This document shows, in pieces, positions 1 through 64,000 of a DNA stretch of 64,000 bases. This DNA comes from a virus. Lineage: Duplodnaviria > Heunggongvirae > Uroviricota > Caudoviricetes. The stretch lies in the IMG/VR virus record IMGVR_UViG_3300005329_000001; one strand, written 5' to 3'. A model generated the notes under the pieces. That model was not told where the DNA came from and did no database searches. It worked only from the letters and a program-made list of their open reading frames with translations. The position numbers and the translations under genes are program-made. Each line of letters begins with the position of its first letter. Within the stretch, counting starts at the first letter, position 1.

Positions 1-43
1 ACCGCGGGCGCGCCCCAGGTCAGAACCTGACAGGAGCAAGAGA

Positions 44-1597
44 ATGAGCGTTCTGCCACTCCAGGACATGATCGCGGGCGCCATCAAGACGGCGAGCGCC
101 AAGATCGCCTCCGAGGCCCACAAGGAGCCCGAGAAGGTCAAGAAGCTCCTGGCGTACGAGAAGAAGGAGCACGGGCACATCCCCTCCCCGCACGAGGAAG
201 AAGTCGAGTGCGAGTCGAAGGAGAAGATGGCCTACGCTGCTCTCATCTCTGACGACCACGTCGAGAAGCTGGCGTCGGCAGTCGACTTCCTCGCGACCCA
301 CCTCGGCGACATTGCCGCTCCGGGCCCGATCGCTCAGGCGCTGGCCAAGACCGCTATGAAGCCGGGTGCAGGCGGTGGTACCGCCGGCGGCAAGTCGGTG
401 CCGAATCCGGCTTCGGCTGCTGGAGCTCTCGAGACCACGCAAGCGATCGGCGGCTCGCAGAAGTACACCAAGAACAAGGCGAAGGGCGAGCAGGCCGAGG
501 ACGAGCACAACAAGGGGCTCGAGCGGAACGAAGGCAATCCGCACGGCGCCAAGACGCACCTCGAGACCAACTACCATGAGGCGCCAGGCAACAACCACGG
601 TTCGGTTCCGCACCACGAGTACCCCGCCAAGGGTCCTCTGGTGGCCGGTCCGTCGGGCGCTCACAACAAGGGCACCAACGCCGCGTCCCTGAAGACCGCC
701 AGCTTCGCTGGCAAGGCGACGGAGTTCGTCGCTCACCATGCGGCACAGCATCCTCGTGCGACCGCGGCGGCTGGTGGAGCTCTGCTCGGCGCCATCCCTG
801 GTGCAGTCGGCGGCGCCGCGGCCGGTGGCGAAGGTCACCGCGCCTCGGGCGCTCTGAAGGGTGGCCTCGCCGGCGCCGCCATGGGCGGTGCAATGGGCGG
901 TGGTGCCATGCACAAGCACCTGGGCAACATGGCGAAGGCCGCTTCAGCGCAGGAAATCGCGCGTCAGCACATCCTCATGAAGCTCGCCGGCGAGGACGTG
1001 ATGAAGGCAAACATCGATGGCGGCGGCACGACATCGCCTCTGGCTGGCAAGGGCCAGCTCAAGACGATGAAGGCCGGCGAGGAGTCGCCCACGCAGGGCG
1101 GCACGGCGGCCAACAGCCAGGACGGGAACTCGGGCACCAAGCTCGTGGACTCGAACAAGGCGGCCATCGACTACACGAAGCGTGATGCCAAGAAGCTGGT
1201 GGTCAATCCTCTCAAGGAGGTCCTCGACCAGCCGGCATTCTCGGAGAAGCACGACAACAAGCTCCAAGAGAACCTGCGGAATACTGGCAAGGCCGGTGTG
1301 AAGATCGCGGGTGCCGCAGTGCAGTCTCAGCTCCAGAAGATCGCGAGCGGTGGCTGCACCTGCAACTCGAAGGGCGAATGCCAGTTCTGCACCATGAAGG
1401 CGAAGTTGGCCAACATGGGCGGGATGGGCGGCACGGGTGGCGGCATGAACCCGATGGCTGGAGCAGGGGAAGGCCACGACGGCTGCACCTGCGGCCACAC
1501 GGGTGAATGCCGAGTGTGCAAGCTCGGCGCAGCTATTAGCGACGCCAAGGGCAAGCACCCGGGTGAGGTCAAGGAAGGCAACGCAGGCTGCTACTGA
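44..1597 (+). CDS. Gly/Ala/Lys-rich low-complexity protein with two C-terminal CTCx4GECx2C clusters; putative virion internal/structural protein
   Basis: 517-aa ORF; SD caggag 8 nt upstream of ATG; first gene of + strand structural operon; no enzymatic motif. Confidence 0.5.
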   Translation: MSVLPLQDMIAGAIKTASAKIASEAHKEPEKVKKLLAYEKKEHGHIPSPHEEEVECESKEKMAYAALISDDHVEKLASAVDFLATHLGDIAAPGPIAQALAKTAMKPGAGGGTAGGKSVPNPASAAGALETTQAIGGSQKYTKNKAKGEQAEDEHNKGLERNEGNPHGAKTHLETNYHEAPGNNHGSVPHHEYPAKGPLVAGPSGAHNKGTNAASLKTASFAGKATEFVAHHAAQHPRATAAAGGALLGAIPGAVGGAAAGGEGHRASGALKGGLAGAAMGGAMGGGAMHKHLGNMAKAASAQEIARQHILMKLAGEDVMKANIDGGGTTSPLAGKGQLKTMKAGEESPTQGGTAANSQDGNSGTKLVDSNKAAIDYTKRDAKKLVVNPLKEVLDQPAFSEKHDNKLQENLRNTGKAGVKIAGAAVQSQLQKIASGGCTCNSKGECQFCTMKAKLANMGGMGGTGGGMNPMAGAGEGHDGCTCGHTGECRVCKLGAAISDAKGKHPGEVKEGNAGCY

Positions 1598-1619
1598 GAC
1601 GACGGATCAGGAGACGACC

Positions 1620-1994
1620 ATGAGCATGCAGAAGATTTCCAGCGAGCAGGCGGCCCAGATCCTGGGGCAGGTCGGTCCGACCCTCCGCGCTCAGCAGCAG
1701 AAGATCCAGTCCCAAGAGGCGACGATCGGAGAGCAGCAGGAGAAGCTGGCTTTCTATCAGCGCCGCGAAAGGGCGGAGAAGATCGCCATGCGTCTGGAGG
1801 CCAAGGGGCTCGACCCCGAGACCAACTTCCAGCAGAAGGTGGATGGTCTGATGGACCCCGCCCAAGACCTCGACGTCATCGAGAAGGCCGTCGACATGTC
1901 CGCACCGCAGATCAAGCTGGCTTCGCTCTCCGACAACCCGGGGAATCCCTCGGACGCGAAGAGCGCCCTCGAGGCAGCGATCCTCGGCGACTAA
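1620..1994 (+). CDS. putative scaffolding-like protein (Gln/Glu-rich, coiled-coil)
   Basis: internal ATG (MSMQK) of ORF 1503..1994 with SD ggagacgacc; located two genes upstream of capsid gene, as lambda Nu3 is. Confidence 0.4.
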   Translation: MSMQKISSEQAAQILGQVGPTLRAQQQKIQSQEATIGEQQEKLAFYQRRERAEKIAMRLEAKGLDPETNFQQKVDGLMDPAQDLDVIEKAVDMSAPQIKLASLSDNPGNPSDAKSALEAAILGD

Positions 1995-2021
1995 CCCGAT
2001 CGACACGCAAGGAGAACGAAG

Positions 2022-2498
2022 ATGAGCCTGGCTCCAAACCTGACCCTGATCTCCGAGGTTCTTCCGGTCCAGCGCCGCGACTTCACGCTGACGGACCCGA
2101 CGATCCTCAACCCGAACGCCACCAATCCGCTCGTCGATGGCGAGTGGCTCGAGATGGATACCACGACGTACACCGTCAAGCGCGGCACCGGTGAGGCGGC
2201 TTCGGCCTCCTGGCAGGTGTTCTCGCTCCGCGGCCAGTACGACACGCAGGCCATCAGCAAGTCGACCTTGCTGTGGGCCGGTGCCTACGAAGCGGACACG
2301 ACGATCGTCAACACGGCGGGTCTCGCGGTGGGCAACTTCCTGGTGGTCGCCGACTGCACCATCGGCGGTCTGACGAAGCGCGGCGTCATCAAGGCCGCCG
2401 GCACCGGTCAGCACATGGTGGTCGGCATCGTCACGCGCCTGACGGCGACCGGAAAGATCCGGTTCCTCCACCAGGGCTTCTTCCAGATCACCATCTGA
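2022..2498 (+). CDS. putative head decoration / minor capsid protein
   Basis: 158-aa ORF with SD aggagaacgaag; located between scaffold-like and capsid genes (lambda D position). Confidence 0.35.
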   Translation: MSLAPNLTLISEVLPVQRRDFTLTDPTILNPNATNPLVDGEWLEMDTTTYTVKRGTGEAASASWQVFSLRGQYDTQAISKSTLLWAGAYEADTTIVNTAGLAVGNFLVVADCTIGGLTKRGVIKAAGTGQHMVVGIVTRLTATGKIRFLHQGFFQITI

Positions 2499-2543
2499 AC
2501 TGGGACGCGAAAGCGAACCCGTAGAACGGAAGGGAGAGATAGC

Positions 2544-3662
2544 ATGAGCGTTCCAGCGCAGGTTCTGAATGAGATGTTCAGCGGTAAGCTGAACTCGTCG
2601 GAGGGCAAGGAGAAGATCGCCGAAGTCGGGTCGGTCTACATCCGTGACCGTCTCCGTGAAGTGTGCTTCGTGGACAAGATCCAGCCGCCGGAGCCGGTGA
2701 CTCGCACCGACTGCCAGCGCTCGGTCAACCACGACACCCTGGTGAAGATCGTCGACATCGAGCCGCAGTCTCGCGCGCTGTCGATCACCTTCCGCGGCCA
2801 GCCGACCGCGCGCTTCATCCGCGCGCCTCGTGCCGAGGTCCCCTTCTTCACGATCTCCTCGGAGAAGTTCGAGAAGACCGAGCAGGAGCTCCTCGCCTAC
2901 GAGATGCCGATCACCAAGATCATCGAGGACAACTCGGTGAAGGACCTCCAGGAGGTCAAGGATCGGACGTGGCTGCTGTTCGTCGAGGCCGGCATCCAGG
3001 CGATGCAGACCGACGGCAACGGCGGCGTGCAGCCGATGAACGTCACCAGTGTGGTGGCGGGCACGACGAAGCAGATCCGCGTCGTGAAGGGCCAGGGCGC
3101 CATCGCGGCGGGTGCGAACGACTTCATCATCCACCCGATCCTCCGCCCGGACCTGGTGAACCTGTTCAAGCTGATCGACGGCAACCGCCTGCGTGCGGAG
3201 CGGCTCCTGATGACGGAGCCCGACTACGACGACATCCTGTCGTGGACGCTGCAGGACTTCGGCGACAAGATGCAGTCGGAGACCGCGGTCGACGGCTACA
3301 AGTACAACACCCTGCTGGGTCGCAAGCTGATCCGCACGGTGAAGACCGACATCCTCCGCGTCGGTAACGTGTACTGCTTCACGGCGCCGGAGTTCCTCGG
3401 CAAGAACTACGTGCTCAACAACACGAAGTTCTACATCGACAAGATCGCGAACATGATCACCTGGCAGTCCTGGATGGACGTCGCCGTGGCGGTCATCAAC
3501 ATCGCGTCGATGGCCAAGCTCGAGCTGTACGGCGGGTCGGTGACCCCGACCTCCACCGACACGGGCTTCGCGGCCCTGCTGCCGGTCGACGAGGACCAGC
3601 TCGGTGCGGTCAACAACAAGGTGGACTCCGGTCTGAAGTTCCCGAACGTCTCGCAGTTCTAA
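2544..3662 (+). CDS. putative major capsid protein
   Basis: 372-aa ORF, SD gggagag; followed directly by a strong intrinsic terminator; size and context typical of HK97-fold MCP. Confidence 0.5.
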   Translation: MSVPAQVLNEMFSGKLNSSEGKEKIAEVGSVYIRDRLREVCFVDKIQPPEPVTRTDCQRSVNHDTLVKIVDIEPQSRALSITFRGQPTARFIRAPRAEVPFFTISSEKFEKTEQELLAYEMPITKIIEDNSVKDLQEVKDRTWLLFVEAGIQAMQTDGNGGVQPMNVTSVVAGTTKQIRVVKGQGAIAAGANDFIIHPILRPDLVNLFKLIDGNRLRAERLLMTEPDYDDILSWTLQDFGDKMQSETAVDGYKYNTLLGRKLIRTVKTDILRVGNVYCFTAPEFLGKNYVLNNTKFYIDKIANMITWQSWMDVAVAVINIASMAKLELYGGSVTPTSTDTGFAALLPVDEDQLGAVNNKVDSGLKFPNVSQF

Positions 3663-3696
3663 TCGAGACGGCGCGGGGCGCCGCGCAATCGTAGTT

Positions 3697-3746
3697 CAGC
3701 GCCCAGAGGAGGGAGGATCCCTTCAGCCTCTGGGCGCTTTTTTCTG
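3697..3746 (+). terminator. rho-independent terminator after capsid gene
   Basis: stem cagcgcccagagg...cctctgggcgc followed by TTTTTTCT. Confidence 0.7.
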
Positions 3747-3783
3747 CCACCTCCAATCGGAGGTAGGAAGCGAGAGGTTGGAG

Positions 3784-4554
3784 ATGTCGTACAAGCTGAA
3801 GAACACGGCACTCGACCACGACAAGCGCTTCCTTCACCGCAAGGCTTCCAAGATGCAAATGGAGCCAGTCATTGGCGGCCGTCGTCTGCGCATTCGCCAG
3901 TCGATGGTCATCAGTGACGAGCTCTTCGAGCACAACAGGGCCAACCTCGAGCTGTGGAACAAGTGGGGTGTGGTCTCTTGGGAGAAGGTCGGTGGGGAAG
4001 GCGGTCGGAGGGTCCCGACGAAGGAAGAAGTCATGGCGGCTGGCTACTCGGAAGAGGCCGCCGAGTCGATCATCGAGCGGGAGAAGCGGCTTGCCGCCGA
4101 AGAGGCTGCTGCTCCCAAGGAGACTCTGTCCGAAGGCGGGCTCCTCTCGCCGCAGCCGGGCGAGTTCGATGTCTGGGTGGGCGAAGTGGGCACCAACCAG
4201 ATCGGCGTGGTGAAGGCTCTTCGTGAGAGCACTCAGCTCTCAATCAAGGAGGCAAGCGACCTTCTCGGCATGGCTCCTGTGATCGTGCTGGGAGGTGTCG
4301 ACGAAGCTGCGGCCACCAAGCTCGCCCAGTCCTTGGTCGATGCCGGAGCCAAGGCCAGCGTGCAGAAGAGCGGGACAGCGCCGCAGCCCTCGCTGATCCC
4401 CGAGACGCTCGTGCCCGAGAACTACACTCCGACGCCGGAATCGAAGCCGTCCGAGGATGCCTCGAGCCTCTTCTCAGAGCCGTCGCAAGCGGAGACGACT
4501 CGCGTCGAGACCAAGCCGCAGGCGCAGCCCAAGAACCCGAAGAGCAAGAAGTAA
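3784..4554 (+). CDS. ribosomal protein bL12 (L7/L12) C-terminal-domain fusion protein: unknown N-terminal domain, bL12 CTD, Pro/Ser-rich tail
   Basis: residues ~128-196 EFDVWVGEVGTNQIGVVKALRESTQLSIKEASDLLGMAPVIVLGGVDEAAATKLAQSLVDAGAKASVQK align along their length with E. coli L7/L12 CTD (EFDV...KEAKDLVESAP...GAEVEVK); ATG 3784 with SD gagaggttggag (track start 3778 is TTG). Confidence 0.8.
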   Translation: MSYKLKNTALDHDKRFLHRKASKMQMEPVIGGRRLRIRQSMVISDELFEHNRANLELWNKWGVVSWEKVGGEGGRRVPTKEEVMAAGYSEEAAESIIEREKRLAAEEAAAPKETLSEGGLLSPQPGEFDVWVGEVGTNQIGVVKALRESTQLSIKEASDLLGMAPVIVLGGVDEAAATKLAQSLVDAGAKASVQKSGTAPQPSLIPETLVPENYTPTPESKPSEDASSLFSEPSQAETTRVETKPQAQPKNPKSKK

Positions 4555-4566
4555 GGGAGGCTGAAC

Positions 4567-4989
4567 ATGGGCATGGTCGTCAGCATCACGAACATCACCG
4601 ACGCGCCGGAGTCCAAGCAGACTCCGACCCGTCTTGCCATCTACACCGCTCTCCTCGACCCCGGCGAGACCCTCACTCTCCCGGCATCGATGGTGGATGC
4701 GCGTCTTCGCAAGCTCGAGAAGGATGGGCTCGTCGTCATCGGCCAGCTCCCTTCGTGGTACGAGGCCTCGAAGATGCGGAAGGTTGGCCGCTCTCGGCTC
4801 ACGCAGGAAGAGCTCGAGCAGAGGCTCACCACCAAGCCGAAGGCGAAGGAAGAGCCCAAGGCCGAGGCAGCGCCCACCGAGGCTCCCAAGGAGGAGTCCG
4901 CCCCCGTCGACGTGTTCTCGATGGAGGTCACCAAGAAGAAGACCTACAAGCTCGACGAGCTGGACGTTCCGAAGACCGACAAGAAGTGA
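4567..4989 (+). CDS. hypothetical protein with Lys/Pro/Glu-rich C-terminus
   Basis: 140-aa ORF, SD gggagg 6 nt upstream. Confidence 0.5.
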   Translation: MGMVVSITNITDAPESKQTPTRLAIYTALLDPGETLTLPASMVDARLRKLEKDGLVVIGQLPSWYEASKMRKVGRSRLTQEELEQRLTTKPKAKEEPKAEAAPTEAPKEESAPVDVFSMEVTKKKTYKLDELDVPKTDKK

Positions 4990-4997
4990 GGTAGTCC

Positions 4998-5513
4998 ATG
5001 CCGTTCTTCGACGACGTGGACGGGGATATTGTTGGCAACAATGTCCCCAGTATCCCCGTTCCACTCCAACAACTCATCAACACGGTACGCCTGTACCTTC
5101 GGGACTACCCGGAGCTCAACAGGCTCATTCGTGGCCAAGAGCATTCGGACCGGATGATCATGTGGGCCGTCGCCGATGCAATCGACGATTGGAACTCTAC
5201 GCCTCCGCTCATCCCTCGAGTTGATCTGCAAAACTTCCCTTCGAAGAGCCTTCTTCTTCGGGGCATCGTCATTTCTCTTCTCGAGTCGATCGGTCTCCTG
5301 ATGACGAGAAACCACCTCACCTTCTCGGATGGTGGTATTCAGGTGGGGGTGAGCGACAAAACGCCGCTCATCCAATCCTGGCTGCAGCTCATCGGGAACC
5401 GGTACGAGGAGAAGAAGCAGAAGCTCAAGATCGCGATCAACATCGAGCTCGGTTGGGGTCAGGGCATGCACTCGGAATATCTCTGGACCAACGGCTTCTA
5501 CGGGGGCTGGTAG
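4998..5513 (+). CDS. hypothetical protein
   Basis: 171-aa ORF, SD tgaggtag. Confidence 0.5.
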   Translation: MPFFDDVDGDIVGNNVPSIPVPLQQLINTVRLYLRDYPELNRLIRGQEHSDRMIMWAVADAIDDWNSTPPLIPRVDLQNFPSKSLLLRGIVISLLESIGLLMTRNHLTFSDGGIQVGVSDKTPLIQSWLQLIGNRYEEKKQKLKIAINIELGWGQGMHSEYLWTNGFYGGW

Positions 5514-5555
5514 ACTCGGGTTCCCACTTAGTGGGACCGAGAGGAGAATCACAGC

Positions 5556-5693
5556 ATGGCCTTCATCACCGGCGCAAAGTGCCAGATCTTCATCGATCCG
5601 AACGCACTGACCAAGTTCCTGACCACCAATGTCACGACGGTCATTGCGATCGTTGCGACCAACAGTGGTCAGCTCATTCTCTTCTACACCTGA
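5556..5693 (+). CDS. small hypothetical protein (45 aa)
   Basis: ATG with SD gagaggagaa 8 nt upstream in the 5514-5703 gap; below ORF-track size cutoff. Confidence 0.3.
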   Translation: MAFITGAKCQIFIDPNALTKFLTTNVTTVIAIVATNSGQLILFYT

Positions 5694-5703
5694 GAGGTGA
5701 CTC

Positions 5704-6237
5704 GTGGCTTCAGATGACGACTTCCTCGATGGGATGAAGAACAAGGAGGACGAGGCGAAGGAGTGGGCCGATGCGGCTCGCTTCTTCATCGACGTTCGCC
5801 AGCCGAAGGAACATCAGCAGGAGCAGACGAAGGAAGCCATGGACCTTCGAGCTCTGGGCCACAGCGCGCTGGAAGCAGCTCGCCGGTTCGAGCCCACAGG
5901 AACCATCCGAGCCGTCACCGAGTCGAAGCCTGCTGCGATCGCAGGTCTCGCCGGCGCCGCGGCATTCGGGCTGGGAATGGGGCTGAGCTCTCGCGGCAAG
6001 AAGGAGCTGGGCGGGCAGAGCAAGCTCGAGCACTCTCTTCAGACCGCGAAACACGAAAGAGAAAGTCGGCCAGAGCCGAAGGGCTTCGCCGGGAAGATCA
6101 CCAACAATATCGCCGACTTCAATGCCAACCTCGCATCGACCGCGAGGAAGCATCCGGTTAAGGCTGGCCTGCTGGCTGGTGTCGGCGGTATCCATGCTGG
6201 CACCAAGCTGCTGCACACCCTGACGGGGAAGGGCTGA
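5704..6237 (+). CDS. hypothetical protein with Gly/Ala-rich C-terminal segment
   Basis: 177-aa ORF, GTG start just after SD gagaggtga. Confidence 0.5.
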   Translation: MASDDDFLDGMKNKEDEAKEWADAARFFIDVRQPKEHQQEQTKEAMDLRALGHSALEAARRFEPTGTIRAVTESKPAAIAGLAGAAAFGLGMGLSSRGKKELGGQSKLEHSLQTAKHERESRPEPKGFAGKITNNIADFNANLASTARKHPVKAGLLAGVGGIHAGTKLLHTLTGKG

Positions 6238-6238
6238 G

Positions 6239-7483
6239 ATGAACATCGTCACCGCTGCAGCACTGCTCGAGAAGAGCAAGCTCGAGGAGTTCGAGGACGC
6301 GATCGTCAAGACCGCGCAGGCCGAGATCCAGAACCACGCTGGCGAGCTCACCGAGTCGCTCAATAGCCTGTTGGATCAGAAGGACAGCACTCCTCGCCTC
6401 GATCGGCTGGTCCAGCAAACCAAGCTCGCAGCCCGGATGGGTCGCGACATGGCGAAGGAAGCAGGGATCGCCGGCACGATCATGGGCGCCGTGAAGCCTC
6501 TCGCCGGCAAGGCTCTGGGCTATGCGGCGATGCGTCCTCAGCGTGCAATGGCCGCCGGTGGTGCTGCACTCGGAGCTCTAGGTGGCGCAGCCACTGCTCA
6601 GCCTGGCCACCGGATGTCCGGGGCGCTTGGTGGAGCAGCTCTTGGTGGCGCTGCTGGCTACGGCCTCTCTCGCATCCCGAATGGACCGACGCTGCAGAAG
6701 GGCGTGGCCGACTACGCCGCCCGTGGCTACCAGGCTCTGGGCTCGCCGAAGCTCGCATTCGCTCCCATGGGTAAGGCAATGGGAGCCGGAGCTCTTCTTG
6801 GTGCAGTTGGAGGGGCGCTTCATAAGTCGCCCGGAGAGGCGCAGGGTCTCGCCGCAGGCCACCATCTTCGCAATGCTCTCGTTGGTGCAGCCGGTGGTGC
6901 GGCTCTCGGAGCAGGTGCTACGAAGATGCCGACGATGATGGGCAAGGCGGAGGGTGCGATCGCGCACGCTCCCCGCGGGCCGATGCAGTCCTTCCACAAC
7001 CCGCACGCCATGCCGGCTGCCGCTCCCTACTCGGCAACCGAGATGCAGCAGATGAGCCGGGTCAAAGCGATGGCCAATTCGCCCGAGGCAGAAGCAGCGA
7101 GGAAGGCCCGCGCCATGGATGCCATGCGCCAGAATATGCAGGCCAACCCGACGATGTATGGCCGCTCAGTGGCGAAGCCGACAACCCCGCCGGGTGCGAC
7201 GATGGCGGCGAGACGGCCCGCTGCTTCGGTCGATCCGACTGGTGCCACGCTGGCGAAGATGGCGCAGCGTGGGGGACGCGAGTTCCTCAAGCTGGCCTTT
7301 TCGATGAGTGCTCAGGCTGAGCCGGGCGATCCCACCGGAGCTCAAGAGCCGGAAGCGGAGGCGCAGTTCCAGGCGGAACCGCAGCGCCCGCCTTCGAAGC
7401 CTGCTGCCGACCTCTTTCAGGCTCTTCGTCACCTCACGCCCAAGATGATGAGGAACCTCCAGGTCGCCCAGCCAGGCTCGTAA
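6239..7483 (+). CDS. Gly/Ala/Met-rich low-complexity protein (glycine-zipper-like repeats); putative internal virion protein
   Basis: 414-aa ORF tightly coupled to upstream gene; composition paralogous to ORF 44..1597. Confidence 0.5.
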   Translation: MNIVTAAALLEKSKLEEFEDAIVKTAQAEIQNHAGELTESLNSLLDQKDSTPRLDRLVQQTKLAARMGRDMAKEAGIAGTIMGAVKPLAGKALGYAAMRPQRAMAAGGAALGALGGAATAQPGHRMSGALGGAALGGAAGYGLSRIPNGPTLQKGVADYAARGYQALGSPKLAFAPMGKAMGAGALLGAVGGALHKSPGEAQGLAAGHHLRNALVGAAGGAALGAGATKMPTMMGKAEGAIAHAPRGPMQSFHNPHAMPAAAPYSATEMQQMSRVKAMANSPEAEAARKARAMDAMRQNMQANPTMYGRSVAKPTTPPGATMAARRPAASVDPTGATLAKMAQRGGREFLKLAFSMSAQAEPGDPTGAQEPEAEAQFQAEPQRPPSKPAADLFQALRHLTPKMMRNLQVAQPGS

Positions 7484-7492
7484 GGAGGATCC

Positions 7493-8401
7493 GTGAATCT
7501 CCAGATCCTCGAGTTCCGCGCGCAGTCATTCGATCTCGATCACGTCGACCTGTTCTGGAAGACAACAGACTTCTGGACGGGTCAGCCGACAGACGAGAAC
7601 ATCCTCGCGTACACCTTTCAGGTGCTGCGGTCGGAATCGCCTGCGGGTCCATGGGATCCCCTGACGAAGCCTTTTCAAGACCAGTACTACTTCCGAGATG
7701 TCTCTCCAGCCATCCTTCACAAATGGCGAGAGCTCTACTACCTCCTACGCGTCACTGATCAGCGCACTGGGGAAGTGAAGGACTTCGGCCCGACAGGGCA
7801 GATTGCCGAACCTGATCTCATTGCGCTCGAGATCATGCGGCAAGAGGATGTCCTGTTTCGCGAGTACGCCGGCAGGAAGTGCTGGTACTTCCCGATCAAG
7901 ACGTTCGGTCCCAAGTGCATCTGCTACGACCGAGTGAAAGGCAAGAGGACCAAGAGCAACTGCGTCACGTGCTACGACACAGGCTACCTGGGCGGCTACC
8001 TCTCACCGATCGAGTGCTACGTGCAGATCGATCCCAGCTCGAACAACAACCAGGAGACTCCTCTCGGTAAGCAGCAAGCCAACAACACGACTGCCCGGCT
8101 CATCTCCTTCCCACCTATGATGCCCGACTCCATACTGGTCGAGGCTGAGAACAGGCGATGGAAGATAGTGACAGTGGCAATGACAGCACGGCTTCGAGCA
8201 GTCGTGCATCAGGAGCTGACGATCCACGAAGTGCCTCGCGGCGACGTGGAATACAAGCTGCCCGTCAACTTCGCCGATCTGACGAATGTCCAGGCGTCGG
8301 CCGAGAGAAACTTTACCAACCCAACCCACGTGGACGATGACTCCCAGCGACTCGACTTCTTGGCTGTTTACGGGTACAACCCCCGAGGAACCGTCCGCTG
8401 A
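7493..8401 (+). CDS. putative structural protein with Cys4 zinc-ribbon (CICYD..CVTCYD)
   Basis: 302-aa ORF, SD aggaggatccGTG/ATG. Confidence 0.5.
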   Translation: MNLQILEFRAQSFDLDHVDLFWKTTDFWTGQPTDENILAYTFQVLRSESPAGPWDPLTKPFQDQYYFRDVSPAILHKWRELYYLLRVTDQRTGEVKDFGPTGQIAEPDLIALEIMRQEDVLFREYAGRKCWYFPIKTFGPKCICYDRVKGKRTKSNCVTCYDTGYLGGYLSPIECYVQIDPSSNNNQETPLGKQQANNTTARLISFPPMMPDSILVEAENRRWKIVTVAMTARLRAVVHQELTIHEVPRGDVEYKLPVNFADLTNVQASAERNFTNPTHVDDDSQRLDFLAVYGYNPRGTVR

Positions 8402-8864
8402 GAAGCACTGTCGCTACTGCGATCGGACACTTCTTCGCTCGGCATTCAGAGAAATAAGGCCCAAGACGGGCCGAGGCGCAGGTAAGGTCTATCGCTCTTC
8501 CTGCTGCCTGGAGTGCGAACCGAAGCGAACAAAGGCCGAACGGGAAGAGAAGAAGCGCAAAGATCCTGCTGGTCTCTATCGCCGTGAACTTGATCGCAAG
8601 TTGCGTTACATGTACAACATCTCGCTCGCCGATTACGAGCAGTTGTTCGCTGAGCAGCGAGGCCTTTGCATCGGATGTCTAGCCCCTCCAGAGGAAGGAG
8701 TCCGATTCGACGTCGACCATGATCATGCGACGGGAGAAGTCAGAGGACTCCTCTGCAACCGTTGCAACAACGTCTTGAGCAAGGCCAAAGACAATCCAGA
8801 GATACTTCGCCGTCTGGCTTCCTACCTCGATGAGCATCAGGCTAAGCTACGAGTGGTCGCATGA
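8337..8864 (+). CDS. recombination endonuclease VII family (Holliday-junction resolvase) with extra N-terminal zinc ribbon
   Basis: motif DVDHDHATGEVRGLLCNRCN matches Endo VII DHDHxTGxVRGLLCxxCN; upstream CxxC pair; alternative start ATG 8286; overlaps end of 7493..8401. Confidence 0.75.
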   Translation: MTPSDSTSWLFTGTTPEEPSAEKHCRYCDRTLLRSAFREIRPKTGRGAGKVYRSSCCLECEPKRTKAEREEKKRKDPAGLYRRELDRKLRYMYNISLADYEQLFAEQRGLCIGCLAPPEEGVRFDVDHDHATGEVRGLLCNRCNNVLSKAKDNPEILRRLASYLDEHQAKLRVVA

Positions 8865-9175
8865 ACAAGATCACTCAGCAGGCACTGTTCGATGAGCTGA
8901 CCAAGATCGCTGAGGACAAAGAGCGGTCTTGGAAGAAGGACGTCGCAAAGGGCGTTCTCGGCGTGGGCCTCGGAGCGGGTCTCGGAACCGGCGCAGCAAT
9001 GCTTGTTGAGAAAGCTCTTCCTCAAGTCTTCAAACAGCGCCATCCAAACGTGGCTCCAGCGATGAAGATCGTTCTTCCCATATTGGGCGCCTCGACGTCT
9101 TATGTAGAGCAGAGACTGCGGCGCCATATGAGCGAGACGTATAAGAAGGCGCCTGGGTATCACGAAGAAGAATAA
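8861..9175 (+). CDS. small membrane protein with glycine-zipper TM (GVLGVGLGAGLGTGAAM)
   Basis: 104-aa ORF, ATGA coupling to upstream gene. Confidence 0.5.
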   Translation: MNKITQQALFDELTKIAEDKERSWKKDVAKGVLGVGLGAGLGTGAAMLVEKALPQVFKQRHPNVAPAMKIVLPILGASTSYVEQRLRRHMSETYKKAPGYHEEE

Positions 9176-9942
9176 TGGCGACCGACTTCACTACACCATC
9201 AACACCGGACCCCACTGCATACGGGGATGAGCCGCTCGATTTCCACATTCGAGCGTACCTCGTCTTCCTGCAGGGGTTGTTCGCGCAGATGCCGATGGGG
9301 TCGTGGAAGTGGTCCCAGGACGAGAAGCTTACCGAGATCACCATTACCGATCAGGCGCCCTTTCCGCGCGATCGGCTCGAGCAGCGCCCCGCAATCATCA
9401 CCATGCGCGGGCAGGCGCAGTACGCCAATCTCTCGCTCGACAACATGCGGTCTCGAGACTGGAGAACGGGAGACAAAGAGCGCACCGATCTGGTGGCCTG
9501 CACAATGTCTCTCGTTGTAGTCGCCAAGCTCGACGCTGAAGCGCAGAAGATTGCGTGGTACCTCATGCGGCATCTCCGCACCTTCAAAGAGATGCTCCAG
9601 CGGTACGGCCGCTTTCACAAGATCGGTGACGAGATCAGTATCTCGCCAGTGTCTCCTCCTACCGGCGCTGTCATCTCCGGCGAAGGTACTCAGGAGTTCA
9701 CGATGGTGACGGTGCTGAGCCCGTTCTTCTTTCAGTGGACAGAGCGCACCACGCCCACTGACATGCATCTGGCTCGCGAAATCGACGCCTACCTCTCTGC
9801 AGCACTTGCCCCGCCGGACTCCACGGGCGTGAGGCAACAGACGGTCCTGCGTCGACCCACGGTGAGGGGAATGCCGATCGGGCAGACTCAGGTTCCGACA
9901 AACCCGGCAGAGCCACTCGCCATCATCAAGGTCGAAGAGTAA
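9175..9942 (+). CDS. hypothetical protein (tail/neck-associated by position)
   Basis: 255-aa ORF, overlapping start/stop with flanking genes. Confidence 0.5.
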   Translation: MATDFTTPSTPDPTAYGDEPLDFHIRAYLVFLQGLFAQMPMGSWKWSQDEKLTEITITDQAPFPRDRLEQRPAIITMRGQAQYANLSLDNMRSRDWRTGDKERTDLVACTMSLVVVAKLDAEAQKIAWYLMRHLRTFKEMLQRYGRFHKIGDEISISPVSPPTGAVISGEGTQEFTMVTVLSPFFFQWTERTTPTDMHLAREIDAYLSAALAPPDSTGVRQQTVLRRPTVRGMPIGQTQVPTNPAEPLAIIKVEE

Positions 9943-9954
9943 GAGGAGAACGCC

Positions 9955-12900
9955 ATGGCCGCTGAGCTTCCCCGCCCCGGTGTAGAGGTCGTCCAGGAGT
10001 TCCAGAGTGCGGCGCCGACGATTGTCCGCCCGACTCTGGTCCCCTTCGTCACCGGCCCGGCGAAGGAGATCATCGACGTCCTGAACACCGATGGTACGCT
10101 GAACGCGAATGCCAAGCAGGGGCAGTACAACCAGCTCCCGCTCTTGGTCTCGCAGTCTGCGTTCCCGTCGCCGCGTGGCAACATCGCGCAGGTCAACGTC
10201 GAGGAAGATTCGATTCAGGCCTTCTTCAACTTCGGCGGTTCGCTGCTGAAGCTGAAGAGGAACCCTGGCGAGAGCTTCCTGACCGATTGGAACAACGCAT
10301 CCGCTGCGGCCATCCAGACGCTGCCCGATCCAGTGGGCGACTTCGTGGTCGATGGCCTCACGCTCGTTCTCGCGATCGACGTGCCGGCGCGCCTCAATAC
10401 CACCGAGGACGTAGCCATCACCTTCGCTGGTGCGACCGCTGGCGCTCACCTCACTCCTGCCCAGATCGCTGCTCAGATCAACTCGGCAGTGGGTGAGACC
10501 GTGGCGACGGTAACCACCGACAACCGCGTCCAGATCACCTCGACCAAGTTCGGCGCCATCAGCTCAGTGACCGTTCGCGCCGGCGGATCGGCGAACACCG
10601 CCCTCGGCTTCACGGTCACGAACGAGTACCGCGTCGAGGGCTCGGGCTTCCGTGCTCAGGACCAGAGCAACAACACGGTCCTGTCGCCCTGGGTGGAGTG
10701 GAGCCGCGGCGGCTACCTGGTCAACGGAACCGCCACCACGTTCCCGGCGATCACCAGCGTCACTCCAGGGTTCGGCCTGGTGACGGCGGCGGGCACGTTC
10801 GCCAACTCGCAGGCAGCGGCCGTGACCTTCACCGGGAACGGCTCGATCCAGCTCCAGGTGGGCGACATCTTCTACGCCGACGGCACGACTCCGGTTGCCA
10901 GCGCGTTCGTCAAGAAGGTGGAGGCGAGCCGCTTCAAGATGGGCACGCTGAATGCCCGTCTCTCGATATTCGATGCTGACGGCAACGTCGTGACCCCGGT
11001 CTACGACGACGCCAACCTCAACACCATCTTCTCGTCGGTTCCCTTCGCTCCTCAGTTCGCCTGGTTCAAGGCCGAGAACCTCTCGGTCTCGTCAGTTCCC
11101 CAGGCTGCCGCGGTCACGGGCACCATCGAAGGTACGGCCGCGACTCCGGCGGTGGTCGAGGGCACCGGCGCTCCCGCCGGTCCGTTCAACCTCACTGGTC
11201 TCACGCTGATTGTGAGTGTGACCTACAACGGCGTGGTCCAGGACGACTTCACTTTCACGTTCACCGGCGGTCCGTTCGCGGACATGACGGCCGTGGCTGC
11301 GGCAATCGGCTCCAACATCCCGCACGTCGGCGCAGTCAACGACACCGGCAACCTGAAGCTGGCCACCCTGCTGACTGGTGCCAATCAGTCGCTGACTCTC
11401 CGCAAGACGTCGACTGCGGGAGCCACTCTGGGCTTCACCTTCGGTGGAAACGACATCACTGGCAACGGCCAAGATGTCACGTTCGTGGCGGCTGGTCCCG
11501 TGCTGCTCTCGGGCGACAACCCGAGCTTCAGCGCGCTGCCGACGACCAATCTCGTCCTCAAGCTGTCGACCGATGCGGGGGCCACCTTCCCCACCACGAG
11601 GACGCACACCTTCGGTGCTGGCCCCTTCGCCAACATCGCGGCGGTCATCGCAGACATCACGGCTGACGGTACGTTCATGACGAACCTCACCGTCACCTCG
11701 GTCGGAACGAAGCTGAAGATCCAGTGGAACCCTGCCAGCCCGACCGACCAGAACGTGATGAAGGTCGATGCGACTTCGACTGCCCTCGGGTCGAACAAGC
11801 TGCAGTACACGTCAGGTCAGCAGGCGGCAGGTGTCGACAATCTGTCTGGTCTCACGTTCCAGCTCAAGATCAACAACCGTCCGCACGTCTACCAGGTGCT
11901 CTTCACCAGCAACTCTCTGGTGGATGCGGTCACGGCGATCAATACGATCGTGGGTTGGCCGGTGGCGAGCATCGGCGGCACCAATTCTGACGAGCTGACC
12001 ATCACCTCCGACCTCAAGGGCATCGGCTCCAAGGTCGAGGTGCTGAACAACAATACGACCGCACAGGCAAACATCGCCCTCGGCTTCCCGGGTGGTGCGA
12101 CTGGCGTGGGCTCTGGACGTCCGAACCCGGACTTCTACCTCGACATCTCGGGCAACGTGAACATCGGTGCGGACATCCTCCGCAACCAGGTCACCGGCGC
12201 ACCATACGATCCGGGCCAGTCCGATCTCTACATCCAGTACAAGGGCCTGCGCCTCGATGTCTCGCCAAAGTCGACTGGAAAGCCGGCTCTCATCAGCGTC
12301 TCGGACACGGCGACCCTGACCACGGTCCTCGGGCCGCTGACGCCGGACAACCCGCTCGGCCTCGGCATGTTCTTCGCCGTCATCAATGCCCCCGGCATCT
12401 TGGTGACTGGCATGGGCGTCTCGGACGCTCCGGCGGCGGCACCAGATGGCACGCTGGCGGCCTACTCCGAGGTGGCGAACTTCATCGAGGCGCAGGAAGT
12501 CTACGCCATCGCCCCGCTGACCCACGATGAGACGGTGGCCCAGATGTTCAAGGCCCACCTCCAGCTCATGGAGTCGCCGGAGCAGAAGGGCGAGCGCATC
12601 CTCTTCTTCAACCCGCTCGTCCCGAGCCGCGGCAATGACGTCGTGGTGGCATCGGGCTCCAACGGCTCGACGACCCTCACGCAGAACCAGTTCGTCACCG
12701 ACGTGAACCCGACGGCGGCTCTGGTCGCCAATGGCGTCAACCCGGCGAACCCGATTCCGGTCTCTGCGGGCGTCTACCTGCAGCTCACCGTGGACGGCGA
12801 AGTCCGCAACTACAACGTCTCTGGCGTCAACGGTGTCGTGCAGACGCTCAACACGACGTTCGCCACCGGCGAGAACACCGACGGCTTCTTCACCACGACT

Positions 12901-13626
12901 CCGCTCACTACGCAGCTCGTGGCCGAAGCCTACTCGATGGAGATCCGTGGCCAGCCGCTGGTGCTGCCCGGCTCGTCCCTGCCGGACAAGGATGCGATCG
13001 CCTCGACTGTGGCGGCGAAGGCAGCGGCCTACAGGTACCGCCGCATGTTCTACGTCTTCCCCGACAAGGTGACGGCGAGCGTGAACGGCGTTCAGAGCCT
13101 GCTCGAGGCCTACCACGCCTGCGCCGGCATCGCCGGCATGTGCGCGAGCTTCCCGCCACAGCAGGGCTTCACCAACATGCCCATGGTCGGCTACAACGGC
13201 GTCCAGGGCTCGCAGGACACTTTCTCGCAGCGGCAGCAGAACGTCATCGCCGCGGGTGGCGTCTACATCCTCGTTCAGGATGTGGCTGGAGCGCCAGTCA
13301 TCTCCCGCATGCAGTGCTCGACGGACACCACGTCGGTCGAGAAGCGGGAGCTGTCGATCACGAAGATCGTGGACTTCACCGCCAAGTTCCTCCGGGCGGG
13401 TCTCCGCAACTTCATCGGCACGTTCAACATCACGCAACCATTCCTGGATACCGTCTCGACGGTCATCCACGGCATGCTCAAGTTCCTCGAGGAGAACGGG
13501 GTCCTCATCTCGGGCGATCTGAACAACATCATTCAGTCGACCGACCAGCCGGATACCGTGCTGGTGGACATCACCCTCGATGTCCCCTTCCCCTGCAACT
13601 ACATTCGCTTGACGCTGGTCATCTGA
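9955..13626 (+). CDS. putative contractile tail sheath protein with 4-5 internal ~80-aa repeat domains
   Basis: N-terminus PGVEVVQEFQSAAPTIV...PFVTGPA resembles sheath N-motif (HGV.V.E...I.G); C-terminal block FIGTFNITQPFLDTVSTVIHGMLKFLEENGVLISG resembles sheath C-domain; SD aggagaacgcc. Confidence 0.5.
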   Translation: MAAELPRPGVEVVQEFQSAAPTIVRPTLVPFVTGPAKEIIDVLNTDGTLNANAKQGQYNQLPLLVSQSAFPSPRGNIAQVNVEEDSIQAFFNFGGSLLKLKRNPGESFLTDWNNASAAAIQTLPDPVGDFVVDGLTLVLAIDVPARLNTTEDVAITFAGATAGAHLTPAQIAAQINSAVGETVATVTTDNRVQITSTKFGAISSVTVRAGGSANTALGFTVTNEYRVEGSGFRAQDQSNNTVLSPWVEWSRGGYLVNGTATTFPAITSVTPGFGLVTAAGTFANSQAAAVTFTGNGSIQLQVGDIFYADGTTPVASAFVKKVEASRFKMGTLNARLSIFDADGNVVTPVYDDANLNTIFSSVPFAPQFAWFKAENLSVSSVPQAAAVTGTIEGTAATPAVVEGTGAPAGPFNLTGLTLIVSVTYNGVVQDDFTFTFTGGPFADMTAVAAAIGSNIPHVGAVNDTGNLKLATLLTGANQSLTLRKTSTAGATLGFTFGGNDITGNGQDVTFVAAGPVLLSGDNPSFSALPTTNLVLKLSTDAGATFPTTRTHTFGAGPFANIAAVIADITADGTFMTNLTVTSVGTKLKIQWNPASPTDQNVMKVDATSTALGSNKLQYTSGQQAAGVDNLSGLTFQLKINNRPHVYQVLFTSNSLVDAVTAINTIVGWPVASIGGTNSDELTITSDLKGIGSKVEVLNNNTTAQANIALGFPGGATGVGSGRPNPDFYLDISGNVNIGADILRNQVTGAPYDPGQSDLYIQYKGLRLDVSPKSTGKPALISVSDTATLTTVLGPLTPDNPLGLGMFFAVINAPGILVTGMGVSDAPAAAPDGTLAAYSEVANFIEAQEVYAIAPLTHDETVAQMFKAHLQLMESPEQKGERILFFNPLVPSRGNDVVVASGSNGSTTLTQNQFVTDVNPTAALVANGVNPANPIPVSAGVYLQLTVDGEVRNYNVSGVNGVVQTLNTTFATGENTDGFFTTTPLTTQLVAEAYSMEIRGQPLVLPGSSLPDKDAIASTVAAKAAAYRYRRMFYVFPDKVTASVNGVQSLLEAYHACAGIAGMCASFPPQQGFTNMPMVGYNGVQGSQDTFSQRQQNVIAAGGVYILVQDVAGAPVISRMQCSTDTTSVEKRELSITKIVDFTAKFLRAGLRNFIGTFNITQPFLDTVSTVIHGMLKFLEENGVLISGDLNNIIQSTDQPDTVLVDITLDVPFPCNYIRLTLVI

Positions 13627-13676
13627 CCCGAGTCGAGGGACAATAGGCCTGACGAGGACCCAAAGGGAGACGCAAG

Positions 13677-14393
13677 ATGGCGCAGCTCACCGAGTGGCAA
13701 CCATATCAGCGGTACGTTCAGGGTGGCCTGGTCGATGGCCAGTTCCTGAGCGCCGCCTTCACGCTCCTCGCCGCTGGTCCTCCGCGTCTGGCGAACGTCG
13801 GCGGAGCGGCTGGTGTTGCCGCCACTCTCGGCACCACCGGAGCGAACAACTTCGCCATGCCGATCGGCGTGGTGCAGAACATGAGCCTCGGCCACAACCG
13901 GAACTTCAACCGGTTCTGGGAGCTCGGGTCGGAGCGGTCCTACTTCATCTCGGGACGCACCGTCGGACAGCTCGCGCTGAGCCGCATCATGTACCACGGG
14001 CCTTCGCTCTTGCGAATGCTCTACGCCTACTACCAGGACCTGCTGCCTCCGACGATCGTGCCCTTCGTTTTCAACAACGTGGGCCCGGCGACAGTGGCCA
14101 ATCCGCACAACGTCAAGATCCCGCCGGGCTACGAGAACATCTTCTTGAACCTGGCGTCAGATCTCTTCTCGCAGCCGGTGGGCCTCCTGGCCTACTTCCG
14201 CGATTCGAACGAGGACACTGTCGGCGCGATCTACCTCGAGAGCGCCTACGTTCCCTCGCATCAGATCGCGACCGACGCGGGCGGCGTGGTGATCCAGGAG
14301 CAGGCTTCCATGCAGTTCGAGCGCGCGGTGCCCGTTGCCGTCGCCTCGCTGGCGCTCATCACCGGCGCCTTCAATCCGGCCACGGGCTTCTGA
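13677..14393 (+). CDS. putative tail tube protein
   Basis: 238-aa ORF immediately downstream of sheath-like gene; SD aagggagacgca. Confidence 0.35.
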   Translation: MAQLTEWQPYQRYVQGGLVDGQFLSAAFTLLAAGPPRLANVGGAAGVAATLGTTGANNFAMPIGVVQNMSLGHNRNFNRFWELGSERSYFISGRTVGQLALSRIMYHGPSLLRMLYAYYQDLLPPTIVPFVFNNVGPATVANPHNVKIPPGYENIFLNLASDLFSQPVGLLAYFRDSNEDTVGAIYLESAYVPSHQIATDAGGVVIQEQASMQFERAVPVAVASLALITGAFNPATGF

Positions 14394-14411
14394 TCGTCGG
14401 AGGGCTGACCG

Positions 14412-15476
14412 ATGGATCGCGAACTCGCTGAGGCTGTCTTCTCGCGCTGGGAGCAAGGACTCCCAGTGTATGAAGGCACGCTCTACAAGGCGGCTGCAGC
14501 GCTGGGGGCGGATCCGTCCGCAGTCCTCACCGAGGCCCGCTTCTACCACCACCTCGATCGCGCTCTCGAGCGTGGTACGGGCTTCACGGCACCAGAGAGA
14601 GACTACTTCTCGGTGGCGTGTGGCTACGACCCAACCGAGATGGAGAAGACCGCAGAGGCCTACGGACTCGACTCGTCCGACGGTATGATCATGCGGGCTC
14701 TCACGCGTCGTCACTTCCAACCGGATCTGGAGAAGCTCGCCTTCCTCGGCATGCAGGGCGGCCCGACCGATGGCGGTCCTGCTGCGGCTACAGAGCCGAT
14801 GCCGATGGAGGGTGGCGAGGAGATGGGACAGCCAGCAGCTCCTGTCCCTGGCGCCCAGCTCCAACAGAACCCTGGTGTTCGTCCGAGCCCGACCTCGCCC
14901 ACGCAGGTTCCTGCCAGTGAAGGAGGAAACCTCGCAGATCTTCTGGGTGCGGCTGGAGAGACGCCAGGAGCCGAGCAGAACGGCGGGTTGCCTCCTGCTG
15001 GTGCTGGCGCCGATGGAGCACCGCCGCAGCCTCCGACCGCTGCAGAGCGTCTTCAACAGGCGATGCCGGGCATTCCGCCGGACGCCGTCGAGCGCTATGG
15101 GCCGAAGCTGGAGGAGTTCGAACAGCAGATCGGCATGACGGTGAACGATCCGAAGCAGGTGGAGAAGTTCATCAAGGAAATGCAGAAGTCCGAGAAGAAG
15201 CTCGTCGACGAGGCCATGAAGCAGTACGCAGAGCAGCAGGCCGAAGCGATGGGCGTTGGAACCGGACCCGCGTGGGACGAAACTGCACCCATCCCGAACG
15301 GGTCTGGAGGCTCGCCTCAGAACATGATGGCGGCCGCAAAGTCAGGGCGTGGGGGTGGAGGCTCCGCCCCGCCACCGAAAGCAGGTGCCGGCGGTCCGCA
15401 GCCACCAGCCGGCCCAGACGCTATGGCCAAGGCGGCTGCAGCGGGGGCGGCTCTTGCGCGGCGTCTTCGCAGGTAG
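14412..15476 (+). CDS. Pro/Gly/Ala-rich hypothetical protein
   Basis: 354-aa ORF, SD gtcggagggc. Confidence 0.5.
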   Translation: MDRELAEAVFSRWEQGLPVYEGTLYKAAAALGADPSAVLTEARFYHHLDRALERGTGFTAPERDYFSVACGYDPTEMEKTAEAYGLDSSDGMIMRALTRRHFQPDLEKLAFLGMQGGPTDGGPAAATEPMPMEGGEEMGQPAAPVPGAQLQQNPGVRPSPTSPTQVPASEGGNLADLLGAAGETPGAEQNGGLPPAGAGADGAPPQPPTAAERLQQAMPGIPPDAVERYGPKLEEFEQQIGMTVNDPKQVEKFIKEMQKSEKKLVDEAMKQYAEQQAEAMGVGTGPAWDETAPIPNGSGGSPQNMMAAAKSGRGGGGSAPPPKAGAGGPQPPAGPDAMAKAAAAGAALARRLRR

Positions 15477-15585
15477 TCTCTCCGCGGCGGTAGGCCTCCA
15501 GCCCGGAGAGATGGCGCCTCGTCCGGCCAGCCCGTCGGACGAGGCCCCTCTTTTGCAGAGGGAAGCAGGTAAGGAAGGTGCAGGG

Positions 15586-15765
15586 ATGCCTACCCAGCAG
15601 AGCAGTGTGAAGGACGAGGAGGCGGTGTCGGAGCTGGTGTCCTACGTGGAAAGCGTTCACCGGCGCGTCAAGGAACGCAGGCAGAAGGTGAAGGATGGCC
15701 CCGACGAGCAACGAGCAGTTCATGGAGCTGGTCTACGCGAGCAAGCTACTCGCAAAGACCATTGA
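15586..15765 (+). CDS. small hypothetical protein (59 aa)
   Basis: internal ATG of ORF 15349..15765 with SD aaggaaggtgcaggg; overlaps next gene by 70 nt. Confidence 0.25.
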   Translation: MPTQQSSVKDEEAVSELVSYVESVHRRVKERRQKVKDGPDEQRAVHGAGLREQATRKDH

Positions 15766-16246
15766 TGAGGTAGACGAGAAGCTCGCCAACGCCATCGACA
15801 AGATCGAAGGTCATCAAGAGCAGCTCGCAATCCTCAAAGACCTCGTCTCCACTGTCGACAAGAAGCTCGAGCTCCTTCCACTAGTCCTCGCTGGGAAGCT
15901 GGAAGACCTGGTCGATAAACGCGCTCGCCAGGCGTTCGAAGACATCCGCACTACTCTCGACGAGCTCCGCAACAAGCTCTACGCCATCAGGAAGGAGCAG
16001 AAGCAGATCCGCGAGCAAACGGGTCAGCACCTGCTTCCTCCTAAGCCTGCGGTTGAGAAACCGGATGATGAAGTGCTGTCTGTGCGGAAGGGCAAGTTCC
16101 GGTTCGATCTTCCTTGGGATGAGAAGACGAACAAGGTAATCAGAACCATCATCTACGCTCTGCTGAGCGTGGCGGGTGTTGGAACGGCGACAGGGGGTAT
16201 CTGGGCGCTGGTCGATCGCCTGAAGCATCTCTTCCATGGGGGATAG
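15695..16246 (+). CDS. coiled-coil protein with C-terminal transmembrane helix
   Basis: 183-aa ORF; heptad-rich N-terminal 140 aa then IIYALLSVAGVGTATGGIWALV. Confidence 0.5.
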   Translation: MAPTSNEQFMELVYASKLLAKTIDEVDEKLANAIDKIEGHQEQLAILKDLVSTVDKKLELLPLVLAGKLEDLVDKRARQAFEDIRTTLDELRNKLYAIRKEQKQIREQTGQHLLPPKPAVEKPDDEVLSVRKGKFRFDLPWDEKTNKVIRTIIYALLSVAGVGTATGGIWALVDRLKHLFHGG

Positions 16247-16248
16247 AT

Positions 16249-16551
16249 GTGGATCCAGTGCTCCTCATCGGCCTCCTCCTCGCTGGATGCGTCATTGCCG
16301 CACTTGTCGTGACCTGGAAGCTCGATAGTACAGTCCGAGAAGTCTCCGCCCATGTGACTTTCCTGCTGGCGAAGGTCGAGGGGCAGGACCAACATGTCGG
16401 CTGCAACGCCGACAACTTCCGCAAGCTCCTCAGCCCGATTCATCAGCTCGCAGAAGACGTCGCCGAGCTTGATGAAGATCTCCTTCGCCTGCAGAAGCTC
16501 TTCGAAGAGCTAAAAAAGCGGATAGACCAGTTAGGCCCATCCGCTCCGTAG
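16249..16551 (+). CDS. N-terminal TM plus coiled-coil protein (type II membrane topology)
   Basis: 100-aa ORF; LLIGLLLAGCVIAALVV TM; last gene of + operon. Confidence 0.5.
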   Translation: MDPVLLIGLLLAGCVIAALVVTWKLDSTVREVSAHVTFLLAKVEGQDQHVGCNADNFRKLLSPIHQLAEDVAELDEDLLRLQKLFEELKKRIDQLGPSAP

Positions 16552-18147
16552 TTACTCGGTTGCGGGGTAGATGCACATCACGAAGTCGCCGGGATGGCTG
16601 TCGATCTTGACCGTCTGTATGTTGCCATCGTTGAACTGCAGGAGGTCCTGGTAGCGGCCTTCGGGGTCGTTGGTCGGCTGCTGCTCTCCATTCACATTCT
16701 GCACTTTGATGAGGACGGCGTAGAAGGTGATTCCGTCGAGATAGACGACACCGTGGAAGTTGTCCTCGCCCTCCATCGGATGCAGCTCTCCGAAGCGGAA
16801 GCCGCCCGCGGTCGGGAGATGCCGGCGATGGAAGTTGGCCTGCCGGTCGTGCCCGACGCTGGTGCTGTTCAGGTACTGCAGGTAGCCAGGCGACTCGGAC
16901 CGCTTGAGCTCGTCGAGCTGCTCGAGCAGGCCGCGTTGGCGAGACTTCAGCCGCAGCGCCTCCTCCTTAGGATGGTCTTGGAAGTTCATCTCATTGAGCT
17001 GTCCGATGAGGGCCATTGCAGCTCGGGCGAGCCCAGTGATTGCGGCTTCTTGTAGTCGATGCTTGCCGAGATCGAGCTCCGACAACTCCTTGGAGATGGG
17101 GCACATCAACTTGCCTCGAGGAAAGCCGTTCTCGTCGGTGACGACACTGTCGAGAACCTTGTCGGGTTCGAAATTGGAGCGCTTCATCTCCTCTTCGCTG
17201 AAGAGACAGGGAACAGCCGTGATCTTCTTTCTGGTGCTCGTCTCGTTCTGAGAGTACTGACGCTTGAGTGGGCGAAGGTCTTCGGCGAAGCCCGGCGTCT
17301 TGGCCGCCTTGCGGAACCCGTTGCGGTCTGGGTCGTGGTCTGGGTGAGGGCAGGTCATGGTGTCTCCGTTCTTCTCTGCAGCGCTCATGTAGTACCTCGC
17401 TTGTGGGAATGCGTCGTCGAATTGCTTGAGGAGACGAGTCGCCTGCTCGATCGGTCTACGCTTCCTCTCCTCTTCCATCGCCGCATAGGTGTTGTCGAGC
17501 ACCTGGATGAAGAGCGCGGCTTTGCCCTCTTCGATGTAGACCTCGAAGTCTTCTTGATCCGGCTCGTCTGAGACGTGGAAGCCAGCGCCGTGCATGGCGC
17601 GCCACACCTCGTTGTTGGCCCCGCGATAGCCGATCCAAGTATAGGCGTCGTCATTCTTGGGCAGGCCGTGCCCGCAGCCGCACTCTCGTCGGTGAGCGAG
17701 CTCGGCGTCGATCGACCCTTGGAATCGATAGTGGCCGCAGTCTGAGCACATGTCGATGTGCATGCCGCAGGGAATGCCGAGGACAGCCTCGTTGTGCGGG
17801 TTATCCCCGCCTTCGTGGCGATTGTCCATGTGGAGCCAGCCGACACTGCCGCATTCGCAGAGCTCGAAGGATTGGGAAAGCTCATCCTTCCTGCAACGCC
17901 AGAAGAACTTCGGCCTGCCACCGAGGTGTCGAGTGACTCTTTGAAGAGCCATGCTGTCACCACAGACGTTGCAACTGGGGCGAGGAACAGCGACGGTGGC
18001 ATTGCACTCATCACACTTGAGCGCGGTGACCTGGCAGTAACCACCACCCATCAAAACCGTATACGATGAGTAGTGCTTCATGGGTCCGTGTCGACGGCAC
18101 ACGGGTCCATCCTTGGCGGGCATGAAAGCCCGCTGCTCCTCAACCAT
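16552..18147 (-). CDS. large Cys-rich protein with multiple zinc-ribbon-like CxxC pairs
   Basis: 531-aa ORF, SD aggaggaca upstream; N-terminal half has at least 5 CxxC/CxC clusters. Confidence 0.55.
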   Translation of the reverse strand: MVEEQRAFMPAKDGPVCRRHGPMKHYSSYTVLMGGGYCQVTALKCDECNATVAVPRPSCNVCGDSMALQRVTRHLGGRPKFFWRCRKDELSQSFELCECGSVGWLHMDNRHEGGDNPHNEAVLGIPCGMHIDMCSDCGHYRFQGSIDAELAHRRECGCGHGLPKNDDAYTWIGYRGANNEVWRAMHGAGFHVSDEPDQEDFEVYIEEGKAALFIQVLDNTYAAMEEERKRRPIEQATRLLKQFDDAFPQARYYMSAAEKNGDTMTCPHPDHDPDRNGFRKAAKTPGFAEDLRPLKRQYSQNETSTRKKITAVPCLFSEEEMKRSNFEPDKVLDSVVTDENGFPRGKLMCPISKELSELDLGKHRLQEAAITGLARAAMALIGQLNEMNFQDHPKEEALRLKSRQRGLLEQLDELKRSESPGYLQYLNSTSVGHDRQANFHRRHLPTAGGFRFGELHPMEGEDNFHGVVYLDGITFYAVLIKVQNVNGEQQPTNDPEGRYQDLLQFNDGNIQTVKIDSHPGDFVMCIYPATE

Positions 18148-18161
18148 GTTGTCCTCCTGAT

Positions 18162-18524
18162 TTAGGCGGCGGGTGCTACGCAGTACTTCTCGACGAAGGG
18201 CATGACCTGAGATACGAACGGCTTCTGCACATAGCCGTCTGCGCTCTTGTTGCTGACGAGATCGACTGAGCCGGTGAAGACGATTACGGGGATGGCTTTG
18301 AGGCGGGGATCGATGTCGCGGAAGATCAGGAACTCTTCTCCGTTCATCACCGGCATCGAGTAGTCGAGAAGGATGAGCTCTGGTCTCTCGTTCTCGTCAT
18401 CGGTGAGATAGGCCAGGGCGTCTCTTCCATTCTGTTCGCCCCATGCCTCGTAGCCAGAACTGCGGAGCATGTCGATCAGGACCTGGCGGACGGAGTCGTC
18501 ATCATCAACGACCAGGATCATCAC
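18162..18524 (-). CDS. stand-alone response-regulator receiver domain (CheY-like)
   Basis: LVVDDDDSVR acid pocket, LILLDYSMP phospho-Asp, IVFTG Thr, VQKPF Lys-Pro all present; 120 aa, no output domain. Confidence 0.8.
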   Translation of the reverse strand: MMILVVDDDDSVRQVLIDMLRSSGYEAWGEQNGRDALAYLTDDENERPELILLDYSMPVMNGEEFLIFRDIDPRLKAIPVIVFTGSVDLVSNKSADGYVQKPFVSQVMPFVEKYCVAPAA

Positions 18525-18589
18525 GTACCCCCAGTAGGGATGTTGCGCTAGTCAAAGACTGTATCACGTCGGTTTTCGCGTGTCGACGA

Positions 18590-19024
18590 TTACCCTATTT
18601 TCGCCTCCGGCAGCCAAGTGTTCCGTGACCACAGGTAGTTGCGGTACTCGGTCAAACTCTGCACTGGTCGCTGAACGCTTGGTGACACTGGGATCATTGG
18701 TGGCCGGAGATGGCGCTTCCACCGCTTGAAGTCCCGGACTCGCTTCCTGATGTAGCCTCGCAGCGTCTTGGACCAGCAGACGTCGCACCAGCCGCGGTCC
18801 GGCGTGTAGCCGCGTCCCATGTCCTCGTACTCGGCTTCGCCGATGAGGTGCTTCATCTCGTCGCAGTCATCGCAGCCCCTGCACCAGGGAGTGCGGCGAG
18901 ATCCTCGATGATGGGAGCTGATGCAGATGAAAGTGAGGCAGGGTACTTCGTGTCTGCAGCCGCGTGCGCGGATGCGGTTCTCAGTTAGCTCAACGCCGTA
19001 CACGTCCCTTCCTGGTAGCAACAC
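18590..19024 (-). CDS. Cys-rich hypothetical protein
   Basis: 144-aa ORF, GTG start with SD aagggggtg; overlaps 3' end of 18990..19253 by 35 nt. Confidence 0.45.
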   Translation of the reverse strand: MLLPGRDVYGVELTENRIRARGCRHEVPCLTFICISSHHRGSRRTPWCRGCDDCDEMKHLIGEAEYEDMGRGYTPDRGWCDVCWSKTLRGYIRKRVRDFKRWKRHLRPPMIPVSPSVQRPVQSLTEYRNYLWSRNTWLPEAKIG

Positions 19025-19253
19025 GTTTCACCCCCTTGGCTGCGACACGCTTGCGAATGAGGATGTAGCGGCACGTCGGTCCGCGGCTCGGCTCCGTCGT
19101 GATGACGTAGCCGTCTTTCCGCAGGTCGTAGATCCTCGCCGGGGATCGCCTCCCGCACTTCTTGATCAACGCCTGCACAGGCACTCCTTTTGCTCCGCCC
19201 TTCTCGAGCAGAGACAAAACAGAGGCCTTCTTGGACAACGTATCTTTGCTCAT
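18990..19253 (-). CDS. small basic winged-helix-like DNA-binding protein
   Basis: 87-aa ORF, motif GAGATAAGAGggagtggagg directly upstream of ATG; basic C-terminus. Confidence 0.5.
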   Translation of the reverse strand: MSKDTLSKKASVLSLLEKGGAKGVPVQALIKKCGRRSPARIYDLRKDGYVITTEPSRGPTCRYILIRKRVAAKGVKRVATRKGRVRR

Positions 19254-19263
19254 CCTCCACTCC

Positions 19264-19273
19264 CTCTTATCTC
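19264..19273 (-). promoter_or_regulatory. GAGATAAGAG motif (putative phage-specific promoter -10-like element) upstream of 18990..19253
   Basis: motif abuts SD ggagtggagg of downstream ATG. Confidence 0.4.
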
Positions 19274-19286
19274 ACGATGATGGTCA

Positions 19287-21476
19287 CTATCCTCTCGACC
19301 GCAAATACTTCTCAAAATTCTGAATCACCAGATTCTGAAGTACGCGGTCGACAGAATTCTCGTCATCTCGAGAAGAGGCATTACGCCAGAAGCGAGGAGG
19401 TCCGAACATCTTCCTGCATTCCTGATCGTCGATGCCGCCGTCGATAACCAAGGTGTACACGTTCACACCTCTCTGCCGCGCCCATTGGATCTCCTTCATT
19501 ACATACTGCTGAAGGACCCAGGTGGGGAGGCCTTGTCCACTGCTCTTCGCGCTGCACGGCGATCCATCTGTCAGCAGGAAGAGGTATTTCGCCATTCCAG
19601 GGGACATCTGAGTCAGCAGGTATCGAGAAGCGACGCGGATCGCCGAGTGCATTGGGGTCAGGCCACCACACTCGACTGGGATTGAGTAATTCTTGCCGGC
19701 CGGCTTTGCAGAGCCCAAGTAGCCCTCGCATTCGCGGTCCCAGCGGTAGATCCAGACCTGACCACTTCTGTCGTATTTTCCACCCTCTCCGCCTCTGAAT
19801 CCCCAGCGCCGGCCATCAACGAAGGGGAAGCGAAGAGAGCGTCGGAGCATCTCTCCCGCATGCATTACTTGGTAAAGCCGCTCACCGTCCATCGAGCCGG
19901 ACATATCGCAAAGGGTGAGATATCCGAACCCTTGGTTGTTCATATCCTGCTCGAAGATCGAACTGTCATTCGGCTCGATAGCGAACTGAATCGCTGAGTC
20001 GACGTCGATGCTGACCCCGCTCTCGTTGCGCTGCATCTTCTGCCTACCGAGAGTCCTGAAGAAGACGCTGCGCATTCTCTCGACCGCTTCGAGCTCTTTC
20101 TCCTTCAGTGCGACCTTCGAGCGGATGTTCTCCGGCTTCACGTCGATGAAGAGAATCTTCGCCTTGGCGTCGGCCATGAGCTGGCTATCGGGAGAGACTT
20201 GCGTCATCCCATCGCGGAAGCTGTCGATTGCCTGTTGCATGTCCCCATCGATTTGACCGATGTCCTCATCGGTCGGGATAGCGCCGTCGACGTCCTGGAA
20301 GACCTGGGCGATTGCCGACCGCACGGCGTCGGGCACCGTGGTCATGTCGACTTTGTCGGGAAGGGGATGGTTCTCTTGCTCGTCGAACTGAGTCGAGTGG
20401 CGGATCAGAGAGCTGAGAGCATTGCTCACCTGTGACGCGTCGGGGACGGGTACATCGCCTGTCCCCTGGTCGTGTGGCTCGGAAGCACTGGCTGATTGCG
20501 ACGCTCCATCGGGAACGCTGCCTCCAGCTTGTCCCTGATCACTTGCTCCTCCGGCATCTCCTGGGGTGCCAGACGAAGCTCCGGCTCCGGCACTGCCCGC
20601 TTGGGCCTGCTGCGCATCTTGTCCTCCTTGTTGTGGCTGTTGTGGTGCCTGCGAAGGAGGGGGAGGATGCATCTCTTCGAGCAGTTTGTCTAGACACTGA
20701 TTCAGGGCAAGGCGGGCGACGACGAGGGATCGCTGGTATCCCTTGTACCGGATGTGGTGCATGCCCCATTCGATGCAAGGCCGAAGAGGCTCAAAAGGTC
20801 CATCTGATACGGTAGGAGTTCCAAGCGCAACGGCGAAGAGAAAGGCGATGAAGTTCTCGCTGTTGGCTTCTGCTCCTCGACTATTAGAAATACGCGTCCA
20901 TCGTCTCCAAATTCGATCCGCAGAGCCGGGGTAGAGAAGCTCCCAAAGAGAATTGCAGCGAATATCATCGAAGGCGTTGAGGACGTAGAAAAGGAATCTT
21001 TCGAGTTGCGCAGGATCAACATGTGGCGCCTTCTGCTTGAGTTCGTGGACCCAAGGCGCGAGGAAGAGCTTCGCAGTCTTGGGGTCCGTCTTGAAGAGAA
21101 TGTGCTGCCATTCGTGCTCGAACCCAAGGTAACCCTGCTCAGCTCCGCAAGTCATGCACGAGAGTGTATCGCCGGGCAGTACGTCGAGCTTGCCCTCCCA
21201 CTCGTGTCCGCAGGCGAGTCGGTAGGTATGCCGTCCTCGTGATTCGCCGAGCAGCTCCACCACCTCTTGGTCGATCGGATCGGCGAACTTCACCCAGATG
21301 GTGGAGGTGCAGTCCGTCTGATTCTGATGACCCTCCTGCACCCTGATGTCCTTCTTGTAGGCCCGCTTGAATGTATCGTTGGTGCGATAGATCGGGTTCT
21401 TGTCGATCGGAGCCTCATAGTGTCGATTTGGTGGAGGAGACTTGCCACCAGAAACATAGTAAGAGCTGTTCGCCAC
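19287..21476 (-). CDS. VWA-domain protein (CobT-like), partner of AAA+ ATPase
   Basis: C-terminal MIDAS LTLCDMSGSMDG ... FLLTDGSPC; central Gln/Gly/Ser-rich linker; 729 aa. Confidence 0.7.
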   Translation of the reverse strand: MANSSYYVSGGKSPPPNRHYEAPIDKNPIYRTNDTFKRAYKKDIRVQEGHQNQTDCTSTIWVKFADPIDQEVVELLGESRGRHTYRLACGHEWEGKLDVLPGDTLSCMTCGAEQGYLGFEHEWQHILFKTDPKTAKLFLAPWVHELKQKAPHVDPAQLERFLFYVLNAFDDIRCNSLWELLYPGSADRIWRRWTRISNSRGAEANSENFIAFLFAVALGTPTVSDGPFEPLRPCIEWGMHHIRYKGYQRSLVVARLALNQCLDKLLEEMHPPPPSQAPQQPQQGGQDAQQAQAGSAGAGASSGTPGDAGGASDQGQAGGSVPDGASQSASASEPHDQGTGDVPVPDASQVSNALSSLIRHSTQFDEQENHPLPDKVDMTTVPDAVRSAIAQVFQDVDGAIPTDEDIGQIDGDMQQAIDSFRDGMTQVSPDSQLMADAKAKILFIDVKPENIRSKVALKEKELEAVERMRSVFFRTLGRQKMQRNESGVSIDVDSAIQFAIEPNDSSIFEQDMNNQGFGYLTLCDMSGSMDGERLYQVMHAGEMLRRSLRFPFVDGRRWGFRGGEGGKYDRSGQVWIYRWDRECEGYLGSAKPAGKNYSIPVECGGLTPMHSAIRVASRYLLTQMSPGMAKYLFLLTDGSPCSAKSSGQGLPTWVLQQYVMKEIQWARQRGVNVYTLVIDGGIDDQECRKMFGPPRFWRNASSRDDENSVDRVLQNLVIQNFEKYLRSRG

Positions 21477-21485
21477 GGGATACTC

Positions 21486-21911
21486 CTACTTGACGACTGG
21501 ACCATAAACATGAAACGCCACCGCTCCCATTTCCAGTAGGAAGCTGCCGAGATATGGGAGAGCGTAGGAGAACTTCTTTCCAACAACGTTCGTGTCCTCC
21601 TCTTCCGGCACCGTGCCTCCCGTCGGGATGACGTGATAGGTGTATGGCACGAGATTTCTATCGTTGGCGTCCACTTCTGCCCAGATCGAGACGTGCTCCT
21701 TCGGCACGGCGTAATTGCCCATGATCTTCGTCTGTGGATGAATGCCGCGGACGACGACGGTCTTGATGCGCCCGCTAATTCTGCGCACCACCGCGCCTCT
21801 CGGCATCTTGACGATGGCGGTGTAGGCCTTGAGCTCTCCAGTGAGCTCGCGGCGCTGCATCTCTTCTTCAGAACCGCCGAGCGGGAAATCGAACTCCTCG
21901 ATCGTTTTCAT
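21486..21911 (-). CDS. hypothetical protein
   Basis: internal ATG (MKTIEEF) of ORF 21486..21986; between AAA+ and VWA genes. Confidence 0.45.
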   Translation of the reverse strand: MKTIEEFDFPLGGSEEEMQRRELTGELKAYTAIVKMPRGAVVRRISGRIKTVVVRGIHPQTKIMGNYAVPKEHVSIWAEVDANDRNLVPYTYHVIPTGGTVPEEEDTNVVGKKFSYALPYLGSFLLEMGAVAFHVYGPVVK

Positions 21912-22141
21912 TCTTCCTCTCCCTTTCTGAAGTCCGAATACGTGCCGTCGCAGTAGCGCCAGCCGCTGATCTTGCATCGAACGCACTTCACGAAGGCAGC
22001 GGCATCATCAGGGCCAGCACCGCCGCGGAGTATCTTCTCTCTGAAGCTGTGCCAGCCGTTGTCGCAGAACCACAGACCAATGCGCTGCCATCTCGTGAGA
22101 CGCGTCTGAGCAGAGGCGGCGCTCTCACGATAGGGGTTCAC
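21908..22141 (-). CDS. small Cys-containing hypothetical protein
   Basis: 77-aa ORF with 4-nt overlaps to both neighbours. Confidence 0.4.
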   Translation of the reverse strand: MNPYRESAASAQTRLTRWQRIGLWFCDNGWHSFREKILRGGAGPDDAAAFVKCVRCKISGWRYCDGTYSDFRKGEEE

Positions 22142-23118
22142 TTGCCGTCCCAGAACTCAGTGACCGTGGCGCCCTTGAAGATGGAGCCCACCCGGGCCAG
22201 GGCGGTCTTCCTCTCCTCGCCCTCGTATTTGCACACCAGCATTTGAAGCGCAGGCTTCAGTCCGTTGGTGCGAACCGTCTGCAGCGTACGGACGATGTCT
22301 CGAGTGGAGAGGGCGTAGCCGATCGCCTTCTGCCTCGACTCCTTGGCGAATCGAAGCATCAGATCGGTGATGTCTTCCATCGCCGCATCCATCTGACCGA
22401 GATTGGCGCGGATGATCTGCTTCTCGTATTCGGTGGGCGGGTAGTCCGTCTCGATCTCGCTCATGCGAGACTTCAGATCCTCGTTGAGATCGTAGGTGCC
22501 TCCGTACACCGACGGATTCATCGTCCCGGTGAACCACACCGTGCAGCCCTGGTTGAGTCGGAAGGTCTGCCCAAGAGAGTCCACTTCCACCGCGCGCTCT
22601 TGCAGGACGCCGTTGAGCATCTTCTGCGACTGCGGAGTGAGGGCATTGAACTCCTCGAAGAGCAGGATGCACCTGCCGACTTCATTGGCGATGCGGATTG
22701 CCTTCGGCAGACCAGAGAGCACGAACTTCGTCTCTCGCCCCACCAGGACATATCGCCCGATGAGCTGCAAGTCCTTGGTGTTCTCTGAGCACTCCACCAC
22801 GACGAGTGGGATGCGCCAGGCGAAGGCTGCGGCTCGAATCGAGAGAGACTTCCCGTTGCCCTTCGGTCCCTTCAGCAAGAGATTGCCGTGGTCCTGAAAA
22901 GCGAGAGCTTGATACTGCGGCATCAACCCGAAGACGTCGACGAAGGGGACGGTCTGGTTGACCAAGAGCTCTGATGCAGGTGTGCAGATGATGGGGATGT
23001 GTTTCTCGTCGGCATGAGCCGACCGTTGGATCTCTCCTCGTGAGTAAAGGGATTCGATCAGCGCAGTCTTCTGATCAGCCGGCAGTCCATCGAGCCATTG
23101 GTTCCACGGATTCGACAT
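22138..23118 (-). CDS. MoxR/CobS-like AAA+ ATPase
   Basis: Walker A LLLKGPKGNGKS, Walker B CILLFEEFN, sensor TGTMNP; 326 aa. Confidence 0.8.
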   Translation of the reverse strand: MSNPWNQWLDGLPADQKTALIESLYSRGEIQRSAHADEKHIPIICTPASELLVNQTVPFVDVFGLMPQYQALAFQDHGNLLLKGPKGNGKSLSIRAAAFAWRIPLVVVECSENTKDLQLIGRYVLVGRETKFVLSGLPKAIRIANEVGRCILLFEEFNALTPQSQKMLNGVLQERAVEVDSLGQTFRLNQGCTVWFTGTMNPSVYGGTYDLNEDLKSRMSEIETDYPPTEYEKQIIRANLGQMDAAMEDITDLMLRFAKESRQKAIGYALSTRDIVRTLQTVRTNGLKPALQMLVCKYEGEERKTALARVGSIFKGATVTEFWDGK

Positions 23119-23244
23119 TCATCGCTCCTTGATAAGAAACGGATCTGGGATCACCGCGCTTATCCCGGAGGAGTTGTAGCGTTTTCCGTCGGTGCTGTCA
23201 GCTAAGAAAATGCCGGAGAAGATCCGGCGAGGAGTACTGGGGAA

Positions 23245-24105
23245 CTACTGGAGAGAGACGGTCCAGGGCATTGAAGCCGACACGTCGAAGGAGAACGAGG
23301 TCTGCGTCAGCGAGTAGGAGGAGAGACCCGTCGCCGCAACACTCATGCACCCCATCTGGTTCGGTCCCCCGGAATAGGACTGGTAGTTGATGAACGTCTG
23401 GGGCCAGTTCTGCCAGTAGAGCTTGGTGCCTTGGAAGGCCTGCCAGAAGAGCTGGTTCGAGAAGGTGAAGATGCCTTCATCCGACGAGACGTACGGAGTG
23501 CCAGTGCAGTTGTTCGTGGGGTAGTAGAACTTCGTCGGCTTCTGCGTGATGATGTAGTTGTACGGATAGTTGGCCACCGGGTTCGAGGTGTTGTTGGTCA
23601 TAGCGTAGAGGCCGACGCCGCCGTTGCCGAGAGGCGCGAGCATGCCGATGTACTGCGTCGTGCCGGCGAGCACACCAGTGACCTGCAGAGCTCTGCCGTC
23701 CTTGCCGGCCGCTCCAGCAACGCCCTGCGGTCCTTGAGCTCCCTGCGCACCGGTGTCGCCCTTCGGCCCCTGGATGCCCTGCGGGCCCTGAGCGCCCGTG
23801 TCGCCCTTGGGTCCCTGCATGCCCATCGGACCCTGGACACCTTGCACGCCTTGCGGACCCTGCACGCCCTGATCGCCCTTCGGGCCTTGGAGACCCTGGG
23901 CGCCGGTCATTCCAACATCACCCTTGTCGCCCTTCGCACCAGCAAGCCCTTGCGGGCCAGCGGGGCCAGGGACGCCCGAGCACACGCCGCCGTCAGCGGA
24001 CATGCACATCGGGATTTCGGCGGGCTTCTGCGCCCCGGCCGCGGAACCCGAATCGCAGCCAGCACTACCGATTGCCAGGAGAGACACCGCGAGGATGTAG
24101 CGCAT
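23245..24105 (-). CDS. collagen-like triple-helix repeat lipoprotein
   Basis: signal peptide MRYILAVSLLAIGSAGC (lipobox), ~35 GXY repeats (GPAGPQGLAGAKGDKGDVG...), C-terminal Tyr/Asn/Thr-rich globular domain. Confidence 0.7.
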   Translation of the reverse strand: MRYILAVSLLAIGSAGCDSGSAAGAQKPAEIPMCMSADGGVCSGVPGPAGPQGLAGAKGDKGDVGMTGAQGLQGPKGDQGVQGPQGVQGVQGPMGMQGPKGDTGAQGPQGIQGPKGDTGAQGAQGPQGVAGAAGKDGRALQVTGVLAGTTQYIGMLAPLGNGGVGLYAMTNNTSNPVANYPYNYIITQKPTKFYYPTNNCTGTPYVSSDEGIFTFSNQLFWQAFQGTKLYWQNWPQTFINYQSYSGGPNQMGCMSVAATGLSSYSLTQTSFSFDVSASMPWTVSLQ

Positions 24106-24557
24106 CAGTTGCCCCCTTTCTCAGCCAGATGGAACCGGCTATTGATGTGAATGACATCGTTCGTTTCCGAGCATTGAGCTTCACCATGAAGCACTGCTGG
24201 AGCGAACACTTCCTTGAACTTTGCCTTCAGGTCTTCCCACTTCTTGTCATCGATTCCAGGCCACACGAATCCCATCGATACCGCACAGGTCTTCTCGTGG
24301 CGATCGACCACTTTCTTGCTCAGATGAACCCTGATTCCGTACTCCTCGAAATCGATGCCGGCGACTCCCTGAACCTTGTGAAGGTCCACCCCGAACATCG
24401 ACTGCAGCACCTTGCATCGAGTCATGAGGAAGTCCCTGCGGAATGCCTCACTCAGCGAGTGGTCCAGATGCCAGACCATGAGAGTGCAGAGCTCGGAGCC
24501 CTCTCGCACCAGAGCGCCTCGAACCACACACTCGCCTGCTTCTTCCTCTCGCTGCAT
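24105..24557 (-). CDS. hypothetical protein
   Basis: 150-aa ORF, SD ggaggagaagca; stop overlaps start of collagen-like gene. Confidence 0.5.
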   Translation of the reverse strand: MQREEEAGECVVRGALVREGSELCTLMVWHLDHSLSEAFRRDFLMTRCKVLQSMFGVDLHKVQGVAGIDFEEYGIRVHLSKKVVDRHEKTCAVSMGFVWPGIDDKKWEDLKAKFKEVFAPAVLHGEAQCSETNDVIHINSRFHLAEKGGN

Positions 24558-24623
24558 TGCTTCTCCTCCCCCACAGAGGTCAATAGAAGGGTGTGCCCTG
24601 GATCTACTGCTTTCCAGGCTAAG

Positions 24624-24633
24624 AGCTTATCTC
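24624..24633 (-). promoter_or_regulatory. GAGATAAGCT motif upstream of 24105..24557
   Basis: ~75 nt upstream of ATG. Confidence 0.3.
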
Positions 24634-24651
24634 AGATCTGAGAGGGTGGTT

Positions 24652-25299
24652 TTACTTTGAGAGGGCTTCGGAGCTGGCTGGGGCGGTCATGGCACCCCTA
24701 GTCCAGTCTGGAGAGTCTTCTTCAGGCCCCTCATACACCTTCCCGATCTTGTAGACCTTTCCACTATTCACATCGATGAGAGCCGACTTGAGGTCCATCG
24801 GCATTTCGACTCGTGTGGCGGCCGCCTGCTGCACAGCCTGTGTGTGCATCGCTGGTGGAAGGTGAAGCTTCGATGGCGCCCGAGAGTGTTCTTCGCGTGC
24901 GTGAATGGTCAGGAAGCTTTCAACAGCGCGGACGTGTCCCGACAGCTCAGCGATCGCCTTGCTGTATTCCTTGTCGTTCTTCTGCAGCTCTTCGACTGCG
25001 ACCTTCGTTGCCGCGTAGCCGGCCTCCGCTTCCGCCTTGGTCTCATTGGCCTTCATCTGGGCCTCTACCTTGGCCGCCCGATACGAGAAGTAGCTAGTGA
25101 TGAGAGGTGGGATGGCCACCACCAGCAAGACCAGCCACCAGGGGCTCTTGCGGTACTTCTTGAGTATGCCTTCGGGTGAGGTGTGGGACTCGTCCTCGTG
25201 CTGCTCTGCTGCGTTGTGCATGAGCGAAGTTTGGATCGGAACCTCGTCGCTGGGAAGGACAGCTAAGAAGAAGCGAGAGTACATCCTCGCTTCTTCCAA
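24652..25299 (-). CDS. single-pass membrane protein with periplasmic coiled-coil (spanin/holin-like topology)
   Basis: TM WWLVLLVVAIPPLITSYF then coiled coil; start ambiguous (TTG 25299 or ATG 25284). Confidence 0.45.
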   Translation of the reverse strand: MEEARMYSRFFLAVLPSDEVPIQTSLMHNAAEQHEDESHTSPEGILKKYRKSPWWLVLLVVAIPPLITSYFSYRAAKVEAQMKANETKAEAEAGYAATKVAVEELQKNDKEYSKAIAELSGHVRAVESFLTIHAREEHSRAPSKLHLPPAMHTQAVQQAAATRVEMPMDLKSALIDVNSGKVYKIGKVYEGPEEDSPDWTRGAMTAPASSEALSK

Positions 25300-25301
25300 G
25301 G

Positions 25302-25454
25302 CTAGCGGCCGGGCGCCACGACCTCGACCTTCTTCTTCCCGGCGTTGTAGGCGATCGGAGCCGCGATCGCGGTCCCGGCCACCACACCACCGACGATGGC
25401 GAGAGTGAGAGTAGCGGTGGAGCTGAGGCCGAGAGCGACGAGAGACTTGAACAT
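25302..25454 (-). CDS. small single-TM protein, paralog family member 1 (50 aa)
   Basis: MFKSLVALGLSSTATLTLAIVGGVVAGTAIAAPIAYNAGKKKVEVVAPGR; SD caggaggag; not on ORF track (<60 aa); paralogous to 35520..35750, 36429..36674, 36671..36908. Confidence 0.5.
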   Translation of the reverse strand: MFKSLVALGLSSTATLTLAIVGGVVAGTAIAAPIAYNAGKKKVEVVAPGR

Positions 25455-25544
25455 GTGGATCTCCTCCTGAAAAGGTTTGCTAGATCATCTGTCTAGCTTC
25501 ATAGGCCTTATAACCGGCTGTACGGGGGATTTGCAGAACTGAGG

Positions 25545-25991
25545 CTAGGCGGGGGTCTTATTGAGCGTTTCGAAGGGTATCAGAGCCTCTCGGAAGAGGT
25601 CTTCCACCATGCCACTGTTCTGGCTCTGGTAGTACTCGCGCACAACGACTCGGACGATGCCTGCGTTGATGATTCTCTTGGCGCATTCGTAGCACGGCGA
25701 CACGGTGCAGTAGAGCGTGCAGCCCTCCGCCATGATCCCAGCTTGATCGATGGCATTCGACTCGGCATGGAGGGTGCGGATGCAGCTCTGTCGGCCGTCG
25801 ATCTCCTTCATGAGATGCCCCACGTCGTCGCAGTGAGGCATCCCACGGGGAGATCCATTGTAGCCTGTGGAGACAATCGTCTTGGTCGCGTTGTTCACGA
25901 GAACCGCCCCCACATGCTTGCGATCGCACGTGGCTCTGGTTGCAGCATGATCTGCGATCCCCAGGAAGTACTCATCGACTGTCGGTCTCAT
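25545..25991 (-). CDS. dCMP deaminase (cytidine/deoxycytidylate deaminase family)
   Basis: zinc motifs HAESNAI and SPCYECAKRI (H-x-E ... PC-x2-C). Confidence 0.85.
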   Translation of the reverse strand: MRPTVDEYFLGIADHAATRATCDRKHVGAVLVNNATKTIVSTGYNGSPRGMPHCDDVGHLMKEIDGRQSCIRTLHAESNAIDQAGIMAEGCTLYCTVSPCYECAKRIINAGIVRVVVREYYQSQNSGMVEDLFREALIPFETLNKTPA

Positions 25992-26001
25992 TGTCTCTCC
26001 A

Positions 26002-26328
26002 TCAGGTGGTCGGTGGCGGGAGCATACCTGAGATCATTTGGTATGTCTGGTAGAGCTCGTACTGGGCCCAGCGAAGCATACCTTCGGCAGCCTGATTGAT
26101 GTCGGGCCAGGCATGGTGATCCCGCTTCGTGTAGCACTTGCCCTGGAGCGTCCCAACGAAGGGAAGCGGCTCCCGGGGCCGATACTCGATGATGAGGAAG
26201 AAGGGGAAGAGATGCATGGACCACGCGGTGTTAGTCTTGTTGGGAATCCACGCGTTCTCGTATGCCATCACCCCTGCCCCAGCCGCCGCATCAGCTTCTC
26301 TTTGCACTGGTGCCTGTATCTGTGGCAT
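26002..26328 (-). CDS. hypothetical protein
   Basis: 108-aa ORF; start uncertain (alt ATG 26268). Confidence 0.4.
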   Translation of the reverse strand: MPQIQAPVQREADAAAGAGVMAYENAWIPNKTNTAWSMHLFPFFLIIEYRPREPLPFVGTLQGKCYTKRDHHAWPDINQAAEGMLRWAQYELYQTYQMISGMLPPPTT

Positions 26329-26337
26329 GGCCCTACT

Positions 26338-26814
26338 TTACTTGGTGGGTGTGTTCTTGGGATCGATCCTACTGGGAGGGCGACCTTTCCCTGAACTTCT
26401 CTTCTTCGAGGCCTCCTTGTTTTGCCTCGCCTCCTCCTTCCGCCTCTTCCGCTCCTCGGCCTTGTCCTTCTGGCGCTGGAGGTAGCGGGCCTTGTCTTTC
26501 GCGGACTCTTCTCGCAGATCCCTGTTGATGTCTCCCTCGAGAGCGGTCAGCGCCTCGATGATGAAGCGGATCGGGTTGAAGTCTGCGATGTCGTGCTGGA
26601 AGTTCGGCATGATGCGCCCGTGCCGCGTGATATAGCCGCCGCGGGAGTGCTCGAAGCCGATGCTTGGGCTGTAGGTGCTGCCACTCTTGTCGAAGGAGAT
26701 ATGAACTCCGCTCTCCTTGTGGTGGTAGTCCTTGAAGCGCTTCCAGTGAGTCTCGCTATCCTCGGTTCTTTCCGGGCGGGAGCTGTTTTGGCCCTCGCCC
26801 TTCCCGTCGGTCAT
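26338..26814 (-). CDS. hypothetical protein with Lys/Arg/Glu-rich C-terminus
   Basis: 158-aa ORF. Confidence 0.45.
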   Translation of the reverse strand: MTDGKGEGQNSSRPERTEDSETHWKRFKDYHHKESGVHISFDKSGSTYSPSIGFEHSRGGYITRHGRIMPNFQHDIADFNPIRFIIEALTALEGDINRDLREESAKDKARYLQRQKDKAEERKRRKEEARQNKEASKKRSSGKGRPPSRIDPKNTPTK

Positions 26815-27466
26815 TTGAACCCTCCTTGGAGCCCAGCGCCGGTACTTCCAATCGTACGTGCTTTCCGAACTTGGGATCTTTCTGAACGCCCTGTGCGATG
26901 CGGGCGTTTTGCCACTCGCGGCCCTCGCTGTCGATCGCCGTCAGCCGCACGTAGAACTTGTAGATGGGATCCTTCTCGATGATCGACTTTGGGATGCCCG
27001 GATGGAGATACTCCAGCGCGGCGATGACGGTCTCGCGCATGGACTTGTCGGTATTGGGCGTCCCGAACTTCTTCTCCAGCAGGCCCCGCAGGCGGTGCTT
27101 CACCTGCTCGACTTGGTTGGGGTCCTGCTGAATGTAGCCGTAGCCCTGCTCCAGCTCTTGAGTCCTGGGAAGCAGGAAGGACTCAATCTCGGCTATTTCA
27201 TCCAACAGCTTGTTGTGGTTCTTGGCTTGCGCCAGGCTTCCCCACTCGGTGCGGTCTCTCGCGATGAAGTTCTGTGTGATCTCGATGCCGCGCTTCTTGG
27301 CTTCCTCCACCTCGTAGTCGCGAGGGTAAGACGCGATGATCCGCACCAGCAGCTTATCACCGCACTTGCACTCATACCACTCCGTGTCCGGGGGTTTGAG
27401 TCCCTCCACCTTTATACGCCGAAGACTTTGGTGATTGTCGCCGGTACAAGACATCTTATTTGACAC
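26756..27466 (-). CDS. hypothetical protein with N-terminal CxC...CxC
   Basis: 236-aa ORF; GGAGATAAG motif ~40 nt upstream; 3' end overlaps next gene by 59 nt. Confidence 0.5.
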   Translation of the reverse strand: MSNKMSCTGDNHQSLRRIKVEGLKPPDTEWYECKCGDKLLVRIIASYPRDYEVEEAKKRGIEITQNFIARDRTEWGSLAQAKNHNKLLDEIAEIESFLLPRTQELEQGYGYIQQDPNQVEQVKHRLRGLLEKKFGTPNTDKSMRETVIAALEYLHPGIPKSIIEKDPIYKFYVRLTAIDSEGREWQNARIAQGVQKDPKFGKHVRLEVPALGSKEGSNDRREGRGPKQLPPGKNRG

Positions 27467-27495
27467 CTCAATTTGAAAGGGTTTGGGGTACCCTT

Positions 27496-27507
27496 TCTTA
27501 TCTCCCA
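27496..27507 (-). promoter_or_regulatory. GGGAGATAAGAA motif upstream of 26756..27466
   Basis: ~40 nt upstream of ATG, downstream of hairpin 27529..27548. Confidence 0.35.
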
Positions 27508-27528
27508 GGGGGAGTTGAGGTTGCTAAA

Positions 27529-27548
27529 AGAGAGGAAGAATCCTCTCT
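27529..27548 (-). terminator. hairpin terminator with TTTAGC tail
   Basis: agagagga-ttctt-cctctct, just 3' of gene ending 27555. Confidence 0.4.
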
Positions 27549-27554
27549 AGAAGC

Positions 27555-28115
27555 TCACGCAGCGGCGTGAACTGGGGTGGCGGGGAAGATCTTGGAGTTG
27601 AATTGGAACTGCGTGGCGGTCTCTTCATCGAGGAAGAGCTCAGGATGGCGTCGTACTTCTCTCTCGATCTTCTCGAACTCGTAGGCTACAGCCTTCGTCA
27701 GGAGCCCCACGTCGTGATAGAGCGGGCCGCCCTGTACCATGAAGACGTGCTCCTTCGCCTCGTTCCAGTAGACGAGCCCAGCGTAGGCGCTCACGATGCG
27801 ATTGAACCGCTGCATGGCGTCACGGAAGCGGGCGTGTGACTCCGCTGTTTCGTCGACCGACGGGGTGTAGAAGTCGACGGCTTCTCGCATCAGCGAGTGC
27901 GAGGCCCGTCGGGCCAGGACGAAGGTGAGATGCATCAGAGCTCGCCTGAGGAGCTCTCCGCGCCGCTGCTCGAGCCCTTCCGACTTCGGGGCCCGCACGA
28001 TGTTGCCGATCGCCTCGAGCACTAGGTACACGACGCCACTGCTTTGGTGCTTCTGCACGAGCTCCAGCGCCAGCTCGAGGGTTTCCTCGATGCTCCCCTT
28101 GTTCACCAATTCCAT
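27555..28115 (-). CDS. hypothetical protein
   Basis: internal ATG (MELVNKG) preceded by strong SD aaggaggtcagg; track ORF extends to 28190. Confidence 0.5.
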   Translation of the reverse strand: MELVNKGSIEETLELALELVQKHQSSGVVYLVLEAIGNIVRAPKSEGLEQRRGELLRRALMHLTFVLARRASHSLMREAVDFYTPSVDETAESHARFRDAMQRFNRIVSAYAGLVYWNEAKEHVFMVQGGPLYHDVGLLTKAVAYEFEKIEREVRRHPELFLDEETATQFQFNSKIFPATPVHAAA

Positions 28116-28191
28116 CCTGACCTCCTTTCCTTCCCCATACTTTGCCCGCGCCGCCACCGGAGGGTAGTTGCTCTGCAGTAGCGTCCGCATC

Positions 28192-28515
28192 CTACGACCC
28201 CGTCAGCTTGTCACGAGCTGCCTGCGCCTTGGTATGTAGAGCGACCATCGTCGCTGCCAAGACCCCGCCATCTGCTTCGATGAGCTCCATGGCCTTCGTC
28301 ATGACTTGCATTTGGCCCGAGACCAGGTTGTCGTTGAACATGGACGGAACGACGATCTCGTCCGTCTTCACTTCGTAGATGCTCAGAGTCCACGATTTGT
28401 CCTGCGGCAGCTTCGACACTTCCAACCGAACCAGCTTGAGGTTGAGCGTGTACTTCTCTTCGTGCAACACTGATGACTTCTTGCTCCGAACCCAGTGGTC
28501 CATCTGATCCTCCAA
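28192..28515 (-). CDS. hypothetical protein
   Basis: 107-aa ORF, SD ttggaggatcag; motif GGGGATAAGTAC 40 nt upstream. Confidence 0.5.
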   Translation of the reverse strand: MEDQMDHWVRSKKSSVLHEEKYTLNLKLVRLEVSKLPQDKSWTLSIYEVKTDEIVVPSMFNDNLVSGQMQVMTKAMELIEADGGVLAATMVALHTKAQAARDKLTGS

Positions 28516-28545
28516 AAGAGCGTGCCTTACGCTCTACTCTGTACT

Positions 28546-28555
28546 TATCCCCGAG
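28546..28555 (-). promoter_or_regulatory. GGGGATAAGT motif upstream of 28192..28515
   Basis: unit homologous to 36075..36131 (hairpin-CTTTAGCCATC...CCTCGG-motif). Confidence 0.35.
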
Positions 28556-28582
28556 GAGGACCGTGGGTTGATGGCTAAAGAG

Positions 28583-28603
28583 AGGGGGCAAGCCACACCC
28601 CCT
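28583..28603 (-). terminator. hairpin terminator with CTTTAGCC tail
   Basis: agggggca-agccacac-cccct; 3' of gene ending 28612. Confidence 0.4.
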
Positions 28604-28611
28604 CTGCCTCT

Positions 28612-28959
28612 CTAGCCTGACGAGGCCTTCTTGTGAGAACTAGAAGGCGTATCGTTGATCATGGCTGGAATGGCCTCAGAAGATTCCTGAGCTGTCTGAT
28701 TTCCCTGATGGTCTCCCATGACGGCGCTGATCTTGACGTGAATGGGTGGCTTGATATACCCAAGCCCACCCAAGACCAGCGTCACTTGCTGACCGAGAAT
28801 TGCCGGCGGCCAACCGTGCTCGGCTGTAGATGGCGTGCGAAGCAGCGTCGCTTCCTTAAGGTCGTTGTCGTACTCTTCGGTGGTCTCTGCCTCCACTACG
28901 ATCAGTACTTTGCCCATCGTCGTTTCTCCGCTCCTACGGGGTGTACTCCCAAACGTCAT
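28612..28959 (-). CDS. hypothetical protein
   Basis: 115-aa ORF; start ambiguous (28959 or ATG 28917 MGKVLIVV). Confidence 0.45.
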   Translation of the reverse strand: MTFGSTPRRSGETTMGKVLIVVEAETTEEYDNDLKEATLLRTPSTAEHGWPPAILGQQVTLVLGGLGYIKPPIHVKISAVMGDHQGNQTAQESSEAIPAMINDTPSSSHKKASSG

Positions 28960-29025
28960 TCCGACATCACTCGCCCCCTCCTCCCTTTAGAAGCAAGCGA
29001 AACTTCCGCTTGCTTCTACATACTC

Positions 29026-29448
29026 TTATCTCTCCTCTTCACTCGTCGGTTGCTGGCGGGCTTTGATGCAGCCAGGACAGTCGACCACTCGGGGGGAATG
29101 AATCCGAAGCTTCGACGATGGTGCCCCATGGAATCGGATGCTGCACTGGAGAACACCGGACTGCCTCCTGGTCGTGTAGTCATACTCGTGCTCCTTGACC
29201 TCGTGGTGGTGACCCCGAAGCCGAATCACTATGACTCGGTTTGGGGGAAGGTTCTTCAGTATCGCCCTCTCTAGGTCCCCTCCAACGGCTCTCCAATCTC
29301 TCGCGATGGCTTGAGCGTCTTGCCTCCAAGCTTCTTCATCGGAGAGTGGTGAATTAGACCGTCGATGGAGCACCTTCCGGTACGTTGACCGAGACGGAGC
29401 GAAACAGTCACCCAACCACGCCAGGAATTGCCCGATTCTCCTCAGCAT
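29026..29448 (-). CDS. hypothetical protein
   Basis: 140-aa ORF. Confidence 0.45.
   Translation of the reverse strand: MLRRIGQFLAWLGDCFAPSRSTYRKVLHRRSNSPLSDEEAWRQDAQAIARDWRAVGGDLERAILKNLPPNRVIVIRLRGHHHEVKEHEYDYTTRRQSGVLQCSIRFHGAPSSKLRIHSPRVVDCPGCIKARQQPTSEEER
29034..29045 (-). promoter_or_regulatory. GAGAGATAAGAG motif upstream of 28612..28959
   Basis: followed by 10-bp stem hairpin gaagcaagcg/cgcttgcttc. Confidence 0.35.
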
Positions 29449-29456
29449 CTAAACTC

Positions 29457-29855
29457 CTATGCCTTGATGATGGTAGCGGCCCTTTCAGCCCGACGTTTCT
29501 TTTCCTTCACAGCGAAGTGCGTGTACTCGGTGAGTTCCTTCATGCTGGGCTTGCCGTTGTAGAACTCGACTAGCTTCGGCCTACCCGATTGACGGGTTCT
29601 CTCCTTCCCACTGAATTCGAAGACCATCGTATAGACCGCACTTCTGACGTAAGCGAACATCGCATGGTACTCAAGCCCGTGAATGCAGAAACTCCCTCGG
29701 TAGCGGGTGTGACGCTCTTTCCAAGTCTTCAGAAGCTCCTTCTTCATTTGAGTCTTGGAAGGTCGTCGCAGGGGCTCGTGCGTTATTTCAATCGTGGGGC
29801 CGTAAAACTCCAGTTTGACGCCTTCCACGAGTCCCTGGAGAAACGCATTCAACAT
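29457..29855 (-). CDS. hypothetical protein
   Basis: 132-aa ORF, SD gggagggagag upstream. Confidence 0.5.
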   Translation of the reverse strand: MLNAFLQGLVEGVKLEFYGPTIEITHEPLRRPSKTQMKKELLKTWKERHTRYRGSFCIHGLEYHAMFAYVRSAVYTMVFEFSGKERTRQSGRPKLVEFYNGKPSMKELTEYTHFAVKEKKRRAERAATIIKA

Positions 29856-29946
29856 GTTCTCTCCCTCCCCTTCCTAAATAGTTCCTCACGATGGTGTGCT
29901 CTGCTGCCTCGTCGCCTTGGCCGCCTCAATCGCTTAGAGCTATATT

Positions 29947-29957
29947 TCTTATCTCCG
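29947..29957 (-). promoter_or_regulatory. GGAGATAAGAA motif upstream of 29457..29855
   Basis: 6 nt after terminator tail CTTAGCT. Confidence 0.35.
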
Positions 29958-29965
29958 AAATAGCT

Positions 29966-29988
29966 AAGAAGAGGCCGAGCCTCTTCTT
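29966..29988 (-). terminator. hairpin terminator with CTTAGCT tail
   Basis: aagaagaggc-cga-gcctcttctt; 3' of gene ending 29995. Confidence 0.45.
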
Positions 29989-29994
29989 GGTGCT

Positions 29995-30189
29995 TTAGAT
30001 CTTCGAAAGCTCCTCGACGAAGTCCTCGACCGCCTTGATGTAGCCTTGGCGATCGGGGTCTTCCGGCAGCGTGTTGCTTGCACGACGGAGCATACTGCCG
30101 GCGAGGAGCTGCATGGTCTGGCCGAGAGTCGGGTTGAGCTGGCGGAGCTTCTCACGAACTTCCTCGAGGCGCTGACTGTCCGTCTTCAT
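29995..30189 (-). CDS. small hypothetical protein
   Basis: 64-aa ORF, SD aaggagaatcag; motif TGAGATAAGAAAG upstream; terminator hairpin directly downstream. Confidence 0.5.
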   Translation of the reverse strand: MKTDSQRLEEVREKLRQLNPTLGQTMQLLAGSMLRRASNTLPEDPDRQGYIKAVEDFVEELSKI

Positions 30190-30227
30190 CTGATTCTCCT
30201 TATAAAGACGATGTGTTTCCGTCTTAC

Positions 30228-30239
30228 TTTCTTATCTCA
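30228..30239 (-). promoter_or_regulatory. TGAGATAAGAAA motif upstream of 29995..30189
   Basis: 30 nt upstream of SD. Confidence 0.35.
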
Positions 30240-30651
30240 GGATGGCGAGCCGAGTTACCGTCCCATTGGGCCATATGACGAACGGCTCCTTCGTCTTCTG
30301 GGCGTACTTGATCGTGTACCAAGTGCCCCCGATCTCGAGAGGGCGGTCAGCGACGGAAGCACCCGTCAAGTACCAGGTCTCTTCGACGATGTCCCTGTTA
30401 CGAGCGAAGTAGTTCTTGGGGATGCGAAGCTCATCGTAGCCTTTGCACCACGCTCGCTTGTCGGGTTTGATCGGGGGATGAATGACGATGCGCAGCTTCA
30501 TGTCCAGAGCGATCTCGTGCGCTTCGGCGTCGGCCCCGATGCAGTCGCCGTGATGGAACTCAGCGGCATTGAGATCGTAGAGAAGTTGGCGGAGGGATAT
30601 CTTCTGCTGCACCGTCATTCCCTCACTCGTGCCGGTGAATCCGATCTTCAT
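30232..30651 (-). CDS. SLOG/DprA-like Rossmann-fold protein (DUF2493-like)
   Basis: internal ATG MKIGFTGTSEGMTVQQ...HHGDCIGADAEAH resembles Gly-rich nucleotide-binding loop of SLOG-superfamily proteins; track ORF extends upstream in low-complexity sequence. Confidence 0.4.
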   Translation of the reverse strand: MKIGFTGTSEGMTVQQKISLRQLLYDLNAAEFHHGDCIGADAEAHEIALDMKLRIVIHPPIKPDKRAWCKGYDELRIPKNYFARNRDIVEETWYLTGASVADRPLEIGGTWYTIKYAQKTKEPFVIWPNGTVTRLAILR

Positions 30652-30995
30652 CACCCACTCCCAGCCAGGCGATGCGGCTTGTCCGGGCCTCGCCCTTGAG
30701 TGATGAGCAGGTTTGCGATGGCGCCGAGCGTTTCGCTGTCGTGCTCTTTCTCGGCATTCATTCGGAGACCAATGTCTGGATGATGGTCGAGCCACAAGAT
30801 CTCCCGGATGTTCTCCAGCAGCATCTCGTCGCTCATCGTCCCATCGGCACGTGGGTGAAACTGCCCAAGGATCGAGCGGAACATCGTCTGTTCTCGAACC
30901 GCCTCTCCTCTCATCATCAGCTCCGTCATCTCGTGGAGCTTGGCTTCTACCTCTTCCAATCGCTGCGTCAGAAGACTGCAGTTGCTGCAAGACAT
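30651..30995 (-). CDS. hypothetical protein (N-terminal CSNC, coiled-coil)
   Basis: internal ATG MSCSNCSLL with SD agggggag. Confidence 0.45.
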   Translation of the reverse strand: MSCSNCSLLTQRLEEVEAKLHEMTELMMRGEAVREQTMFRSILGQFHPRADGTMSDEMLLENIREILWLDHHPDIGLRMNAEKEHDSETLGAIANLLITQGRGPDKPHRLAGSG

Positions 30996-31003
30996 GACTC
31001 CCC

Positions 31004-31270
31004 CTAGGGTTTGCTCTTCACGAACACCTTCCACTCTCGCAGTGGCTCGAGCCTCGCTGTGTCCAACGAGAAGAGCCGATCGCACCGACCCTCTCGATGG
31101 ACACTGAGAGACCTCGTCGCCGGCAGATGCTTGAGGTGCTCATAGGTGATGGCAGAACAATAGCCGTACATCGACGTCGAGGATGCGAAGGTGCTGTGGG
31201 CGCAGAGACCGCAGTTGCCGAGAATCGAGTATCCGATTTGCTTCAACGCCGCCAGCTTGTTCTGGTCCAT
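31004..31270 (-). CDS. Cys-rich hypothetical protein
   Basis: internal ATG MDQNKLAAL with SD aggagctgac. Confidence 0.4.
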   Translation of the reverse strand: MDQNKLAALKQIGYSILGNCGLCAHSTFASSTSMYGYCSAITYEHLKHLPATRSLSVHREGRCDRLFSLDTARLEPLREWKVFVKSKP

Positions 31271-31278
31271 GTCAGCTC

Positions 31279-31590
31279 CTATTTGAGATAGGTGAACCAC
31301 TCGTACTGGTAGCCAGACTCGAGCCAGTGCCCGAAGAGAATGATGCTGCCGTCGGGGCATGTGTAGAGACGGGCCTGGCAGGTACCCTTCGTACCATTGC
31401 TCGCGTCCCAGGTGCCGGCCACCCAACCATCGGACTTGGCATTCTTCACGATGGCCTGATAGGTGAGGCCATTGACGTTGGCGTTGACTTCAACCGTCAC
31501 GTCGGTGGCGTTGGGTTTCACGACCTCACCGTCGACTGCAGTAGATTCAAAGCTGTGTGCCGGGGTACTCCAATAAGCCTTTCCGCGCAT
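31279..31590 (-). CDS. hypothetical protein
   Basis: 103-aa ORF, SD gaggaaaacttc; motif GGAGATAAGAG directly upstream. Confidence 0.55.
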   Translation of the reverse strand: MRGKAYWSTPAHSFESTAVDGEVVKPNATDVTVEVNANVNGLTYQAIVKNAKSDGWVAGTWDASNGTKGTCQARLYTCPDGSIILFGHWLESGYQYEWFTYLK

Positions 31591-31609
31591 GAAGTTTTCC
31601 TCCTGTATT

Positions 31610-31620
31610 CTCTTATCTCC
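31610..31620 (-). promoter_or_regulatory. GGAGATAAGAG motif upstream of 31279..31590
   Basis: TTAGCTgttcGGAGATAAGAGaatacAGGAGG..ATG. Confidence 0.4.
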
Positions 31621-31630
31621 GAACAGCTAA

Positions 31631-31651
31631 GAAGAGGCGCAAGGCCTCTCC
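31631..31651 (-). terminator. hairpin terminator with CTTAGCT tail
   Basis: gaagaggc-gcaa-ggcctctcc; 3' of gene ending 31656. Confidence 0.45.
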
Positions 31652-31655
31652 TGTC

Positions 31656-31850
31656 CTACCTGAAGAAGGGTCGGGTTTCGAGTAGCCAGATCTGGTAGTT
31701 CTGGTATTCCAAGGCGCCATCGGTGTTGAACGTGATCGTGGGAATCAGTGGAGGCAGTATGAAACCTATGGCGTCGACGGTGACTTCGACTTCGAACGGC
31801 GCAGGTTCGCTACCCCACTTGGCTGTGATCTCGTGATTGATCTCGACCAT
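31656..31850 (-). CDS. small hypothetical protein (64 aa)
   Basis: ATG MVEINHE with SD gaggggggcggg; overlaps 3' end of upstream gene in another frame. Confidence 0.4.
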   Translation of the reverse strand: MVEINHEITAKWGSEPAPFEVEVTVDAIGFILPPLIPTITFNTDGALEYQNYQIWLLETRPFFR

Positions 31851-32269
31851 GACCCGCCCCCCTCTGACTTTTCCTGGAGCTTCTTGAGCTCCTCTTCTTT
31901 CACCAGGTATGCGAGGTGCTCTTCGAAGAGCTCCAACCCGATGAGCTCGATGCCGGCTGAGCGAGCGTAGTTCACCAGCATCAATGGCTCGAAGTCGTTC
32001 TCCAGCCCAGGCCCGCGGCGGATGCGAACACGCCGCGAACCGAGCACCCGCCACCGCTTCCCACTCGTCTTCTCCAAAATCTCGGTATCGCCACGGACGA
32101 AGATGATGTTGTCCTTCATCACCGACATGAAGGCGATGCACTCGTTCGATTTGAGGCTATCGACGAGCTCACGGAGGCCTGGCTCATGGAAGTAGGCGTC
32201 GTCGAAGTTGGTGAGCTCAGATCTCGTGAACGAACGGGTGAGGATATTCTTGAGGCGTAGCTTTTCCAC
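31766..32269 (-). CDS. hypothetical protein
   Basis: GTG start adjacent to stop of 32271..32624; C-terminal 35 aa Ser/Arg-rich, possibly out of true frame. Confidence 0.35.
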   Translation of the reverse strand: MEKLRLKNILTRSFTRSELTNFDDAYFHEPGLRELVDSLKSNECIAFMSVMKDNIIFVRGDTEILEKTSGKRWRVLGSRRVRIRRGPGLENDFEPLMLVNYARSAGIELIGLELFEEHLAYLVKEEELKKLQEKSEGGGSWSRSITRSQPSGVANLRRSKSKSPSTP

Positions 32270-32270
32270 G

Positions 32271-32624
32271 TCACACCGTGAACCGGAGCTTGCGCTCGAC
32301 GATGGCTTCGCACTCTCTCGTTTCCACATCGATGGCGATCTTCTTGACCCGATAGGGCTGATCGCTCTTGTCCTGCTCGCTGGCCAGGAGATCGAGGAGA
32401 TTGCCGACGCCCACTGTCAGTGCACTCCCGTTGGCCTTCTCGAGCGCCTGGTTCGTGAGGGTGATGGCCACCGTCTTCTCCTTCAACGCCAGGATGGAGT
32501 CGATGGTGGCCCAAGTGCGGTTGAACTTCTTGCACAGCCCGGTCTTGTTCATGCCCTGGGCCGCAGCTTCGAGAACCTTCTTGCGCTCCGTATCCGTCAC
32601 TGCTCGACGCGTTCGACCGGCCAT
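32271..32624 (-). CDS. helix-turn-helix DNA-binding protein
   Basis: MAGRTRRAVTDTERKKVLEAAAQGMNKTGLCKKFNRTWATIDSIL resembles resolvase/IS-type HTH; SD aggaggacatca. Confidence 0.5.
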   Translation of the reverse strand: MAGRTRRAVTDTERKKVLEAAAQGMNKTGLCKKFNRTWATIDSILALKEKTVAITLTNQALEKANGSALTVGVGNLLDLLASEQDKSDQPYRVKKIAIDVETRECEAIVERKLRFTV

Positions 32625-32693
32625 TGATGTCCTCCTGATTTTCCTAAAGACGAGGTCATTCCCAGAATGGGAATGTGCCTTATGCACGTCTAG

Positions 32694-32705
32694 TTCTTAT
32701 CCCCG
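32694..32705 (-). promoter_or_regulatory. GGGGATAAGAAC motif upstream of 32271..32624
   Basis: 70 nt upstream of ATG. Confidence 0.35.
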
Positions 32706-32872
32706 AGGAGAAGAAGCGGTTGCGACGGACAGCTAAGAGAAGGCCGAGGCCTTCCCAGAGTCCTACTCGAAGCGGTTCTTGAGTCGGCAGATCAGCTCTC
32801 CGACAAAGGCATGCAAATAGGGGAGGAGGATGATTGTGGAGATGAAAGCGAGCACCAATCTCCAAGTAGGCG

Positions 32873-33229
32873 TCATGCGTGTCCAACCTTGTCGACTTGC
32901 ACTTTCCGAGGCGAAGGCTCTGAGATGCGTTCGATGCCGATCGGCCCCATAGAGTTGAAGCGAGAGCCGCAGCCGAGGCCGATGCAGATGTAGTTGACCG
33001 ACATGCCTCCGTGAGGGCCTTCGACAATCTCAGCCCCACAGTCCGGGCACTTGTGCATGAGGAAGATGACCGTCTCTGGCGGCGCCAGGAAGTCTCCTTC
33101 TTCCATCGATCGCTGCCGAGTGTCCTGCTCTCGAGATTTTGCGTTCATCTTGCCGGTGCGACGAGCGATTGCGACCAGCATCCCGCCAATCACCAAGAGC
33201 CCAACGAAGCCCATCCCAACCGTGCCCAT
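32873..33229 (-). CDS. membrane protein with C-terminal zinc ribbon (CPDC...CIGLGC)
   Basis: 118-aa ORF, N-terminal TM, SD ggaagggagc. Confidence 0.5.
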   Translation of the reverse strand: MGTVGMGFVGLLVIGGMLVAIARRTGKMNAKSREQDTRQRSMEEGDFLAPPETVIFLMHKCPDCGAEIVEGPHGGMSVNYICIGLGCGSRFNSMGPIGIERISEPSPRKVQVDKVGHA

Positions 33230-33300
33230 GTCTAGCCTCCTGTGAGATACGAGTGAAATCGTCCTCGGACGAGGAAGAAAATCATGCTCCCTTCCACACC

Positions 33301-33310
33301 CTCTTATCTC
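33301..33310 (-). promoter_or_regulatory. GAGATAAGAG motif upstream of 32873..33229
   Basis: followed by SD ggaagggagc. Confidence 0.4.
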
Positions 33311-33323
33311 ACTGAAAACTAAA

Positions 33324-33342
33324 AAGAGGCACGAGGCCTCTT
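33324..33342 (-). terminator. hairpin terminator with TTTTTAGTTTT tail
   Basis: aagaggc-acga-ggcctctt; 3' of gene ending 33349. Confidence 0.5.
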
Positions 33343-33348
33343 GTGTAC

Positions 33349-33594
33349 TCAGGAAGCTATGTGGAGACGGTATGCTTTCAATGTCTCCTCGAGATTGAGG
33401 AGAGCGAAGAGCTTGGACTCGGTGCTGTCGTATTCCTCGAGGCGCTCGACCATCAGATGAAGCGCGTTCTTGAATGCTTCATTCAGATTGGGAGCAAGGC
33501 TGATCTCTTCGACGGCGTGGCGTGCATCTTCGATGCGGATCGACAGCTCGTCGTGAGTAGGAACCCGCGGCACCCTCTGGATCATGTAGGCCAT
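33349..33594 (-). CDS. small hypothetical protein
   Basis: 81-aa ORF, SD ggggagggagag. Confidence 0.5.
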   Translation of the reverse strand: MAYMIQRVPRVPTHDELSIRIEDARHAVEEISLAPNLNEAFKNALHLMVERLEEYDSTESKLFALLNLEETLKAYRLHIAS

Positions 33595-33636
33595 CTCTCC
33601 CTCCCCTCTTCTGATCTTTCCGTTGTTGGTTGTTGG

Positions 33637-34007
33637 TCAGAGCACGAGCTTCAGCTTCACCTTCTCCACCAGCGTCGTCTTGGCCTCCGAGCAGAACTCC
33701 TCTACCGCCTTGCCAGTGATACTACCCCTCGGATCGATGTGGACGGAAGATCCGCAAGTACCGCAGCTTCCCTCTACCGTGCTTGTGTCACCGATGAGGT
33801 CGAAGTTGTGCAGCTCGTGCCCAAGCCCTGTCGCCTGCGCAGCGGCCTCCGCACGTTCGTCGAACAGCTCTGCGGACGGTTTGTTACCGATCATCGGCTG
33901 CATCATGATCCGACGAAAGACGAGCTCTCGCAGCCAGCACGCTACCTGAAGATCCTCATCCTTCCCCGAACTGCTGATCCTCTCCATTGCGTCAATAATA
34001 TCCATGC
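33637..34007 (-). CDS. hypothetical protein
   Basis: internal ATG MDIIDAMER with SD gaaggaggacgc. Confidence 0.5.
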
Positions 34008-34022
34008 GTCCTCCTTCACCGC

Positions 34023-34033
34023 TCTTATCTCCG
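34023..34033 (-). promoter_or_regulatory. GGAGATAAGAG motif upstream of 33637..34007
   Basis: followed by SD gaaggagg. Confidence 0.4.
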
Positions 34034-34248
34034 ATATCTAAGAAATGTGGCCTTTGCAGGCCAGAGCCCCAGTGCAACGACCGACCCCATTGCGAGGTCG
34101 AGCTGCTGGTTCCGTCGTCGCTGCTTCATAAGAACACCTCTTCCATTGACTGCGGACAGCGGGCGGATCATCTCTCCGTTCAGGGGGTTGGGGGGAGATG
34201 AAGAAATGATCCGCCTCGCTGTCACAGTTCTTATACCGCGCGGGGCCT

Positions 34249-34521
34249 TCATGTTGCGGCCTCTTTATCCGATCCGAGGAAGGCTAGAATCGCGCATATG
34301 TGGCATGCGCAGTTTGCTGTGTGCCCGCTCTCGAGGATCCCAGATGAGTTGACCGTGAGAGCAACAGTGGGAGGACTACCAGTGCAGATGCGGTCGGGGT
34401 TGTTGACGTACCACTTTGTGCCGCACTTGCATCTGACGTGTCCTCCTGTCACCGCCGAGAGCTGCATTGGGCGTCCATCACGCCGCTTGCAGACGCAGTT
34501 GAAGTAGTGGACGAACTTCAT
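34249..34521 (-). CDS. Cys-rich zinc-ribbon protein
   Basis: 90-aa ORF with CxC...CxC...CxC. Confidence 0.4.
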   Translation of the reverse strand: MKFVHYFNCVCKRRDGRPMQLSAVTGGHVRCKCGTKWYVNNPDRICTGSPPTVALTVNSSGILESGHTANCACHICAILAFLGSDKEAAT

Positions 34522-34970
34522 CAGTACACCAGGTCAGGAGCACCCCAATCGCTGGCCTTGTCCTTCACGATGCTGATCCAGCGAGGGTCCTCGTGGTTCG
34601 GGTCGCCGGCGATGCGGGACTGCAGCCACGAAGGCGTGGTGTCGATGATGTAGGCGTGGAAGAGCTCGTGGGCGAAGGAGCTGGTCTTCCAGTCGCCGGT
34701 CCAGAGGATGTGGATCTCGTGCTGTCCGTTCCAGCCCTGGAGGCAGCGGCCCGTGGACGGCGTCTTGATGCCAGGCGTGCCGTAGTCGTCGGTGCAGTCG
34801 GGCTGGTCGAAGTTGACGATCGGGCGGGGGAACTGCTTGGCGGTGTAGATGTTGTCCCACACCGCAGTGAAGGCGGTCTCCTGCTCGTCAGCCGAGGGCG
34901 GCTCCTTCGGGAACTGGAAGCCCGAGCAGCCAGAGACAAGAGCGAGGACGACGAAGAAGAATTTGTACAT
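34521..34970 (-). CDS. lipoprotein with HExxH zinc-metallopeptidase motif
   Basis: MYKFFFVVLALVSGC lipobox; FAHELFHAYI; SD caggagaagccacc. Confidence 0.6.
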   Translation of the reverse strand: MYKFFFVVLALVSGCSGFQFPKEPPSADEQETAFTAVWDNIYTAKQFPRPIVNFDQPDCTDDYGTPGIKTPSTGRCLQGWNGQHEIHILWTGDWKTSSFAHELFHAYIIDTTPSWLQSRIAGDPNHEDPRWISIVKDKASDWGAPDLVY

Positions 34971-35004
34971 GGTGGCTTCTCCTGTGTTTAGTTTCAGCAC
35001 AGGA

Positions 35005-35015
35005 GCTTATCTCCG
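35005..35015 (-). promoter_or_regulatory. GGAGATAAGCT motif upstream of lipoprotein gene 34521..34970
   Basis: ~40 nt upstream of ATG. Confidence 0.35.
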
Positions 35016-35345
35016 CTAGAGAGCTATTCTCTCACTTTCCACGCTATCCTTGGGGTTCTGTCCCTCCTTTACCCGACCGAGCAGCTCTGCCGCCTGGCAG
35101 TTCCTGCATGGTGGCAGCTTGTGCTCGGCACAATTTGCGGTGCAGGGTGGGAAGCTCTCGAGGAAGGAAGTCAGGTCCGACGTCACGTCCTCACCCACCT
35201 TCACCTCCGAGTAGCCATGGCACTTCCTGCATTGGCCACAGCGTCTCGCGCCGGTACTCATGTGGCCATTGGGCCAGTGGATGCAGTACTTGCAGCGCAC
35301 CAGCTTCATGGCCATCGCCTCTTCGTACGAGATGATGATCACCAT
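35016..35345 (-). CDS. Cys-rich zinc-finger protein
   Basis: 109-aa ORF; CKYC, CGQCRKCHG, CTANC, CRNC. Confidence 0.45.
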   Translation of the reverse strand: MVIIISYEEAMAMKLVRCKYCIHWPNGHMSTGARRCGQCRKCHGYSEVKVGEDVTSDLTSFLESFPPCTANCAEHKLPPCRNCQAAELLGRVKEGQNPKDSVESERIAL

Positions 35346-35519
35346 CGTCCACTCCCTTCACCTGCTCGATAAGGTCGTTCGGTATCGAACCCGGAGCCAG
35401 GCCACCCAGAAGGTCAGGAGAGCCCTCTGGATGGCCCGGCTCTCGCCAGACAGGTCTAGCACGTCCATACTGCGTTGATCGTTTCGGAGCTGGGAACCCG
35501 GAAGGCCCTCAGTTCAGGA

Positions 35520-35750
35520 TCAGGTTGCGGGACCACCCAACGCCTTGTCGAACGAGGCGACTTCTCGCCGCAGCTCGACAATGTGGCCGGTCAACTCGGT
35601 CAGCTCGATCCCCATGTTCTTGATGTCCTGCCTTCTCCGCCGTTCGGAAACCGCGAAGGTGATTCCGGCGCCGGCGACGACACCAGTAACAACAGCCAGC
35701 GTCATCGAAGCTGCAGCGGACATCCCCAAAAGCGTCGCCTTCTTCCACAT
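35520..35750 (-). CDS. small single-TM protein, paralog family member 2
   Basis: MWKKATLLGMSAAASMTLAVVTGVVAGAGITFAV...; 76 aa. Confidence 0.55.
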   Translation of the reverse strand: MWKKATLLGMSAAASMTLAVVTGVVAGAGITFAVSERRRRQDIKNMGIELTELTGHIVELRREVASFDKALGGPAT

Positions 35751-35799
35751 AGCCGGTTCTCCTTTCTCCTCCCCATTCCGGGCAGTGAGAGACGTGCAG

Positions 35800-35988
35800 T
35801 CAGATGTTGTGAGAGTGTGTCTTGGTGTCCTTAGCCACCAAGAGGCGCAGCGTGCAGAGACAGCCGTTGATCAGACTGATGGCGATTGCGAACATCCAGT
35901 ACATCCGATCTGCTGCGAAAGGTCGGATGCACAACAGAAGAACCAGCATGACCAACCAGGTGACGGCCGAGACAGCGTAGTGCAGCAT
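35800..35988 (-). CDS. small two-TM membrane protein
   Basis: 62-aa ORF; preceded by 24-aa leader ORF (36062..35988) with motif GGAGATAAGAAC. Confidence 0.4.
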   Translation of the reverse strand: MLHYAVSAVTWLVMLVLLLCIRPFAADRMYWMFAIAISLINGCLCTLRLLVAKDTKTHSHNI

Positions 35989-36074
35989 CAGAACATCGGC
36001 GCATGGCCGTCGAGAAGCTTGCCGATCACCTTCACGAGAATCCGTTCAAAGAAATGCCTCATATTCACCTCCAT

Positions 36075-36086
36075 GTTCTTATCTCC
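36075..36086 (-). promoter_or_regulatory. GGAGATAAGAAC motif upstream of 35800..35988 and its leader ORF
   Basis: followed by atggaggtgaatATG. Confidence 0.4.
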
Positions 36087-36148
36087 GAGGAGGTGGCCCA
36101 GATGGCTAAAGAGAGGCCTCCAGCGCCTCTCCCAGCCCCGTATGGGAG

Positions 36149-36418
36149 CTACTTGAATAGGACGGTAGCCGAAGAGTAGTTTTGGGGACCGTCCAAGACC
36201 TTGTTGCAGAGGACGCCAGCCCTCTTCAACGCCTCCTTGGCTTTGCGCCCCTCATTGACGTCGATGGTGAAGTAGAGGAAGAATCCGCCCTCACGCACCT
36301 CGGCAGCCTCCTTCTTCTCCCACGTGCCCTCGGTCCACGAGATCGTATGCTGAGCGCTGAACATCACCATCAGGAAGTGCGTGAAGAGCTTCACCCAAGT
36401 GGCAACCTCGGCAACCAT
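36149..36418 (-). CDS. hypothetical protein
   Basis: 89-aa ORF. Confidence 0.45.
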   Translation of the reverse strand: MVAEVATWVKLFTHFLMVMFSAQHTISWTEGTWEKKEAAEVREGGFFLYFTIDVNEGRKAKEALKRAGVLCNKVLDGPQNYSSATVLFK

Positions 36419-36428
36419 GACCCGCCTC

Positions 36429-36674
36429 CTATATTCTTCTCATTTCCATTCTCAGTGCCGCGACCTCGCGCTCAAGCAAATCCAGCCGGTGAGCACTTCG
36501 GAGACCGTGATCGAGTGCTTGGGCGATCAGGTTGTTTGCCAAGTCACTGTCAGTCTCCTTCTTCCTCTTTACGAAGATAGCGTCCGCGAAGCTGGCGCCG
36601 ACGATGATACCACCGACGATTGAGAGAGTGATGCTGGCACCGGCGGACATCCCAAGCACCATCAATTTCATCAA
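36429..36674 (-). CDS. small single-TM protein, paralog family member 3
   Basis: MMKLMVLGMSAGASITLSIVGGIIVGASFADA...; 81 aa. Confidence 0.55.
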   Translation of the reverse strand: MMKLMVLGMSAGASITLSIVGGIIVGASFADAIFVKRKKETDSDLANNLIAQALDHGLRSAHRLDLLEREVAALRMEMRRI

Positions 36675-36908
36675 TTCCTCCCCTGTTTAATCGGCATCCT
36701 GACGCTGATGAAGTCCGGCATCGGGCCACCCGCCAACTGCGCCTCAATCTCTTTCGCGATCTTTTCCGCCAAGCTGTCATAGAACGTCTTCTTGGGCTTG
36801 GGGCGAGAGACGGTTTCCCAGATGCCCGCGCCGATCAAAACGCCTGCCACAAGAGCCATTGTGGCGGTCGCGCATGCCGAGAGTCCGAGAGCAGAGATCT
36901 TGAGCATA
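36671..36908 (-). CDS. small single-TM protein, paralog family member 4
   Basis: MLKISALGLSACATATMALVAGVLIGAGIWE...; ATG with SD cagggagaac (alt start 36949). Confidence 0.5.
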
Positions 36909-36952
36909 TGAGTTCTCCCTGTGAGTGATGAGGCAACTTCAAGCCTCATACT

Positions 36953-36963
36953 CTCTTATCCCC
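36953..36963 (-). promoter_or_regulatory. GGGGATAAGAG motif upstream of 36671..36908
   Basis: 17 nt after CTTAGCT terminator tail. Confidence 0.35.
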
Positions 36964-36985
36964 GATCTCTCTCGCTGACAGCTAA

Positions 36986-37036
36986 GAAGAGGGGAGGGCA
37001 CATCTGGCAGATGCGACCAGTGCCTCCCTCCCCTTT
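36986..37036. terminator. long bidirectional hairpin terminator
   Basis: aagaggggagggcac...gtgcctccctcccctttt; T-tract on + side, CTTAGCT on - side. Confidence 0.5.
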
Positions 37037-37075
37037 TCTTCTACCCAGCCCCGAATGGTGGGGCGTTATTGGCTT

Positions 37076-37273
37076 TCACAAGATCAGCAGCGCTAGCTCT
37101 TTGGCGTGGGCTCTGAGGTCTCGCACGTTGCGGTTCAGAATGGCATTGTCGGCGATCCGAACTACCACATCCTTGAACTCCTCGAACTCGGCGTCCGCGA
37201 ACTGCTCCTGAACGTCTTCCTTGCTTAGCTCGTACCGCATGGTCGGAACGTCCTGGAATGCGAGCATCATCAC
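37076..37273 (-). CDS. small acidic hypothetical protein
   Basis: 65-aa ORF, SD ggtagggtg. Confidence 0.45.
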   Translation of the reverse strand: MMMLAFQDVPTMRYELSKEDVQEQFADAEFEEFKDVVVRIADNAILNRNVRDLRAHAKELALLIL

Positions 37274-37362
37274 CCTACCCCCAGAATTTGCATTGTGACC
37301 GCCAGTGAGGCGCGGCTGATCGCAGAACCAGCGAAATTATGTCTTACGCTGTTTCTACATAG

Positions 37363-37373
37363 TTCTTATACCC
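37363..37373 (-). promoter_or_regulatory. GGGTATAAGAA variant motif upstream of 37076..37273
   Basis: variant with T for G; similar variant GTATAAGAAGG at 9139..9149 upstream of + gene 9175. Confidence 0.3.
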
Positions 37374-37377
37374 GTTC

Positions 37378-37671
37378 TCACCCTCGGCTTGCGGCTCGGT
37401 CGTCGTCCACTCGCTTCTTGCAGATACCGCAGTCGCTGAGGTGGTCGAGGACGTCCTCTTTCTGCTCTCTGTCCCTCCAGTCCTGGAAGACAGCAGCCCG
37501 CAGCTCGACGGGGCTGAGATGATCGTCCCCGAGTGGTTGATCGAGACGCGCTCGAGAGGCTGCATAGGCCTCCCTATCCTTGCTGAGCTCGTTGTGCGCA
37601 GCCTGGTATGAGAGGCCCTTCTCGGCGGCGTACGCTCGAACGACTTTCTTGAACTTCTTGTCCTTGGTCAT
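37378..37671 (-). CDS. hypothetical protein
   Basis: 97-aa ORF. Confidence 0.45.
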   Translation of the reverse strand: MTKDKKFKKVVRAYAAEKGLSYQAAHNELSKDREAYAASRARLDQPLGDDHLSPVELRAAVFQDWRDREQKEDVLDHLSDCGICKKRVDDDRAASRG

Positions 37672-37979
37672 CAGTCCTCTCGAACGCTCAATGGCAAGAG
37701 CTCATCAGGCTCGCCCGCCCGAATGCCCACTCTCGCGACCCGCTGGGCCATCTCCGCCATGCAGAGATAGGTGACGTCCAGGACCTTCATGGGGAGGGGA
37801 TGACCGTCGAGCAAGATCCATTCCCCAATGGACGGGATGTCGGGAAGATAGGCGATGATGCGCCCATCCCTGGTGTGAGAGTGACTCGTGAGACCACAGT
37901 CCTCGGTTGCCTTGTACGCCTTGCCCTTTGCCACAACGGGCACCAGCTCGATCTCCACGCGACCGTCTCGAAAGCTCAT
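37671..37979 (-). CDS. hypothetical protein
   Basis: 102-aa ORF, ATGA coupling. Confidence 0.45.
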   Translation of the reverse strand: MSFRDGRVEIELVPVVAKGKAYKATEDCGLTSHSHTRDGRIIAYLPDIPSIGEWILLDGHPLPMKVLDVTYLCMAEMAQRVARVGIRAGEPDELLPLSVRED

Positions 37980-38221
37980 CAGTTCCTCCTGGCCTCTTCG
38001 GCCTTGGACATTTCCTCTGCTTTCAGAAGCGCGGCCTCGAACTCGGGACCGCGACCGCTGGCAATGACATCGGCGATGAATCTGTCGCTTGCCTCTGCGC
38101 AGTCTTTGCAGCGCGGGATGGGCTTCTCGACGCCATCCGGGTCATCGAGTTGGTACAGCGGATCAGCGTCGCGGTTGCAGGGCCCAAAAAGGCCTACGCA
38201 CTTGGTCATGGTCACCTCCAT
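37979..38221 (-). CDS. small Cys-containing hypothetical protein
   Basis: 80-aa ORF; motif AGATAAGAGAGG then ggaggtgacc ATG (alt start 38209). Confidence 0.5.
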   Translation of the reverse strand: MEVTMTKCVGLFGPCNRDADPLYQLDDPDGVEKPIPRCKDCAEASDRFIADVIASGRGPEFEAALLKAEEMSKAEEARRN

Positions 38222-38224
38222 CCT

Positions 38225-38238
38225 CTCTTATCTCTGAG
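38225..38238 (-). promoter_or_regulatory. CAGAGATAAGAGAG motif upstream of 37979..38221
   Basis: abuts ggaggtgacc ATG. Confidence 0.4.
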
Positions 38239-38734
38239 AATGAGAACTCGTGAAGATCAGCCGGCGGGCAACCCATTCTTGCCAATGCGTAGGCACCTCG
38301 CTCTCCTCGTAGCGAACCCAGCCCCGATTGACCTTCTCGGCGATGAGAGGAACGACCTGACTGAGGAAGTAGTCCACCACCCCGTCGTGGTTCTTCACCT
38401 GCGCTGTGAAGGTCCAGTTCCGATTGGCGGCGCAGAGGCGGCCAGGGTGAGGAGACCAGCCAATGTCGTCCTCGAGCTCCGCATCCTCGCTCAGAGGAAC
38501 GCCCCACATGGGCCAGAACTCGAGAGTGGTCTCGCAGAGGGGCAAGAAGTCGCATCGATCGAACTCTCCCCATCCCTTGAGCTCGGGATAGAGCTCGGCG
38601 ACCACAGCCCATGTCTCTGCCTGGTAGCGCTGAAGAGCCGTGAGGCCGATGCGAGCGTAGTAGAACGCTGATACAGCCTCAAAGCCCCTCTGCGTAAGCG
38701 TCAGGTCCAGCCAGACAGCCGTGTACATGCCCAT
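38228..38734 (-). CDS. hypothetical protein
   Basis: 168-aa ORF. Confidence 0.5.
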   Translation of the reverse strand: MGMYTAVWLDLTLTQRGFEAVSAFYYARIGLTALQRYQAETWAVVAELYPELKGWGEFDRCDFLPLCETTLEFWPMWGVPLSEDAELEDDIGWSPHPGRLCAANRNWTFTAQVKNHDGVVDYFLSQVVPLIAEKVNRGWVRYEESEVPTHWQEWVARRLIFTSSHSQR

Positions 38735-38904
38735 CTCACAGCTCCCGGTCTTCTTCGATTCGCAGCGTAGGGGGCGTGATGAGGACGCCGCCGGAATAGG
38801 CCAAGAAGTTGTTCATCAGCATCTCCAGAGCGCTCTTGAAACGTTCGGCCTCAGCCTTGGTGTCGAACTCGGCCACGACCTTGAACTTGGGGAAGTTGGG
38901 CATC

Positions 38905-39180
38905 TCAATCCTCCTGAATGAGTAGGAGCCCGAGGCCCGTGACAGCGCTCGCTCCCAGCATGCAGCCAGCGAAAAGCTCGCTGTGGTGCCAGACCTGCAC
39001 TGACAGGCCGTAGATGCCGATGTAGACCAAAACGAGCCCCAACCAGATCCACCAACGCATGAAGTGCTTCTGGGTGGCGCGATAGAGCACCTGAACGGCT
39101 ACTCCAGCTAGCAGTGACCAGAACACAGCATGAGCGAGCAGTATCAGGTCCATCAGAGCCTCCACGATTGCTGCGGCCAA
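38905..39180 (-). CDS. small 3-TM membrane protein
   Basis: 91-aa ORF (alt start 39150). Confidence 0.45.
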   Translation of the reverse strand: MAAAIVEALMDLILLAHAVFWSLLAGVAVQVLYRATQKHFMRWWIWLGLVLVYIGIYGLSVQVWHHSELFAGCMLGASAVTGLGLLLIQED

Positions 39181-39500
39181 AGCCGCTTCAGAAGGTCGAC
39201 CCAGTAGGGAGGCCGCAACAGGGACGCGACCGGAATGCGGCGAGGGCCCTGGTAGTCCTCATCCTCGTAGACCTCCTCAGGCTCAAAGACAAAGACATCC
39301 CCGATGCGCTCGAACCTGTACACGTTGGACGGGTAGCCGTAGGTCCTGTAGAGCGACTCCGAGAACGCCCCAGATGCGGTCCTGTAGAAGCGGCTGATGC
39401 CGCAGGGGCAGTCATGCAGCTTCCTGGTCTCAGCCTTCCCAGGGGCGCCACAGGGGCAAATGAAGTAGTGAACCAGCACAGCCAAGCTGCACCTCCTCAC
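39153..39500 (-). CDS. Cys-rich hypothetical protein; first gene of leftward early block
   Basis: motif GGGATAAGAG then SD gaggaggtg; true start probably TTG/GTG ~39485. Confidence 0.45.
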   Translation of the reverse strand: MRRCSLAVLVHYFICPCGAPGKAETRKLHDCPCGISRFYRTASGAFSESLYRTYGYPSNVYRFERIGDVFVFEPEEVYEDEDYQGPRRIPVASLLRPPYWVDLLKRLWPQQSWRL

Positions 39501-39869
39501 AGCTCTTATCCCAGAGGCCCCAGGGCTTCTCCCAACCGGGCGCGCAGAAGGTCAGCAGTGGAGAGATAGGACAGACTCACCCCATTACACTGAGTAGATC
39601 GACCGCAACCAACAATCCTAACAGCCCTCGTCTCCGGCTAGCTCCCCAGGCGATAGCCTGGAGCTATCCCGCTGTAAGCCGATAAGCCCTACTCTGCAAA
39701 GTATGCGAAATTCCTTGCATTCTCCACCCCCGAAGTTACCAGGCAGGTGATGGTCTGTGACAATCCCAGCCTCTGTTGTCTCCCTACGGCCCTATAAGCC
39801 GGCTATGAGCTATCCAGCTACTAGACGAGGACTTGTGTTAGCCTCGATTGCGCCCCCTAAGGAGACCCA
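39501..39869. promoter_or_regulatory. 369-bp divergent non-coding control region between leftward and rightward early blocks (candidate divergent promoters/operators/origin)
   Basis: no ORF; palindromes CCAGGCgataGCCTGG, AGCCGGCT; direct repeats TAAGCCGATAAGCCC, AGCTATCC x2. Confidence 0.5.
39504..39513 (-). promoter_or_regulatory. GGGATAAGAG motif: first leftward promoter-like element at edge of divergent control region
   Basis: followed by SD gaggaggtg. Confidence 0.4.
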
Positions 39870-40229
39870 ATGGCCGATCAGGAACAGGAACCAGAGAAGG
39901 CGAATATCGGCGCTCTGACCAATGCCGCAGTAGCAGCTATCGGCTTGGTAGCCGCTAAGGCGCTACAAGCGCATGGTGTCGTTACGCTGCAGGTAGGCGA
40001 TAGCGGCTACATCGAGCTAGTTCCAGTAGGAGAGCTGGAGCTGGATAGGCTTTCAGAGCAGGAAGCGCTGCAGGAGCTGATCTCCAGGAACTACGCAGAC
40101 AGCCAGTTGGCCGATTATCTGCGCCAGAGAGCGCACAGAGCAGCATGGAAGCAGTACAGGCACCAAATGGAGCTGCAAAAGGAGCTCATGGAGGGGGCGC
40201 AATCCTCGTCCAAGGACGAACATCGCTAA
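39870..40229 (+). CDS. hypothetical protein; first gene of rightward early block
   Basis: 119-aa ORF, SD aaggagaccca. Confidence 0.55.
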   Translation: MADQEQEPEKANIGALTNAAVAAIGLVAAKALQAHGVVTLQVGDSGYIELVPVGELELDRLSEQEALQELISRNYADSQLADYLRQRAHRAAWKQYRHQMELQKELMEGAQSSSKDEHR

Positions 40230-40254
40230 TCGCTAGACCTAAAACAAAGGGGAG

Positions 40255-40400
40255 CCAGACGGAAAACAGGGGGGACAGTGTGAACCTAGACCAGTGTCCC
40301 CAGTTTTTTTCTACCCCGTAGAGAGCGCGAAAGAGTGAACCTAGTCCAGTGGGTGGGGATTTTTTCAGGGGGCTGATAGCGCGAGAAGGGCGTCAATTTT
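40255..40400 (+). repeat. two 17-bp direct repeats GTGAACCTAG(A/T)CCAGTG each followed by a T-tract; tandem terminator-like elements
   Basis: ggggacagtgtgaacctagaccagtgtcccc+T7; gagtgaacctagtccagtgggtgggg+T6; third T7 tract at 40385. Confidence 0.45.
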
Positions 40401-40418
40401 TTTCCTGGAGGACTAGCG

Positions 40419-40877
40419 ATGAGTGCAGTGCAGGAGTTTGGTGAGCTCTACAAGCGGTGGTACAGCACTGCTTCTGACTCAGAAGACAAAGACGAGCTGG
40501 GAGATCAGGTGGAGAGGGCCTGGGCGCTGCTGAGCTGGGAAGATCGGTTCAGGGCTGATCAGTACCGAGGGCTCTGCACCTGGAGTCCTCCTAGGCGTGA
40601 TACTGACAGCATCCTGCTTCCTGTCGCGCCGCGGGTCAGGTACGAGGATAAGCGGTGGTTGCGGCTCAACTGGAGCGCAGAGACTGGTGTCTTCAAGGCG
40701 TTGTGGAAGAACGAGCCGATTCAGGGCGTGGTTGGTGCTGGGGTCTTCTTCGGGCTTGTTGGCGGGGAGTGCGTTCTGAAGTTCGATCGTCTTCCTGATA
40801 TGGCGACCGCTGATGAGCTGCTTCGCGCTGGATTCGGCATCAGCGTACCGAAGGGCCTCATCAAGCAGGTGGCCTGA
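40419..40877 (+). CDS. hypothetical protein
   Basis: 152-aa ORF, SD ggaggactagcg. Confidence 0.5.
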   Translation: MSAVQEFGELYKRWYSTASDSEDKDELGDQVERAWALLSWEDRFRADQYRGLCTWSPPRRDTDSILLPVAPRVRYEDKRWLRLNWSAETGVFKALWKNEPIQGVVGAGVFFGLVGGECVLKFDRLPDMATADELLRAGFGISVPKGLIKQVA

Positions 40878-40903
40878 ATTTTTTTTTCTGGAGGAGAAGA
40901 CGC

Positions 40904-41344
40904 ATGAAAGCCTGCGGTAACAAAGAGTGTAAGGGTCTGGCTCTGAAACCTGGCGACTTCTGCGGGGGCAGCTATTGCAAGCTGTTGGGTGCACGAATGA
41001 GCGAAGAACGAGCAGGTAAGTTCCCCGCTGTCATGTTCCTGGGCAACTGGTTCTTGACCGACGACTTCCGCGTCTTCGCCCGCATGCGCTTGGTCTTCGA
41101 GGCGACGCGGGTGCGGGAGGACGGGACGAGGAGCGTGTCGGACGTGGACAGGATGCTGGCTGAGCAACTGCCCGGTCTCCGAGAGGCCATGCACGAGGCG
41201 GTCAGCACGGTGTCGCTGGAGGACCACGGGGACAGGCCGATGGTCGTCCACCAGGGAGGCATTCTCCGCGCCTACGCGCCGGCGAAGGACTGGATGGGGA
41301 AGGGCTGGGCTGTCGGCGACGCTGTTCCGTGGACTCTGGAGTAG
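40904..41344 (+). CDS. hypothetical protein (N-terminal CxxxxC...CxxxxC)
   Basis: 146-aa ORF, SD ggaggagaagacgc preceded by T9 tract. Confidence 0.5.
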   Translation: MKACGNKECKGLALKPGDFCGGSYCKLLGARMSEERAGKFPAVMFLGNWFLTDDFRVFARMRLVFEATRVREDGTRSVSDVDRMLAEQLPGLREAMHEAVSTVSLEDHGDRPMVVHQGGILRAYAPAKDWMGKGWAVGDAVPWTLE

Positions 41345-41348
41345 TGCG

Positions 41349-41684
41349 ATGAGCCAGGAGATCGTCAGTCGACCAGATGGGCAGAAGATTGGAGTCGCAG
41401 TTCTATACAGCTCGAACGCGAGCGCTGATGAGCCGAGGTATTGCGGGCGTATGATGCTGTATCAGCCAGCTCTCGGCTACTGCGTATCTCGGGACGAGCT
41501 CCCAGACTACTTGTTCGAGGAGACCTACTGTGTGTTCGGGAGACAGTGGGCCTTGCAGAGAGTCGCTATCGTCTACAGCGCGAAGAACCCCTCCGACTCA
41601 GTCATTCTGGAGAATGCAGTTCTAGTTCTGGATCCGAGACCCGCCCGCGATCTCCACGTGCCTGCTGCGTGGATGGCGCTCTAA
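41349..41684 (+). CDS. hypothetical protein
   Basis: 111-aa ORF. Confidence 0.45.
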   Translation: MSQEIVSRPDGQKIGVAVLYSSNASADEPRYCGRMMLYQPALGYCVSRDELPDYLFEETYCVFGRQWALQRVAIVYSAKNPSDSVILENAVLVLDPRPARDLHVPAAWMAL

Positions 41685-41687
41685 CTC

Positions 41688-41700
41688 GGGGATAAGAGCC
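41688..41700 (+). promoter_or_regulatory. GGGGATAAGAGCC motif upstream of 41706..41960
   Basis: followed by ggaggtgacg ATG. Confidence 0.4.
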
Positions 41701-41705
41701 TGGAG

Positions 41706-41960
41706 GTGACGATGTTGCGCTTCATCTACAGGGCGAGCCCGTCCAAGTCTGCAGGTGGCTTACTAGACGTGAAGCTCTTCCTGGCGAGGGATACTGGGGA
41801 GGAGACGTTCCAGGGTTCTGTGTCTCTGAGCGAGATCGAGTGGAAAGCGCTCAAGAAGCTGATGAATGTTGGTGACCTTCCGGTCACCAGCAAGCGAACC
41901 GTCCTGAAGATAGATGGCGAGGACACCCACGCTCTTTTGATGGTGTCCGATCGCTACTAG
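41706..41960 (+). CDS. hypothetical protein
   Basis: 84-aa ORF; motif GGGGATAAGAGCC then SD ggaggtgacg; followed by bidirectional terminator. Confidence 0.55.
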   Translation: MTMLRFIYRASPSKSAGGLLDVKLFLARDTGEETFQGSVSLSEIEWKALKKLMNVGDLPVTSKRTVLKIDGEDTHALLMVSDRY

Positions 41961-41965
41961 CCTGA

Positions 41966-41996
41966 TAGCTAAGAAGAGGGACGTCCCTCTTCTTTT
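41966..41996. terminator. bidirectional terminator between convergent genes
   Basis: agaagagggacgtccctcttct; TTTTATT on + side, CTTAGCT on - side. Confidence 0.6.
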
Positions 41997-41998
41997 TA

Positions 41999-42637
41999 TT
42001 ACTCCTCTGCGGTGAGCGGGGTGCTCACGATCGGCTCTGGGTCGAACTCCCTTGTTGGCAGATCGCGCATCAGGAGATCGAGCGTGATCACCTTCCTGCC
42101 TTCTGTCTTGATGATCACCTCCATGATTCGGCGCAGTCGATGGCTGCGCTCGCTGGACCCCCACTTCTTCCGCAGCTCGGCGAATCTGGAGCTCTGGTAG
42201 TCGCGCATGCACTCGAAGAACCACTCGATCTGATCGAGTTCGTCGGCGCTGAAGAGGTCGAGCCCTTCGATATACCTGATCATCGTCTTCCGCTCGCCGT
42301 ACTCGTATTCGCCCGTTGCGAACTCTGAGCACGTGATCTTGTTGAGCCGCTCCACAGCCGCCACGAACAGCGAGCCGATGCCGCAGACGCGGCACGAGGG
42401 CATCGCCTTCAGGCGGTCGCGGATCTGGCAATCGGACTGCCAGAAATTTTCGGCGAGCGGGTGGAAGTAGGTGCTCTCGGCGAGCATGCGCCGGTTGACG
42501 AGCTGTAGCAGCACGTCCTTCGCCAGCATGACACGCCTGGTGGACTTGTCCGCGGCTTCGAACCTGGCGTTCGTTTCCTCAATGCGGCGGCTGATGGCGT
42601 CGAGAACCTTCTTCTCGTCTTCCTCGGAGAGATACAT
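41999..42637 (-). CDS. hypothetical protein, paralog A of a duplicated leftward gene
   Basis: internal ATG MYLSEEDEK with SD caggaggaaattcc and motif GGAGATAAGAG; ~30% identical to 44863..45492 (RVMLAxDVLLQL, CxVCxIGSLFxAAVERLxKI, EVIIxTEG). Confidence 0.55.
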   Translation of the reverse strand: MYLSEEDEKKVLDAISRRIEETNARFEAADKSTRRVMLAKDVLLQLVNRRMLAESTYFHPLAENFWQSDCQIRDRLKAMPSCRVCGIGSLFVAAVERLNKITCSEFATGEYEYGERKTMIRYIEGLDLFSADELDQIEWFFECMRDYQSSRFAELRKKWGSSERSHRLRRIMEVIIKTEGRKVITLDLLMRDLPTREFDPEPIVSTPLTAEE

Positions 42638-42656
42638 GGAATTTCCTCCTGTTCGT

Positions 42657-42698
42657 CTCTTATCTCCTGGCCTGAAATTTTTTCTTGGGATTTTCTGG
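42657..42698. promoter_or_regulatory. divergent control region: GGAGATAAGAG (for 41999..42637) plus shared T-rich element AAATTTTTTCTTGGGATTTTCTGG
   Basis: same architecture repeated at 45511..45558. Confidence 0.4.
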
Positions 42699-42720
42699 TA
42701 CAAGAAGCTGGAGGTGATTC

Positions 42721-43152
42721 TTGGCCAACAAGGCGCGAGATCTGATTCTCGCTGTCATCGATGGAACACCCTACGAGAACGGGAAGCTGAAGCCCGCCGT
42801 CCGGGAGCTGGACGAGTACATCGAGGGATTGGAGGAGGAGCTGGTCAAAGCTCGAGCGGAGAACGAGAAAGAGGTCTCTCTACACAAGGGGGCTCGATCG
42901 CAGTTGGTCGCGATGGAGGAGAAGTGGAGAGAGGCGTTCGCCATGTGCGGGATGATGCGTCAGGCGCTCAACTTTGCACTCTCAGATCGAGGGCTGCTGC
43001 CGGTTACACGCGACAAGATCACTGACGCCCTCGCTTTCAGGTACAAGAGCTCCGACCTCTGCAAGATCTGCCAGCACAGTAAGCACGGCGGTGTCGAGTG
43101 CGGCGTGTCCACGGAGCCGATTGGTGATCGTTGCCCATGTGAGGGGCCATGA
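42721..43152 (+). CDS. hypothetical protein with C-terminal Cys cluster
   Basis: TTG start after SD ggaggtgattc. Confidence 0.45.
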   Translation: MANKARDLILAVIDGTPYENGKLKPAVRELDEYIEGLEEELVKARAENEKEVSLHKGARSQLVAMEEKWREAFAMCGMMRQALNFALSDRGLLPVTRDKITDALAFRYKSSDLCKICQHSKHGGVECGVSTEPIGDRCPCEGP

Positions 43153-43358
43153 AAGATCGAAGCAGCACCGTCAAGTTCGCAGTCTTCATCGTCGTCATGC
43201 TCCTGATCGCCCTACTAGCCCTGCTTCAAAGGCTGCCAGACTGCACTCCCGAGCTCGAGGGGCACGTGAAGCTGAAGGCCGCGAACAGGTGGTCTCGCGA
43301 TATCATGGTGTGCCGGCGTGGCTCGTGGCAGCCGCTGGTCCTGAAGGAGGCACCGTGA
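43149..43358 (+). CDS. small TM protein
   Basis: 69-aa ORF, ATGA coupling. Confidence 0.45.
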   Translation: MKDRSSTVKFAVFIVVMLLIALLALLQRLPDCTPELEGHVKLKAANRWSRDIMVCRRGSWQPLVLKEAP

Positions 43359-43726
43359 GCATCAAGGCCAAGTTCGCAGCCATGCGCGAGGCGCTTCTCG
43401 AGTGGAAGGTCTTCGCGCACTTCATCGACGTCGAGGACGCGGTCGGATTCGCCAAGGTACTCAACGCTGGAGAGGACGCGCTCAGAGACACGGAGGAGAT
43501 CGTCGCCCGAGTAGAGAAGATGGAGCTGGTCATCGCCGCCCTGGCGACATCAGATCCGCTCTACGAGAGGCAGATCTGGGTGGACGGCAAGCAGACGACC
43601 GTCGTTGTCTGCGCTCTGTGCGACGGCGAGATACCGGACGGGCACGGGGCCGACTGCCCGTGGTGGATGAGTCGCCAGCTCATACGAGAGGTCGAAGCCT
43701 TATCGGCTAATAAGAGCCAAAAATAA
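43355..43726 (+). CDS. hypothetical protein (C-terminal CALCDG...C)
   Basis: GTG start with SD ggaggcacc; part of track ORF 42974..43726. Confidence 0.45.
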   Translation: MSIKAKFAAMREALLEWKVFAHFIDVEDAVGFAKVLNAGEDALRDTEEIVARVEKMELVIAALATSDPLYERQIWVDGKQTTVVVCALCDGEIPDGHGADCPWWMSRQLIREVEALSANKSQK

Positions 43727-43740
43727 GCGTTGGACAGAAA

Positions 43741-43753
43741 GGAGATAAGAAGG
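43741..43753 (+). promoter_or_regulatory. GGAGATAAGAAGG motif upstream of 43766..44098
   Basis: followed by ggaggtgacac ATG. Confidence 0.4.
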
Positions 43754-43765
43754 CGGAGGTGACAC

Positions 43766-44098
43766 ATGAGTTTGCTCGACGAGCAGACGAAGCAGAAGCT
43801 CATCGAAGACTTCAAGACCAGCCTCAATCAGACGTACACCCGCTACACCGTCACGATTCTCGACCGAGTTCTGGTGATCGTCGACGCGATCTGCGCGGCG
43901 CCCGTGAAGCGAGGAACGCAAGCACCCAAGGAGGTCCAGATCCGCCAGGCTCTCGCCGAGCTGCTGAATCAGTACGTCCAGGAGGCGATGGGCAACGACA
44001 TCCAGTTCAAGGGAAACAAGATGCTCGTCGTCGGCACCGACGGTACGGTGCTGGTCGAGTACGAGCTCAAGTCGATGGAGGTGCCCCGTGGCTACTGA
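43766..44098 (+). CDS. hypothetical protein
   Basis: 110-aa ORF; GGAGATAAGAAGG then SD ggaggtgacac. Confidence 0.55.
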   Translation: MSLLDEQTKQKLIEDFKTSLNQTYTRYTVTILDRVLVIVDAICAAPVKRGTQAPKEVQIRQALAELLNQYVQEAMGNDIQFKGNKMLVVGTDGTVLVEYELKSMEVPRGY

Positions 44099-44399
44099 CG
44101 GACCAGATCCCGCCCCCTGCCAGCAGGACATCTTCGACGACGGCGAGCCCGTCTTCCTCACCTGGTCGATCCCCTCCAATGCGATGGAGCAGTGGGTCAA
44201 GAAGGTGGCGGAGAAGAGCGGGCAGCCGGTCGACTGGCACTTCTTCGGTGGGCGCGCCGTGGTGAAGGCGCTCGGCGACCTGAAGGCGGTGCGGGCGGCG
44301 ATCGAGGAGCTACTGCCGGAACACGACGAGCTCTTCTACAAGGCGATCGATGGTCTCAGCATCAAGGGCGTCAAGCCCTCGAGGGAGTTCTTCGAATGA
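44088..44399 (+). CDS. hypothetical protein
   Basis: 103-aa ORF overlapping neighbours. Confidence 0.45.
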   Translation: MATDGPDPAPCQQDIFDDGEPVFLTWSIPSNAMEQWVKKVAEKSGQPVDWHFFGGRAVVKALGDLKAVRAAIEELLPEHDELFYKAIDGLSIKGVKPSREFFE

Positions 44400-44719
44400 G
44401 CGAGCGACCGGACTACAAGAGGCGAGAAGAGCTGGAAGAGAAGCTCAAGGCGATGTTTGAGGCGGCGAATGGAGAGTACTTGAAGTTCGAGCGCGTCACC
44501 GAGCGGCTGAGCAACCGGCCGGACATGCACGCCCTCATGACGCTCGAGAAGCTCTTCCACGACAACAAGGACCTCATCGCCGGTGCCATCCACGACGAGT
44601 ACTACCTCTCGGTGCAGCCGTGGGAGCTGGCCACGTTGGCAACCCAGGAGCTCATCAACGATCTGCATCGCTGCGGTCTCAGATACAGCGAGGAAGCGGG
44701 GCTGTGCTTCTTTGCCTAG
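44396..44719 (+). CDS. hypothetical protein
   Basis: ATG overlapping TGA of upstream gene (ATGA). Confidence 0.45.
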   Translation: MSERPDYKRREELEEKLKAMFEAANGEYLKFERVTERLSNRPDMHALMTLEKLFHDNKDLIAGAIHDEYYLSVQPWELATLATQELINDLHRCGLRYSEEAGLCFFA

Positions 44720-44805
44720 TCGACTTCGCCATCTTCCTCTGGAGCTGCCTGCTCTGGGCGAACCCGCTGTACATCGTCTATAGACTCCTACGTGACAAAT
44801 GAACT

Positions 44806-44852
44806 GGAGAGCCTTCGGGCTCTTCTTAGCTAAAAAGAGGGGAGTGGGCCCC
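44806..44852. terminator. two tandem hairpins (bidirectional terminator) between convergent genes
   Basis: gagagcc-ttcg-ggctcttc then TTAGCT then aagaggggagtgggcccctctt. Confidence 0.5.
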
Positions 44853-44862
44853 TCTTGTGCTT

Positions 44863-45492
44863 CTAGTCGCGCGAGTCGTACAGATCCTGGCCCTCTTCCG
44901 GCAGCGGAAGCTCTTTGGCGAGGAGCTCGAGCGTCATCTTCACCTTGCCCTCGGTTGCGATGATCACCTCGGCCGACCGCTTCATGCGATTGTACTTGGT
45001 GACGTCCTCCCACCCCATCGCGTCGTAGAGTGGGTGGTCGAGGAACGGGCTATTGAGCTCGAAGAAATCCTCGAGGATCTCCAATTCCTCCTCCGAGAAG
45101 AGCTCGAGTCGGGCGAGGTATTCGACCATCTTCCCTCTGACCCTGGAAGAGGAGAGGACGGTGTCCACGGCGATTTTGTCGAGCCTCTCGACGGCGGAGA
45201 TGAACAGCGAACCGATGTTGCACACGTGGCAGGCGGGAGCCACGCGCAGCGCGTCTCGGAGATCTTTGCCGATGTGGTTCTCGATGAAGTTGAACGGGCT
45301 GCAGTAGGCGAGTCCATCGATGATGGGGCTGTAGTAGTTGCTCGCCGGGTGGAACTTCTCGAGCTTGAGTTGCAGCAGAACGTCCTGCGCGAGCATGACT
45401 CGCTTGGTGGGCGGATCGGCCGACAAGAATTTTTCGTTGGTTTCCTCGAGGCGTTTGTAGTACTCGGCGAATTTCTGTTCATTGGAAAGCAT
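44863..45492 (-). CDS. hypothetical protein, paralog B of duplicated leftward gene
   Basis: internal ATG MLSNEQKF with SD cggaggttcaca and motif GCGGAGATAAGG. Confidence 0.55.
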   Translation of the reverse strand: MLSNEQKFAEYYKRLEETNEKFLSADPPTKRVMLAQDVLLQLKLEKFHPASNYYSPIIDGLAYCSPFNFIENHIGKDLRDALRVAPACHVCNIGSLFISAVERLDKIAVDTVLSSSRVRGKMVEYLARLELFSEEELEILEDFFELNSPFLDHPLYDAMGWEDVTKYNRMKRSAEVIIATEGKVKMTLELLAKELPLPEEGQDLYDSRD

Positions 45493-45510
45493 TGTGAACC
45501 TCCGTGCTTT

Positions 45511-45558
45511 CCTTATCTCCGCGAAGAGATTTTTCTTGGGATCTTGTGATAAGAGTAT
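45511..45558. promoter_or_regulatory. divergent control region: GGAGATAAGG (for 44863..45492), T-rich ATTTTTCTTGGGATCTT, GTGATAAGAGTAT (for 45587..46036)
   Basis: paralogous to 42657..42698 region. Confidence 0.4.
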
Positions 45559-45586
45559 CGAGACGCTTTTCTTACTTGAGGAGATG

Positions 45587-46036
45587 ACCATGGACAAGAC
45601 GATCGTGACGGAATTGGTGTTCGACGTTCCCGGGACCGAGATGATCGAGGCACTGTCGAAGAAGGCCGAGGAGTGCCGCAGTAAGGCCGACGCATTCGGA
45701 CAGATTTTGGAAGAGGCGCTGGTCGCAGGAGTGACAGCGGAGTCGGTGCAGAAGGCCTGCAAGCTCTCCGGCGAAGAATTCCGCAAGGAGTATCTGCCCG
45801 AGGCTCCGCAGTTCGTCGCGAACCTGCAGCGACATCGGGAGTACTACTCCAAACAGGCGGTGTCCTGGGGCTGGTCGGCGTCCCACGTCGTCACGAACTC
45901 GATCTATCGCATCAGCATCGCCGACGCGGACAAGATGTCGCTCATCGATCTCCCCTCTCGTCTCTACGGAGAATTCTGCGACTACTCGAGAGCGCTGATG
46001 AAAGAGGCGGTGTCGGAGGGCTCTGCCGAGCGATGA
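45587..46036 (+). CDS. hypothetical protein
   Basis: 149-aa ORF, SD gaggagatgacc. Confidence 0.5.
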   Translation, partial: TMDKTIVTELVFDVPGTEMIEALSKKAEECRSKADAFGQILEEALVAGVTAESVQKACKLSGEEFRKEYLPEAPQFVANLQRHREYYSKQAVSWGWSASHVVTNSIYRISIADADKMSLIDLPSRLYGEFCDYSRALMKEAVSEGSAER

Positions 46037-46296
46037 TCCTCAGTGACGAGGAGAAGGCAAAAGTCCTAGCCCGTCTGCCGGAGCACAAAGACCATGAGCT
46101 CATCTCGTTCGAACTCGAAGACTTCCTCTTCGTCGTCAAGTGCTCGTGCGGCGCGAAGATCAAGTACACCTGGCAGCCGATCCACGTCGCGGCCCACATC
46201 AAGAAGCAGTTCTGGGACGCAAAGAAAAGACGCTGGGTCGAAATTCACCATGACCAGCAGTGCCGCTTCCAGCAGTTCTGCACGTGCGACAACTGA
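46033..46296 (+). CDS. small Cys/His-rich protein
   Basis: 87-aa ORF, ATGA coupling. Confidence 0.45.
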   Translation: MILSDEEKAKVLARLPEHKDHELISFELEDFLFVVKCSCGAKIKYTWQPIHVAAHIKKQFWDAKKRRWVEIHHDQQCRFQQFCTCDN

Positions 46297-46340
46297 CTTC
46301 TTCTTGGGCAAGGTGCCGAGGAAGTTCAACGGCAAGCCAA

Positions 46341-46576
46341 TGAGCTACTGGCAGAAGGTGGCAAACCGGCTCGTCATCGAGTGCCTCATCATGGCGGCTC
46401 AGATCGATGTTCGCTCGCTGCCCGGGTCAATCGCGAGTCGGAGGCTGCTCGAGCTTGCAAGCAACGAGGGCCCGGAGGTCTTCAAAGAGGTCATGGAGCA
46501 GCGCGCCCTCTTCATGCGCAACCTGCTCCTGTTTCGCGAAACCTTTGCGCTGAGCAAGAGGAGGGCTGCAAAATGA
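46341..46576 (+). CDS. hypothetical protein
   Basis: part of track ORF 46094..46576; start uncertain. Confidence 0.3.
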
Positions 46577-46950
46577 GCGAGTCGTTGGGGCCGGTGGACT
46601 ACGCCGGCGAGCCTCCGCGGTCATACTGCTGCGCCAAGTGCAGGGCTTTCGGTGTGAAGCTCTGGCGCCAGTACCAGACGATGGCCGACTACATCGAGCT
46701 GCTCTGCGCAGACTGCGCTTGTAAGTCTCGAGAATCGACGAAGAACCTCGTCGTGGACGATGACGGCAAGCACGAGAGCCCGACAACCGGGCTTCGAAGC
46801 GACCAGATCGGGTGGTTGGTACCGGCTGTGCCTACGGAAGACGGTGAGACCTTCTGGGGCTATTCATCCGTGCCTCAAGAGGGCGTAGACTGGTGGAAAA
46901 GAATGCCCACCAGGAAGAAGGCGGAAGATGGCGCAGTGCAGGGACTGTGA
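46573..46950 (+). CDS. Cys-rich zinc-ribbon protein
   Basis: ATGA coupling; CCAKCRAFG...CADCAC. Confidence 0.45.
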   Translation: MSESLGPVDYAGEPPRSYCCAKCRAFGVKLWRQYQTMADYIELLCADCACKSRESTKNLVVDDDGKHESPTTGLRSDQIGWLVPAVPTEDGETFWGYSSVPQEGVDWWKRMPTRKKAEDGAVQGL

Positions 46951-47155
46951 ATTCGACATCGTCTGGGCCGACCGGGACGGCAAAGCGGTTCCGTTCGACG
47001 AGCGCCCCCTGCGTCGCTCAGCAGACGTCCTGGCCCAGAACAAGGCCTACGTCTTGATCAACGGCAAGGCGAAGAGGGCGACGCAAGACGATCTTCGACT
47101 TCATCGAGACCTTCACACCTGCCACTTCGACACCTGCACCTCCAAATCACGATGA
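46928..47155 (+). CDS. small hypothetical protein
   Basis: 75-aa ORF. Confidence 0.4.
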   Translation: MAQCRDCEFDIVWADRDGKAVPFDERPLRRSADVLAQNKAYVLINGKAKRATQDDLRLHRDLHTCHFDTCTSKSR

Positions 47156-47273
47156 GCCAGAAAGTCAACCACAGACGGGGAAGTAAACGGCACCAGGACA
47201 ACGGCCCGACGTACGAGAGCCACACTCCGAACGCTGGCTGCAACTCAACACACGTGGCGAGAGGAAGGAAGAA

Positions 47274-47489
47274 TTGGAAAAGGATAAACGCTCGAGCGGA
47301 GCGCCGAAGTGCGAGAGATGCGATGACACCGGCGTCATTGACACTGGAAACAACGACTTCCCCTGCGACTGCCCGGCAGCGGAGACCGTGATCTTCAACG
47401 TCATGGGGCGCGGCCAGGTCACCGGGAAGCAGCTCTTGGACGAGTTCCATGCTCGCCACAAGATGCCGCTGCCGGACTACCTCAAATGA
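47274..47489 (+). CDS. small zinc-ribbon protein (CERCDD...CDC)
   Basis: 71-aa ORF. Confidence 0.4.
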   Translation: MEKDKRSSGAPKCERCDDTGVIDTGNNDFPCDCPAAETVIFNVMGRGQVTGKQLLDEFHARHKMPLPDYLK

Positions 47490-47683
47490 GCTCGTCGGTC
47501 ATGATGTGGATCTTTCGAGGGTCCATCATCACCCTGGCGAGCATGCTAGGGACGTATGCCATCCGAGCCTGCCTGGGGCCCACTCACGTCTCCGTCGGCG
47601 TGGTCGTTGGCCTGCCCTTCATCCTCGTCATCCTCATGTGGATTGGGGTCTGGATCGGGACCCTAACTCCTCGCGATCAGTAA
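47486..47683 (+). CDS. small two-TM membrane protein
   Basis: 65-aa ORF, ATGA coupling; terminator follows. Confidence 0.45.
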   Translation: MSSSVMMWIFRGSIITLASMLGTYAIRACLGPTHVSVGVVVGLPFILVILMWIGVWIGTLTPRDQ

Positions 47684-47741
47684 AAATCCTACCTGGAGAG
47701 CTCTCGCTCTCCTTAGCTTTTGGAGTAGACTGAGATCCGAC

Positions 47742-48053
47742 ATGAGCGAAGACGACAAGAACAAGCCCACCGACCTCAACGAGTTCAAACAGCGCAAGAC
47801 CGAAGAGGCCCAGAAGCGCGACTGGGAGAATGGAGAAGGCTTTCGCTGGATGAACCAGCCATTCGTCGACGCAGATTTCGGAATCATCTCTGACAAAGAG
47901 ATGCCGATCGTCATGCTCATCCCCGGCTTCGGAGAAGCGACTGGGATTCGGATGTCGATAGATGATGCCGAGAAGATCGGCATGTCCCTCATCCAGGCCG
48001 CCGGCGTCGAGCGCGCCAGCCGAGAGCAGGGTGATGACGAGGAGGCTGGCTGA
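47742..48053 (+). CDS. hypothetical acidic protein
   Basis: 103-aa ORF. Confidence 0.5.
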   Translation: MSEDDKNKPTDLNEFKQRKTEEAQKRDWENGEGFRWMNQPFVDADFGIISDKEMPIVMLIPGFGEATGIRMSIDDAEKIGMSLIQAAGVERASREQGDDEEAG

Positions 48054-48307
48054 TGGCCCTCATCTGCGATCGCAGCCCCTGTGACCGCCTTCTGCAGGCT
48101 TTGGGTCGTTTCTCCTTCGGCGCGATCGTAGACGCGAAGGACGTCGTCACCCTCGAGGTCCTGACCACCTCCGGCCACGAGACTATCGTCATCGAGTACT
48201 GCCCCTTCTGCGGGACGCGGCTCGATGAGATCGGTCCCGGCCTGCTCGAGCGGTTCCTGATGAAGCGGCCACGCGAGGTTCTCAGAGAAAGAGGCGGCGG
48301 TGGCTGA
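48053..48307 (+). CDS. small Cys-containing protein
   Basis: 84-aa ORF, ATGA coupling. Confidence 0.45.
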   Translation: MALICDRSPCDRLLQALGRFSFGAIVDAKDVVTLEVLTTSGHETIVIEYCPFCGTRLDEIGPGLLERFLMKRPREVLRERGGGG

Positions 48308-48495
48308 TGACTCCAAGCGAGAGGGCGGAGGCTAGAAAACTGCTCGAGCAACTCGAAGCACACATCGCCCGTGTCAAAGAGAAGAATCTCGACGTCCTCA
48401 ACTCCACCGAAATCGAGAAGGTCAAGAAATACCTAGACAAGCTGACAACTGTTAGGGATCGCATCTACAGGAGGTTGGCGAAATGTTCATCGTGA
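48307..48495 (+). CDS. small coiled-coil protein
   Basis: 62-aa ORF, ATGA coupling. Confidence 0.45.
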   Translation: MTPSERAEARKLLEQLEAHIARVKEKNLDVLNSTEIEKVKKYLDKLTTVRDRIYRRLAKCSS

Positions 48496-49034
48496 GAGTT
48501 CGTGCAACCAGCGACATGGAGGACGAGATCTTCGGACCGTTCTCCAGTCCGCAGTGGGCGAAGCGATTCATGGAGAGGATGGAGGGACGCGGCCTGCTAA
48601 TGGATCTGGACTACCTCCATACACCTCGTCTGGTGGGACTGTCTGAGGACGGTGGGCTGAATGTCGTGTTCGACCCGGAGAAAGGAATGGACGGTATGGG
48701 AGAGATCGTCGGCCTCGTCTACACTGATATGAACAAGATGTTCCTTCAGAAGATTGAGAAGGACGTCGGCCGTGTCAGGGAGATCTGCGAAATCTACATC
48801 TCCGACCGAGTCAAGTCGCACGCCCACAGGCGCAAAATGAAGCTCACGTCCTCGGACGTCGGCATCACGCTCACCGACGCCAAGGTGGTCATCAACTTCA
48901 CCCTCACCAAAGAGAACGGAGACAAGGCCCCATTCGTCTTCGCCTGGGAGAGGGCAGCCATCGAGTCATCGGAGGATCCCATCACAGCCATGATCGAAGA
49001 TCGAGTCAAAGGAGCCATTGACGCGCTAGGATAG
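48483..49034 (+). CDS. hypothetical protein
   Basis: 183-aa ORF. Confidence 0.5.
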   Translation: MFIVRVRATSDMEDEIFGPFSSPQWAKRFMERMEGRGLLMDLDYLHTPRLVGLSEDGGLNVVFDPEKGMDGMGEIVGLVYTDMNKMFLQKIEKDVGRVREICEIYISDRVKSHAHRRKMKLTSSDVGITLTDAKVVINFTLTKENGDKAPFVFAWERAAIESSEDPITAMIEDRVKGAIDALG

Positions 49035-49049
49035 GGGAGGAGGCGTCAC

Positions 49050-49793
49050 ATGAAGAAGCTGATCACAGTCGGGGAGCCCTTGAAGCCAGAAGAGCGCAGG
49101 AAGCTCGAGATGGTGATCAAGGTCAGTCTCATCACGGCCGTCAAAGAACAGATCGAGAAGCTCATCCTCCCTCCCATGGTGGAGGGCAGCACCTATCAGT
49201 TCCGGCCGGTAATCCACTACACCGCCGAAGACATCATGGCCGCCGCCAAGGATGCCGGCGTCACCCTGCAGAGGACGGAAGAGATCGAAGAAGACGTGCC
49301 CCCTGTCGATCGAACCGCGGTCACGACGCTCCGCGGCAGCACCATCGAGGAGGTCCGCAAGCAGCAGGAGAAGCAGAAGGTCGGCATGCACGCTGACTAC
49401 ATCGTTCTGAGCTCGGAGGAGCGCCAGAAGGGCTTCAAGAGGCCCGTGCGGCGCAGCTATAGGCACGTCGGAAAGCCGCCTCCGAAGCACCCGCTGCGCG
49501 ACCTGACGCCGGAGGAGAAGGAGCGGTACAAGAGCTTCAACTATTACAGGTTCGAGGCCTATCCTCCTAGCGCGAGCTCTGTCACTGGGAGGTTCTGGAC
49601 CAAGAAAGATCTCGAGAGCGTCGAGACGGGCTGCGGAGTGGTGACGACCATGAGCGTAGCCCTCGCAGAGACGTACGCACGCGACCCCGGCTTCTACGGC
49701 TCGACCTTCTGCTGTGGCTGCAACACGCACCTGCCGGTGGGAGAGGCTGGTGAGTTCGTCTGGGATGGGACAACCGAGAGAGTCGGAACATGA
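49050..49793 (+). CDS. hypothetical protein with C-terminal CCGC cluster
   Basis: 247-aa ORF, SD ggggaggaggcgtcac. Confidence 0.5.
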   Translation: MKKLITVGEPLKPEERRKLEMVIKVSLITAVKEQIEKLILPPMVEGSTYQFRPVIHYTAEDIMAAAKDAGVTLQRTEEIEEDVPPVDRTAVTTLRGSTIEEVRKQQEKQKVGMHADYIVLSSEERQKGFKRPVRRSYRHVGKPPPKHPLRDLTPEEKERYKSFNYYRFEAYPPSASSVTGRFWTKKDLESVETGCGVVTTMSVALAETYARDPGFYGSTFCCGCNTHLPVGEAGEFVWDGTTERVGT

Positions 49794-50224
49794 TCAAGAA
49801 GGAAGATTGTCCGTGCGAGTGCCACAAGCCTGGGCTGCATTTTGCTCACGGTGGTCCTTGTTGCGGTGTCGAAGAGCTCGGCATCGACCGCTTCGTCATC
49901 ACCGCGCCAATCATGCAGGGCCCGTTCACGGGGCTACTACTCGAGACGGATGAGGCTCGGCCCTACGCAGCCGCCGGTCCTTTCGCGCTGACGTACGACT
50001 CTAGGGAACTCGAGATCCGCCGCGTGCATGTGGACCTGCACCCGTACCTAGAGAAGATCCAGGTGGCCTACAACAAGGTCGCAGCCATGAACCTGCGACC
50101 AGAGCGGATCACAATCCTCAAGGGCGAGGTAGCCGTACATCCCCAGTTCGAAGAGCACTATATGTGCCCGTTCTGCTATCCAGAAATGCAGCGCGCCGTC
50201 AGGTCCCCGAAGTACGAGGTCTGA
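49790..50224 (+). CDS. Cys-rich hypothetical protein (CPCECH...PCCG...CPFC)
   Basis: 144-aa ORF; bidirectional terminator follows. Confidence 0.5.
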   Translation: MIKKEDCPCECHKPGLHFAHGGPCCGVEELGIDRFVITAPIMQGPFTGLLLETDEARPYAAAGPFALTYDSRELEIRRVHVDLHPYLEKIQVAYNKVAAMNLRPERITILKGEVAVHPQFEEHYMCPFCYPEMQRAVRSPKYEV

Positions 50225-50228
50225 TGGC

Positions 50229-50253
50229 TAAAAAGAGGGCGCTGTCGCCCTCT
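50229..50253. terminator. bidirectional terminator between convergent genes
   Basis: aaagagggcg-ctgt-cgccctctt flanked by gctaaaa / agctatt. Confidence 0.55.
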
Positions 50254-50259
50254 TAGCTA

Positions 50260-50811
50260 TTACTTCTTCCTGCGCTTCTCGTCGAACGCCGGCGGCAGAG
50301 CCAGAGCCTTCTGCACATCATTCAGGCGCTTCAGGTTCGGAGAGACCGTCGTTTCGAACCAGGCCTTGAGTGGCTTGTTCTCGGCGGTGTTGGGAATCTC
50401 AGATGTGTTGACCAGAGCGGCTGTCTGCTGCAAGCCGGCGGCAGCGCGATCGAAGGTCTTCTTCCGCTCGATGAGTCGACCCTTGAGAACGTCGAGGCTG
50501 CCGGTGGTTGCCCGCACTCCGATGCCGGAGAGGTTCTCAAGCTCGCGCCCGTACGATTCGATGAGGTACTTGCGAGCTCGTGAGGCTGTCTTGCGGATGA
50601 GCTGGGTGCTCTGGCTGTTCTCCCTCGGAGTCGAAGCTAGGCCCATCACAACGCGGGTGACGAAGCCCCAGGAGTAGTACTTCTGTGGCTGGTGCTTCGC
50701 GGCCCAGTCGAGGAAATGGGCGACGCTCTTGTAGTGGGCCGTCCGCTCGTCGTCGGGGAGAGGAGAGTAGCCCTTGATGTTGTCGTGCGACTTCGCAGCA
50801 GCCATGTTCAT
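50260..50811 (-). CDS. hypothetical protein
   Basis: 183-aa ORF, SD ggaggaccta. Confidence 0.5.
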   Translation of the reverse strand: MNMAAAKSHDNIKGYSPLPDDERTAHYKSVAHFLDWAAKHQPQKYYSWGFVTRVVMGLASTPRENSQSTQLIRKTASRARKYLIESYGRELENLSGIGVRATTGSLDVLKGRLIERKKTFDRAAAGLQQTAALVNTSEIPNTAENKPLKAWFETTVSPNLKRLNDVQKALALPPAFDEKRRKK

Positions 50812-51710
50812 AGGTCCTCCAGAATTTGATAGGCCTCCACCACGCTTTCGTACATCTCTCTCGTGTCGTCGGTGCCTGACGAATCAGGATGATACTTTGC
50901 CGCGAGAGTTTTGTACTGCTTCTTCGCCTTCTTCTTGAAGTCTTCTGAGATCCTACCTCCGAGCGGTGGATCAAGATGAAGAACGTGACAGGCCTGAATG
51001 ATCTTCCCGCGATTCATGCCACGTCGCTGGCTCTCCGATGTCCGTCGCATACGGTCGAGCTTGTGCTGGTAGTGCTCGAGAATCACCCGGAGCTCGCCTT
51101 CGAACTCCCGGTACGTCTTCTCGATCACGCCGGGATCCACACCCTCGAGCCGAGCATGGAAGTAGCCGGAGATCATGCCCCTAAGGTTTGCCCAGAAGAG
51201 CTTCGGATCGTCGTCTTTGCCCGTCTCCTGAACCTCTTCCACCACGGGCGCCGGTGGAGGGGGTACGACAATCCGAGGAGGGGCACTCGGGTTGCGCTTG
51301 TGAATCACCGAGCCGTCAGGCAGAAGAGCAGCCGGGAAGGAGTCGTATTCTTCCAACGTCTTGGTGAGCGCAGCGGCTACCTCTACACCCAGCATCGAGG
51401 CCTTCTGCTTCGCCTCCCTCATCAGCTTGGTAGCCGTCCGCAGCGGCAATTTTTCATCACGGATGCGCAGCCACAGCACATCAGCGACGTCGCCGTAGCC
51501 GAGCAAGGTCGAGCGTCCTTCGATCGCGTAGGGAGTCTCCTCGAGCTCCTTGGACAGCCACTCTCGCTTGGAGAGCAGAGATCCATCGGTGCGATTGATG
51601 GTTGGAAGAGCGGCCTGCCAAATCTGACGCTCGAGAACGGCCAGCTCCTTCTCGCTCTTGCCGTCCTTGTGGTTCTTGTACAGCGCAATCAGCTTCTGGT
51701 AGTCCTCCAT
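50808..51710 (-). CDS. J-domain (DnaJ-like) co-chaperone protein
   Basis: C-terminal KKQYKTLAAKYHPDSSGTDDTREMYESVVEAYQILEDL with HPD tripeptide; SD ggagaggttgagca. Confidence 0.7.
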   Translation of the reverse strand: MEDYQKLIALYKNHKDGKSEKELAVLERQIWQAALPTINRTDGSLLSKREWLSKELEETPYAIEGRSTLLGYGDVADVLWLRIRDEKLPLRTATKLMREAKQKASMLGVEVAAALTKTLEEYDSFPAALLPDGSVIHKRNPSAPPRIVVPPPPAPVVEEVQETGKDDDPKLFWANLRGMISGYFHARLEGVDPGVIEKTYREFEGELRVILEHYQHKLDRMRRTSESQRRGMNRGKIIQACHVLHLDPPLGGRISEDFKKKAKKQYKTLAAKYHPDSSGTDDTREMYESVVEAYQILEDL

Positions 51711-51713
51711 TGC

Positions 51714-52307
51714 TCAACCTCTCCTGAGGATCTTGTCTACTTCGGAGTCGATTCTTAGGACTTCGTCGACCTTCGCTTCGATGGTCTCGAGACGTTGGCG
51801 AAGATATACTATGTTCTCGGCGACCATGATCAACGTCTTGAGGATCTCGTCGCCAACGTTGCCCTGCGGTGCCTGTTCTTGCTCCGGTTCCGGCTCTGGA
51901 GGAGGCGCTTCAAAGGTGACCTGCTGCACAGGAGTAGGCAATCGACGGGCGGCTGGTGTAGCCGGAAGCGTGAGATCCGGTGGGGGCGCGACCGGCTCTG
52001 GCTCAGATTCCGCGACTGTTGGAATCACGCCGCGCTTGAAGTACCACTCGGCGAGGCCGACTGGGTTCTCAGCAAGTCTCGAGAACCATCCTTCATCGAC
52101 TGCCTGGTAGCAGGTCTCGGCGGGGTTCACTGCCGGATGCTTGATGATGAGCTCTTCTTTCATGAGCCTCGCCATGAAGGCCGCATGCCATGATTCCTGA
52201 GCCCCGTCGAAGATCTCCTTGCGCTTCAGCATTCTTCCAGAAGCCAGGACGATGAACGCCTCTCCGACGTCCTGGAGTCGCTGACGCTGGTTCTGATGCG
52301 CTGACAT
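51714..52307 (-). CDS. hypothetical protein with Pro/Glu-rich linker
   Basis: internal ATG MSAHQNQ; variant motif GGCGATAAGTCTC upstream. Confidence 0.45.
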   Translation of the reverse strand: MSAHQNQRQRLQDVGEAFIVLASGRMLKRKEIFDGAQESWHAAFMARLMKEELIIKHPAVNPAETCYQAVDEGWFSRLAENPVGLAEWYFKRGVIPTVAESEPEPVAPPPDLTLPATPAARRLPTPVQQVTFEAPPPEPEPEQEQAPQGNVGDEILKTLIMVAENIVYLRQRLETIEAKVDEVLRIDSEVDKILRRG

Positions 52308-52385
52308 TGGCGCCCCCGAATAAAGAGAAAGGTTGATCACAGAGACTTATCGCCGTCGACGCGGGGAATTTGAGCGAGAGCTAAA

Positions 52386-52406
52386 GAGAAGGCAAGAAGC
52401 CTTCTC
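52386..52406 (-). terminator. hairpin terminator with CTTTAGCT tail
   Basis: gagaaggc-aaga-agccttctc; 3' of gene ending 52415. Confidence 0.45.
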
Positions 52407-52414
52407 GGTGGGAC

Positions 52415-53629
52415 TTAGATGGCTGCGCGAATTCGTGCGACCTGCTGCACCATGTACCGCTCGAGGTCGTTGTAGTTGACGTTGACCAGAACGTTCGCGC
52501 CGCCGTTGATATACGTGGCTTGTTGCTGCTCTTTCGGCGGGGAAATGCCGAGTAGATGAATCTCTTCGAGAGCGGCGTCGTAGTTCTTAGCCCATGTGAT
52601 GTTGGAGCGCGTCCAGACGTCAGCCTCGCTTGCCTCGACCATGAGCAGCTTGCCGATGACGTGATCGGTCGGCGGAGTCTTGGAGCCGTAGTCGAGGTGG
52701 ATGCAGAGATCGGAGATTGGCTCGCCCATCTTCCAGACCTTGATCCTCTTGTGGATGTGGACCTGGTAGATGAGGCCTGTGGTGCCGCCCGCAACGGCGA
52801 TGAACCCGTGTCGAAGATACCGGCGGAACTGCTCCTGCGACACCATCTTGCGGAGGAGTTGAAGAGCCTTGATCTCCGACGGTGAGGCCTGGTCGAAGAG
52901 TCGACTGCTATCGAAGGAGCGCAGCGGGTTGCCGATGTGGTTGTCTGGCTGCTTGACGCGAAGCTGTTCTTTGAAGCGCTGCTTCTGCTGCCTCTTGGCT
53001 TGCTCCTTGGCCCAGTTCGCCGCCAACTTCTCGTAGGCTTCGGCCGACATCGCGGTAACTTCGTTCTGGACCTTGCGCCACATGTACTCTGGCGGCATGT
53101 TGAAGTCCGTAGTCGCGTCGTTCCACGTGATTCGCTTGGAGTGGTACCAAGTCGGCCTGACTTCCCATGTCCCGTTGCTGGACCAATCGAGCGCGTCCCG
53201 CATCGCTTGATACTTCGATGCGCGCTGAGCGGCGGCCCACTCAATGCGGACGAATTCTTCGTCGTGCCATCCGGTGTTGGTTGCTTCATGGCGACAACGA
53301 ATCCAGTCGGCGGCTTGATGAAGCCTGTCCTGCAGAGCTCTGCCGTAGGCCTCTTCGTACTCTGGGTCGGTTCCAGTGATGCTGGAGGCTGTTCCGACCC
53401 TCACGATCCCAGCCGGCGCTCCGACGATGCTGTTGTTCACCGTCAGGGTGATGGGGCTCGTGACAGCCGCGGTCGATGCGCTGATGACGAAGGCTGTAGT
53501 GTTGCCGGAGGTGCTGTAGATTGGGACGACTTCAACCGGGGATGGTGTTAGGGACGAGGATGATTTCTTCGAGACTGGGGTCGAAGGTGTCGATTCGGTG
53601 GCTTCGCTTGCCGGCAGAGTTTGTGGCAT
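52415..53629 (-). CDS. hypothetical protein with Ser/Thr-rich N-terminus
   Basis: 404-aa ORF; terminator hairpin downstream. Confidence 0.5.
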   Translation of the reverse strand: MPQTLPASEATESTPSTPVSKKSSSSLTPSPVEVVPIYSTSGNTTAFVISASTAAVTSPITLTVNNSIVGAPAGIVRVGTASSITGTDPEYEEAYGRALQDRLHQAADWIRCRHEATNTGWHDEEFVRIEWAAAQRASKYQAMRDALDWSSNGTWEVRPTWYHSKRITWNDATTDFNMPPEYMWRKVQNEVTAMSAEAYEKLAANWAKEQAKRQQKQRFKEQLRVKQPDNHIGNPLRSFDSSRLFDQASPSEIKALQLLRKMVSQEQFRRYLRHGFIAVAGGTTGLIYQVHIHKRIKVWKMGEPISDLCIHLDYGSKTPPTDHVIGKLLMVEASEADVWTRSNITWAKNYDAALEEIHLLGISPPKEQQQATYINGGANVLVNVNYNDLERYMVQQVARIRAAI

Positions 53630-53942
53630 ATGCTCTGTACCCCTTCTTGATCAGCTCGTTGTACTTGGCGTAGGCCTCGCGAACCTGCGTTGGATCTCGC
53701 CGGTCCCAAGTGACCAGATCGTCGCCACTCTCCGAGAGGATGCGGAAGAGGCCCCTGTTCGGGTCGCGCGCCGGCGGGTCGAGGACGATCTCGCCGTGTG
53801 GGGTCTGCGTGCGCTCCACAAAGCCCTGCTTCTTGAGTTCCTCGGCCTTGATCCGCGCCTCGCAGCACTGCTCGAGAATGTTCGGATCGTAGTTGATGAC
53901 GTGTCCTCGACTATGCGAGGCGTCACCCAGTTGAAGTGGCAT
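53532..53942 (-). CDS. hypothetical protein
   Basis: internal ATG MPLQLGDAS; 3' end overlaps 52415..53629 by 98 nt. Confidence 0.4.
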   Translation of the reverse strand: MPLQLGDASHSRGHVINYDPNILEQCCEARIKAEELKKQGFVERTQTPHGEIVLDPPARDPNRGLFRILSESGDDLVTWDRRDPTQVREAYAKYNELIKKGYRAYATNSAGKRSHRIDTFDPSLEEIILVPNTIPG

Positions 53943-54138
53943 TCTGTTTCTCCTTCTTTTTCTCGAGCTTCTTTGTCTCGGCATGATGGTGGCTGCACGC
54001 CCCGAGGGCACTGTACTCATGGCCATACCAGCCAATGAGTTGCTCACCAGGCGGGCCAGGGGCATTCGCTAGAAATCCGCCTCCAGACCACGGTGCCATT
54101 GAGTAGCCCGCATCTCGAAGTAGTTCGAATATGTCCAT
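53923..54138 (-). CDS. small hypothetical protein
   Basis: 71-aa ORF. Confidence 0.35.
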   Translation of the reverse strand: MDIFELLRDAGYSMAPWSGGGFLANAPGPPGEQLIGWYGHEYSALGACSHHHAETKKLEKKKEKQNATSTG

Positions 54139-54506
54139 TAGTACCGCTTCTCAGGCGCCAACTTCTGCCGCAGGCCGGCGACAGCAAAGTCGGTGATCTC
54201 CTTCGCCACTTTGTCCGGGAGCTGCGCGACTGCCTTATCGAGGCCTTCTTGAATCGCCTTCTGAATGCGTGCTTGGAAGACGGGGTCGTTGACGGCCTTC
54301 AGGAAGAGAGGCTTCACCGACTCGTCAAACTGGCCGCCAAGTCGCCACGACCCAAAGATGTCGGTGAAGGACTTCTTGAGGATGTCATCGGCGAAAGTTG
54401 TCAGCCTCTCCGGTGTCATCTCCTTGATGAGGTACTCGAGCGTGCCCTTGAGAATAGTGGCGCGAACCGCTTCGGCCGTGAGGGCCTCTTCCTTCTCTGA
54501 AGTCAT
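54138..54506 (-). CDS. hypothetical protein
   Basis: 122-aa ORF, ATGA coupling. Confidence 0.5.
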   Translation of the reverse strand: MTSEKEEALTAEAVRATILKGTLEYLIKEMTPERLTTFADDILKKSFTDIFGSWRLGGQFDESVKPLFLKAVNDPVFQARIQKAIQEGLDKAVAQLPDKVAKEITDFAVAGLRQKLAPEKRY

Positions 54507-54754
54507 CAGTAGTCCTCCAGGATCGTCTTCGCCGAGCGGAGGAGGCTGTTGGCGGCGCGAAGCTTGCCAGCCTTCATGGTGTTCTCAGCCACCCGATCGG
54601 GGCCCTCATCGAGGGTGTCCTTGTCCTTCTTCTCGATGAGGTCGCCGACTTCCTCGACCATGGACTTGAGGCGGTCGACGAGATTGATGCTGGCCGACGG
54701 CGTATCGTGAGCCCTCGAGGGCTTCCCTTTCACTGCGTCCTTCACGTCACCCAT
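54506..54754 (-). CDS. small hypothetical protein
   Basis: 82-aa ORF. Confidence 0.45.
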   Translation of the reverse strand: MGDVKDAVKGKPSRAHDTPSASINLVDRLKSMVEEVGDLIEKKDKDTLDEGPDRVAENTMKAGKLRAANSLLRSAKTILEDY

Positions 54755-54762
54755 GAATCACC

Positions 54763-55021
54763 TCAAGCTGCGTGATCGTGGCGTTTGCTGAATCGGATGG
54801 AAACATCGTAGATCCCCTCTTCGACCCACTTCTTCTCGAGCCGTTCGATCTCGGCGAACTCCTTCGAATCTGGCTGGAAATCTTCTTTGTCGACGGCGCC
54901 GTGGTCCTCGACGAGGAACTCGAACTTCTTCTTGCCCAGGACCCAGCGAAGGACCACGATGCTGGGAATCATCTTCAGTAATGGTTCGAGATCCTGAAGC
55001 CTCTTGTCGCCGTCGGTGCTC
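54763..55021 (-). CDS. hypothetical protein
   Basis: GTG overlapping TGA of upstream gene (GTGA); part of track ORF 54763..55263. Confidence 0.3.
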
Positions 55022-55358
55022 ACGACATTCTCCCAGCAGCTTCCATCTGCCGAATCATGGCGATGGAGCCGAGCTGACGCTTCGTGGGCGAGGTCTGGCT
55101 CTTCAGGACATGGAGGATCTGCGCCGTTCCGTGCTTCTCGTTGTGGCGGTCCTCCGTGACCACGCCATTGACGATAGTGCGGTAATGCTCGTGCTTGCAG
55201 TTGCCGCAGATGATGGTGTAGTTGCCGGTCATGGACTCGTCGAGCCACGGGTAGTTGTACCAACCGCAGTTGTCACTGCCGGTGGCCTTGCCTTCCGCCT
55301 TCGGCTTCAGGTTCTTGTCACCGCCGTTGCACTGAAACTCATGAGCATGTCGAGCCAT
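55020..55358 (-). CDS. Cys-rich hypothetical protein
   Basis: 112-aa ORF, SD caggaggatcttac. Confidence 0.55.
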   Translation of the reverse strand: MARHAHEFQCNGGDKNLKPKAEGKATGSDNCGWYNYPWLDESMTGNYTIICGNCKHEHYRTIVNGVVTEDRHNEKHGTAQILHVLKSQTSPTKRQLGSIAMIRQMEAAGRMS

Positions 55359-55444
55359 GTAAGATCCTCCTGTACTTTCTTATCGCCGAAAGATCTCGAA
55401 GTCTGATGAGACAAGAACTTGGAGAATTTTCTTAGGAGGCAGCG

Positions 55445-55987
55445 ATGTGGACGTCGATCGAGAGGCCCGGGTACTTCGGACGCAAGAAGGACGAGAAGAT
55501 CGCAGCACTCGACATGCTACACGGCAAGGGGCAGTGGCGCCTGGCGTGGTCGATCGGAGGGCCCACCTTCGACTTCTTCAACGCGTGCCGCTATTTCTAC
55601 GAAGAGGCCTACTTCCAGTGGCTCGCGGTTCGACCGCAGGAAGTGGATCTCATCTGCCAGTACGGAGAGTGCTACGACAACGAACCGGATAACGTCCACA
55701 GCGGCCTCGACTATATGATTCAGCGGGCCTACTCGACGCACATCCAGGACATCGCTGTTCGGAACGTTCTGCGGCGGCTCGGGCGCTGGTTCCAGAACGC
55801 GAACGGCAAGCTGCTGCAGATCCGCTCGAGGGACTCAGAAGGCTTCCGCTTTGGCCCTGGCAACATCGCATTCCACGTGCCGCAGTCCATCATCCAGCCG
55901 TCGCTCTGCCCAAAGTGGGCCGAGATTGGATCGGTGGAAGACTTCTGGCAGTCCAACAAGATGCTTCAGGTGTGGAAGCCGCAATGA
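55445..55987 (+). CDS. hypothetical protein
   Basis: 180-aa ORF, SD taggaggcagcg. Confidence 0.55.
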   Translation: MWTSIERPGYFGRKKDEKIAALDMLHGKGQWRLAWSIGGPTFDFFNACRYFYEEAYFQWLAVRPQEVDLICQYGECYDNEPDNVHSGLDYMIQRAYSTHIQDIAVRNVLRRLGRWFQNANGKLLQIRSRDSEGFRFGPGNIAFHVPQSIIQPSLCPKWAEIGSVEDFWQSNKMLQVWKPQ

Positions 55988-56079
55988 AGTTCCGAGCGAA
56001 AGACGACTACTGGCTCTGCTGGAAATGCAAGGGGTACCATCTCTTCACGACGAAGCGGTGCCCGGTGTATCCGTCATGA
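55984..56079 (+). CDS. tiny zinc-ribbon ORF (31 aa, CWKC...C)
   Basis: ATGA overlaps at both ends linking 55445..55987 to 56076..56528. Confidence 0.25.
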   Translation: MKFRAKDDYWLCWKCKGYHLFTTKRCPVYPS

Positions 56080-56528
56080 AGCCGCTGCTCGTGGGAGAAG
56101 ACAACCCCTATGGGACAGACCCTCGGTACGCTCTCTACCCCATGCCGCTGTACAGCGCTGGTGGAAGGCTCTGCCACGAAATTCTCCAACTCTCGACGAA
56201 GGAGTACATCAAAACGTTCGACAGGGTGAACCTTTGCTCGGAGAAGTGGTCTTTGAAGGAGGCGAGGGGCAAGGCCTTCGATCTGCTCGTCACCAGAGGA
56301 ATCGGACAGCACGACCACTTCGTGCTCTTCGGGTCAAAGGTCTGCAAAGCCTTCAATCAGGAGTTCAAGCCGTTCGAGTCGGTGATCTTCCCGACTGGCC
56401 CAGCAAGAGAAGTCTTGTTGACGATATTGCCGCACCCGAGCGGTAGAAATAGGATCTGGAACGAGCCGGGGTCGATCGAGAAGGCAAGAGAGATGCTCCA
56501 CCGACTCATGGCAGCAACAGGAGGATGA
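56076..56528 (+). CDS. uracil-DNA glycosylase superfamily protein (family 4/5-like)
   Basis: N-terminal LLVGEDNPYG (cf. GEGPG) and C-terminal LPHPSGRN (cf. HPS motif); internal ATG of track ORF 55851..56528. Confidence 0.5.
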   Translation: MKPLLVGEDNPYGTDPRYALYPMPLYSAGGRLCHEILQLSTKEYIKTFDRVNLCSEKWSLKEARGKAFDLLVTRGIGQHDHFVLFGSKVCKAFNQEFKPFESVIFPTGPAREVLLTILPHPSGRNRIWNEPGSIEKAREMLHRLMAATGG

Positions 56529-56529
56529 G

Positions 56530-56868
56530 ATGGGGTTCAATACGACGGTAGTGGTTCTGAACGACGCGCTCCACGACATCAAGGAAGACAAGGAGTTCGG
56601 CAAGAAGTTGGCGGATGCGATCAGCCACCGTTCGGTGACGAAAGACGGCGTGGACGTCTCAGCCGGCAGTCACATGAACGCGGCGAGGGTGATCGAGACG
56701 CACCATGCCGATAGTCTCGAGGCTGTTCTCGTTGGCGGAAACTGCGGAGAAGATTTGGGATACATCGGATCGTGGCAACTCGATCCTGGGACGCCCGAAG
56801 GAAGAAAAGAAGTGCTACGATCGTTGGCGAGACTGTTCGGGATGAAAATCTCGATTCGAGACAAGTAG
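56530..56868 (+). CDS. hypothetical protein
   Basis: 112-aa ORF. Confidence 0.5.
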   Translation: MGFNTTVVVLNDALHDIKEDKEFGKKLADAISHRSVTKDGVDVSAGSHMNAARVIETHHADSLEAVLVGGNCGEDLGYIGSWQLDPGTPEGRKEVLRSLARLFGMKISIRDK

Positions 56869-56876
56869 GAGGGACC

Positions 56877-57527
56877 ATGTTCGCAATCCTCGCAGCCGCG
56901 CTCTTCTTAGCTCCGGCAAACACGATCACCGTCACTGGGACAGTGCGACACTCCATCATTGCGCCCGACGGTAAGCCGGGAAAGCCAGGAAAGAGCATCA
57001 CGAGTAGGAGCCTCACGCTGACTACTGCGGCTACGTCAGCGGACAGTCTGCTCTACAGCAATAACTGGGTCTCGAGTGGGGGCATCAGCAACTGGGGCTC
57101 ACCCGGTAGCGGAGGAGCTCTCACTCTGCAGGGAGGCTCAGCAGGCGGTTCGTGGACGTACGCAGCCGACGGCGACAAAAGGATTGGTCAAGTCACTTTC
57201 GGCAGTGCCCGTGGAGGTGATGTCACTATTGGAGGCGGTGCTGGTAACCCTCCTGGGGGTATACATCTCAAGACAGACCACATTGATCGCGTGTGGCTCG
57301 ATTCGGATGGAGTGCTTCACTACAATGGTTCGGAAGTGGCGACGATCGAGAACATCGATGTCCGCTTCCGTCGAGCATTGTGGCTCATCTTCTTCTCCGG
57401 CCTCAATGGCATCATTGTTGGTGGATGCATCTTGTGGTTGTGGAAGAACCAGCTCTACGGGCGATGGCTCGCCAAGCAGGTGAGCGCAGACGAGGGGCCG
57501 TACCGATCTAGTGGCAACCCAAAGTGA
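56877..57527 (+). CDS. secreted/membrane Gly-rich protein (N-terminal signal, C-terminal TM)
   Basis: ATG MFAILAAALFLAPA with SD ggagggacc; GGxGG repeats; C-terminal LWLIFFSGLNGIIVGGCILWLW. Confidence 0.5.
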   Translation: MFAILAAALFLAPANTITVTGTVRHSIIAPDGKPGKPGKSITSRSLTLTTAATSADSLLYSNNWVSSGGISNWGSPGSGGALTLQGGSAGGSWTYAADGDKRIGQVTFGSARGGDVTIGGGAGNPPGGIHLKTDHIDRVWLDSDGVLHYNGSEVATIENIDVRFRRALWLIFFSGLNGIIVGGCILWLWKNQLYGRWLAKQVSADEGPYRSSGNPK

Positions 57528-57769
57528 GCTGGGCAATACGCTACGAGGGGACCAACGAGTTCCTGAAGGCCTGGACATCGAGGACAAGAATCGGCGACCG
57601 ACATCCTGCCTTCGTGTACGCAACTAAGAAAGAGGCACAGGCGAAGATCGATAGCATGTATCACCACGCCAAGGCCGGCTTCTCATTTCTCCCTGTCGAG
57701 GTCGACCTTCCAGTTCGGGACAAATTCGAGTTCCACAACTTCAAAAGGGGGAAGAGAGGGGCGCGCTGA
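57524..57769 (+). CDS. small hypothetical protein
   Basis: 81-aa ORF. Confidence 0.45.
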   Translation: MSWAIRYEGTNEFLKAWTSRTRIGDRHPAFVYATKKEAQAKIDSMYHHAKAGFSFLPVEVDLPVRDKFEFHNFKRGKRGAR

Positions 57770-57888
57770 TGCTACCAAAGTGGTTACAATCAGGGATCCC
57801 GTTCTCTGGTCGGGTATCCGACTTCATCAAGTTCATCGTCGTCGTTCCTATCGCAGGACTAGCGAGGCTGTTTCGGCCGAGGTGAGTC

Positions 57889-58557
57889 GTGAAGGTCATC
57901 TTTCTGGACATCGACGGCGTTCTCAACACGAACAAGAACTACGAAGAGTACGCCAGGGCGCAGCGCGAGGACCCGGAGCAGAACCCGGAGGTGCAGGGAC
58001 GGATTGACATCATCCACCGCCACGTCCACCTGCTCTTCGACGAGATCTGCATCACCAACCTGAACTCCATCATCCGCTCGACGGGAGCGAAGATCGTCAT
58101 CAGCTCGTCGTGGAGGCACTTCTACGACGACGCCAAGGGCAGGCCAAAGTTCGGCGACCTGGTCGAGCTACTGAAGCGTGTCGGCATGATAGGGGAGGTC
58201 ATCGGCAAGACACCAACCAACCTGCCGAGGAGGATGTCGGAGTCGGTGCCCCGAGGAAAGGAGATCAAGCGCTGGCTCGATGAGAATCCGGGCGTCGAGG
58301 CCTTCGTCATCCTCGACGACACGGCTGATATGGCCTCGCTGCGCCACAAGCTGGTGCGGACCAGCGCACGAATCGGGCTCTCGCTCAGGGACATCGACAA
58401 GGCGCTGCGCCATCTCGGTATCGCTCGTCTCTCGGCAAGGAAGATGCACCTCCAAGAGGCAGAGGTGCGACATGCCGAAGCAGTCCGAAGACAAGCTCTA
58501 CGAAGAGGCAAAGCGTCAGGAAGCAATGGCGAAGAAACTGGACCCGACGCCGCGTGA
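57889..58557 (+). CDS. HAD-superfamily phosphatase (polynucleotide 3'-phosphatase-like)
   Basis: N-terminal MKVIFLDIDGVLNT (DxDGT/V motif I), later ISSSWR and VILDDT motifs; GTG start. Confidence 0.6.
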   Translation: MKVIFLDIDGVLNTNKNYEEYARAQREDPEQNPEVQGRIDIIHRHVHLLFDEICITNLNSIIRSTGAKIVISSSWRHFYDDAKGRPKFGDLVELLKRVGMIGEVIGKTPTNLPRRMSESVPRGKEIKRWLDENPGVEAFVILDDTADMASLRHKLVRTSARIGLSLRDIDKALRHLGIARLSARKMHLQEAEVRHAEAVRRQALRRGKASGSNGEETGPDAA

Positions 58558-58618
58558 GGAAGCGAAGAAGCCTGAAGCGATGGCCTTCCTCGAGTACGCC
58601 ATCAAGCCCCAGCAGTAA
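58473..58618 (+). CDS. small Lys/Glu-rich ORF
   Basis: ATG MPKQSEDK inside track ORF 58280..58618; overlaps HAD gene 3' end. Confidence 0.2.
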
Positions 58619-58628
58619 GCTAAGAAAA

Positions 58629-58646
58629 GGGGCAGCTCTCTGCCCC
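58629..58646 (-). terminator. hairpin terminator with TTTTCTTAGCT tail
   Basis: ggggcag-ctct-ctgcccc; 3' of gene ending 58653. Confidence 0.5.
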
Positions 58647-58652
58647 GATTCT

Positions 58653-58958
58653 CTACTGCACCTTGAGCGCTCCTGTGGCGAATTCCATCGGGTTCGAGGG
58701 AGCGACCCAGGTGTACGCGATGCCGCTGCGAGCCCAGTTGGACTCGGCAGCGAAGGTTCGTAGGCCAAGCTCTAGCTGTAGTGTGCGGTCGAGAAGCTTC
58801 TTGTTCTCCATGCGGAGATCGTCCAACTGACTGCGGGATACTGCCAGCCCGTTCGTGGCCGTAGCCAGTTGCTGCTTGAGGCTTTCGATCTCACTGGTCG
58901 CGCCGACGTCGTCGGTCAGCGACAACTTTCCTCTCCCCTTCTCGTCTTCGTTTGCCAT
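58653..58958 (-). CDS. coiled-coil hypothetical protein
   Basis: 101-aa ORF; terminator with TTTTCTTAGCT tail directly downstream. Confidence 0.5.
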   Translation of the reverse strand: MANEDEKGRGKLSLTDDVGATSEIESLKQQLATATNGLAVSRSQLDDLRMENKKLLDRTLQLELGLRTFAAESNWARSGIAYTWVAPSNPMEFATGALKVQ

Positions 58959-59208
58959 CTCCGAGAACCCTCCTCAACAGCGAGTTGAGACCGACATTCT
59001 GTAGCTCCATCATCAGCCGATTGGTGCAGTATGCTTGCTGGCGCATCACGAGTGCTTCTGATGAGTGCGCCTGAGAGCCACCGATTACGTACGTACCGGG
59101 CATGGACTCGAAGCAGATTTCACACAGGTATTTGTCCCCGCGGAGCTCCACGTTCCAGTGCCCGGTGCAGTTCAAGCAGACCGATCCGTCGTCTCTCTTT
59201 GCTGGCAT
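58891..59208 (-). CDS. Cys-rich zinc-ribbon protein
   Basis: ATG MPAKRDD; CLNC...CEIC; overlaps 58653..58958 by 68 nt. Confidence 0.4.
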   Translation of the reverse strand: MPAKRDDGSVCLNCTGHWNVELRGDKYLCEICFESMPGTYVIGGSQAHSSEALVMRQQAYCTNRLMMELQNVGLNSLLRRVLGDGKRRREGERKVVADRRRRRDQ

Positions 59209-59335
59209 CATTCCCCCTGTCAAAGAAAGTAGTTTCCCCACAGATTCTTATCTCTTCTGCGGAAGAAATTCTCCAGGCAGGGATAAGAGCTGGAAGAAGT
59301 TACTTTCAACCCCTGTTCAGTTCGAGAGGCCAACC

Positions 59336-59953
59336 ATGATCATCCTTCTGCTGTTTCTGAACTTCGCGATTTCTTGGTTCAACTCGTGGTCGGTAGGGAA
59401 ATCCTGGGCGGAGACGAAGCACATCGGAGGACTCCCGCGCTTCATGACGTGGATGGGAGCCATCATGGCGAGTGCGGGGTTCTCGTGGTGCTACCTCATC
59501 GTCCTCGCCTTCATCGCCGGGCCGGATGGCTTGAATAAGCTACCGCCGAAGTACGTGCAGGCGATGTGCAACCTAGGCTACCTGGCGCTCATCATTCCAG
59601 TGATCGGGTCTGGGACCGCGATCACCATCCAATCGCTCGTGCGGGCGTGGAAGGAGCGGTCTCTGGCAAGCGGAGGCATCGCGGCGTGGAACACCTTCGC
59701 CGACGTCTACAACATCAGCCAGGCAGTCGAGCACGTTCCTGGGGCGTTCGAAGATGTCGCGGATGTGCTGTTCTCGAAGGACGACAAAGACGAGGACGAC
59801 AGTGCCGCAGCGCGTCTAGCGATCCTGCTAGTCTGCCTGGCGATCGCCGGCGGCATCATCACGGCGGCCCTCATCATCCGGTCTGTCTCGAAGAGCGCCG
59901 TGCGGGCCGCCAGGCTCGATCTCCAGGTCAGGAGGATTGCTCGGGCTTCCTAG
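59336..59953 (+). CDS. multi-pass membrane protein
   Basis: ATG MIILLLFLN with SD gagaggccaacc; at least 5 hydrophobic segments. Confidence 0.5.
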   Translation: MIILLLFLNFAISWFNSWSVGKSWAETKHIGGLPRFMTWMGAIMASAGFSWCYLIVLAFIAGPDGLNKLPPKYVQAMCNLGYLALIIPVIGSGTAITIQSLVRAWKERSLASGGIAAWNTFADVYNISQAVEHVPGAFEDVADVLFSKDDKDEDDSAAARLAILLVCLAIAGGIITAALIIRSVSKSAVRAARLDLQVRRIARAS

Positions 59954-60148
59954 CCGCCCGCCCTGGATGCGGTATCCCCTGCTCCTTCCGCCTCTTGTGG
60001 TGCCAGTGAAGGCCACACAACTGGTCATCAGCGTAGGATGCTCTTGGACGTAGGCAGCGAGAGCCAGTGTTCGCACACATCGCGGTGCAGCGCGTTTGAT
60101 CTGAAGGGGTGCGGATCCGCGGCATAGTCACATGGTAGCTAAGAAAAA

Positions 60149-60179
60149 GGCCCCAGCACATCGGGGCCGTTTTCTTTTT
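60149..60179. terminator. strong bidirectional rho-independent terminator
   Basis: ggcccc-agcacatc-ggggcc; GTTTTCTTTTT on + side, TTTTTCTTAGCT on - side. Confidence 0.7.
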
Positions 60180-60184
60180 ACCTA

Positions 60185-60535
60185 TCAGAATGAACTGGCG
60201 TCCTCCTCCACCTGGTCTCTCCCCGCGGCCGTCGGGTACTTGCTTGACTCGGTGGAATCTTTGGATCGTCTCAGTTCGTTTTCCTTATCCCGGAGTCTGA
60301 TGCGTTCTTGCTCCGCGGCCTCTTTGAGCTCTCTGGAGGTCTGCCAGCAGCTATGGCAAGGAACGTCGAGATTTGAGAATGGGTGGAAGAAGCGAAGGAC
60401 TTTCGTCTGATGCCCGCAGGCAGCTTCGATGATGTGAAGGGGGTCAATCGTCGTCGAAGTCAAGCTCTCCGTCGGGCGTGTCGTCTTCATCCTCGTCGTC
60501 ATCCTCATCATCGTCGTCGCGTAGGTCCTCCTCAT
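60185..60535 (-). CDS. hypothetical protein
   Basis: ends at bidirectional terminator; start uncertain, overlaps 60444..60713. Confidence 0.3.
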   Translation of the reverse strand: MRRTYATTMMRMTTRMKTTRPTESLTSTTIDPLHIIEAACGHQTKVLRFFHPFSNLDVPCHSCWQTSRELKEAAEQERIRLRDKENELRRSKDSTESSKYPTAAGRDQVEEDASSF

Positions 60536-60713
60536 CTTGGAGATCTACGCTTTCGAATTCCAGCTCTAACTTGCGGGTGACCGCGTCTGTCTTCTGTTGC
60601 AAGTCTGCGACCGACTCAGCCTCGATCGTCTTTTGTATCTGCCAGGTGACGGTCGCCTGAATCTCAGGCTCGATCCTAGGCCTACTCCTCTTCGAGGTTT
60701 CTCGTGACCCCAT
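60444..60713 (-). CDS. hypothetical protein with poly-acidic (Asp/Glu) C-terminus
   Basis: 89-aa ORF. Confidence 0.4.
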   Translation of the reverse strand: MGSRETSKRSRPRIEPEIQATVTWQIQKTIEAESVADLQQKTDAVTRKLELEFESVDLQDEEDLRDDDDEDDDEDEDDTPDGELDFDDD

Positions 60714-60909
60714 TTGCCATGTCCTCCCTGATCAGCTCGCGAATGGCGCGGTCTAGTTTCTCAAAGAAGTCACAGTAGCAGAAGCTCCGTTGGAACCAGG
60801 CATTTACTTGGTTCAGGTTGAAGTCTTCGTTGTACTGACGGCACGACGGTGAGTGCTTGAGGCCGAGTTCCAAAGCCAGGACGAGCTCGGCCGGTCTCGG
60901 CTTGTACAT
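60682..60909 (-). CDS. small Cys-containing protein
   Basis: 75-aa ORF. Confidence 0.4.
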   Translation of the reverse strand: MYKPRPAELVLALELGLKHSPSCRQYNEDFNLNQVNAWFQRSFCYCDFFEKLDRAIRELIREDMANGVTRNLEEE

Positions 60910-61091
60910 CAGTTCTTCCTGAGGTCAGTCCCCATCACATCCTCCAGGGCAGCGAGGACGCGTTCGTTGGCTGGGAGCTCTGTGGAGCAGGAGGGACGGC
61001 ACTCCCAGATGCCGTCCTGCCCCTTCTCGTTGACCCGCTTCAGGTAGCCCTTGCACTCCTGGGGTCCACGATTGCAGATGCGGCAGGTCAT
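60909..61091 (-). CDS. small zinc-ribbon protein (CRIC...C)
   Basis: internal ATG MTCRICNRG of track ORF 60909..61355. Confidence 0.35.
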   Translation of the reverse strand: MTCRICNRGPQECKGYLKRVNEKGQDGIWECRPSCSTELPANERVLAALEDVMGTDLRKN

Positions 61092-61423
61092 CGACGACTC
61101 GGGTCGAGGTTCGTCTCCTCGCCAGCAGGCTTGTTGTGGTTGGCGAGCTCCTCGACGCTGTATGTGCCATTGAACCAGAAGGCGCCCTGGATGAAGCCAA
61201 GCCAGCGAAAGGCTTTCTCCATGCGGCCTGCGGCCACGAAGATGCGACACTGGCCGATGGCCCACCAGACGTGACTCATCTTCGCCCAGCCCTCCTCCGA
61301 GCTGGTGAAGTACTTCTTCGTCGGGTCGGCTCGTTCCGGCTTGATTGCCGAACAATTTCTACTGTATTGCTCGAGCTTCTTGTCGTAGACGTCCAGCACA
61401 CCTAGAACCTTCTCGGCATCCAT
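61088..61423 (-). CDS. hypothetical protein
   Basis: 111-aa ORF. Confidence 0.5.
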   Translation of the reverse strand: MDAEKVLGVLDVYDKKLEQYSRNCSAIKPERADPTKKYFTSSEEGWAKMSHVWWAIGQCRIFVAAGRMEKAFRWLGFIQGAFWFNGTYSVEELANHNKPAGEETNLDPSRR

Positions 61424-61499
61424 GCGCTCTCCTGAAAAAAGAGGTTGCTCGTGAGTTCTTATATCGCGAGCAGGGTGGTACTTTCGTGTCGGAGGAACT

Positions 61500-61851
61500 C
61501 ATGCTCTCGGCCGAAGACGTCCGCAAAGCCCTCAGCCTCACACCGTTCGAGGGGTTCGCCAGAAAGCGTGTGAATGAGCGCGAGCAGCTCGCCGCAGCAG
61601 AAGGCATCAGCCTCAACTGGGGAGATCGTCAGACAGGGCGATCGACGAGGATGATCTGCTCTCTTCTCGCCGCCATCTCAACCGGGCGCACGGCGTCGAT
61701 ATACGCCAAGCCGCAGCCGCTCGAGACCTCTCTCAAGGAGATCGCTCAGGAGTGGGCCCAGAAGCTCGGGCTCAACCCGAAGCTCGTCCACGGGCACCTG
61801 GCGACGTCTGACTTGGAGTTCTTCGATCACACGTGGTACGGAGCCAAGTAG
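61500..61851 (+). CDS. hypothetical protein
   Basis: ATG MLSAEDVRK with SD ggaggaactc. Confidence 0.45.
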
Positions 61852-62339
61852 CTAAGAAGCGGTCCCCAGCTCTACTCGGAGCGCTATCACTGGTCGGGGA
61901 GATGCGCAGGGGGGGTTCGCATCTTTCCAATGACAACGCTCCGAGCAGAACCGAGGACCGAAGTGCTCTCCGACTGATCTTACCTCAGAAAGTCGGGAAT
62001 TGGTGGCAACGTCACGAAGTAGATCTCTTCACATTCCAGGCAGCGCCGCTTGCAGATGCGGCCAGCTACCTCTTCGGTCTTCCAGAGTCCGTGGTGCCAG
62101 AACTTGCACCAGACTCGTCGCAACCAGGTTCGCATGATGCACTCCCCACGCTGTCGCTGACGATCGCAGCATACAGGTCCAACTGGTTTTCGCGAAGATC
62201 GATGATGACTTCGTCTTGTAATCTGTGGACTTCGATGCCGGCGAACCTGAGCTTCTTGATGAAGAGCTCGATCTCCGCTTCCGTCTTTCGGAAGATTTCC
62301 TTCGCCGCTTCAGCCTGCGTAGCCCAGTTGGAGATCACG

Positions 62340-62492
62340 GCCGATTGTCCGCAACCTGCTGGCGGAACTTCCCAGTCGGCTTCTTGGTTTGCGGATCGAC
62401 GCACTTGTTGCAGGGCTGCTTCTTCCCCTTGCCGAGGTAGCCCTCGCCCTTGCACTTCTTGCACTCGACTTCGATCTCCTTGGCCATGATCA
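62340..62492 (-). CDS. small zinc-ribbon protein (50 aa; CKKCKG...CNKC)
   Basis: ATG overlapping TGA of upstream small ORF; not on track (<60 aa). Confidence 0.35.
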
Positions 62493-62641
62493 CCCCTCCT
62501 TGACCCATGCGACGAGTTTCTCGAACTCCTCTTTCGTTGCGATCGACTGCTCATGCTCCGTGAGTGAGTCGTAGTTGTAGTCGATGTCGTTGAAGGAGTA
62601 GTGAAGGAACTTCTTGATGATTGGCTTGAGCTCGTCGGGCA
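62486..62641 (-). CDS. small acidic protein (51 aa)
   Basis: ATG 2 nt after NUDIX stop; clean composition vs Ser/Arg-rich alternative frame. Confidence 0.35.
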
Positions 62642-62642
62642 T

Positions 62643-63275
62643 TTACTTCTCCTGGAGGACGTATGGTTTGAGGACGATGTGCGGGTAGAGCTCGACGAAG
62701 CGCGCGAGAGGAGGGAACAGGTGAATCTTGTGGTCGACGAGGTCTTGTCCCTTGACCCAGAGCCACTCCTCACACTTACCAGGCTCCATGACCTTGGGTA
62801 TACCGAACGCGTCCTCATGAGCCGCCTGAGTGAAGAGCGTAACCCAGTGTTGCAAGCCTCGATCCTTGTCGTCCCAGATGTTGTCTACCCACTCGAGGGT
62901 ATGGAAGCGAGCGACAGGCATGTCGATGCCAGTCTCTTCGAGTAGTTCCGTCCTGACTTGGGCGAGAGCTGACTTCTTCGACTCGAGCTTGCCGCCAGGC
63001 AGGCCCCACGTGCCGGCGCCCTGCGAGCCCTTACGCTTTCCGACGAGAATTTCGCCGGCCTTGTTGAACAGCACGACGACGATGCCGACACCGTAGCCCG
63101 TCATACCTCCGTTGTAGCGACGACGAGAGGCGTCGAGGTGGTTGATTGCGACCTCCAAGAGCTCGAGCTGGAGGTGCGTCGGGTACATCGCTTTCCAGTC
63201 TCTGCGGGCGGCGTGAAGAGTGGAAACAGCGTCTTTCTGCTCCTCGTCCGACAGGTCACCCCACTTGCGCGCCAT
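62643..63275 (-). CDS. NUDIX hydrolase (MutT-like)
   Basis: Nudix box GLPGGKLESKKSALAQVRTELLEETGI (Gx5Ex7REUxEExGU). Confidence 0.8.
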   Translation of the reverse strand: MARKWGDLSDEEQKDAVSTLHAARRDWKAMYPTHLQLELLEVAINHLDASRRRYNGGMTGYGVGIVVVLFNKAGEILVGKRKGSQGAGTWGLPGGKLESKKSALAQVRTELLEETGIDMPVARFHTLEWVDNIWDDKDRGLQHWVTLFTQAAHEDAFGIPKVMEPGKCEEWLWVKGQDLVDHKIHLFPPLARFVELYPHIVLKPYVLQEK

Positions 63276-63468
63276 TGTCCCTCCGCTTTATCAGCTCCTC
63301 AGTGAGCTCTTTGAACCGGTCCAGCAATTGCTGCTCGTGCTCGGTGAGGTTACGTATCGAGCCATAGCGCAGGATGAACGTCCATTCTTTCAAGAACTGA
63401 CGCTCGCGCCGAAGCTCGTCGAGAGTCAGTTCTGCCGTCGTCTTTTTTGCGGCCAGTAGCTTCATCAA
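63256..63468 (-). CDS. small coiled-coil protein
   Basis: 70-aa ORF. Confidence 0.4.
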   Translation of the reverse strand: MMKLLAAKKTTAELTLDELRRERQFLKEWTFILRYGSIRNLTEHEQQLLDRFKELTEELIKRRDNGAQVG

Positions 63469-63884
63469 TGAACCTCCCCGACGATGTTGAAGACGCCGCG
63501 ATGGGCGAGCTCTTCTTTCATCTCCTCGATGATACGGCGAAGCTCGGCGCGATCCTCGACCAGCTTCAATCCCATCTCCTCCTCGTTTTCCGACTCCTCG
63601 ATCCTGTTGTGCAGGTGGACGATGCAGTTCTTGAGATGGTCATCGCTCATCTCTCGGTGCGTGAGGTATCTGCCGCCACTTCTCCAGACGCGAGCGTCAC
63701 GGTCGTCGAGGCTGATGTCGATGATGTGCTTCTGCGGCTCCTTTGCGGCGATGCCGCCGATGCGGAGGTATTCACGCCCACCGTCGACCCATGACCTTCT
63801 GCAAGAGCAGTAGCGGAAATCGTATTGACCGCGCGACCAAACCACGTCGTCGCAGCTCGGGCACTTGATCCCCTTGACGATCAT
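63465..63884 (-). CDS. zinc-ribbon protein (CPSCDD...C)
   Basis: 139-aa ORF. Confidence 0.5.
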   Translation of the reverse strand: MIVKGIKCPSCDDVVWSRGQYDFRYCSCRRSWVDGGREYLRIGGIAAKEPQKHIIDISLDDRDARVWRSGGRYLTHREMSDDHLKNCIVHLHNRIEESENEEEMGLKLVEDRAELRRIIEEMKEELAHRGVFNIVGEVH

Positions 63885-64000
63885 CAGTCCACCTCCAAGA
63901 AAGAGAAACGGCTGCCTTCAGTTCTCTCTTCCATCCTGCACTTTGAGCAGATCTTCGTCGTCGGGTTGAACTCGTGCTTGCACTCAGCGTAGATCTCGTC
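63885..64000 (-). CDS. 5'-truncated CDS (window edge), Cys-containing
   Basis: open frame ...DEIYAECKHEFNPTTKICSKCRMEERTEGSRFSFLEVD* running off window end. Confidence 0.3.

What the first reader, a model, noticed from the sequence alone, without database searches (positions are those of the whole stretch)
3784..4554. Phage protein carrying a bona fide ribosomal bL12 (L7/L12) C-terminal domain fused to unrelated N- and C-terminal regions
Residues ~128-196 align along their length with the bL12 C-terminal domain. That domain recruits the translational GTPases IF2, EF-Tu, EF-G and RF3 to the ribosome. The N-terminal 110 aa do not resemble the bL12 dimerisation/L10-binding domain, and the C-terminus is a Pro/Ser-rich tail, so the protein probably cannot assemble onto the ribosomal stalk. 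It could instead act as a soluble decoy or adaptor for host translation factors. The gene sits right after the capsid gene terminator with its own SD, inside the late structural operon, so it is made in bulk late and could even be virion-associated.
Basis: partly seen in the sequence, partly recalled or inferred. Interest (0 to 1): 0.7.

Follow-up and report, generated by a model that had tools for sequence, protein, structure and literature searches.

The report
Phage protein carrying ribosomal bL12 domain
A gene next to the capsid gene of an uncultivated soil phage really does carry the factor-recruiting end of ribosomal protein bL12, but as an optional insert in a conserved phage protein, and phage proteins with this domain were already described in 2019.

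Summary
Observation confirmed. ORF 3784-4554 (256 aa) matches Pfam Ribosomal_L12 CTD (aa 128-193, E=2e-12, above the curated cut-off). An AlphaFold model superposes on E. coli L7/L12 CTD (TM 0.94, rmsd 0.9 A). The EF-G/EF-Tu-binding helix 4/5 residues are kept, and no bL12 N-terminal domain is present.

New here: the protein belongs to an unannotated phage family of about 140 clusters. Each has a basic ~70-aa N-terminal alpha/beta domain, an acidic Pro/Glu/Ala-rich linker and a basic C-terminal tail. In the six family loci examined the gene lies directly after the HK97-fold capsid gene. The bL12 CTD sits in the variable linker of one sub-clade only. Near-identical relatives lack it, and it evolves under purifying selection (dN/dS 0.1-0.57).

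A stalk mimic acting off the ribosome is plausible but untested. A conserved terminator upstream argues against "made in bulk".

Phage bL12-CTD domains embedded in larger, unrelated proteins were reported by Mizuno et al. 2019. This is therefore a new member of a known kind, in a new context (the late structural module). Function remains unknown. Interest is moderate to low.

The parts
2544..3662 (+). Major capsid protein gene (HK97 fold), the invariable upstream neighbour
   Evidence: phrog_2522 major head protein E=6e-9. NCBIfam NF042927 HK97-fold major capsid protein E=1.9e-10. 27.7% identity to the annotated MCP of Salmonella phage Arash. A 371-373 aa orthologue precedes the family gene in the related loci where the upstream gene is complete.
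3698..3744 (+). Intrinsic terminator/attenuator after the capsid gene (12+5 bp hairpin followed by U6)
   Evidence: RNA fold of 3660-3790: -63.7 kcal/mol, z=-4.1, 0 of 200 shuffles as stable. The hairpin is kept with compensatory changes in L005 and replaced by a different GC hairpin plus T-tract in the distant locus L010. The consensus scanner missed it because its loop limit is exceeded.
3772..3777 (+). Shine-Dalgarno-like GAGAGG, 6 nt before the ATG
   Evidence: Read directly from the sequence. Conserved in close relatives.
3784..4554 (+). CDS of the 256-aa bL12-CTD-carrying protein
   Evidence: ORF list and sequence. An identical protein is found on at least 22 metagenomic contigs (longest listed 210 kb). 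13 further homologues. dN/dS below 1 in every segment.
3784..3999 (+). Conserved N-terminal alpha/beta domain (aa 1-72), net charge +6, with an Arg-rich loop GGRRLRIR. It is the hallmark of the carrier family.
4015..4119 (+). Helical pair (aa 78-112, VPTKEEVMAAGYSEEAAESIIEREKRLAAEEAAA), a second optional module of the carrier family
   Evidence: AF2 helices 80-85 and 90-109, pLDDT 82-89. The same module is present in the L12-less relative P0009. A related 'GPTxEEWVxAGY...' motif occurs in 20 family members by a pattern search. Only a weak DUF3173 hit, E=0.049.
4162..4368 (+). bL12 (L7/L12) C-terminal domain, aa 127-195
   Evidence: PF00542 E=2e-12. 1ctf TM 0.94, rmsd 0.9 A. Gapless alignment to E. 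coli residues 53-120. Helix 4 is the most conserved element among 9 phage copies, with I66, V68, K70, L72, R73 and E74 invariant. dN/dS 0.10 against the closest relative.
4369..4551 (+). Disordered Pro/Ser/Glu-rich tail ending in the family's conserved basic C-terminal motif (aa 241-256, VETKPQAQPKNPKSKK; nt 4504-4551)
   Evidence: pLDDT below 50 for aa 205-251. The C-terminal motif PPAETT..ETKPQPK(S/N)P(F)KGKK is conserved in close relatives. 94% of 142 family members have net charge of +3 or more in the last 12 residues, often KKGPGKKKLF or KRGPGRPKK.

Best explanation
The gene encodes a modular 'beads-on-a-string' phage protein of a previously unannotated family. In the six family loci examined the gene lies immediately downstream of the major capsid gene.

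The family core has three parts: a basic ~70-aa N-terminal alpha/beta domain, an acidic Pro/Glu/Ala-rich disordered linker, and a short basic C-terminal tail. In one sub-clade the linker has captured the C-terminal domain of ribosomal protein bL12. This looks like a single acquisition from a cellular rplL, followed by several losses or swaps.

Shown:
- The domain is a true bL12 CTD with the helix 4/5 surface conserved and under purifying selection.
- It lacks the bL12 N-terminal domain that anchors bL12 to uL10.
- It is dispensable, because near-identical carriers lack it.

Inferred:
- The CTD works as a free stalk mimic. It binds whatever normally docks on the stalk CTD: the translational GTPases EF-Tu, EF-G, IF2 and RF3, uL11, or stalk-dependent effectors.
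- It does this away from the ribosome. The carrier's N-domain and basic tail probably tether it to the capsid or procapsid, or to nucleic acid.
- It is an accessory fitness module, not part of the core morphogenetic role of the carrier.
For: Domain identity.

Factor-binding face:
- PMC5887453 lists V66-V68, K70, L80 and E82 of the L12 CTD as the EF-G G' contacts.
- In the window protein these are I, G, V, K, I and E.
- K70, R73, A83 and D85 are invariant and E82 is 8/9 across nine phage copies that are otherwise far more divergent. Helix 4 is the best-conserved element.

Purifying selection: dN/dS of the CTD is 0.10 against P0002 and 0.31-0.57 in more distant, near-saturated pairs.

Carrier family and optional insert:
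- Alignment of 14 homologues, of which 5 lack the CTD.
- 134 further clusters carry the N-domain, almost always at their N-terminus, and none of them has a full CTD.
- P0005 (with CTD) and P0012 (without) differ at about 2 of 74 N-domain residues. L12-plus and L12-minus members interleave in the N-domain tree.

Other points:
- Conserved position directly after the MCP gene in both close and distant members.
- Domains are flexibly linked: pTM 0.34, with disordered segments at 113-124 and 205-251.
- Charge pattern is basic-acidic-basic across the family.
Against: - No binding, expression or virion data exist. No cultured phage carries the carrier family, so function rests on domain conservation and synteny only.
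- L12 CTD-factor contacts are, from general knowledge, weak and transient. A monomeric soluble copy may therefore be a poor decoy.
- K65 and K84 of E. coli bL12 are not conserved in the phage copies.
- Repeated loss shows the domain is not essential.
- dN/dS up to 0.57 is much more relaxed than expected for a ribosomal protein.
- Conservation of helix 4 could partly reflect fold stability.
Confidence: 0.45

Rival explanations
1. Ribosome-incorporated viral bL12. The protein joins host ribosomes and adds or replaces a stalk CTD, altering translation in favour of the phage. This is the proposal made for viral bL12 proteins in general.
Against: - No bL12 N-terminal (uL10-binding, dimerisation) domain. 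TIGR00855 matches only positions 45-124 and scores 41.9 against a cut-off of 84.4.
- uL30 similarity is absent at sequence-profile level, hhalign probability 0.4%.
- In the same paper, tagged viral bL12 could not be used to affinity-purify ribosomes.
- Over 130 family clusters have the same N-domain and tail without any bL12 CTD and sit next to the capsid gene. This points to a morphogenesis-linked carrier.
Confidence: 0.1
2. Passenger or spacer domain. The bL12 CTD is merely a small, stable, soluble fold exapted as a structural bead, for example a surface-exposed decoration on a capsid-bound fibre. It has no translation-related activity.
For: The insert lies in a hypervariable linker where other relatives have coiled-coil or low-complexity sequence instead. 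It has been lost several times, even between near-identical carriers. Most family members have no folded middle domain at all. From general knowledge, phage decoration proteins such as T5 pb10 or T4 Hoc commonly display accessory domains.
Against: The residues that stay invariant across divergent phage copies include the solvent-exposed factor-binding residues K70 and R73, plus E82 and D85, rather than only core positions. dN/dS is as low as 0.10. A distant family member (P0076) carries only a helix 4/5-like motif, which hints that this surface is what is selected. That match is weak, E about 5e-4.
Confidence: 0.2
3. Anti-defence decoy. The free stalk CTD titrates host immune effectors that use bL12 or EF-Tu as a docking or trigger site, such as stalk-captured CARF-RelE nucleases like Cami1, or Lit-type EF-Tu proteases triggered by capsid protein.
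For: - The modelled CTD matches the bL12 chain in the Cami1-70S complex 8phj, and Cami1 is cited as an L12-mediated interaction (PMC12179292).
- The patchy gain/loss pattern is typical of counter-defence modules.
- In N4-like phages the bL12 CTD is embedded in rIIB-like proteins. From general knowledge, rII proteins counter abortive infection.
- The gene neighbours the capsid gene. From general knowledge, capsid protein is a common trigger of abortive infection involving EF-Tu, as in T4 Gol/Lit.
Against: Entirely circumstantial. The host and its defence repertoire are unknown. Late expression behind a terminator is poor timing for a decoy unless the protein is packaged and injected. No known anti-defence family matched.
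Confidence: 0.1
4. ClpS-like N-degron adaptor rather than a bL12-derived domain (the two share a fold).
For: ClpS structures appear in the fold search (E about 1e-2, target TM 0.6-0.7).
Against: bL12 hits are four orders of magnitude better, with 41% identity and rmsd 0.9 A. The Pfam scan at E<=1 reported Ribosomal_L12 and a weak DUF3173 only, so no ClpS family matched.
Confidence: 0.02

Closest known systems
Virus-encoded bL12-domain proteins (Mizuno et al. 2019, Nat Commun 10:752, PMC6375957). Examples: Salmonella phages FSL SP-058/076 (418 aa), Erwinia phage Ea9-2 (724 aa), Ralstonia phage RSB3, roseophages DSS3P2/DFL12phi1.
   Same: A phage-encoded PF00542 domain about 30-40% identical to cellular bL12, with the uL11 and EF-G/EF-Tu contact residues conserved. 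It is often embedded in a larger polypeptide whose flanks are unrelated to bL12. Homologues of the flanks exist without the domain, which implies modular acquisition. Function is unknown.
   Different: The carrier protein is different and has no detectable relative in 50,697 cultured phage records. The context is also different. Here the gene is the first after the major capsid gene in the late structural module. The cultured examples found here lie in rIIB-like proteins of N4-like phages, in an early region of Ralstonia phage RSJ5 (by position in the record, an inference), or in the replication module of a crAss-like phage.
Cellular ribosomal protein bL12 (L7/L12, rplL; TIGR00855)
   Same: The C-terminal alpha/beta domain: 41% identity to E. 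coli, rmsd 0.9 A, with the helix 4/5 residues that recruit translational GTPases. It is preceded by a flexible linker, as the bL12 CTD is by its hinge.
   Different: No N-terminal dimerisation/uL10-binding domain. It fails the full-length equivalog cut-off. It is not in an rplJ-rplL context. It is fused to a phage-specific N-domain and a basic tail. K65 and K84 are not conserved.
Streptomyces cluster BE1 phages (e.g. Riptide) annotated 'ribosomal protein L7/L12 C-terminus domain' genes (PMC12509530)
   Same: Phage genes consisting of, or containing, only the CTD of L7/L12. The authors suggest translational modulation, without experiments.
   Different: Different phages (actinophage siphoviruses rich in tRNA genes) and a different locus, genes 258-259 rather than next to the capsid gene. 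No shared carrier domain was seen.
Small proteins encoded directly after the capsid gene with a globular end, a flexible linker and a binding end. Examples: lambda gpFI (packaging chaperone), B. subtilis skin-prophage YqbF (PDB 2hjq), T5 pb10-type decoration proteins. These are recalled from memory and serve as leads only.

Membership tests
Ribosomal protein bL12 (L7/L12), full-length family (TIGR00855) | C-terminal alpha/beta domain matching PF00542 | tested here: met
   E=2e-12, 47.7 bits against cut-off 25.9, profile positions 1-66 of 67. TM 0.94, rmsd 0.9 A to 1ctf.
Ribosomal protein bL12 (L7/L12), full-length family (TIGR00855) | N-terminal dimerisation and uL10-binding domain | tested here: not met
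   TIGR00855 aligns only profile positions 45-124 and scores 41.9 bits against a cut-off of 84.4. The Pfam scan at E<=1 returned only PF00542 and a weak DUF3173, so no L12 N-terminal family matched. aa 1-72 belong to a separate phage family.
Ribosomal protein bL12 (L7/L12), full-length family (TIGR00855) | Conserved helix 4/5 surface that binds EF-G, EF-Tu, IF2 and RF3 (V66-V68, K70, L80, E82; also R73) | tested here: met
   I140, G141, V142, K144, R147, I154 and E156 in the window protein. K70 and R73 are invariant and E82 is 8/9 in nine phage copies. The residue list comes from PMC5887453. K65 and K84 are not kept.
Ribosomal protein bL12 (L7/L12), full-length family (TIGR00855) | Stable component of the 50S stalk | not testable with these tools
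   Needs ribosome fractionation or cryo-EM.
Ribosomal protein bL12 (L7/L12), full-length family (TIGR00855) | rplJ-rplL operon context | tested here: not met
   The neighbours are an HK97-fold capsid gene and phage ORFs of unknown function.
Virus-encoded bL12-domain proteins (Mizuno et al. 2019) | PF00542 domain encoded in a phage genome, about 30-40% identical to cellular bL12 | tested here: met
   Phage structural module. 41% identity to E. coli CTD.
Virus-encoded bL12-domain proteins (Mizuno et al. 2019) | Domain embedded in a larger polypeptide, and homologues of the flanks exist without it | tested here: met
   CTD at aa 127-195 of 256. P0009 and P0011-P0014, plus more than 125 further clusters, share the flanks but lack the CTD.
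Virus-encoded bL12-domain proteins (Mizuno et al. 2019) | Purifying selection on the viral copy | tested here: met
   Nei-Gojobori dN/dS of the CTD is 0.10-0.57 in five pairwise comparisons. The distant pairs are near saturation.
ClpS N-degron adaptor (same fold) | ClpS sequence profile and closest structural match | tested here: not met
   No ClpS family among the Pfam hits at E<=1. Foldseek E about 1e-2 for ClpS against 1e-6 for bL12.
Ribosomal protein uL30 (for the N-terminal domain) | uL30 fold | tested here: inconclusive
Ribosomal protein uL30 (for the N-terminal domain) | Sequence-profile relatedness to uL30 | tested here: not met
No Ribosomal_L30 hit in the Pfam scan of 142 members and none in PDB sequences.
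Capsid decoration or capsid-accessory protein | Gene adjacent to the major capsid gene in the late module | tested here: met
   Immediately downstream of the MCP gene in the family loci where the upstream gene is complete, including a distant member.
Capsid decoration or capsid-accessory protein | Physical presence on or in the virion, binding to the capsid lattice | not testable with these tools
   No cultured relative.

The most novel reading that the evidence does not exclude
The carrier attaches many copies of a free ribosomal-stalk head to the procapsid or capsid, or packages them with the DNA through its basic ends. The phage thereby carries a multivalent stalk mimic. This mimic captures translational GTPases, or it decoys host immune effectors that dock on bL12 or EF-Tu (Cami1-type stalk-captured nucleases, Lit-type capsid/EF-Tu sensors). 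That would make it a structural-module-encoded, possibly virion-delivered, counter-defence or translation-hijack device.
Probability: 0.1. Interest if true: 0.75.

Novelty: new member of a known kind. Interest (0 to 1): 0.35.

Why it matters
Phage-borne copies of the bL12 C-terminal domain have been known since 2019, but nobody knows what they do.

This locus offers a clean natural experiment. Within one syntenic phage lineage the same carrier protein exists with and without the domain. The domain keeps its factor-binding helices under purifying selection while lacking any means of joining the stalk.

That makes a direct test possible of whether a free stalk head binds translational GTPases or stalk-dependent immune nucleases. 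It also adds a late, capsid-adjacent context to the early, rIIB-like and replication-module contexts already seen.

The finding additionally defines an unannotated phage protein family of about 140 clusters that was next to the capsid gene wherever its context was examined. If the domain turns out to be a passive spacer, the finding is ordinary.

Tried and rejected
1. Homologue search with the CTD alone returned nothing. This looks like a limit of the word index for a 78-aa query and is not evidence of absence. The closest cellular donor lineage was therefore not determined.
3. I tested whether the next ORF (4567-4989, 140 aa) is a paralogue of the N-domain, as it looked by eye. hhalign probability is 0.4%, so this is rejected.
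4. I looked for the carrier family in cultured phages: tblastn with the full protein and two divergent N-domains against 50,697 records, and BFVD fold search (best E=0.02, uncharacterised). No annotated relative was found.
5. IMG/VR scan found only one related contig.
6. The nearest cultured capsid relative, Salmonella phage Arash, has a 'major tail protein' after its MCP and no family member. It is uninformative.
7. ClpS reading of the fold: rejected.
8. I considered whether aa 86-125 are a remnant of the bL12 N-domain or hinge, because phmmer alignments extend there. This is rejected because the same helical module occurs in the L12-less relative P0009 and, in variant form, in distant members.
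9. The consensus terminator scanner missed the post-MCP terminator. RNA folding and comparative alignment recovered it.

Full report
**1. The observation**

The ORF lies exactly where stated: ATG at 3784, TAA at 4552-4554, 256 aa. All homologues begin MSYK, so the ATG and not the TTG at 3778 is the start.

The central segment is a bona fide bL12 C-terminal domain:
- Pfam PF00542 matches aa 128-193 over profile positions 1-66 of 67. E is 2e-12 and the score is 47.7 bits against a gathering cut-off of 25.9.
- phmmer against all PDB sequences finds only bL12 chains, best 2.3e-10.
- The segment aligns without gaps to E. coli L7/L12 residues 53-120, with 28/68 identities.
- An AlphaFold2 model built on 14 homologues gives pLDDT about 90 for aa 128-195.
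- That part of the model superposes on the 1.7 A crystal structure 1ctf with target TM-score 0.94 and rmsd 0.9 A over 68 residues.
- ClpS, which shares the fold, matches far worse (E about 1e-2), and no ClpS family was among the Pfam hits.

The full-length L12 model TIGR00855 aligns only through its positions 45-124. It scores 41.9 bits against a cut-off of 84.4. The dimerisation/uL10-binding N-domain is therefore absent.

**2. The factor-binding face**

The residues reported to contact the G' domain of EF-G are V66-V68, K70, L80 and E82 (PMC5887453). In the window protein they are I, G, V, K, I and E. R73, K81, D85 and P91 are also kept, whereas K65 and K84 are not.

Nine phage copies of the domain were compared; they have diverged considerably from one another. 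The invariant positions are G62, I66, V68, K70, L72, R73, E74, A83, D85, P91, V94, A103, L110, A113 and G114. E82 is kept in 8 of 9. Helix 4 is the best-conserved element.

Nei-Gojobori dN/dS for the CTD is 0.10 against the closest relative and 0.31-0.57 in more distant, nearly saturated pairs. The domain is therefore maintained by selection, though less stringently than one would expect for a ribosomal protein.

**3. What the rest of the protein is**

The flanks are not random. A search of 5.8 billion proteins found 14 relatives. Their alignment shows three features:
- An almost invariant N-terminal ~70 residues (MSYKLKNTALDHxKRFLHRxASKMQMEPVIGGRRLRIRxSMVISDELFEHNKANLELWxxWGVVxWEK).
- A variable middle.
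- A conserved C-terminal tail (PPAETT..ETKPQPKSPFKGKK).

Nine of the 14 relatives carry the bL12 CTD in the middle. Five (P0009, P0011-P0014, 143-177 aa) have coiled-coil or low-complexity sequence there instead.

A profile of the N-domain was searched against 1.8 billion representative proteins. It recovered 134 genuine clusters, and almost all have the domain at residues 1-~70 of an 83-260-aa protein. Across 142 members the pattern is consistent:
- The N-domain is basic, median net charge +3.
- The middle is acidic, median -9, and rich in Pro, Glu and Ala.
- The last 12 residues are basic in 94% of members. Typical endings are KKGPGKKKLF or KRGPGRPKK, which look AT-hook-like (a reading by eye, not tested).

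A full bL12 CTD occurs only in the window's sub-clade, by a local HMM and by Pfam on all 142 members. One distant member, P0076, has only a helix 4/5-like motif, and that match is weak.

Within the sub-clade, L12-plus and L12-minus proteins interleave in the N-domain tree. P0005 (plus) and P0012 (minus) differ at about 2 of 74 N-domain residues. The phage CTDs are much closer to each other than to E. coli. The simplest history is one capture followed by several losses or module swaps.

Synonymous divergence differs seven-fold between modules of the same gene pair: dS is 0.09 in the N-domain and 0.68 in the CTD. That fits mosaic recombination.

**4. The N-domain and second module**

No sequence-level relationship exists:
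- hhalign against uL30 gives probability 0.4%.
- There are no Pfam, PHROG, NCBIfam or PDB sequence hits.
- BFVD returns nothing significant or annotated.
- No relative is found in 50,697 cultured phage records.

I treat the uL30 resemblance as convergence on a common small fold.

Residues 78-112 form a confident helical pair. This module also occurs in the L12-less P0009 and, as 'GPTxEEWVxAGY...', in 20 family members by a pattern search. It is a carrier module, not a bL12 N-domain remnant.

**5. Context**

The upstream gene (2544-3662) is an HK97-fold major capsid protein. It is most similar to the MCP of Salmonella phage Arash, at 27.7% identity.

In the loci examined the family gene follows the capsid gene directly. 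These include L12-plus loci (L001-L004, L007, L012), L12-minus loci (L005, L006) and a distant member (L010). Gene order is conserved on both sides.

Further upstream, outside the window, an 801-aa protein combines a prohead-protease region with a domain shared with DarB-like and minor-head proteins. Most other genes have no database match. The identical protein occurs on at least 22 metagenomic contigs, the longest listed at 210 kb. This is an uncultivated, probably large, phage.

Between the capsid gene and this gene lies a strong hairpin (3698-3738) followed by a U-tract. The fold of 3660-3790 is -63.7 kcal/mol with z=-4.1. The hairpin is conserved with compensatory changes in relatives. 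A GAGAGG Shine-Dalgarno sequence sits 6 nt before the ATG. This is the usual arrangement for making much capsid protein and less of what follows, so 'made in bulk' is not supported.

**6. How it most likely works**

Shown:
- A true bL12 CTD with its factor-binding helices is under purifying selection.
- It has no stalk anchor.
- It is flexibly tethered (pTM 0.34, disordered linkers) inside a conserved capsid-adjacent carrier.
- It is dispensable.

Inferred:
- The CTD acts as a stalk mimic away from the ribosome.
- It engages ligands of the stalk head: EF-Tu, EF-G, IF2, RF3, uL11, or stalk-dependent effectors.
- The carrier's basic N-domain and tail hold it on the capsid or procapsid, or on nucleic acid.

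Confidence is 0.45. The rivals are:
- Ribosome incorporation (0.1). It is supported only by the single-peptide mass-spectrometry result for a different viral protein in Mizuno et al. and by the fold-level uL30 likeness.
- A passive spacer or decoration domain (0.2).
- A counter-defence decoy (0.1). The hints are the Cami1-bL12 structure among the fold hits, the embedding of bL12 CTDs in rIIB-like proteins of N4-like phages, and the patchy distribution.
- ClpS-like adaptor (0.02).

**7. Comparison with what is known**

Mizuno et al. 2019 (PMC6375957) already reported the main features:
- bL12 domains in seven cultured phages and many uncultivated ones.
- Homologues of the flanks lack the domain.
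- Genomic contexts differ widely.
- The uL11, EF-G and EF-Tu contact residues are conserved.

Streptomyces BE1 phages are also annotated with L7/L12-CTD genes, and roseophages with bL12.

The present case meets every descriptive criterion of that class. It fails the criteria for a full bL12 ribosomal protein. What is new is the carrier family and the late, capsid-adjacent position. In cultured phages I found the domain in three other contexts:
- rIIB-like proteins of N4-like phages.
- A hypothetical protein about 5.5 kb into Ralstonia phage RSJ5.
- The replication module of a crAss-like phage.

**8. Verdict**

This is a new member of a known kind, its function is still unknown, and interest is moderate to low (0.35).

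Noticed in passing
window 8286-8864 (+): An ORF with a strong endonuclease VII match (phrog_2633, E=1e-29, aa 34-185) sits between the 302-aa and 104-aa structural-module genes and overlaps the end of the former. The public gene calls on the matching contig (L001) list only a 52-aa minus-strand ORF there. Relatives L005, L006 and L007 have no ~460-bp gap at this place, so it looks like a mobile nuclease insertion.
   Followed up: partly
window 44-1597 (+): A 517-aa protein upstream of the putative scaffold gene. It has long Gly/Ala-rich glycine-zipper-like stretches (weak NF053611 hit) and two CxC-x6-CxxC motifs near the C-terminus (CTCNSKGECQFC, CTCGHTGECRVC). It has no family match and is conserved in size (505-517 aa) in relatives.
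   Followed up: no
L001 2261-4666 (upstream of the window in the same phage): An 801-aa protein combines a head-maturation-protease region (aa 73-219, phrog_18299) with a domain shared with DarB-like antirestriction and minor head proteins, and with Pfam InPase. It may be a protease-linked packaged cargo protein.
   Followed up: partly
window 3784-4554 versus L011 (P0002): Synonymous divergence differs about seven-fold between modules of the same gene pair: dS is 0.09 in the N-domain and 0.68 in the bL12 CTD. This suggests recombination breakpoints inside the gene, or strong constraint on synonymous sites at the 5' end.
   Followed up: partly
protein P0076 (distant family member), aa 145-179: It carries only a two-helix motif resembling bL12 helices 4-5 (KLIEAVRSVRDRTDCSMSDAKDLVDS), without the beta-sheet. 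The match is weak: phmmer E about 5e-4 within the set, and a Pfam hit at E<=0.05. From memory, the motif also resembles the EF-Tu-binding N-terminal motif of EF-Ts.
   Followed up: partly
window 4015-4119, and 20 family members: A recurrent optional module 'GPTxEEWVxAGYxPExYPPxGYAExPSxGL' appears in the window protein as VPTKEEVMAAGYSEEAAESIIERE. It is a helix-turn-helix-like pair of unknown function, with only a weak DUF3173 hit.
   Followed up: partly
window 19287-24105 (- strand): A cluster of three genes: an AAA_5 (MoxR-like) ATPase at 22138-23118, a 729-aa protein with a C-terminal VWA domain at 19287-21476, and a collagen-triple-helix-repeat protein at 23245-24105. A DnaJ-domain protein lies at 50808-51710.
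   Followed up: no
phage records KX098390 (Erwinia phage Rexella), Klebsiella phage KP8 and relatives: In N4-like phages the weak bL12-CTD matches fall inside genes annotated rIIB-like or RIIB lysis inhibitor. In crAss-like cr126_1 the domain is in a 308-aa hypothetical protein next to the primase gene.
   Followed up: partly
window 4567-4989 (+): The next gene (140 aa) also has a short N-terminal region followed by a Lys/Glu/Pro/Ala-rich low-complexity stretch, and it varies in length (130-142 aa) between relatives. By eye it resembles the carrier architecture, but no relationship is detectable (hhalign probability 0.4%).
   Followed up: yes

Follow-up and report, generated by a model that had tools for sequence, protein, structure and literature searches.

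We find that a phage encodes a stand-alone receiver domain of the two-component type. The gene, here called REC, lies on the minus strand at 18162..18524 of the 64,000-nucleotide stretch of viral DNA that was analysed (the window). A Pfam Response_reg match, alignment with CheY and Spo0F, an AlphaFold2 (AF2) model, Foldseek searches and dN/dS together confirm, at the level of sequence and model, that REC is a classical two-component receiver domain with a complete catalytic set, and the protein is predicted to be phosphorylatable. Bacteria sense their surroundings mainly through two-component signalling, and to our knowledge almost nothing is known about viral interference at the phosphotransfer step. 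The annotation of REC is sound, and genes of this type are uncommon yet have been noted in phages before. What distinguishes REC, as far as the alignments indicate, is that it belongs to an isolated, phage-specific clade, that it has a short helix alpha4 like that of kinase-coupled cellular relatives and that it is accompanied by a conserved orphan neighbour. The role that we tentatively prefer is that of a competitor for the phosphoryl groups of the host.

The receiver domain and the phage that carries it

REC can start at a GTG at 18524, giving a protein of 120 aa, or at an ATG at 18521, giving 119 aa. The ATG is the start picked by gene callers on the matching metagenome contigs, and a GGAGG-type ribosome-binding site lies 6 nt 5' of the equivalent ATG in the relatives. 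The original prediction had described a stand-alone receiver with all of its catalytic residues intact, and the motifs that it quoted are all present in the protein: DDDD at residues 7-10, LILLDYSMP at residues 50-58, IVFTG at residues 81-85 and VQKPF at residues 99-103. The profile search that had been proposed as a check succeeded, with a score against Pfam Response_reg (PF00072) of 57.5 bits (E 1.8e-15; gathering cut-off, 30.2 bits) over profile positions 1-103 of 111, and REC also matched four PHROG families at E-values of 6e-16 to 2e-5. The receiver domain fills the 120-aa protein, and there is therefore no output domain, as had been claimed. When REC was aligned with E. coli CheY and B. 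subtilis Spo0F, D7/D8, D54, T84 and K101-P102 fell on CheY D12/D13, D57, T87 and K109-P110, and Y98 fell on the CheY switch residue Y106. HMMER alignments of REC to the Spo0F chains in the PDB gave the same placement of the active site, so that the conserved aspartate is present on careful alignment. Position D+2 is Ser in REC, and T+1/T+2 are Gly/Ser.

The label "CheY-like" given in the original prediction is only partly appropriate. Textbook regulators of the CheY, Spo0F and DivK types were matched with HMMER E-values of 1e-10 to 1e-7, and there were 65 matches to NCBIfam subfamily models, all of them far under the cut-offs of those models (37.9 bits against a cut-off of 189 for the CheY model PRK10610 and 33 bits against a cut-off of 200 for CheY_Halo). 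Since no subfamily cut-off was reached, REC is CheY-like in the sense of the generic receiver fold and not in the sense of CheY proper; Pfam scans of the window open reading frames (ORFs) also found no CheA/CheW-type domains.

The AF2 model of REC, built from a 7-sequence alignment, has a pLDDT of 87 and a pTM of 0.84. Its elements follow the order beta1-alpha1-beta2-alpha2-beta3-alpha3-beta4, a 3-residue turn, beta5-alpha5, which is the doubly wound (beta-alpha)5 fold except that alpha4 has shrunk to the 3-residue turn. A Foldseek search against the PDB returned receivers only (RR468, PhoB, DivK, Spo0F, CheY4 and Rcp1), with TM scores of 0.78-0.85; the model gave TM scores of 0.83-0.84 against RR468, the PhoB receiver and DivK, and rmsd values against PDB receivers of 1.8-2.0 Å. 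The shortening is also visible in the spacing between the conserved T/S and K residues, which is 17 in the phage clade versus 22 in CheY and Spo0F, making alpha4 5 residues shorter.

The gene content indicates that the carrier of REC is a large uncultured soil phage. A major capsid protein is encoded at 2544-3662 (PHROG 2522 match and tblastn to annotated capsids); its identity is 26-28% with the annotated capsids of Salmonella phage Arash (181 kb) and of Vibrio phages of 187 kb. A GpA-type terminase is encoded just 5' of the window start, and the window has a gene for a collagen-like, tail-fibre-type protein (PHROG match). Contigs 74.8 and 124.6 kb long also carry the window sequence, and one of 209.9 kb carries a relative; the contigs with this phage (75-210 kb) are gene dense, and almost all of their ORFs are without Pfam matches. 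These features bear out the earlier claim that REC is phage encoded. Searches of 50,697 phage records by blastn and tblastn found no related cultured phage, and no tRNA genes were found in the 64-kb window. Other recognisable genes in the window encode a dCMP deaminase (25545-25991, minus strand), a protein with a DnaJ domain at its C-terminus (50808-51710, minus strand), a protein with a HAD_SAK_2 "Swiss army knife" RNA-repair HAD domain (57889-58557, plus strand; 110 bits) and a NUDIX hydrolase (62643-63275, minus strand). The gene right after the major capsid gene (about 3778-4554, plus strand) has a match to the C-terminal domain of ribosomal protein L7/L12 (PF00542, E 2e-12), an unusual domain for a protein of the head module. 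No Pfam match to a histidine kinase (HisKA), HATPase_c or Hpt domain was found in the roughly 95 window ORFs or in the 10 kb upstream, which together cover about 74 kb; the phage genome measures at least 125 kb.

Searches of viral databases also returned cellular genes. The matches to REC in phage records were mostly NtrC, CheA and PhoB on bacterial contigs deposited under phage names, and the scan of IMG/VR with REC gave only RcsC-type hybrid kinases of 949 aa (L001, 3618-6467; L002, 2717-5563). Cellular genes among such "viral" matches are contamination and swell the apparent number of phage response regulators.

An isolated phage clade and its cellular relatives

Six distinct orthologues of REC were found in phages: the window protein (also on L004-L006 and L099), P0002, L003 (the 209.9-kb JGI contig), L016, L017/L018/L100 and L015. 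Identity to the window protein ranges from 56 to 67%, and wherever flanking sequence is available the gene occupies one syntenic slot. D7, D8, D54, T/S84, Y98 and K101-P102 are kept in all six (Ser at position 84 in L017), in line with the earlier claim of an intact catalytic set, and 48 of the 120 positions are invariant. The invariant positions include alpha5 and the C-terminus (P109, V111, E112, K113 and C115), and the D+2 position differs between the orthologues (S, M, K or R). Among the five diverged, syntenic orthologues, dN/dS was 0.21-0.45 at dS values of about 0.3-1.8, which indicates that REC is a real gene under purifying selection.

A HMMER search over 1.84 billion representative sequences gave 136,406 receiver-containing proteins, and only one other 50%-identity cluster was near REC (62%); the remaining top scores were multi-receiver hybrid kinases with at most 43% identity. 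In the genome and metagenome scans, the identity to REC dropped from 57% straight to 45% or less. By these comparisons, the phage proteins form a small isolated clade, with everything else at most about 45% identical. The GC content of REC (57%) equals that of the phage (59%), unlike that of the nearest cellular loci (61-71%), suggesting that the acquisition of REC is old.

The nearest cellular relatives are 31-41% identical to REC over its full length and are mostly stand-alone receivers, and the 13 best genome matches are all of 163 aa or less. Several of the nearest relatives are encoded directly 3' of histidine kinases, in some cases with overlapping stop and start codons: P0005 lies 3' of a hybrid kinase, P0007 lies 3' of a bacteriophytochrome kinase, and the receivers of L019, L025 and L029 lie 3' of PAS/GAF kinases. 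The shortened alpha4 is common to these cellular relatives and the phage proteins, the T/S-to-K spacing in the relatives being 16-20, and a spacing of 16-17 is also found in P0007 and in three Myxococcota loci (Byssovorax, Pyxidicoccus and Myxococcaceae). It is likely from this shared feature that the short alpha4 of REC was inherited from kinase-coupled cellular relatives. Among the best 80 genome loci by REC alignment in the GTDB scan, all with 45% identity or less, many were from Myxococcota and many others were from Acidobacteriota. Regulators are abundant in both phyla and the patterns used for the search were biased, so the phylum signal is at most a hint that either phylum was the donor or is the host.

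Gene neighbourhood and an orphan Cys-rich protein

Small genes on the minus strand form an array of about 23 kb, from about 39.5 kb to 16.55 kb, with REC at its distal end. The array converges on a plus-strand structural and tail block ending at 16551. Two small proteins of 183 and 100 aa (15695-16551, plus strand) end the structural block and converge on the REC unit. Both are kept in relatives, with only sub-threshold matches to helical families (CHASE3, DivIC and DUF1664), and they might be candidates for lysis or tail-accessory proteins.

The genomic context upstream of REC includes three minus-strand genes within 19287..23118, encoding an AAA_5 (MoxR/CobS-like) ATPase (22138-23118), a DUF7352 protein (21486-21986) and a protein of 729 aa (19287-21476) that has a cluster of Cys residues near its N-terminus and is VWA-like at its C-terminus (Pfam 23.7 bits, cut-off 23.8). 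The assignments come from Pfam, PHROG and NCBIfam matches. The trio is syntenic in L003, L016 and L017, and the 729-aa protein had no match in the 50,697 phage records. The winged-helix protein that had been named as a neighbour corresponds to an 87-aa basic protein encoded two genes upstream of REC (18990..19253, minus strand); its assignment is borderline (HTH_39 at 21.3 bits, which equals the cut-off; phrog_4973), and the gene is conserved in relatives, with 66% identity in L003. Between it and REC lies an ORF of 88 aa (18590..18856, minus strand), taken from gene calls on L004-L006, the longest ORF at this locus being 18590-19024. The 88-aa ORF had no tblastn match in L003, and L016 and L017 have other genes in its place.

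The 65-nt gap 5' of REC contains a promoter-like element, TCGACA-17 nt-TACAGT with an upstream TG (extended -10), at 18558..18586 on the minus strand, next to a G-rich ribosome-binding site. The consensus scan found no more sigma-70-like matches in the region than expected by chance, and the weight of the element therefore rests on its conservation: TGATAC and its flanking bases are kept at the same position in L003, L016 and L017. The window has no second copy of TGATAC in a promoter context and no repeated phage promoter motif. We regard the sigma-70-like element as a candidate promoter of REC. It is also the sole clue to timing, and the placement of REC in an "early operon" by the original prediction is not established.

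The Cys-rich neighbour named in the original prediction is an orphan protein of 531 aa encoded directly downstream of REC (16552..18147, minus strand); its gene starts 14 nt past the REC stop codon and has its own AGGAGG site. The pair, with a spacing of 14-20 nt, is found in four lineages: the window, L016 (Cys-rich gene at 10001-11419), L017/L018 (10001-11578 in L017) and L015 (411-1451). The Cys-rich family has five members of 454-531 aa among 5.8 billion proteins, always encoded directly 3' of the phage REC; the IMG/VR scan found none, and the GTDB genome scan found no prophage with a member of the family. The invariant motifs include C.DCGxxGWLHM, AExxHRxxCGCGHGLP, GQLNEMxFxD, GEQ..(V/T)(N/H)DP and GD(F/Y)V(M/L)C(I/V)YP. 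Pfam, NCBIfam, PHROG, PADLOC and a PDB profile search gave no match to the Cys-rich protein, and its AF2 model is unreliable (pLDDT 47), with Foldseek matches at the level of noise (E of 0.14 or more). In L003, the Cys-rich gene (10380-11777) has at least four compensating frameshifts and its neighbours, including REC, are intact; either the gene has become a pseudogene in this lineage or the assembly is wrong at this spot. An intact REC next to a broken Cys-rich gene suggests that REC can act without this partner. From its position, the Cys-rich protein may possibly be a partner or an output of REC.

Possible roles of REC and comparison with known systems

We propose that an ancestor of these large soil phages took REC long ago from cellular, kinase-coupled stand-alone receivers. 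The protein would acquire a phosphoryl group on D54 either from acetyl phosphate or by docking, via helix alpha1 and the loops of the active site, on a histidine kinase or phosphotransfer protein of the host. REC would thereby serve as a sink or decoy that competes with the cognate regulator of the host for phosphoryl groups and for docking sites on the kinase, so that one signalling pathway of the infected cell would be damped. Because the sequence examined showed no kinase or Hpt domain, the phosphate would need to come from the host. Such competition, which the original prediction had already put forward and which needs nothing more from the phage, is our preferred explanation, and we consider it nearly as likely to be right as wrong. 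We infer that a host kinase phosphorylates REC, that REC acts as a sink and that a host pathway is targeted from the receiver identity of REC, the conserved catalytic set, the lack of a kinase in the sequence examined, the kinase-coupled relatives and the decay of the Cys-rich gene in L003. Chemotaxis, development and envelope stress, which the original prediction had put forward as possible targets, received no support. Three points argue against a role purely as a sink. The residues of alpha5 and the C-terminus are invariant, although a sink would need only the active site and the kinase-docking face; the same Cys-rich gene is tightly 3' of REC in four lineages, which hints at an output partner; and the kinase search spanned about 74 kb, whereas the genome has at least 125 kb and may encode a kinase elsewhere.

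A possible but less likely explanation is that REC is a switch: phosphorylated by a host kinase, it would report the state of the host and toggle the Cys-rich or the winged-helix phage protein, like a response regulator with its output domain on a separate polypeptide. The invariance of alpha5 and the C-terminal residues across the phage clade fits such a role, as do the presence of the conserved promoter-like element 5' of REC only and the preservation of the REC/Cys-rich pair at 14-20 nt while the gene or genes just 5' of REC have been swapped between lineages. However, these phages share their gene order throughout the region, so that the kept adjacency is weak evidence of coupling, and the Cys-rich gene of L003 is broken while REC is intact. 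A C-terminus resembling VEK(Y/F)C is partly found in cellular relatives without such a partner, and the Cys-rich protein has neither a recognisable domain nor a reliable model.

Single-domain receivers such as CpdR, RssB and DivK are able to act as adaptors or allosteric regulators of kinases, and REC could likewise mimic a host regulator and bind a kinase, protease, motor or pilus component as an adaptor or inhibitor, independently of phosphorylation. The NCBIfam matches to DivK-like, CpdR and RssB models go in this direction but are weak and non-specific, and REC reaches the cut-off of no subfamily. In addition, the phosphoryl-transfer residues and the T/Y switch pair are conserved in orthologues that differ at about 40% of positions, and such full conservation of the catalytic set is unexpected for an adaptor because the chemistry would be dispensable. 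We therefore consider this explanation improbable.

The competition that we prefer can also be cast in a more specific form, in which REC is a viral phosphate sink that short-circuits an anti-infection pathway of the host, either a Detocs-like system in which it mimics DtcB or a developmental or motility phosphorelay of the myxobacterial type, with a co-transcribed Cys-rich zinc-ribbon protein as its partner. We consider this version improbable as well. The literature searched held no functional study of any phage stand-alone receiver, no phage-encoded anti-Detocs receiver and no viral anti-defence protein acting by phosphate scavenging.

The cREC (cyclic-phosphate processing receiver) of jumbo phages is a divergent receiver-fold domain that is never linked to kinases, is found beside NAD+/ADP-ribose enzymes and keeps the catalytic aspartates (PMC7824862). 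Like REC, it has a receiver fold and is encoded by large phages, and the phage studied here also has NUDIX and HAD_SAK_2 RNA-repair-type proteins, so REC could be imagined as an enzyme of the cREC type acting on cADPR or 2',3'-cyclic phosphates in NAD+/RNA conflict systems. In contrast to cREC, REC is a classical receiver with a strong Response_reg match and kinase-coupled closest relatives, and it is flanked by genes for a winged-helix protein, a small ORF product and the Cys-rich orphan; about 40 kb separates it from the NUDIX and HAD genes, which belong to another neighbourhood. An annotated viral cREC matched the REC model poorly (TM 0.60, 10% identity, E 5.7e-3) compared to a TM of 0.8 for classical receivers, and we reject this assignment as very unlikely. 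An equally far-fetched idea is that REC is a functionless passenger, a recently captured fragment of a host gene of the kind that large phages commonly carry, which is contradicted by its synteny in five or more diverged lineages at nearly saturated dS, by the low dN/dS (0.21-0.45), by its phage-like GC content and by the lack of any cellular homologue above about 45% identity in exhaustive searches.

The REC clade is a clean test case, combining a complete catalytic set, clear purifying selection, no detected kinase, a recognisable ancestry and a candidate partner gene. If REC does drain or read the kinase signals of the host, phosphate hijacking would be established as a phage strategy.

Compared with CheY, Spo0F and DivK, REC has the fold and the active site in common (identity of 24-33%; Foldseek TM of 0.78-0.85) but differs in its shorter alpha4 and reaches no NCBIfam equivalog cut-off; the NCBIfam subfamily models and the Pfam scans of the window gave no evidence of a role in chemotaxis, sporulation or the cell cycle. 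A closer parallel is offered by cellular single-domain regulators that are adjacent to kinases, such as the bacteriophytochrome-associated Rcp1, D. radiodurans BphR and Thermotoga RR468. These share with REC the (beta-alpha)5 fold, the catalytic residues, the stand-alone architecture and the short alpha4, whereas REC is without an adjacent kinase, belongs to its own clade (45% identity or less to others) and lies amid phage genes.

Receiver folds in viral proteomes are uncommon and already known. The viral structure library gave 27 receiver-fold matches at an E-value of 1e-3 or less, mostly giant-virus hybrid kinases, with a small number of regulators and stand-alone proteins from tailed phages. 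Of these, gp30 (149 aa) of Alteromonas phage vB_AmeM_PT11-V22 resembles REC most closely in structure (TM 0.80). This protein and gp11 (147 aa) of phage A5 have been described as putative CheY-like auxiliary genes (PMC10579305), and both are, like REC, phage-encoded single receivers without an output domain. In contrast to REC, to which they are 24% identical, they are about 30 residues longer, and their genes belong to marine Alteromonas phages and lie beside tail-fibre and chaperone genes without a Cys-rich partner gene. From these differences, the receivers of V22 and A5 and REC clearly appear to be independent acquisitions.

The known system nearest to our preferred explanation is Detocs, in which the stand-alone receiver DtcB is proposed to soak up phosphate from a kinase on its phospho-accepting Asp (bioRxiv 10.1101/2023.01.24.525353). 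The REC, L016 and L017 orthologues had no match at an E-value of 0.001 or less in PADLOC 2.0.0, a library that may lack a DtcB model, so membership of REC in the DtcB family is unsupported; no kinase gene adjoins REC that would correspond to the operon of the DtcA kinase and the DtcC effector. DtcB is host encoded in a three-gene anti-phage defence operon, whereas REC is phage encoded, but the mechanism proposed for DtcB is the one that we propose for REC. DtcB provides an experimental precedent for phosphate buffering by a stand-alone receiver, which supports the view that REC could be a sink, and such a sink, if real, could tie in with kinase-based immunity such as Detocs.

Follow-up and report, generated by a model that had tools for sequence, protein, structure and literature searches.

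A GATAAG-type motif as the predicted -10 region of lineage-specific two-part promoters in an uncultured phage

The element GGAGATAAGAG, which recurs in an uncultured ~200-kb phage, is interpreted here as the -10 part of a two-part, lineage-specific promoter, probably read via a phage-encoded sigma factor whose gene lies outside the window (the whole 64,000-nt stretch of DNA analyzed). From sequence comparison, we give this reading a probability of about 0.68. The predicted promoter most likely starts ~27 to 33 short transcription units. Motif sites and terminator-like hairpins are listed in Table 1.

The core of the motif, G-R-[G/T]ATAAG-A, was found in 27 copies in the window, compared to 2.7 expected; searched as GRKATAAG, the values were 27 and 2.73, and none of 100 shuffles reached 27. 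GATAAGA (21 copies versus 3.6 expected) was the 7-mer with the highest enrichment upstream of called genes, Shine-Dalgarno (SD) words ranking below it. The initial annotation had counted at least 22 copies of (G)GGAGATAAGAG. While the core is indeed strongly enriched, that number overstates the full consensus, because the 11-mer occurs exactly only 3 times, and 13 times with one mismatch at most (1.33 expected from shuffles of the window). The real motif is shorter and more degenerate than first described.

The broader pattern GNKATAAG yielded 32 copies. Rather than occurring equally within coding regions, which had been named as grounds for rejecting a promoter, 29 of them are intergenic (intergenic share of the window, 13.2%; binomial p ~1e-22) and co-oriented with the genes. 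Every copy checked was directed toward an ORF downstream, and for 27 of the 32 our own gene calls placed a start codon on the same strand no more than 130 nt away; two of the others correspond to small ORFs that are present in the ORF list and were missed by the gene caller. The motif sites span 19.2 to 61.5 kb of the window, and a search of the structural block (1 to 16.5 kb) found none. The range originally given, 19264 to 45558, proved too narrow, with further sites at 52346, 55379, 59247, 59280, 60284, and 61458. As for the two variants singled out earlier, that at 37363 (GGGTATAAGAAC) is a good site; the one at 9139, located within a coding region, is without the G that nearly all sites have two bases upstream, and is therefore indistinguishable from chance.

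At least nine motif sites sit 4 to 35 nt behind a hairpin followed by TTAGC, and back-to-back pairs 25 to 34 nt apart occupy divergent intergenic regions at 42.7, 45.5, 55.4, and 59.3 kb. For their part, canonical sigma-70 sites were not enriched (3 versus 4.9 expected at 27 to 46.5 kb; 1 versus 4.0 expected at 46 to 64 kb), and none of those in these two regions lay upstream of a gene.

Table 1. Predicted motif sites and terminator-like hairpins in the window (L numbers, sequences of relatives; A1 and A2, alignments of orthologous regions)
Feature	Position	Strand	Context
Core GAGATAAG	19266..19273	-	ATG 18 nt past G of GATAAG; ortholog kept in L199, L202, L203, L204 (A2)
Core GGGATAAG	23159..23166	-	5' of AAA (MoxR/CobS-like) gene; kept in 5/6 relatives (A1)
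Core GAGATAAG	24626..24633	-	Leader 74 nt; orthologs L199 8603, L202 8574
Variant core GTTATAAG	25507..25514	-	5' of dCMP deaminase gene; GCAA at -22..-19; orthologous TATAAG in L199 7727-7842
Core GAGATAAG	27497..27504	-	GCAA upstream; behind terminator at 27527
Core GGGATAAG	28544..28551	-	Behind terminator at 28578; leader hairpin TAGAGCG...CGCTCT
Core GAGATAAG	29025..29032	-	Then TGTAG and leader hairpin AGAAGCAAGCG...GCTTGCTTCT
Core GAGATAAG	29948..29955	-	Hairpin + CTTAGCT 5 nt upstream
Core GAGATAAG	30231..30238	-	Overlaps 3' end of upstream gene
Core GAGATAAG	31612..31619	-	Hairpin + CTTAGCT 4 nt upstream
Core GGGATAAG	32696..32703	-	GCAA upstream; behind terminator at 32736
Core GAGATAAG	33303..33310	-	Behind hairpin + TTTTTAGTT
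Core GAGATAAG	34024..34031	-	Behind hairpin + TTCTTAGAT
T-variant GGTATAAG	34230..34237	-	GCAA upstream; TGTG downstream
Core GAGATAAG	35006..35013	-	GRKATAAG and GNKATAAG scans
Core GAGATAAG	36078..36085	-	GGAGGTGA 11 nt past G of GATAAG; heads 24-28-aa ORF, then 62-aa ORF
Core GGGATAAG	36955..36962	-	Behind hairpin + CTTAGCT; leader hairpin present
T-variant GGTATAAG	37365..37372	-	GCAA upstream; TGTAG and leader hairpin downstream
Core GAGATAAG	38227..38234	-	Inside 3' end of upstream gene; then GGAGGTGA
Core GGGATAAG	39505..39512	-	First promoter (predicted) of minus-strand block
Core GGGATAAG	41689..41696	+	GGAGGTGA from +11
Core GAGATAAG	42659..42666	-	Back-to-back with variant GGTACAAG at 42697-42704 (+)
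Variant core GGTACAAG	42697..42704	+	Plus-strand gene at 42721; upstream TTTTTCTTGGGAT common to site 45546
Core GAGATAAG	43742..43749	+	GGAGGTGA from +11
Core GAGATAAG	45512..45519	-	Back-to-back with 45546, 30 nt apart
Variant core GTGATAAG	45546..45553	+	Partner of 45512 (-)
Variant core GCGATAAG	52346..52353	-	Behind terminator at 52384; TGTG downstream
Variant core GCGATAAG	55379..55386	-	Back-to-back with GAGACAAG at 55408
Variant core GAGACAAG	55408..55415	+	Serves gene at 55445
Core GAGATAAG	59247..59254	-	Heads ORF 58891-59241; back-to-back with 59280 (GATAAG hexamers 29 nt apart, 8-mers 25 nt apart)
Core GGGATAAG	59280..59287	+	Serves gene at 59336
Core GGGATAAG	60284..60291	-	GCAA upstream; without clear downstream gene
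T-variant GATATAAG	61458..61465	-	Serves gene at 61423
Terminator-like hairpin AAGAGGC..GCCTCTT, tail CTTAGCT	29963..29999	-	Class example
Hairpin + CTTAGCT	31626..31662	-	
Hairpin + CTTAGCT	32732..32768	-	
Hairpin + CTTAGCT	36981..37017	-	
Bidirectional hairpin AAGAAGAGGGAcgTCCCTCTTCTT, CTTAGCT on minus strand	41960..42000	.	Between convergent genes
Two back-to-back hairpins, palindrome CTTAGCTAAG in common	44800..44862	.	Between convergent genes
Bidirectional hairpin GCTAAAAAGAGGGCG..CGCCCTCTTAGC	50225..50259	.	Between convergent genes
Hairpin + TTTTCTTAGCT	58619..58652	-	
Hairpin + TTTTTCTTAGCT	60138..60172	-	

Sixty-five sites from the window and six relatives were aligned, counting the G of GATAAG as 0; in the promoter consensus the same G is -12. 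In the alignment, A was found at -20 in 46 sites and at -19 in 47 (71 to 72%), G at -22 in 34, and C at -21 in 29. Among the 31 window sites alone, A stood at -20 in 18 and at -19 in 20, and 30 had G at -2. The upstream GCAA is thus weak but stands at a fixed spacing, with 15 nt between it and the 8-mer, contrary to the earlier statement that no -35-like hexamer lies at a fixed distance; it is not present at sites immediately behind terminators. Downstream, a T-G/A bias was observed 6 to 7 nt past the hexamer (T at +11 in 25 of 65, G at +12 in 34 of 65).

Judged by these alignments, the architecture is that of a putative bipartite sigma-70-family promoter, in geometry closest to sigma-28. GGAGATAAGAG would form its -10 region. 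In promoter numbering, the hexamer [G/T]ATAAG covers -12 to -7, with A behind it at -6 and R before it at -13, and the G at -14, almost invariant, falls on the extended -10 position. Upstream come a spacer of 15 nt and the weak GCAA at -34 to -31, which would be the -35-like part. Transcription would begin at the T-purine step ~6 to 7 nt beyond the hexamer. Counting against this start, three orthologous sites (19266, L199 14275, and L202 13291) have an SD that begins 1 nt past GATAAG, and in some leaders a hairpin begins right after the hexamer, so that a start at +12 would truncate them.

The distance from motif to start codon varies from 18 to >110 nt, and at ~11 sites the SD closely follows the motif on the coding strand. 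The layout described earlier (motif, 3 to 8 nt, GGAGGTGA, 5 to 7 nt, start codon) was recovered at four sites (36083, 38232, 41691, and 43744), and a similar one with AGGAGG-type SDs at ~7 more, but it is not general: the remaining sites have leaders of 40 to 113 nt, in which a hairpin is often present.

The six relatives, whose AAA proteins are 36 to 74% identical, yielded 38 further motif sites, all 38 on the plus strand, which is the strand of nearly all called early genes there. In orthologous intergenic regions the motif was kept while the flanks had diverged (alignments A1 and A2). The lineage with the motif spans GC contents of 37 to 65%, and its known hosts are limited to Salmonella and Vibrio. 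Conservation across such a range points to a specificity factor other than the host housekeeping sigma.

A T-variant, TTCAAT...TGGTATAAG-N5-TGTA, was found in the cultured Salmonella phage Arash (29 sites, tGGTATAAG-N5-TGTA) and in ~75 contigs encoding their own RNA polymerase. From 75 IMG/VR loci around the Arash-type RNA polymerase beta gene, 87 unique sites gave the consensus T-Y-M-A-A-T at -24 to -19, TGGTATAAG, and then T(+11) R(+12) A(+14). A literature search found no published description of the motif TTCAAT-N16-TGGTATAAG-N5-TGTA. Arash and the window phage's family share 27% identity in the capsid protein and 25 to 31% in the large terminase. Element order and spacing are alike to within 1 nt, and the sites of both groups have the -14 G, ATAAG, the -7 G, and the T-purine step at +11/+12 and lie on the early or accessory strand; Arash terminator hairpins also end in TTTTAGC. 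The Arash-type sites differ in having T at -12, where the window family has mostly G, in a conserved T at -15, and in a -35-like box that reads TYMAAT and lies one nt farther upstream. The Arash genome encodes beta/beta' of its own along with two sigma factors. Its sigma gp10, which has been detected in virions and was the sole relative sigma scanned, had FliA/WhiG as best NCBIfam matches, far below the family cutoffs. The occurrence of the same promoter type across a deep phage lineage suggests that the phage itself most probably encodes the sigma, in a gene outside the window.

The initial annotation had asked for a search for a sigma factor, a gp55-like protein, or a single-subunit RNA polymerase, and this gave no candidate. 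Pfam/NCBIfam scans of essentially all ORFs in the window, and tblastn and HMM searches of ~75 kb of fetched family sequence, turned up neither a sigma nor an RNA polymerase, and no gp55/gp33-like protein or single-subunit polymerase was found in the window (Pfam, essentially all ORFs; PHROG, ten ORFs). Whereas Arash-type phages carry beta/beta', an RNA polymerase beta alignment against IMG/VR gave 84 relatives, none of them on the near-complete contigs of the window phage's family, which may therefore lack an Arash-type polymerase.

Sigma-28 promoters combine (-36)TCTAAAG(-30) with (-15)GCCGATAA(-8) (PMC12784957). The geometry of this class (FliA/WhiG/SigD; TAAA-N15-GCCGATAA) is identical to that of the window family's predicted promoter, with GATAA at -12 to -8, two -35 A's at -32/-31, 15 nt from 4-mer to 8-mer, and a conserved base pair at the extended -10 position. 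However, the "GCC" before GATAA is (n)G-R in the window family, the CGA core becomes RGA, the -35 is GCAA instead of TAAA, and a conserved G-A is present at -7/-6. Extended -10 sigma-70 promoters (TGnTATAAT) have the G at -14 and the ATAA core in common with the window family and likewise a weak or dispensable -35, and the Arash-type TGGTATAAG agrees with them at 8 of 9 positions; unlike them, -7 is always G where T is highly conserved there, and the window family mostly has G at -12 and lacks the T at -15. Having G rather than T at -7, and G/R rather than the sigma-28 "CC" at -14/-13, speaks for a sigma of distinct specificity.

The analogy with T4 late promoters, drawn earlier from an apparent -10-only organization, is not supported, given the -35-like GCAA 15 nt upstream of the 8-mer and the extended -10 G. 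T4 late promoters (TATAAATA; gp55/gp33/gp45) likewise have a short A/T-rich -10-type box reused by the phage and a specificity factor other than the host housekeeping type, as suspected here, but their sequence differs, the motif here marks non-structural, early-looking genes instead of late structural ones, and the searches of the window showed no gp55/gp33/gp45-type proteins. Gp28 and gp33/34 of the B. subtilis phage SPO1 and gp36 of phiEco32 are phage sigma factors with a phage-specific, non-host consensus, bipartite or -10-dominated, that recurs genome-wide. Their consensus sequences differ from that of the window family, for which a sigma is suggested by distant relatives.

The sites could instead be ordinary promoters of the housekeeping or an alternative sigma (e.g., FliA-type) of a host in which the consensus departs from TTGACA/TATAAT, working without a phage factor. 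The bacterial architecture fits this view, as do the lack of a phage sigma or polymerase in the ~75 kb of family sequence and of an Arash-type beta on the family contigs; the sole genome match bearing on the host was a 6.5-kb contig in the bin of a Methanoregulaceae MAG, probably placed there in error. We nevertheless consider it unlikely, since the -7 G/-14 G/TG(T)A signature is conserved across phages of 37 to 65% GC, RGA replaces the sigma-28 "CGA" core in all sites, and -7 is G in 29 of 29 Arash sites although Arash grows on Salmonella, where the sigma-70 consensus carries T at this position. A compact promoter of a non-sigma-70-type polymerase (gp55-like -10-only, single-subunit, or non-canonical), initiating in or at the end of the motif, would spare the SDs and hairpins directly after GATAAG if the start were at or before +6. 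The conserved downstream TGTA of Arash-type phages resembles an initiator element, and the motif looks similar to ATATAAGTA(+1) of yeast mitochondria and the purine-rich SP6 start region. This is quite improbable given that the fixed -35-like element and extended -10 G fit sigma regions 4 and 3, that the polymerase-encoding relatives have multisubunit beta/beta' and sigma factors instead of a single-subunit enzyme, and that the domain searches above gave no such protein.

Action at the RNA level, offered as the alternative in the initial annotation, could mean that the motif binds a translational repressor or activator, or that a phage or host endoribonuclease cuts polycistronic transcripts there, so that the 3' hairpin stays with the upstream fragment and the SD or 5' hairpin with the downstream fragment. 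The ~11 sites just 5' of an SD, and the hairpins and the orthologous SD group starting immediately after GATAAG, are in agreement with it, and hairpin+CUUAGCU could serve as a 3' stabilizer instead of a terminator. We hold it to be very improbable: the distance to the start codon varies while that to the unpaired upstream GCAA is fixed, the pairs in divergent regions leave no space for other promoters, canonical promoters to make precursor transcripts are lacking, and an Rfam search gave no match. Intergenic and co-oriented placement and position behind terminators likewise favor a DNA-level promoter. Least probable is an operator for a phage DNA-binding repressor or activator overlapping otherwise unrecognized core promoters. 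The single copy per regulatory region would suit it, and the window does encode a response-regulator receiver protein and a winged-helix protein; but the motif is asymmetric, single-copy, and gene-oriented without exception, its phase relative to the -35-like and start-region signals is fixed, and no other core promoter is detectable.

Under the preferred reading, a sigma-70-family holoenzyme with a phage-encoded sigma would read the promoter. From the ~27 to 33 promoters, short units would be transcribed across the non-structural region (19 to 62 kb), many of these units ending in a GC-rich hairpin with (T)CTTAGCT behind it, and the transcripts would start either directly at the SD, with leaders of 9 to 15 nt, or at a 5' stem-loop, with leaders of 40 to 110 nt.

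The window carries a repeated GATAAG-type motif (core G-R-[G/T]ATAAG-A) upstream of its genes. In the 80 nt before genes no 7-mer is more enriched than GATAAGA, which was present in the window in 21 copies against 3.6 expected; GRKATAAG was present in 27 copies against 2.73, a number not reached in any shuffle. The element described in the initial annotation is therefore real and strongly enriched, but it had been over-specified, since the exact 11-mer GGAGATAAGAG occurs in only 3 copies (13 with up to one mismatch, versus 1.33 expected). The sites span 19266-61465 instead of ending at 45558 as had been proposed, and none lies in the structural block (1-16.5 kb). Nor is the motif equally frequent in coding DNA: 29 of the 32 copies of GNKATAAG were intergenic, intergenic DNA making up 13% of the window (p ~1e-22). 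A same-strand start codon lies within 130 nt of 27 of the 32 copies, and two of the other five precede small ORFs absent from the gene calls. Six intergenic one-mismatch variants are plausible extra members (see table). The variant at 9139 was treated as a chance occurrence; it is in coding sequence and lacks the conserved G two bases upstream. Raw GATAAG counts in capsid-centred loci were uninformative, being in-frame Asp-Lys codons in lower-GC relatives, and an IMG/VR pattern scan for the motif plus a Shine-Dalgarno sequence (SD) gave mostly single chance matches among the matches listed.

The window belongs to a metagenomic contig of 74.8 kb (ENA ERZ27252311 k141_4288701). Genes in the window (GC ~59%) were called by us from codon usage. 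Behind the structural block, a long block on the minus strand (16.5-39.5 kb) holds small genes, most of them ORFans; mixed-strand blocks then reach to the end of the window. A megablast search of INPHARED phages with 36 kb of the window gave zero nucleotide matches, and Rfam and tRNA scans gave no matches. In IMG/VR, 133 relatives of the capsid protein were found, several of them on contigs of 177-199 kb, and homologs of an AAA protein encoded in the window occur on contigs of up to 212 kb, which points to a family of uncultured phages of roughly 200 kb each. The AAA_5 (MoxR/CobS-like) ATPase gene forms one cluster with the gene of a 729-aa protein whose C-terminus bears a VWA domain; the two are separated by two small genes in the window and adjacent in three loci of relatives (L202, L203 and L207). 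The pair is kept family-wide, down to 36% identity, and is thus a good handle for retrieving relatives.

Several other genes deserve mention. The product of the gene after that of the capsid contains the C-terminal domain of ribosomal L7/L12. Just outside the window, the gene upstream of it (L205, 1055-3460) encodes an 801-aa structural-region protein with an inorganic pyrophosphatase (InPase) domain, whose N-terminus is ~40% identical to structural protein gp222 of the cultured Salmonella phage Arash. Between the structural and early blocks lies the gene of a stand-alone response-regulator receiver protein (119 aa; Pfam Response_reg, E 1.7e-15), conserved in L202 (14416-14793). Such a domain, here without a DNA-binding domain, is unusual in a phage, and a role as a regulator is conceivable.

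Through homologs of the AAA protein (74, 68, 49, 43, 42 and 36% identity), syntenic early regions were located on six further contigs (GC 55-65%). G-R-[G/T]ATAAG was found upstream of genes in all six, at 38 sites in total, every one of them on the plus strand, which there bears nearly all called early genes. In two alignments of orthologous intergenic regions the motif was kept and the flanks had diverged. IMG/VR scans with three accessory proteins gave no matches.

The sites were compared in two alignments, one of 31 intergenic [G/T]ATAAG sites from the window only and another of 65 sites (27 from the window plus the 38 from the six relatives). The window sites gave the consensus c-G-G-R-[G/T]ATAAG-A-R, with G two bases before the hexamer in 30 of 31, and the ATAA positions were invariant both in the 65 sites and in these 31 unselected intergenic sites. 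Counting from the first base of the hexamer as zero, an upstream signal was observed in the window, with A at -20 in 18/31 and at -19 in 20/31 sites; the corresponding values in the larger set were 46/65 and 47/65, accompanied by G at -22 (34/65) and C at -21 (29/65). Downstream, T was found at +11 in 25/65 and G at +12 in 34/65. When the hexamer is placed at -12 to -7, GCAA occupies -34 to -31, the G before the hexamer falls at -14 and the T-purine step spans -1/+1, positions that indicate a sigma-70-family promoter layout. In this numbering, -7 was G in all sites and -12 was G in 60/65, and all selected sites had G at -14 and A or G at -13. The initial annotation had seen no -35-like element, a statement contradicted by the GCAA/A-A signal found at a fixed distance in the 31 and the 65 sites, albeit weak and missing at sites directly behind terminators.

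Transcription is predicted to start at the T-purine step. Hints in this direction are the enrichment of T(+11) and G/A(+12), counted from the hexamer, and the SDs and conserved leader hairpins that start at +11 to +14; a few SDs or hairpins, however, begin right behind the hexamer, in conflict with the predicted start. At ~11 sites the start of the SD follows the hexamer's first base by 11-14 nt, and in this short-leader class the transcript would begin at the SD. The other sites have leaders of 40-113 nt, usually with a stem-loop starting 6-15 nt after the hexamer, and a recurrent TGTAG/TAGAGC opens several of these leaders. Downstream of one promoter and its leader hairpin, an SD is well placed before a 3-codon mini-ORF (ATG TCG GAA TGA) whose stop overlaps the ATG of a 115-aa ORF (ATGA overlap), an arrangement that suggests a leader peptide with translational coupling to that ORF.

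Other signals appear around the junction between the minus- and plus-strand blocks. The 390-nt divergent region there contains GCCGATAAG, a perfect sigma-28 -10 8-mer, and CCCTATAAGCC, both without the usual G-R context. Further on, the plus-strand block shows another style of intergenic signal, with the GATAAG motif absent; it has two 17-nt direct repeats, GTGAACCTAG(A/T)CCAGTG, each with a G-rich stem and then a long T-run behind it, and (A)TTTTTTT(T)C(C)TGGAGG precedes genes 40419 and 40904.

Coordinates of features in the window
Feature	Position (nt)	Strand	Remark
Structural block	44-16551	+	codon-usage gene calls
Capsid gene	2544-3662		PHROG major head protein match
L7/L12-domain gene	3784-4554	+	
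Receiver-domain gene	18162-18521	-	
AAA_5/VWA cluster	19287-23118	-	
AAA protein gene	22138-23118		
Extra motif members	25507, 42697, 45546, 52346, 55379, 55408		one mismatch
115-aa ORF	28612-28959		
Mini-ORF	28959-28970	-	
Promoter of the mini-ORF leader	29025		
Divergent region	39480-39869		
GCCGATAAG	~39678	+	
CCCTATAAGCC	~39790	+	
Region with other signal style	40230-40903	+	
17-nt direct repeats	~40279, ~40334		
Terminator-like hairpins	23200-61856		examples: 29963-29999, 31626-31662, 41960-42000, 44800-44862, 50225-50259, 58619-58652, 60138-60172

A second repeated signal in the window consists of a GC-rich hairpin followed by (T)CTTAGCT instead of a plain T-run. CTTAGCT was present in 15 copies against 3.7 expected, and a strong hairpin stood directly before 25 of the 34 copies of TTAGC. 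These elements were found at convergent gene ends (41.97, 44.83, 50.25, 58.62 and 60.14 kb) and, in at least nine cases, 4-35 nt upstream of a copy of the motif; most of the six relatives also have hairpin+TTAGC elements. If the hairpin with CTTAGCT terminates transcription, the next gene needs a promoter, and the motif is the sole conserved sequence available. CTTAGCT itself was rejected as a -35 element because its distance to the motif varies (4-35 nt); it is also present at convergent gene ends. In four divergent intergenic regions (83-377 nt), the motif or a close variant occurs as a back-to-back pair spaced by 25-34 nt, which leaves no room for other promoters. A scan for the sigma-70 consensus (TTGACA-N17-TATAAT) found 3 sites versus 4.9 expected in 27-46.5 kb and 1 versus 4.0 in 46-64 kb, fewer than in shuffles and none of them upstream of genes. 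As for the hairpins themselves, the back-to-back pair at 44.83 kb has the palindrome CTTAGCTAAG in common, the (T)CTTAGCT tail recurs behind hairpins of relatives (L003 at 11165 and 11287; L199 and L202-L204), and the Arash hairpin tail reads TTTTTAGC. CTTATC, the reverse complement of the promoter core, and CTTAGC are one base apart.

The motif had been likened to T4 late promoters, in which a -10-like element acts alone. The T4 TATAAATA box, however, differs in sequence and drives late structural genes, whereas the window motif has a -35-like partner and spares the structural block; moreover, gp55/gp33-like proteins were found neither by Pfam in essentially all window ORFs nor by PHROGs in ten ORFs. 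A T7-like promoter would show ~20 contiguous conserved bp across the start, as against ~10 contiguous bp plus a separate upstream block here, and Pfam revealed no single-subunit RNA polymerase gene in the window. Recognition by a housekeeping sigma-70 factor fits poorly too, since the sites have G at -7, where these factors require T, and mostly G at -12; at -7, almost every known factor of the sigma-70 type binds a flipped-out T. The other initial proposal, an RNA-level translational operator, is not well supported: the distance from motif to start codon varies from 18 to >110 nt, which counts against an operator bound at the ribosome-binding site. As to a RegB-type cleavage site, GGAG is not conserved, position -15 being variable among the 65 sites. 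An archaeal TATA/BRE reading arose from the sole genome match and sole host-type hint, a 6.5-kb contig (JAJRBU010000229.1) whose capsid gene is 79% identical to that of the window and which was binned into a wetland Methanoregulaceae archaeon MAG, probably as an artefact. This reading was rejected, as a start ~26 nt downstream would overshoot the start codons of the short-leader genes.

Sigma-28 promoters have the elements (-36)TCTAAAG(-30) and (-15)GCCGATAA(-8) (PMC12784957). The GATAA of the window at -12 to -8 and the A-A at -32/-31 coincide exactly with them, and the spacer between 4-mer and 8-mer (GCAA and GGRGATAA in the window) is 15 nt in both. In contrast, the CGA core of GCCGATAA and the TAAA of the -35 element are absent, the window having G-R instead of C-C at -14/-13, and GCAA; its consistent G-A at -7/-6 is unlike known consensus sequences. 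The initial reading of the motif as a promoter is well supported by enrichment, intergenic placement, the fixed-distance -35-like partner and conservation, and we assign it a probability of about 0.85. In place of the T4-late analogy, the motif is best described as a bipartite promoter of the sigma-70 family, with a geometry like that of sigma-28 and a specificity of its own, probably read by a phage-encoded factor; as a whole, this fuller statement is probable, less firmly so than the promoter itself.

The only deposited relatives of the capsid are those of Arash (27% identity) and three Vibrio phages, and Arash also shares the large terminase and one structural protein with the family. According to the Arash paper, which is silent on promoters, the virion proteome includes the RNA polymerase subunits beta and beta' along with a sigma factor (PMC10585845). 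Among k-mers counted without bias upstream of the genes of Arash, TGGTATAAG ranked first, and 29 such sites lie upstream of minus-strand early and accessory genes. Their consensus, tGGTATAAG-(t/a)AAag-TGTA, is accompanied near -20 by a weak A-rich box. The Arash protein gp206 is a genuine fusion of beta and beta' with environmental homologs in the hundreds, and 75 IMG/VR loci around Arash-type polymerase genes (GC 37-54%) yielded 87 unique GGTATAAG sites, 103 of 108 occurrences being on the strand opposite the polymerase gene. The consensus of these 87 sites was T-Y-M-A-A-T at -24 to -19, T-G-G-TATAAG, and then T(+11) R(+12) A(+14). This TGGTATAAG...TGTA class has the architecture of the window sites, with the -14 G, the ATAAG with its -7 G, the T-purine at +11/+12, the A-rich -35-like box ~20 nt upstream and the association with early or accessory genes. 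It differs in having T and not G at -12; the window sites also lack its T at -15, and their -35-like box stands 1 nt closer to the hexamer. The best NCBIfam matches of the Arash sigma, gp10, were FliA/WhiG models, far below cutoffs. A GGGTATAAG site at 11590 (+) of Arash (OQ632216) stands 10 nt before the ATG of gp9, whose gene directly precedes that of gp10; the predicted start at +12 would make this transcript leaderless.

Conservation across a deep phage lineage argues for a phage-encoded specificity factor, which is our best guess. No sigma factor or polymerase was recognisable in the window by Pfam, PHROG and NCBIfam scans of ORFs. Against ~75 kb of family sequence, neither tblastn with the Arash sigma and polymerase genes nor an HMM of gp10 homologs gave a match, and homolog searches with gp10 and gp206 found no factor for the family. 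The sigma or polymerase factor that the initial annotation had placed beyond the window was likewise not recognisable in these ~75 kb. Two loci with a distant gp10-like sigma (L212 and L213) could not be tied to the family. An IMG/VR scan that needs exact peptide words returned 84 relatives of the beta subunit of Arash type, and none of them lay on the family's long contigs. Transcription in the family may rely on a host sigma, or on a sigma of its own paired with the host core enzyme.

A tentative extension, which we rate somewhat below even odds, is an undescribed class of promoters spanning the lineage, with the consensus (T)YMAA(T), N15-17, (T)G-R-[G/T]ATAAG, N5, T-R(T)A. It would be common to a large, almost wholly uncultured group of 170-210-kb myoviruses including Arash, Vibrio phages D69, D148 and D181, and the family of the window. 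Its reader would be a phage-encoded group-3-like (FliA/WhiG-related) sigma, with the -7 G and -14 G as determinants keeping host sigma-70 off. In some branches this sigma would act with the phage beta/beta' polymerase, and in that of the window possibly with the host core enzyme; hairpin+UUAGC would provide the matching lineage-specific stop signals.

Phage-specific promoters as such are a known kind. Neither this consensus nor its -7 G nor its distribution across a large uncultured lineage seems to have been described in the literature that could be searched, where queries for GATAAG or GGTATAAG as phage promoters returned unrelated papers only. A sigma-family protein preferring G at -7 would inform promoter-recognition rules and could serve as an orthogonal expression part. 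The motif also links an uncultured soil and wetland phage family to a cultured model, Arash, with RNA polymerase subunits and a sigma factor in its virion; given that virion sigma and the shared -7 G/-14 G signature, direct testing is possible in Arash. If the reading is true, sequence alone would suffice to divide this phage's ~100 ORFan genes, like those of its many uncultured relatives, into transcription units, marked by the promoter GCAA-N15-GGRGATAAGA and the stop signal hairpin+CTTAGCT.
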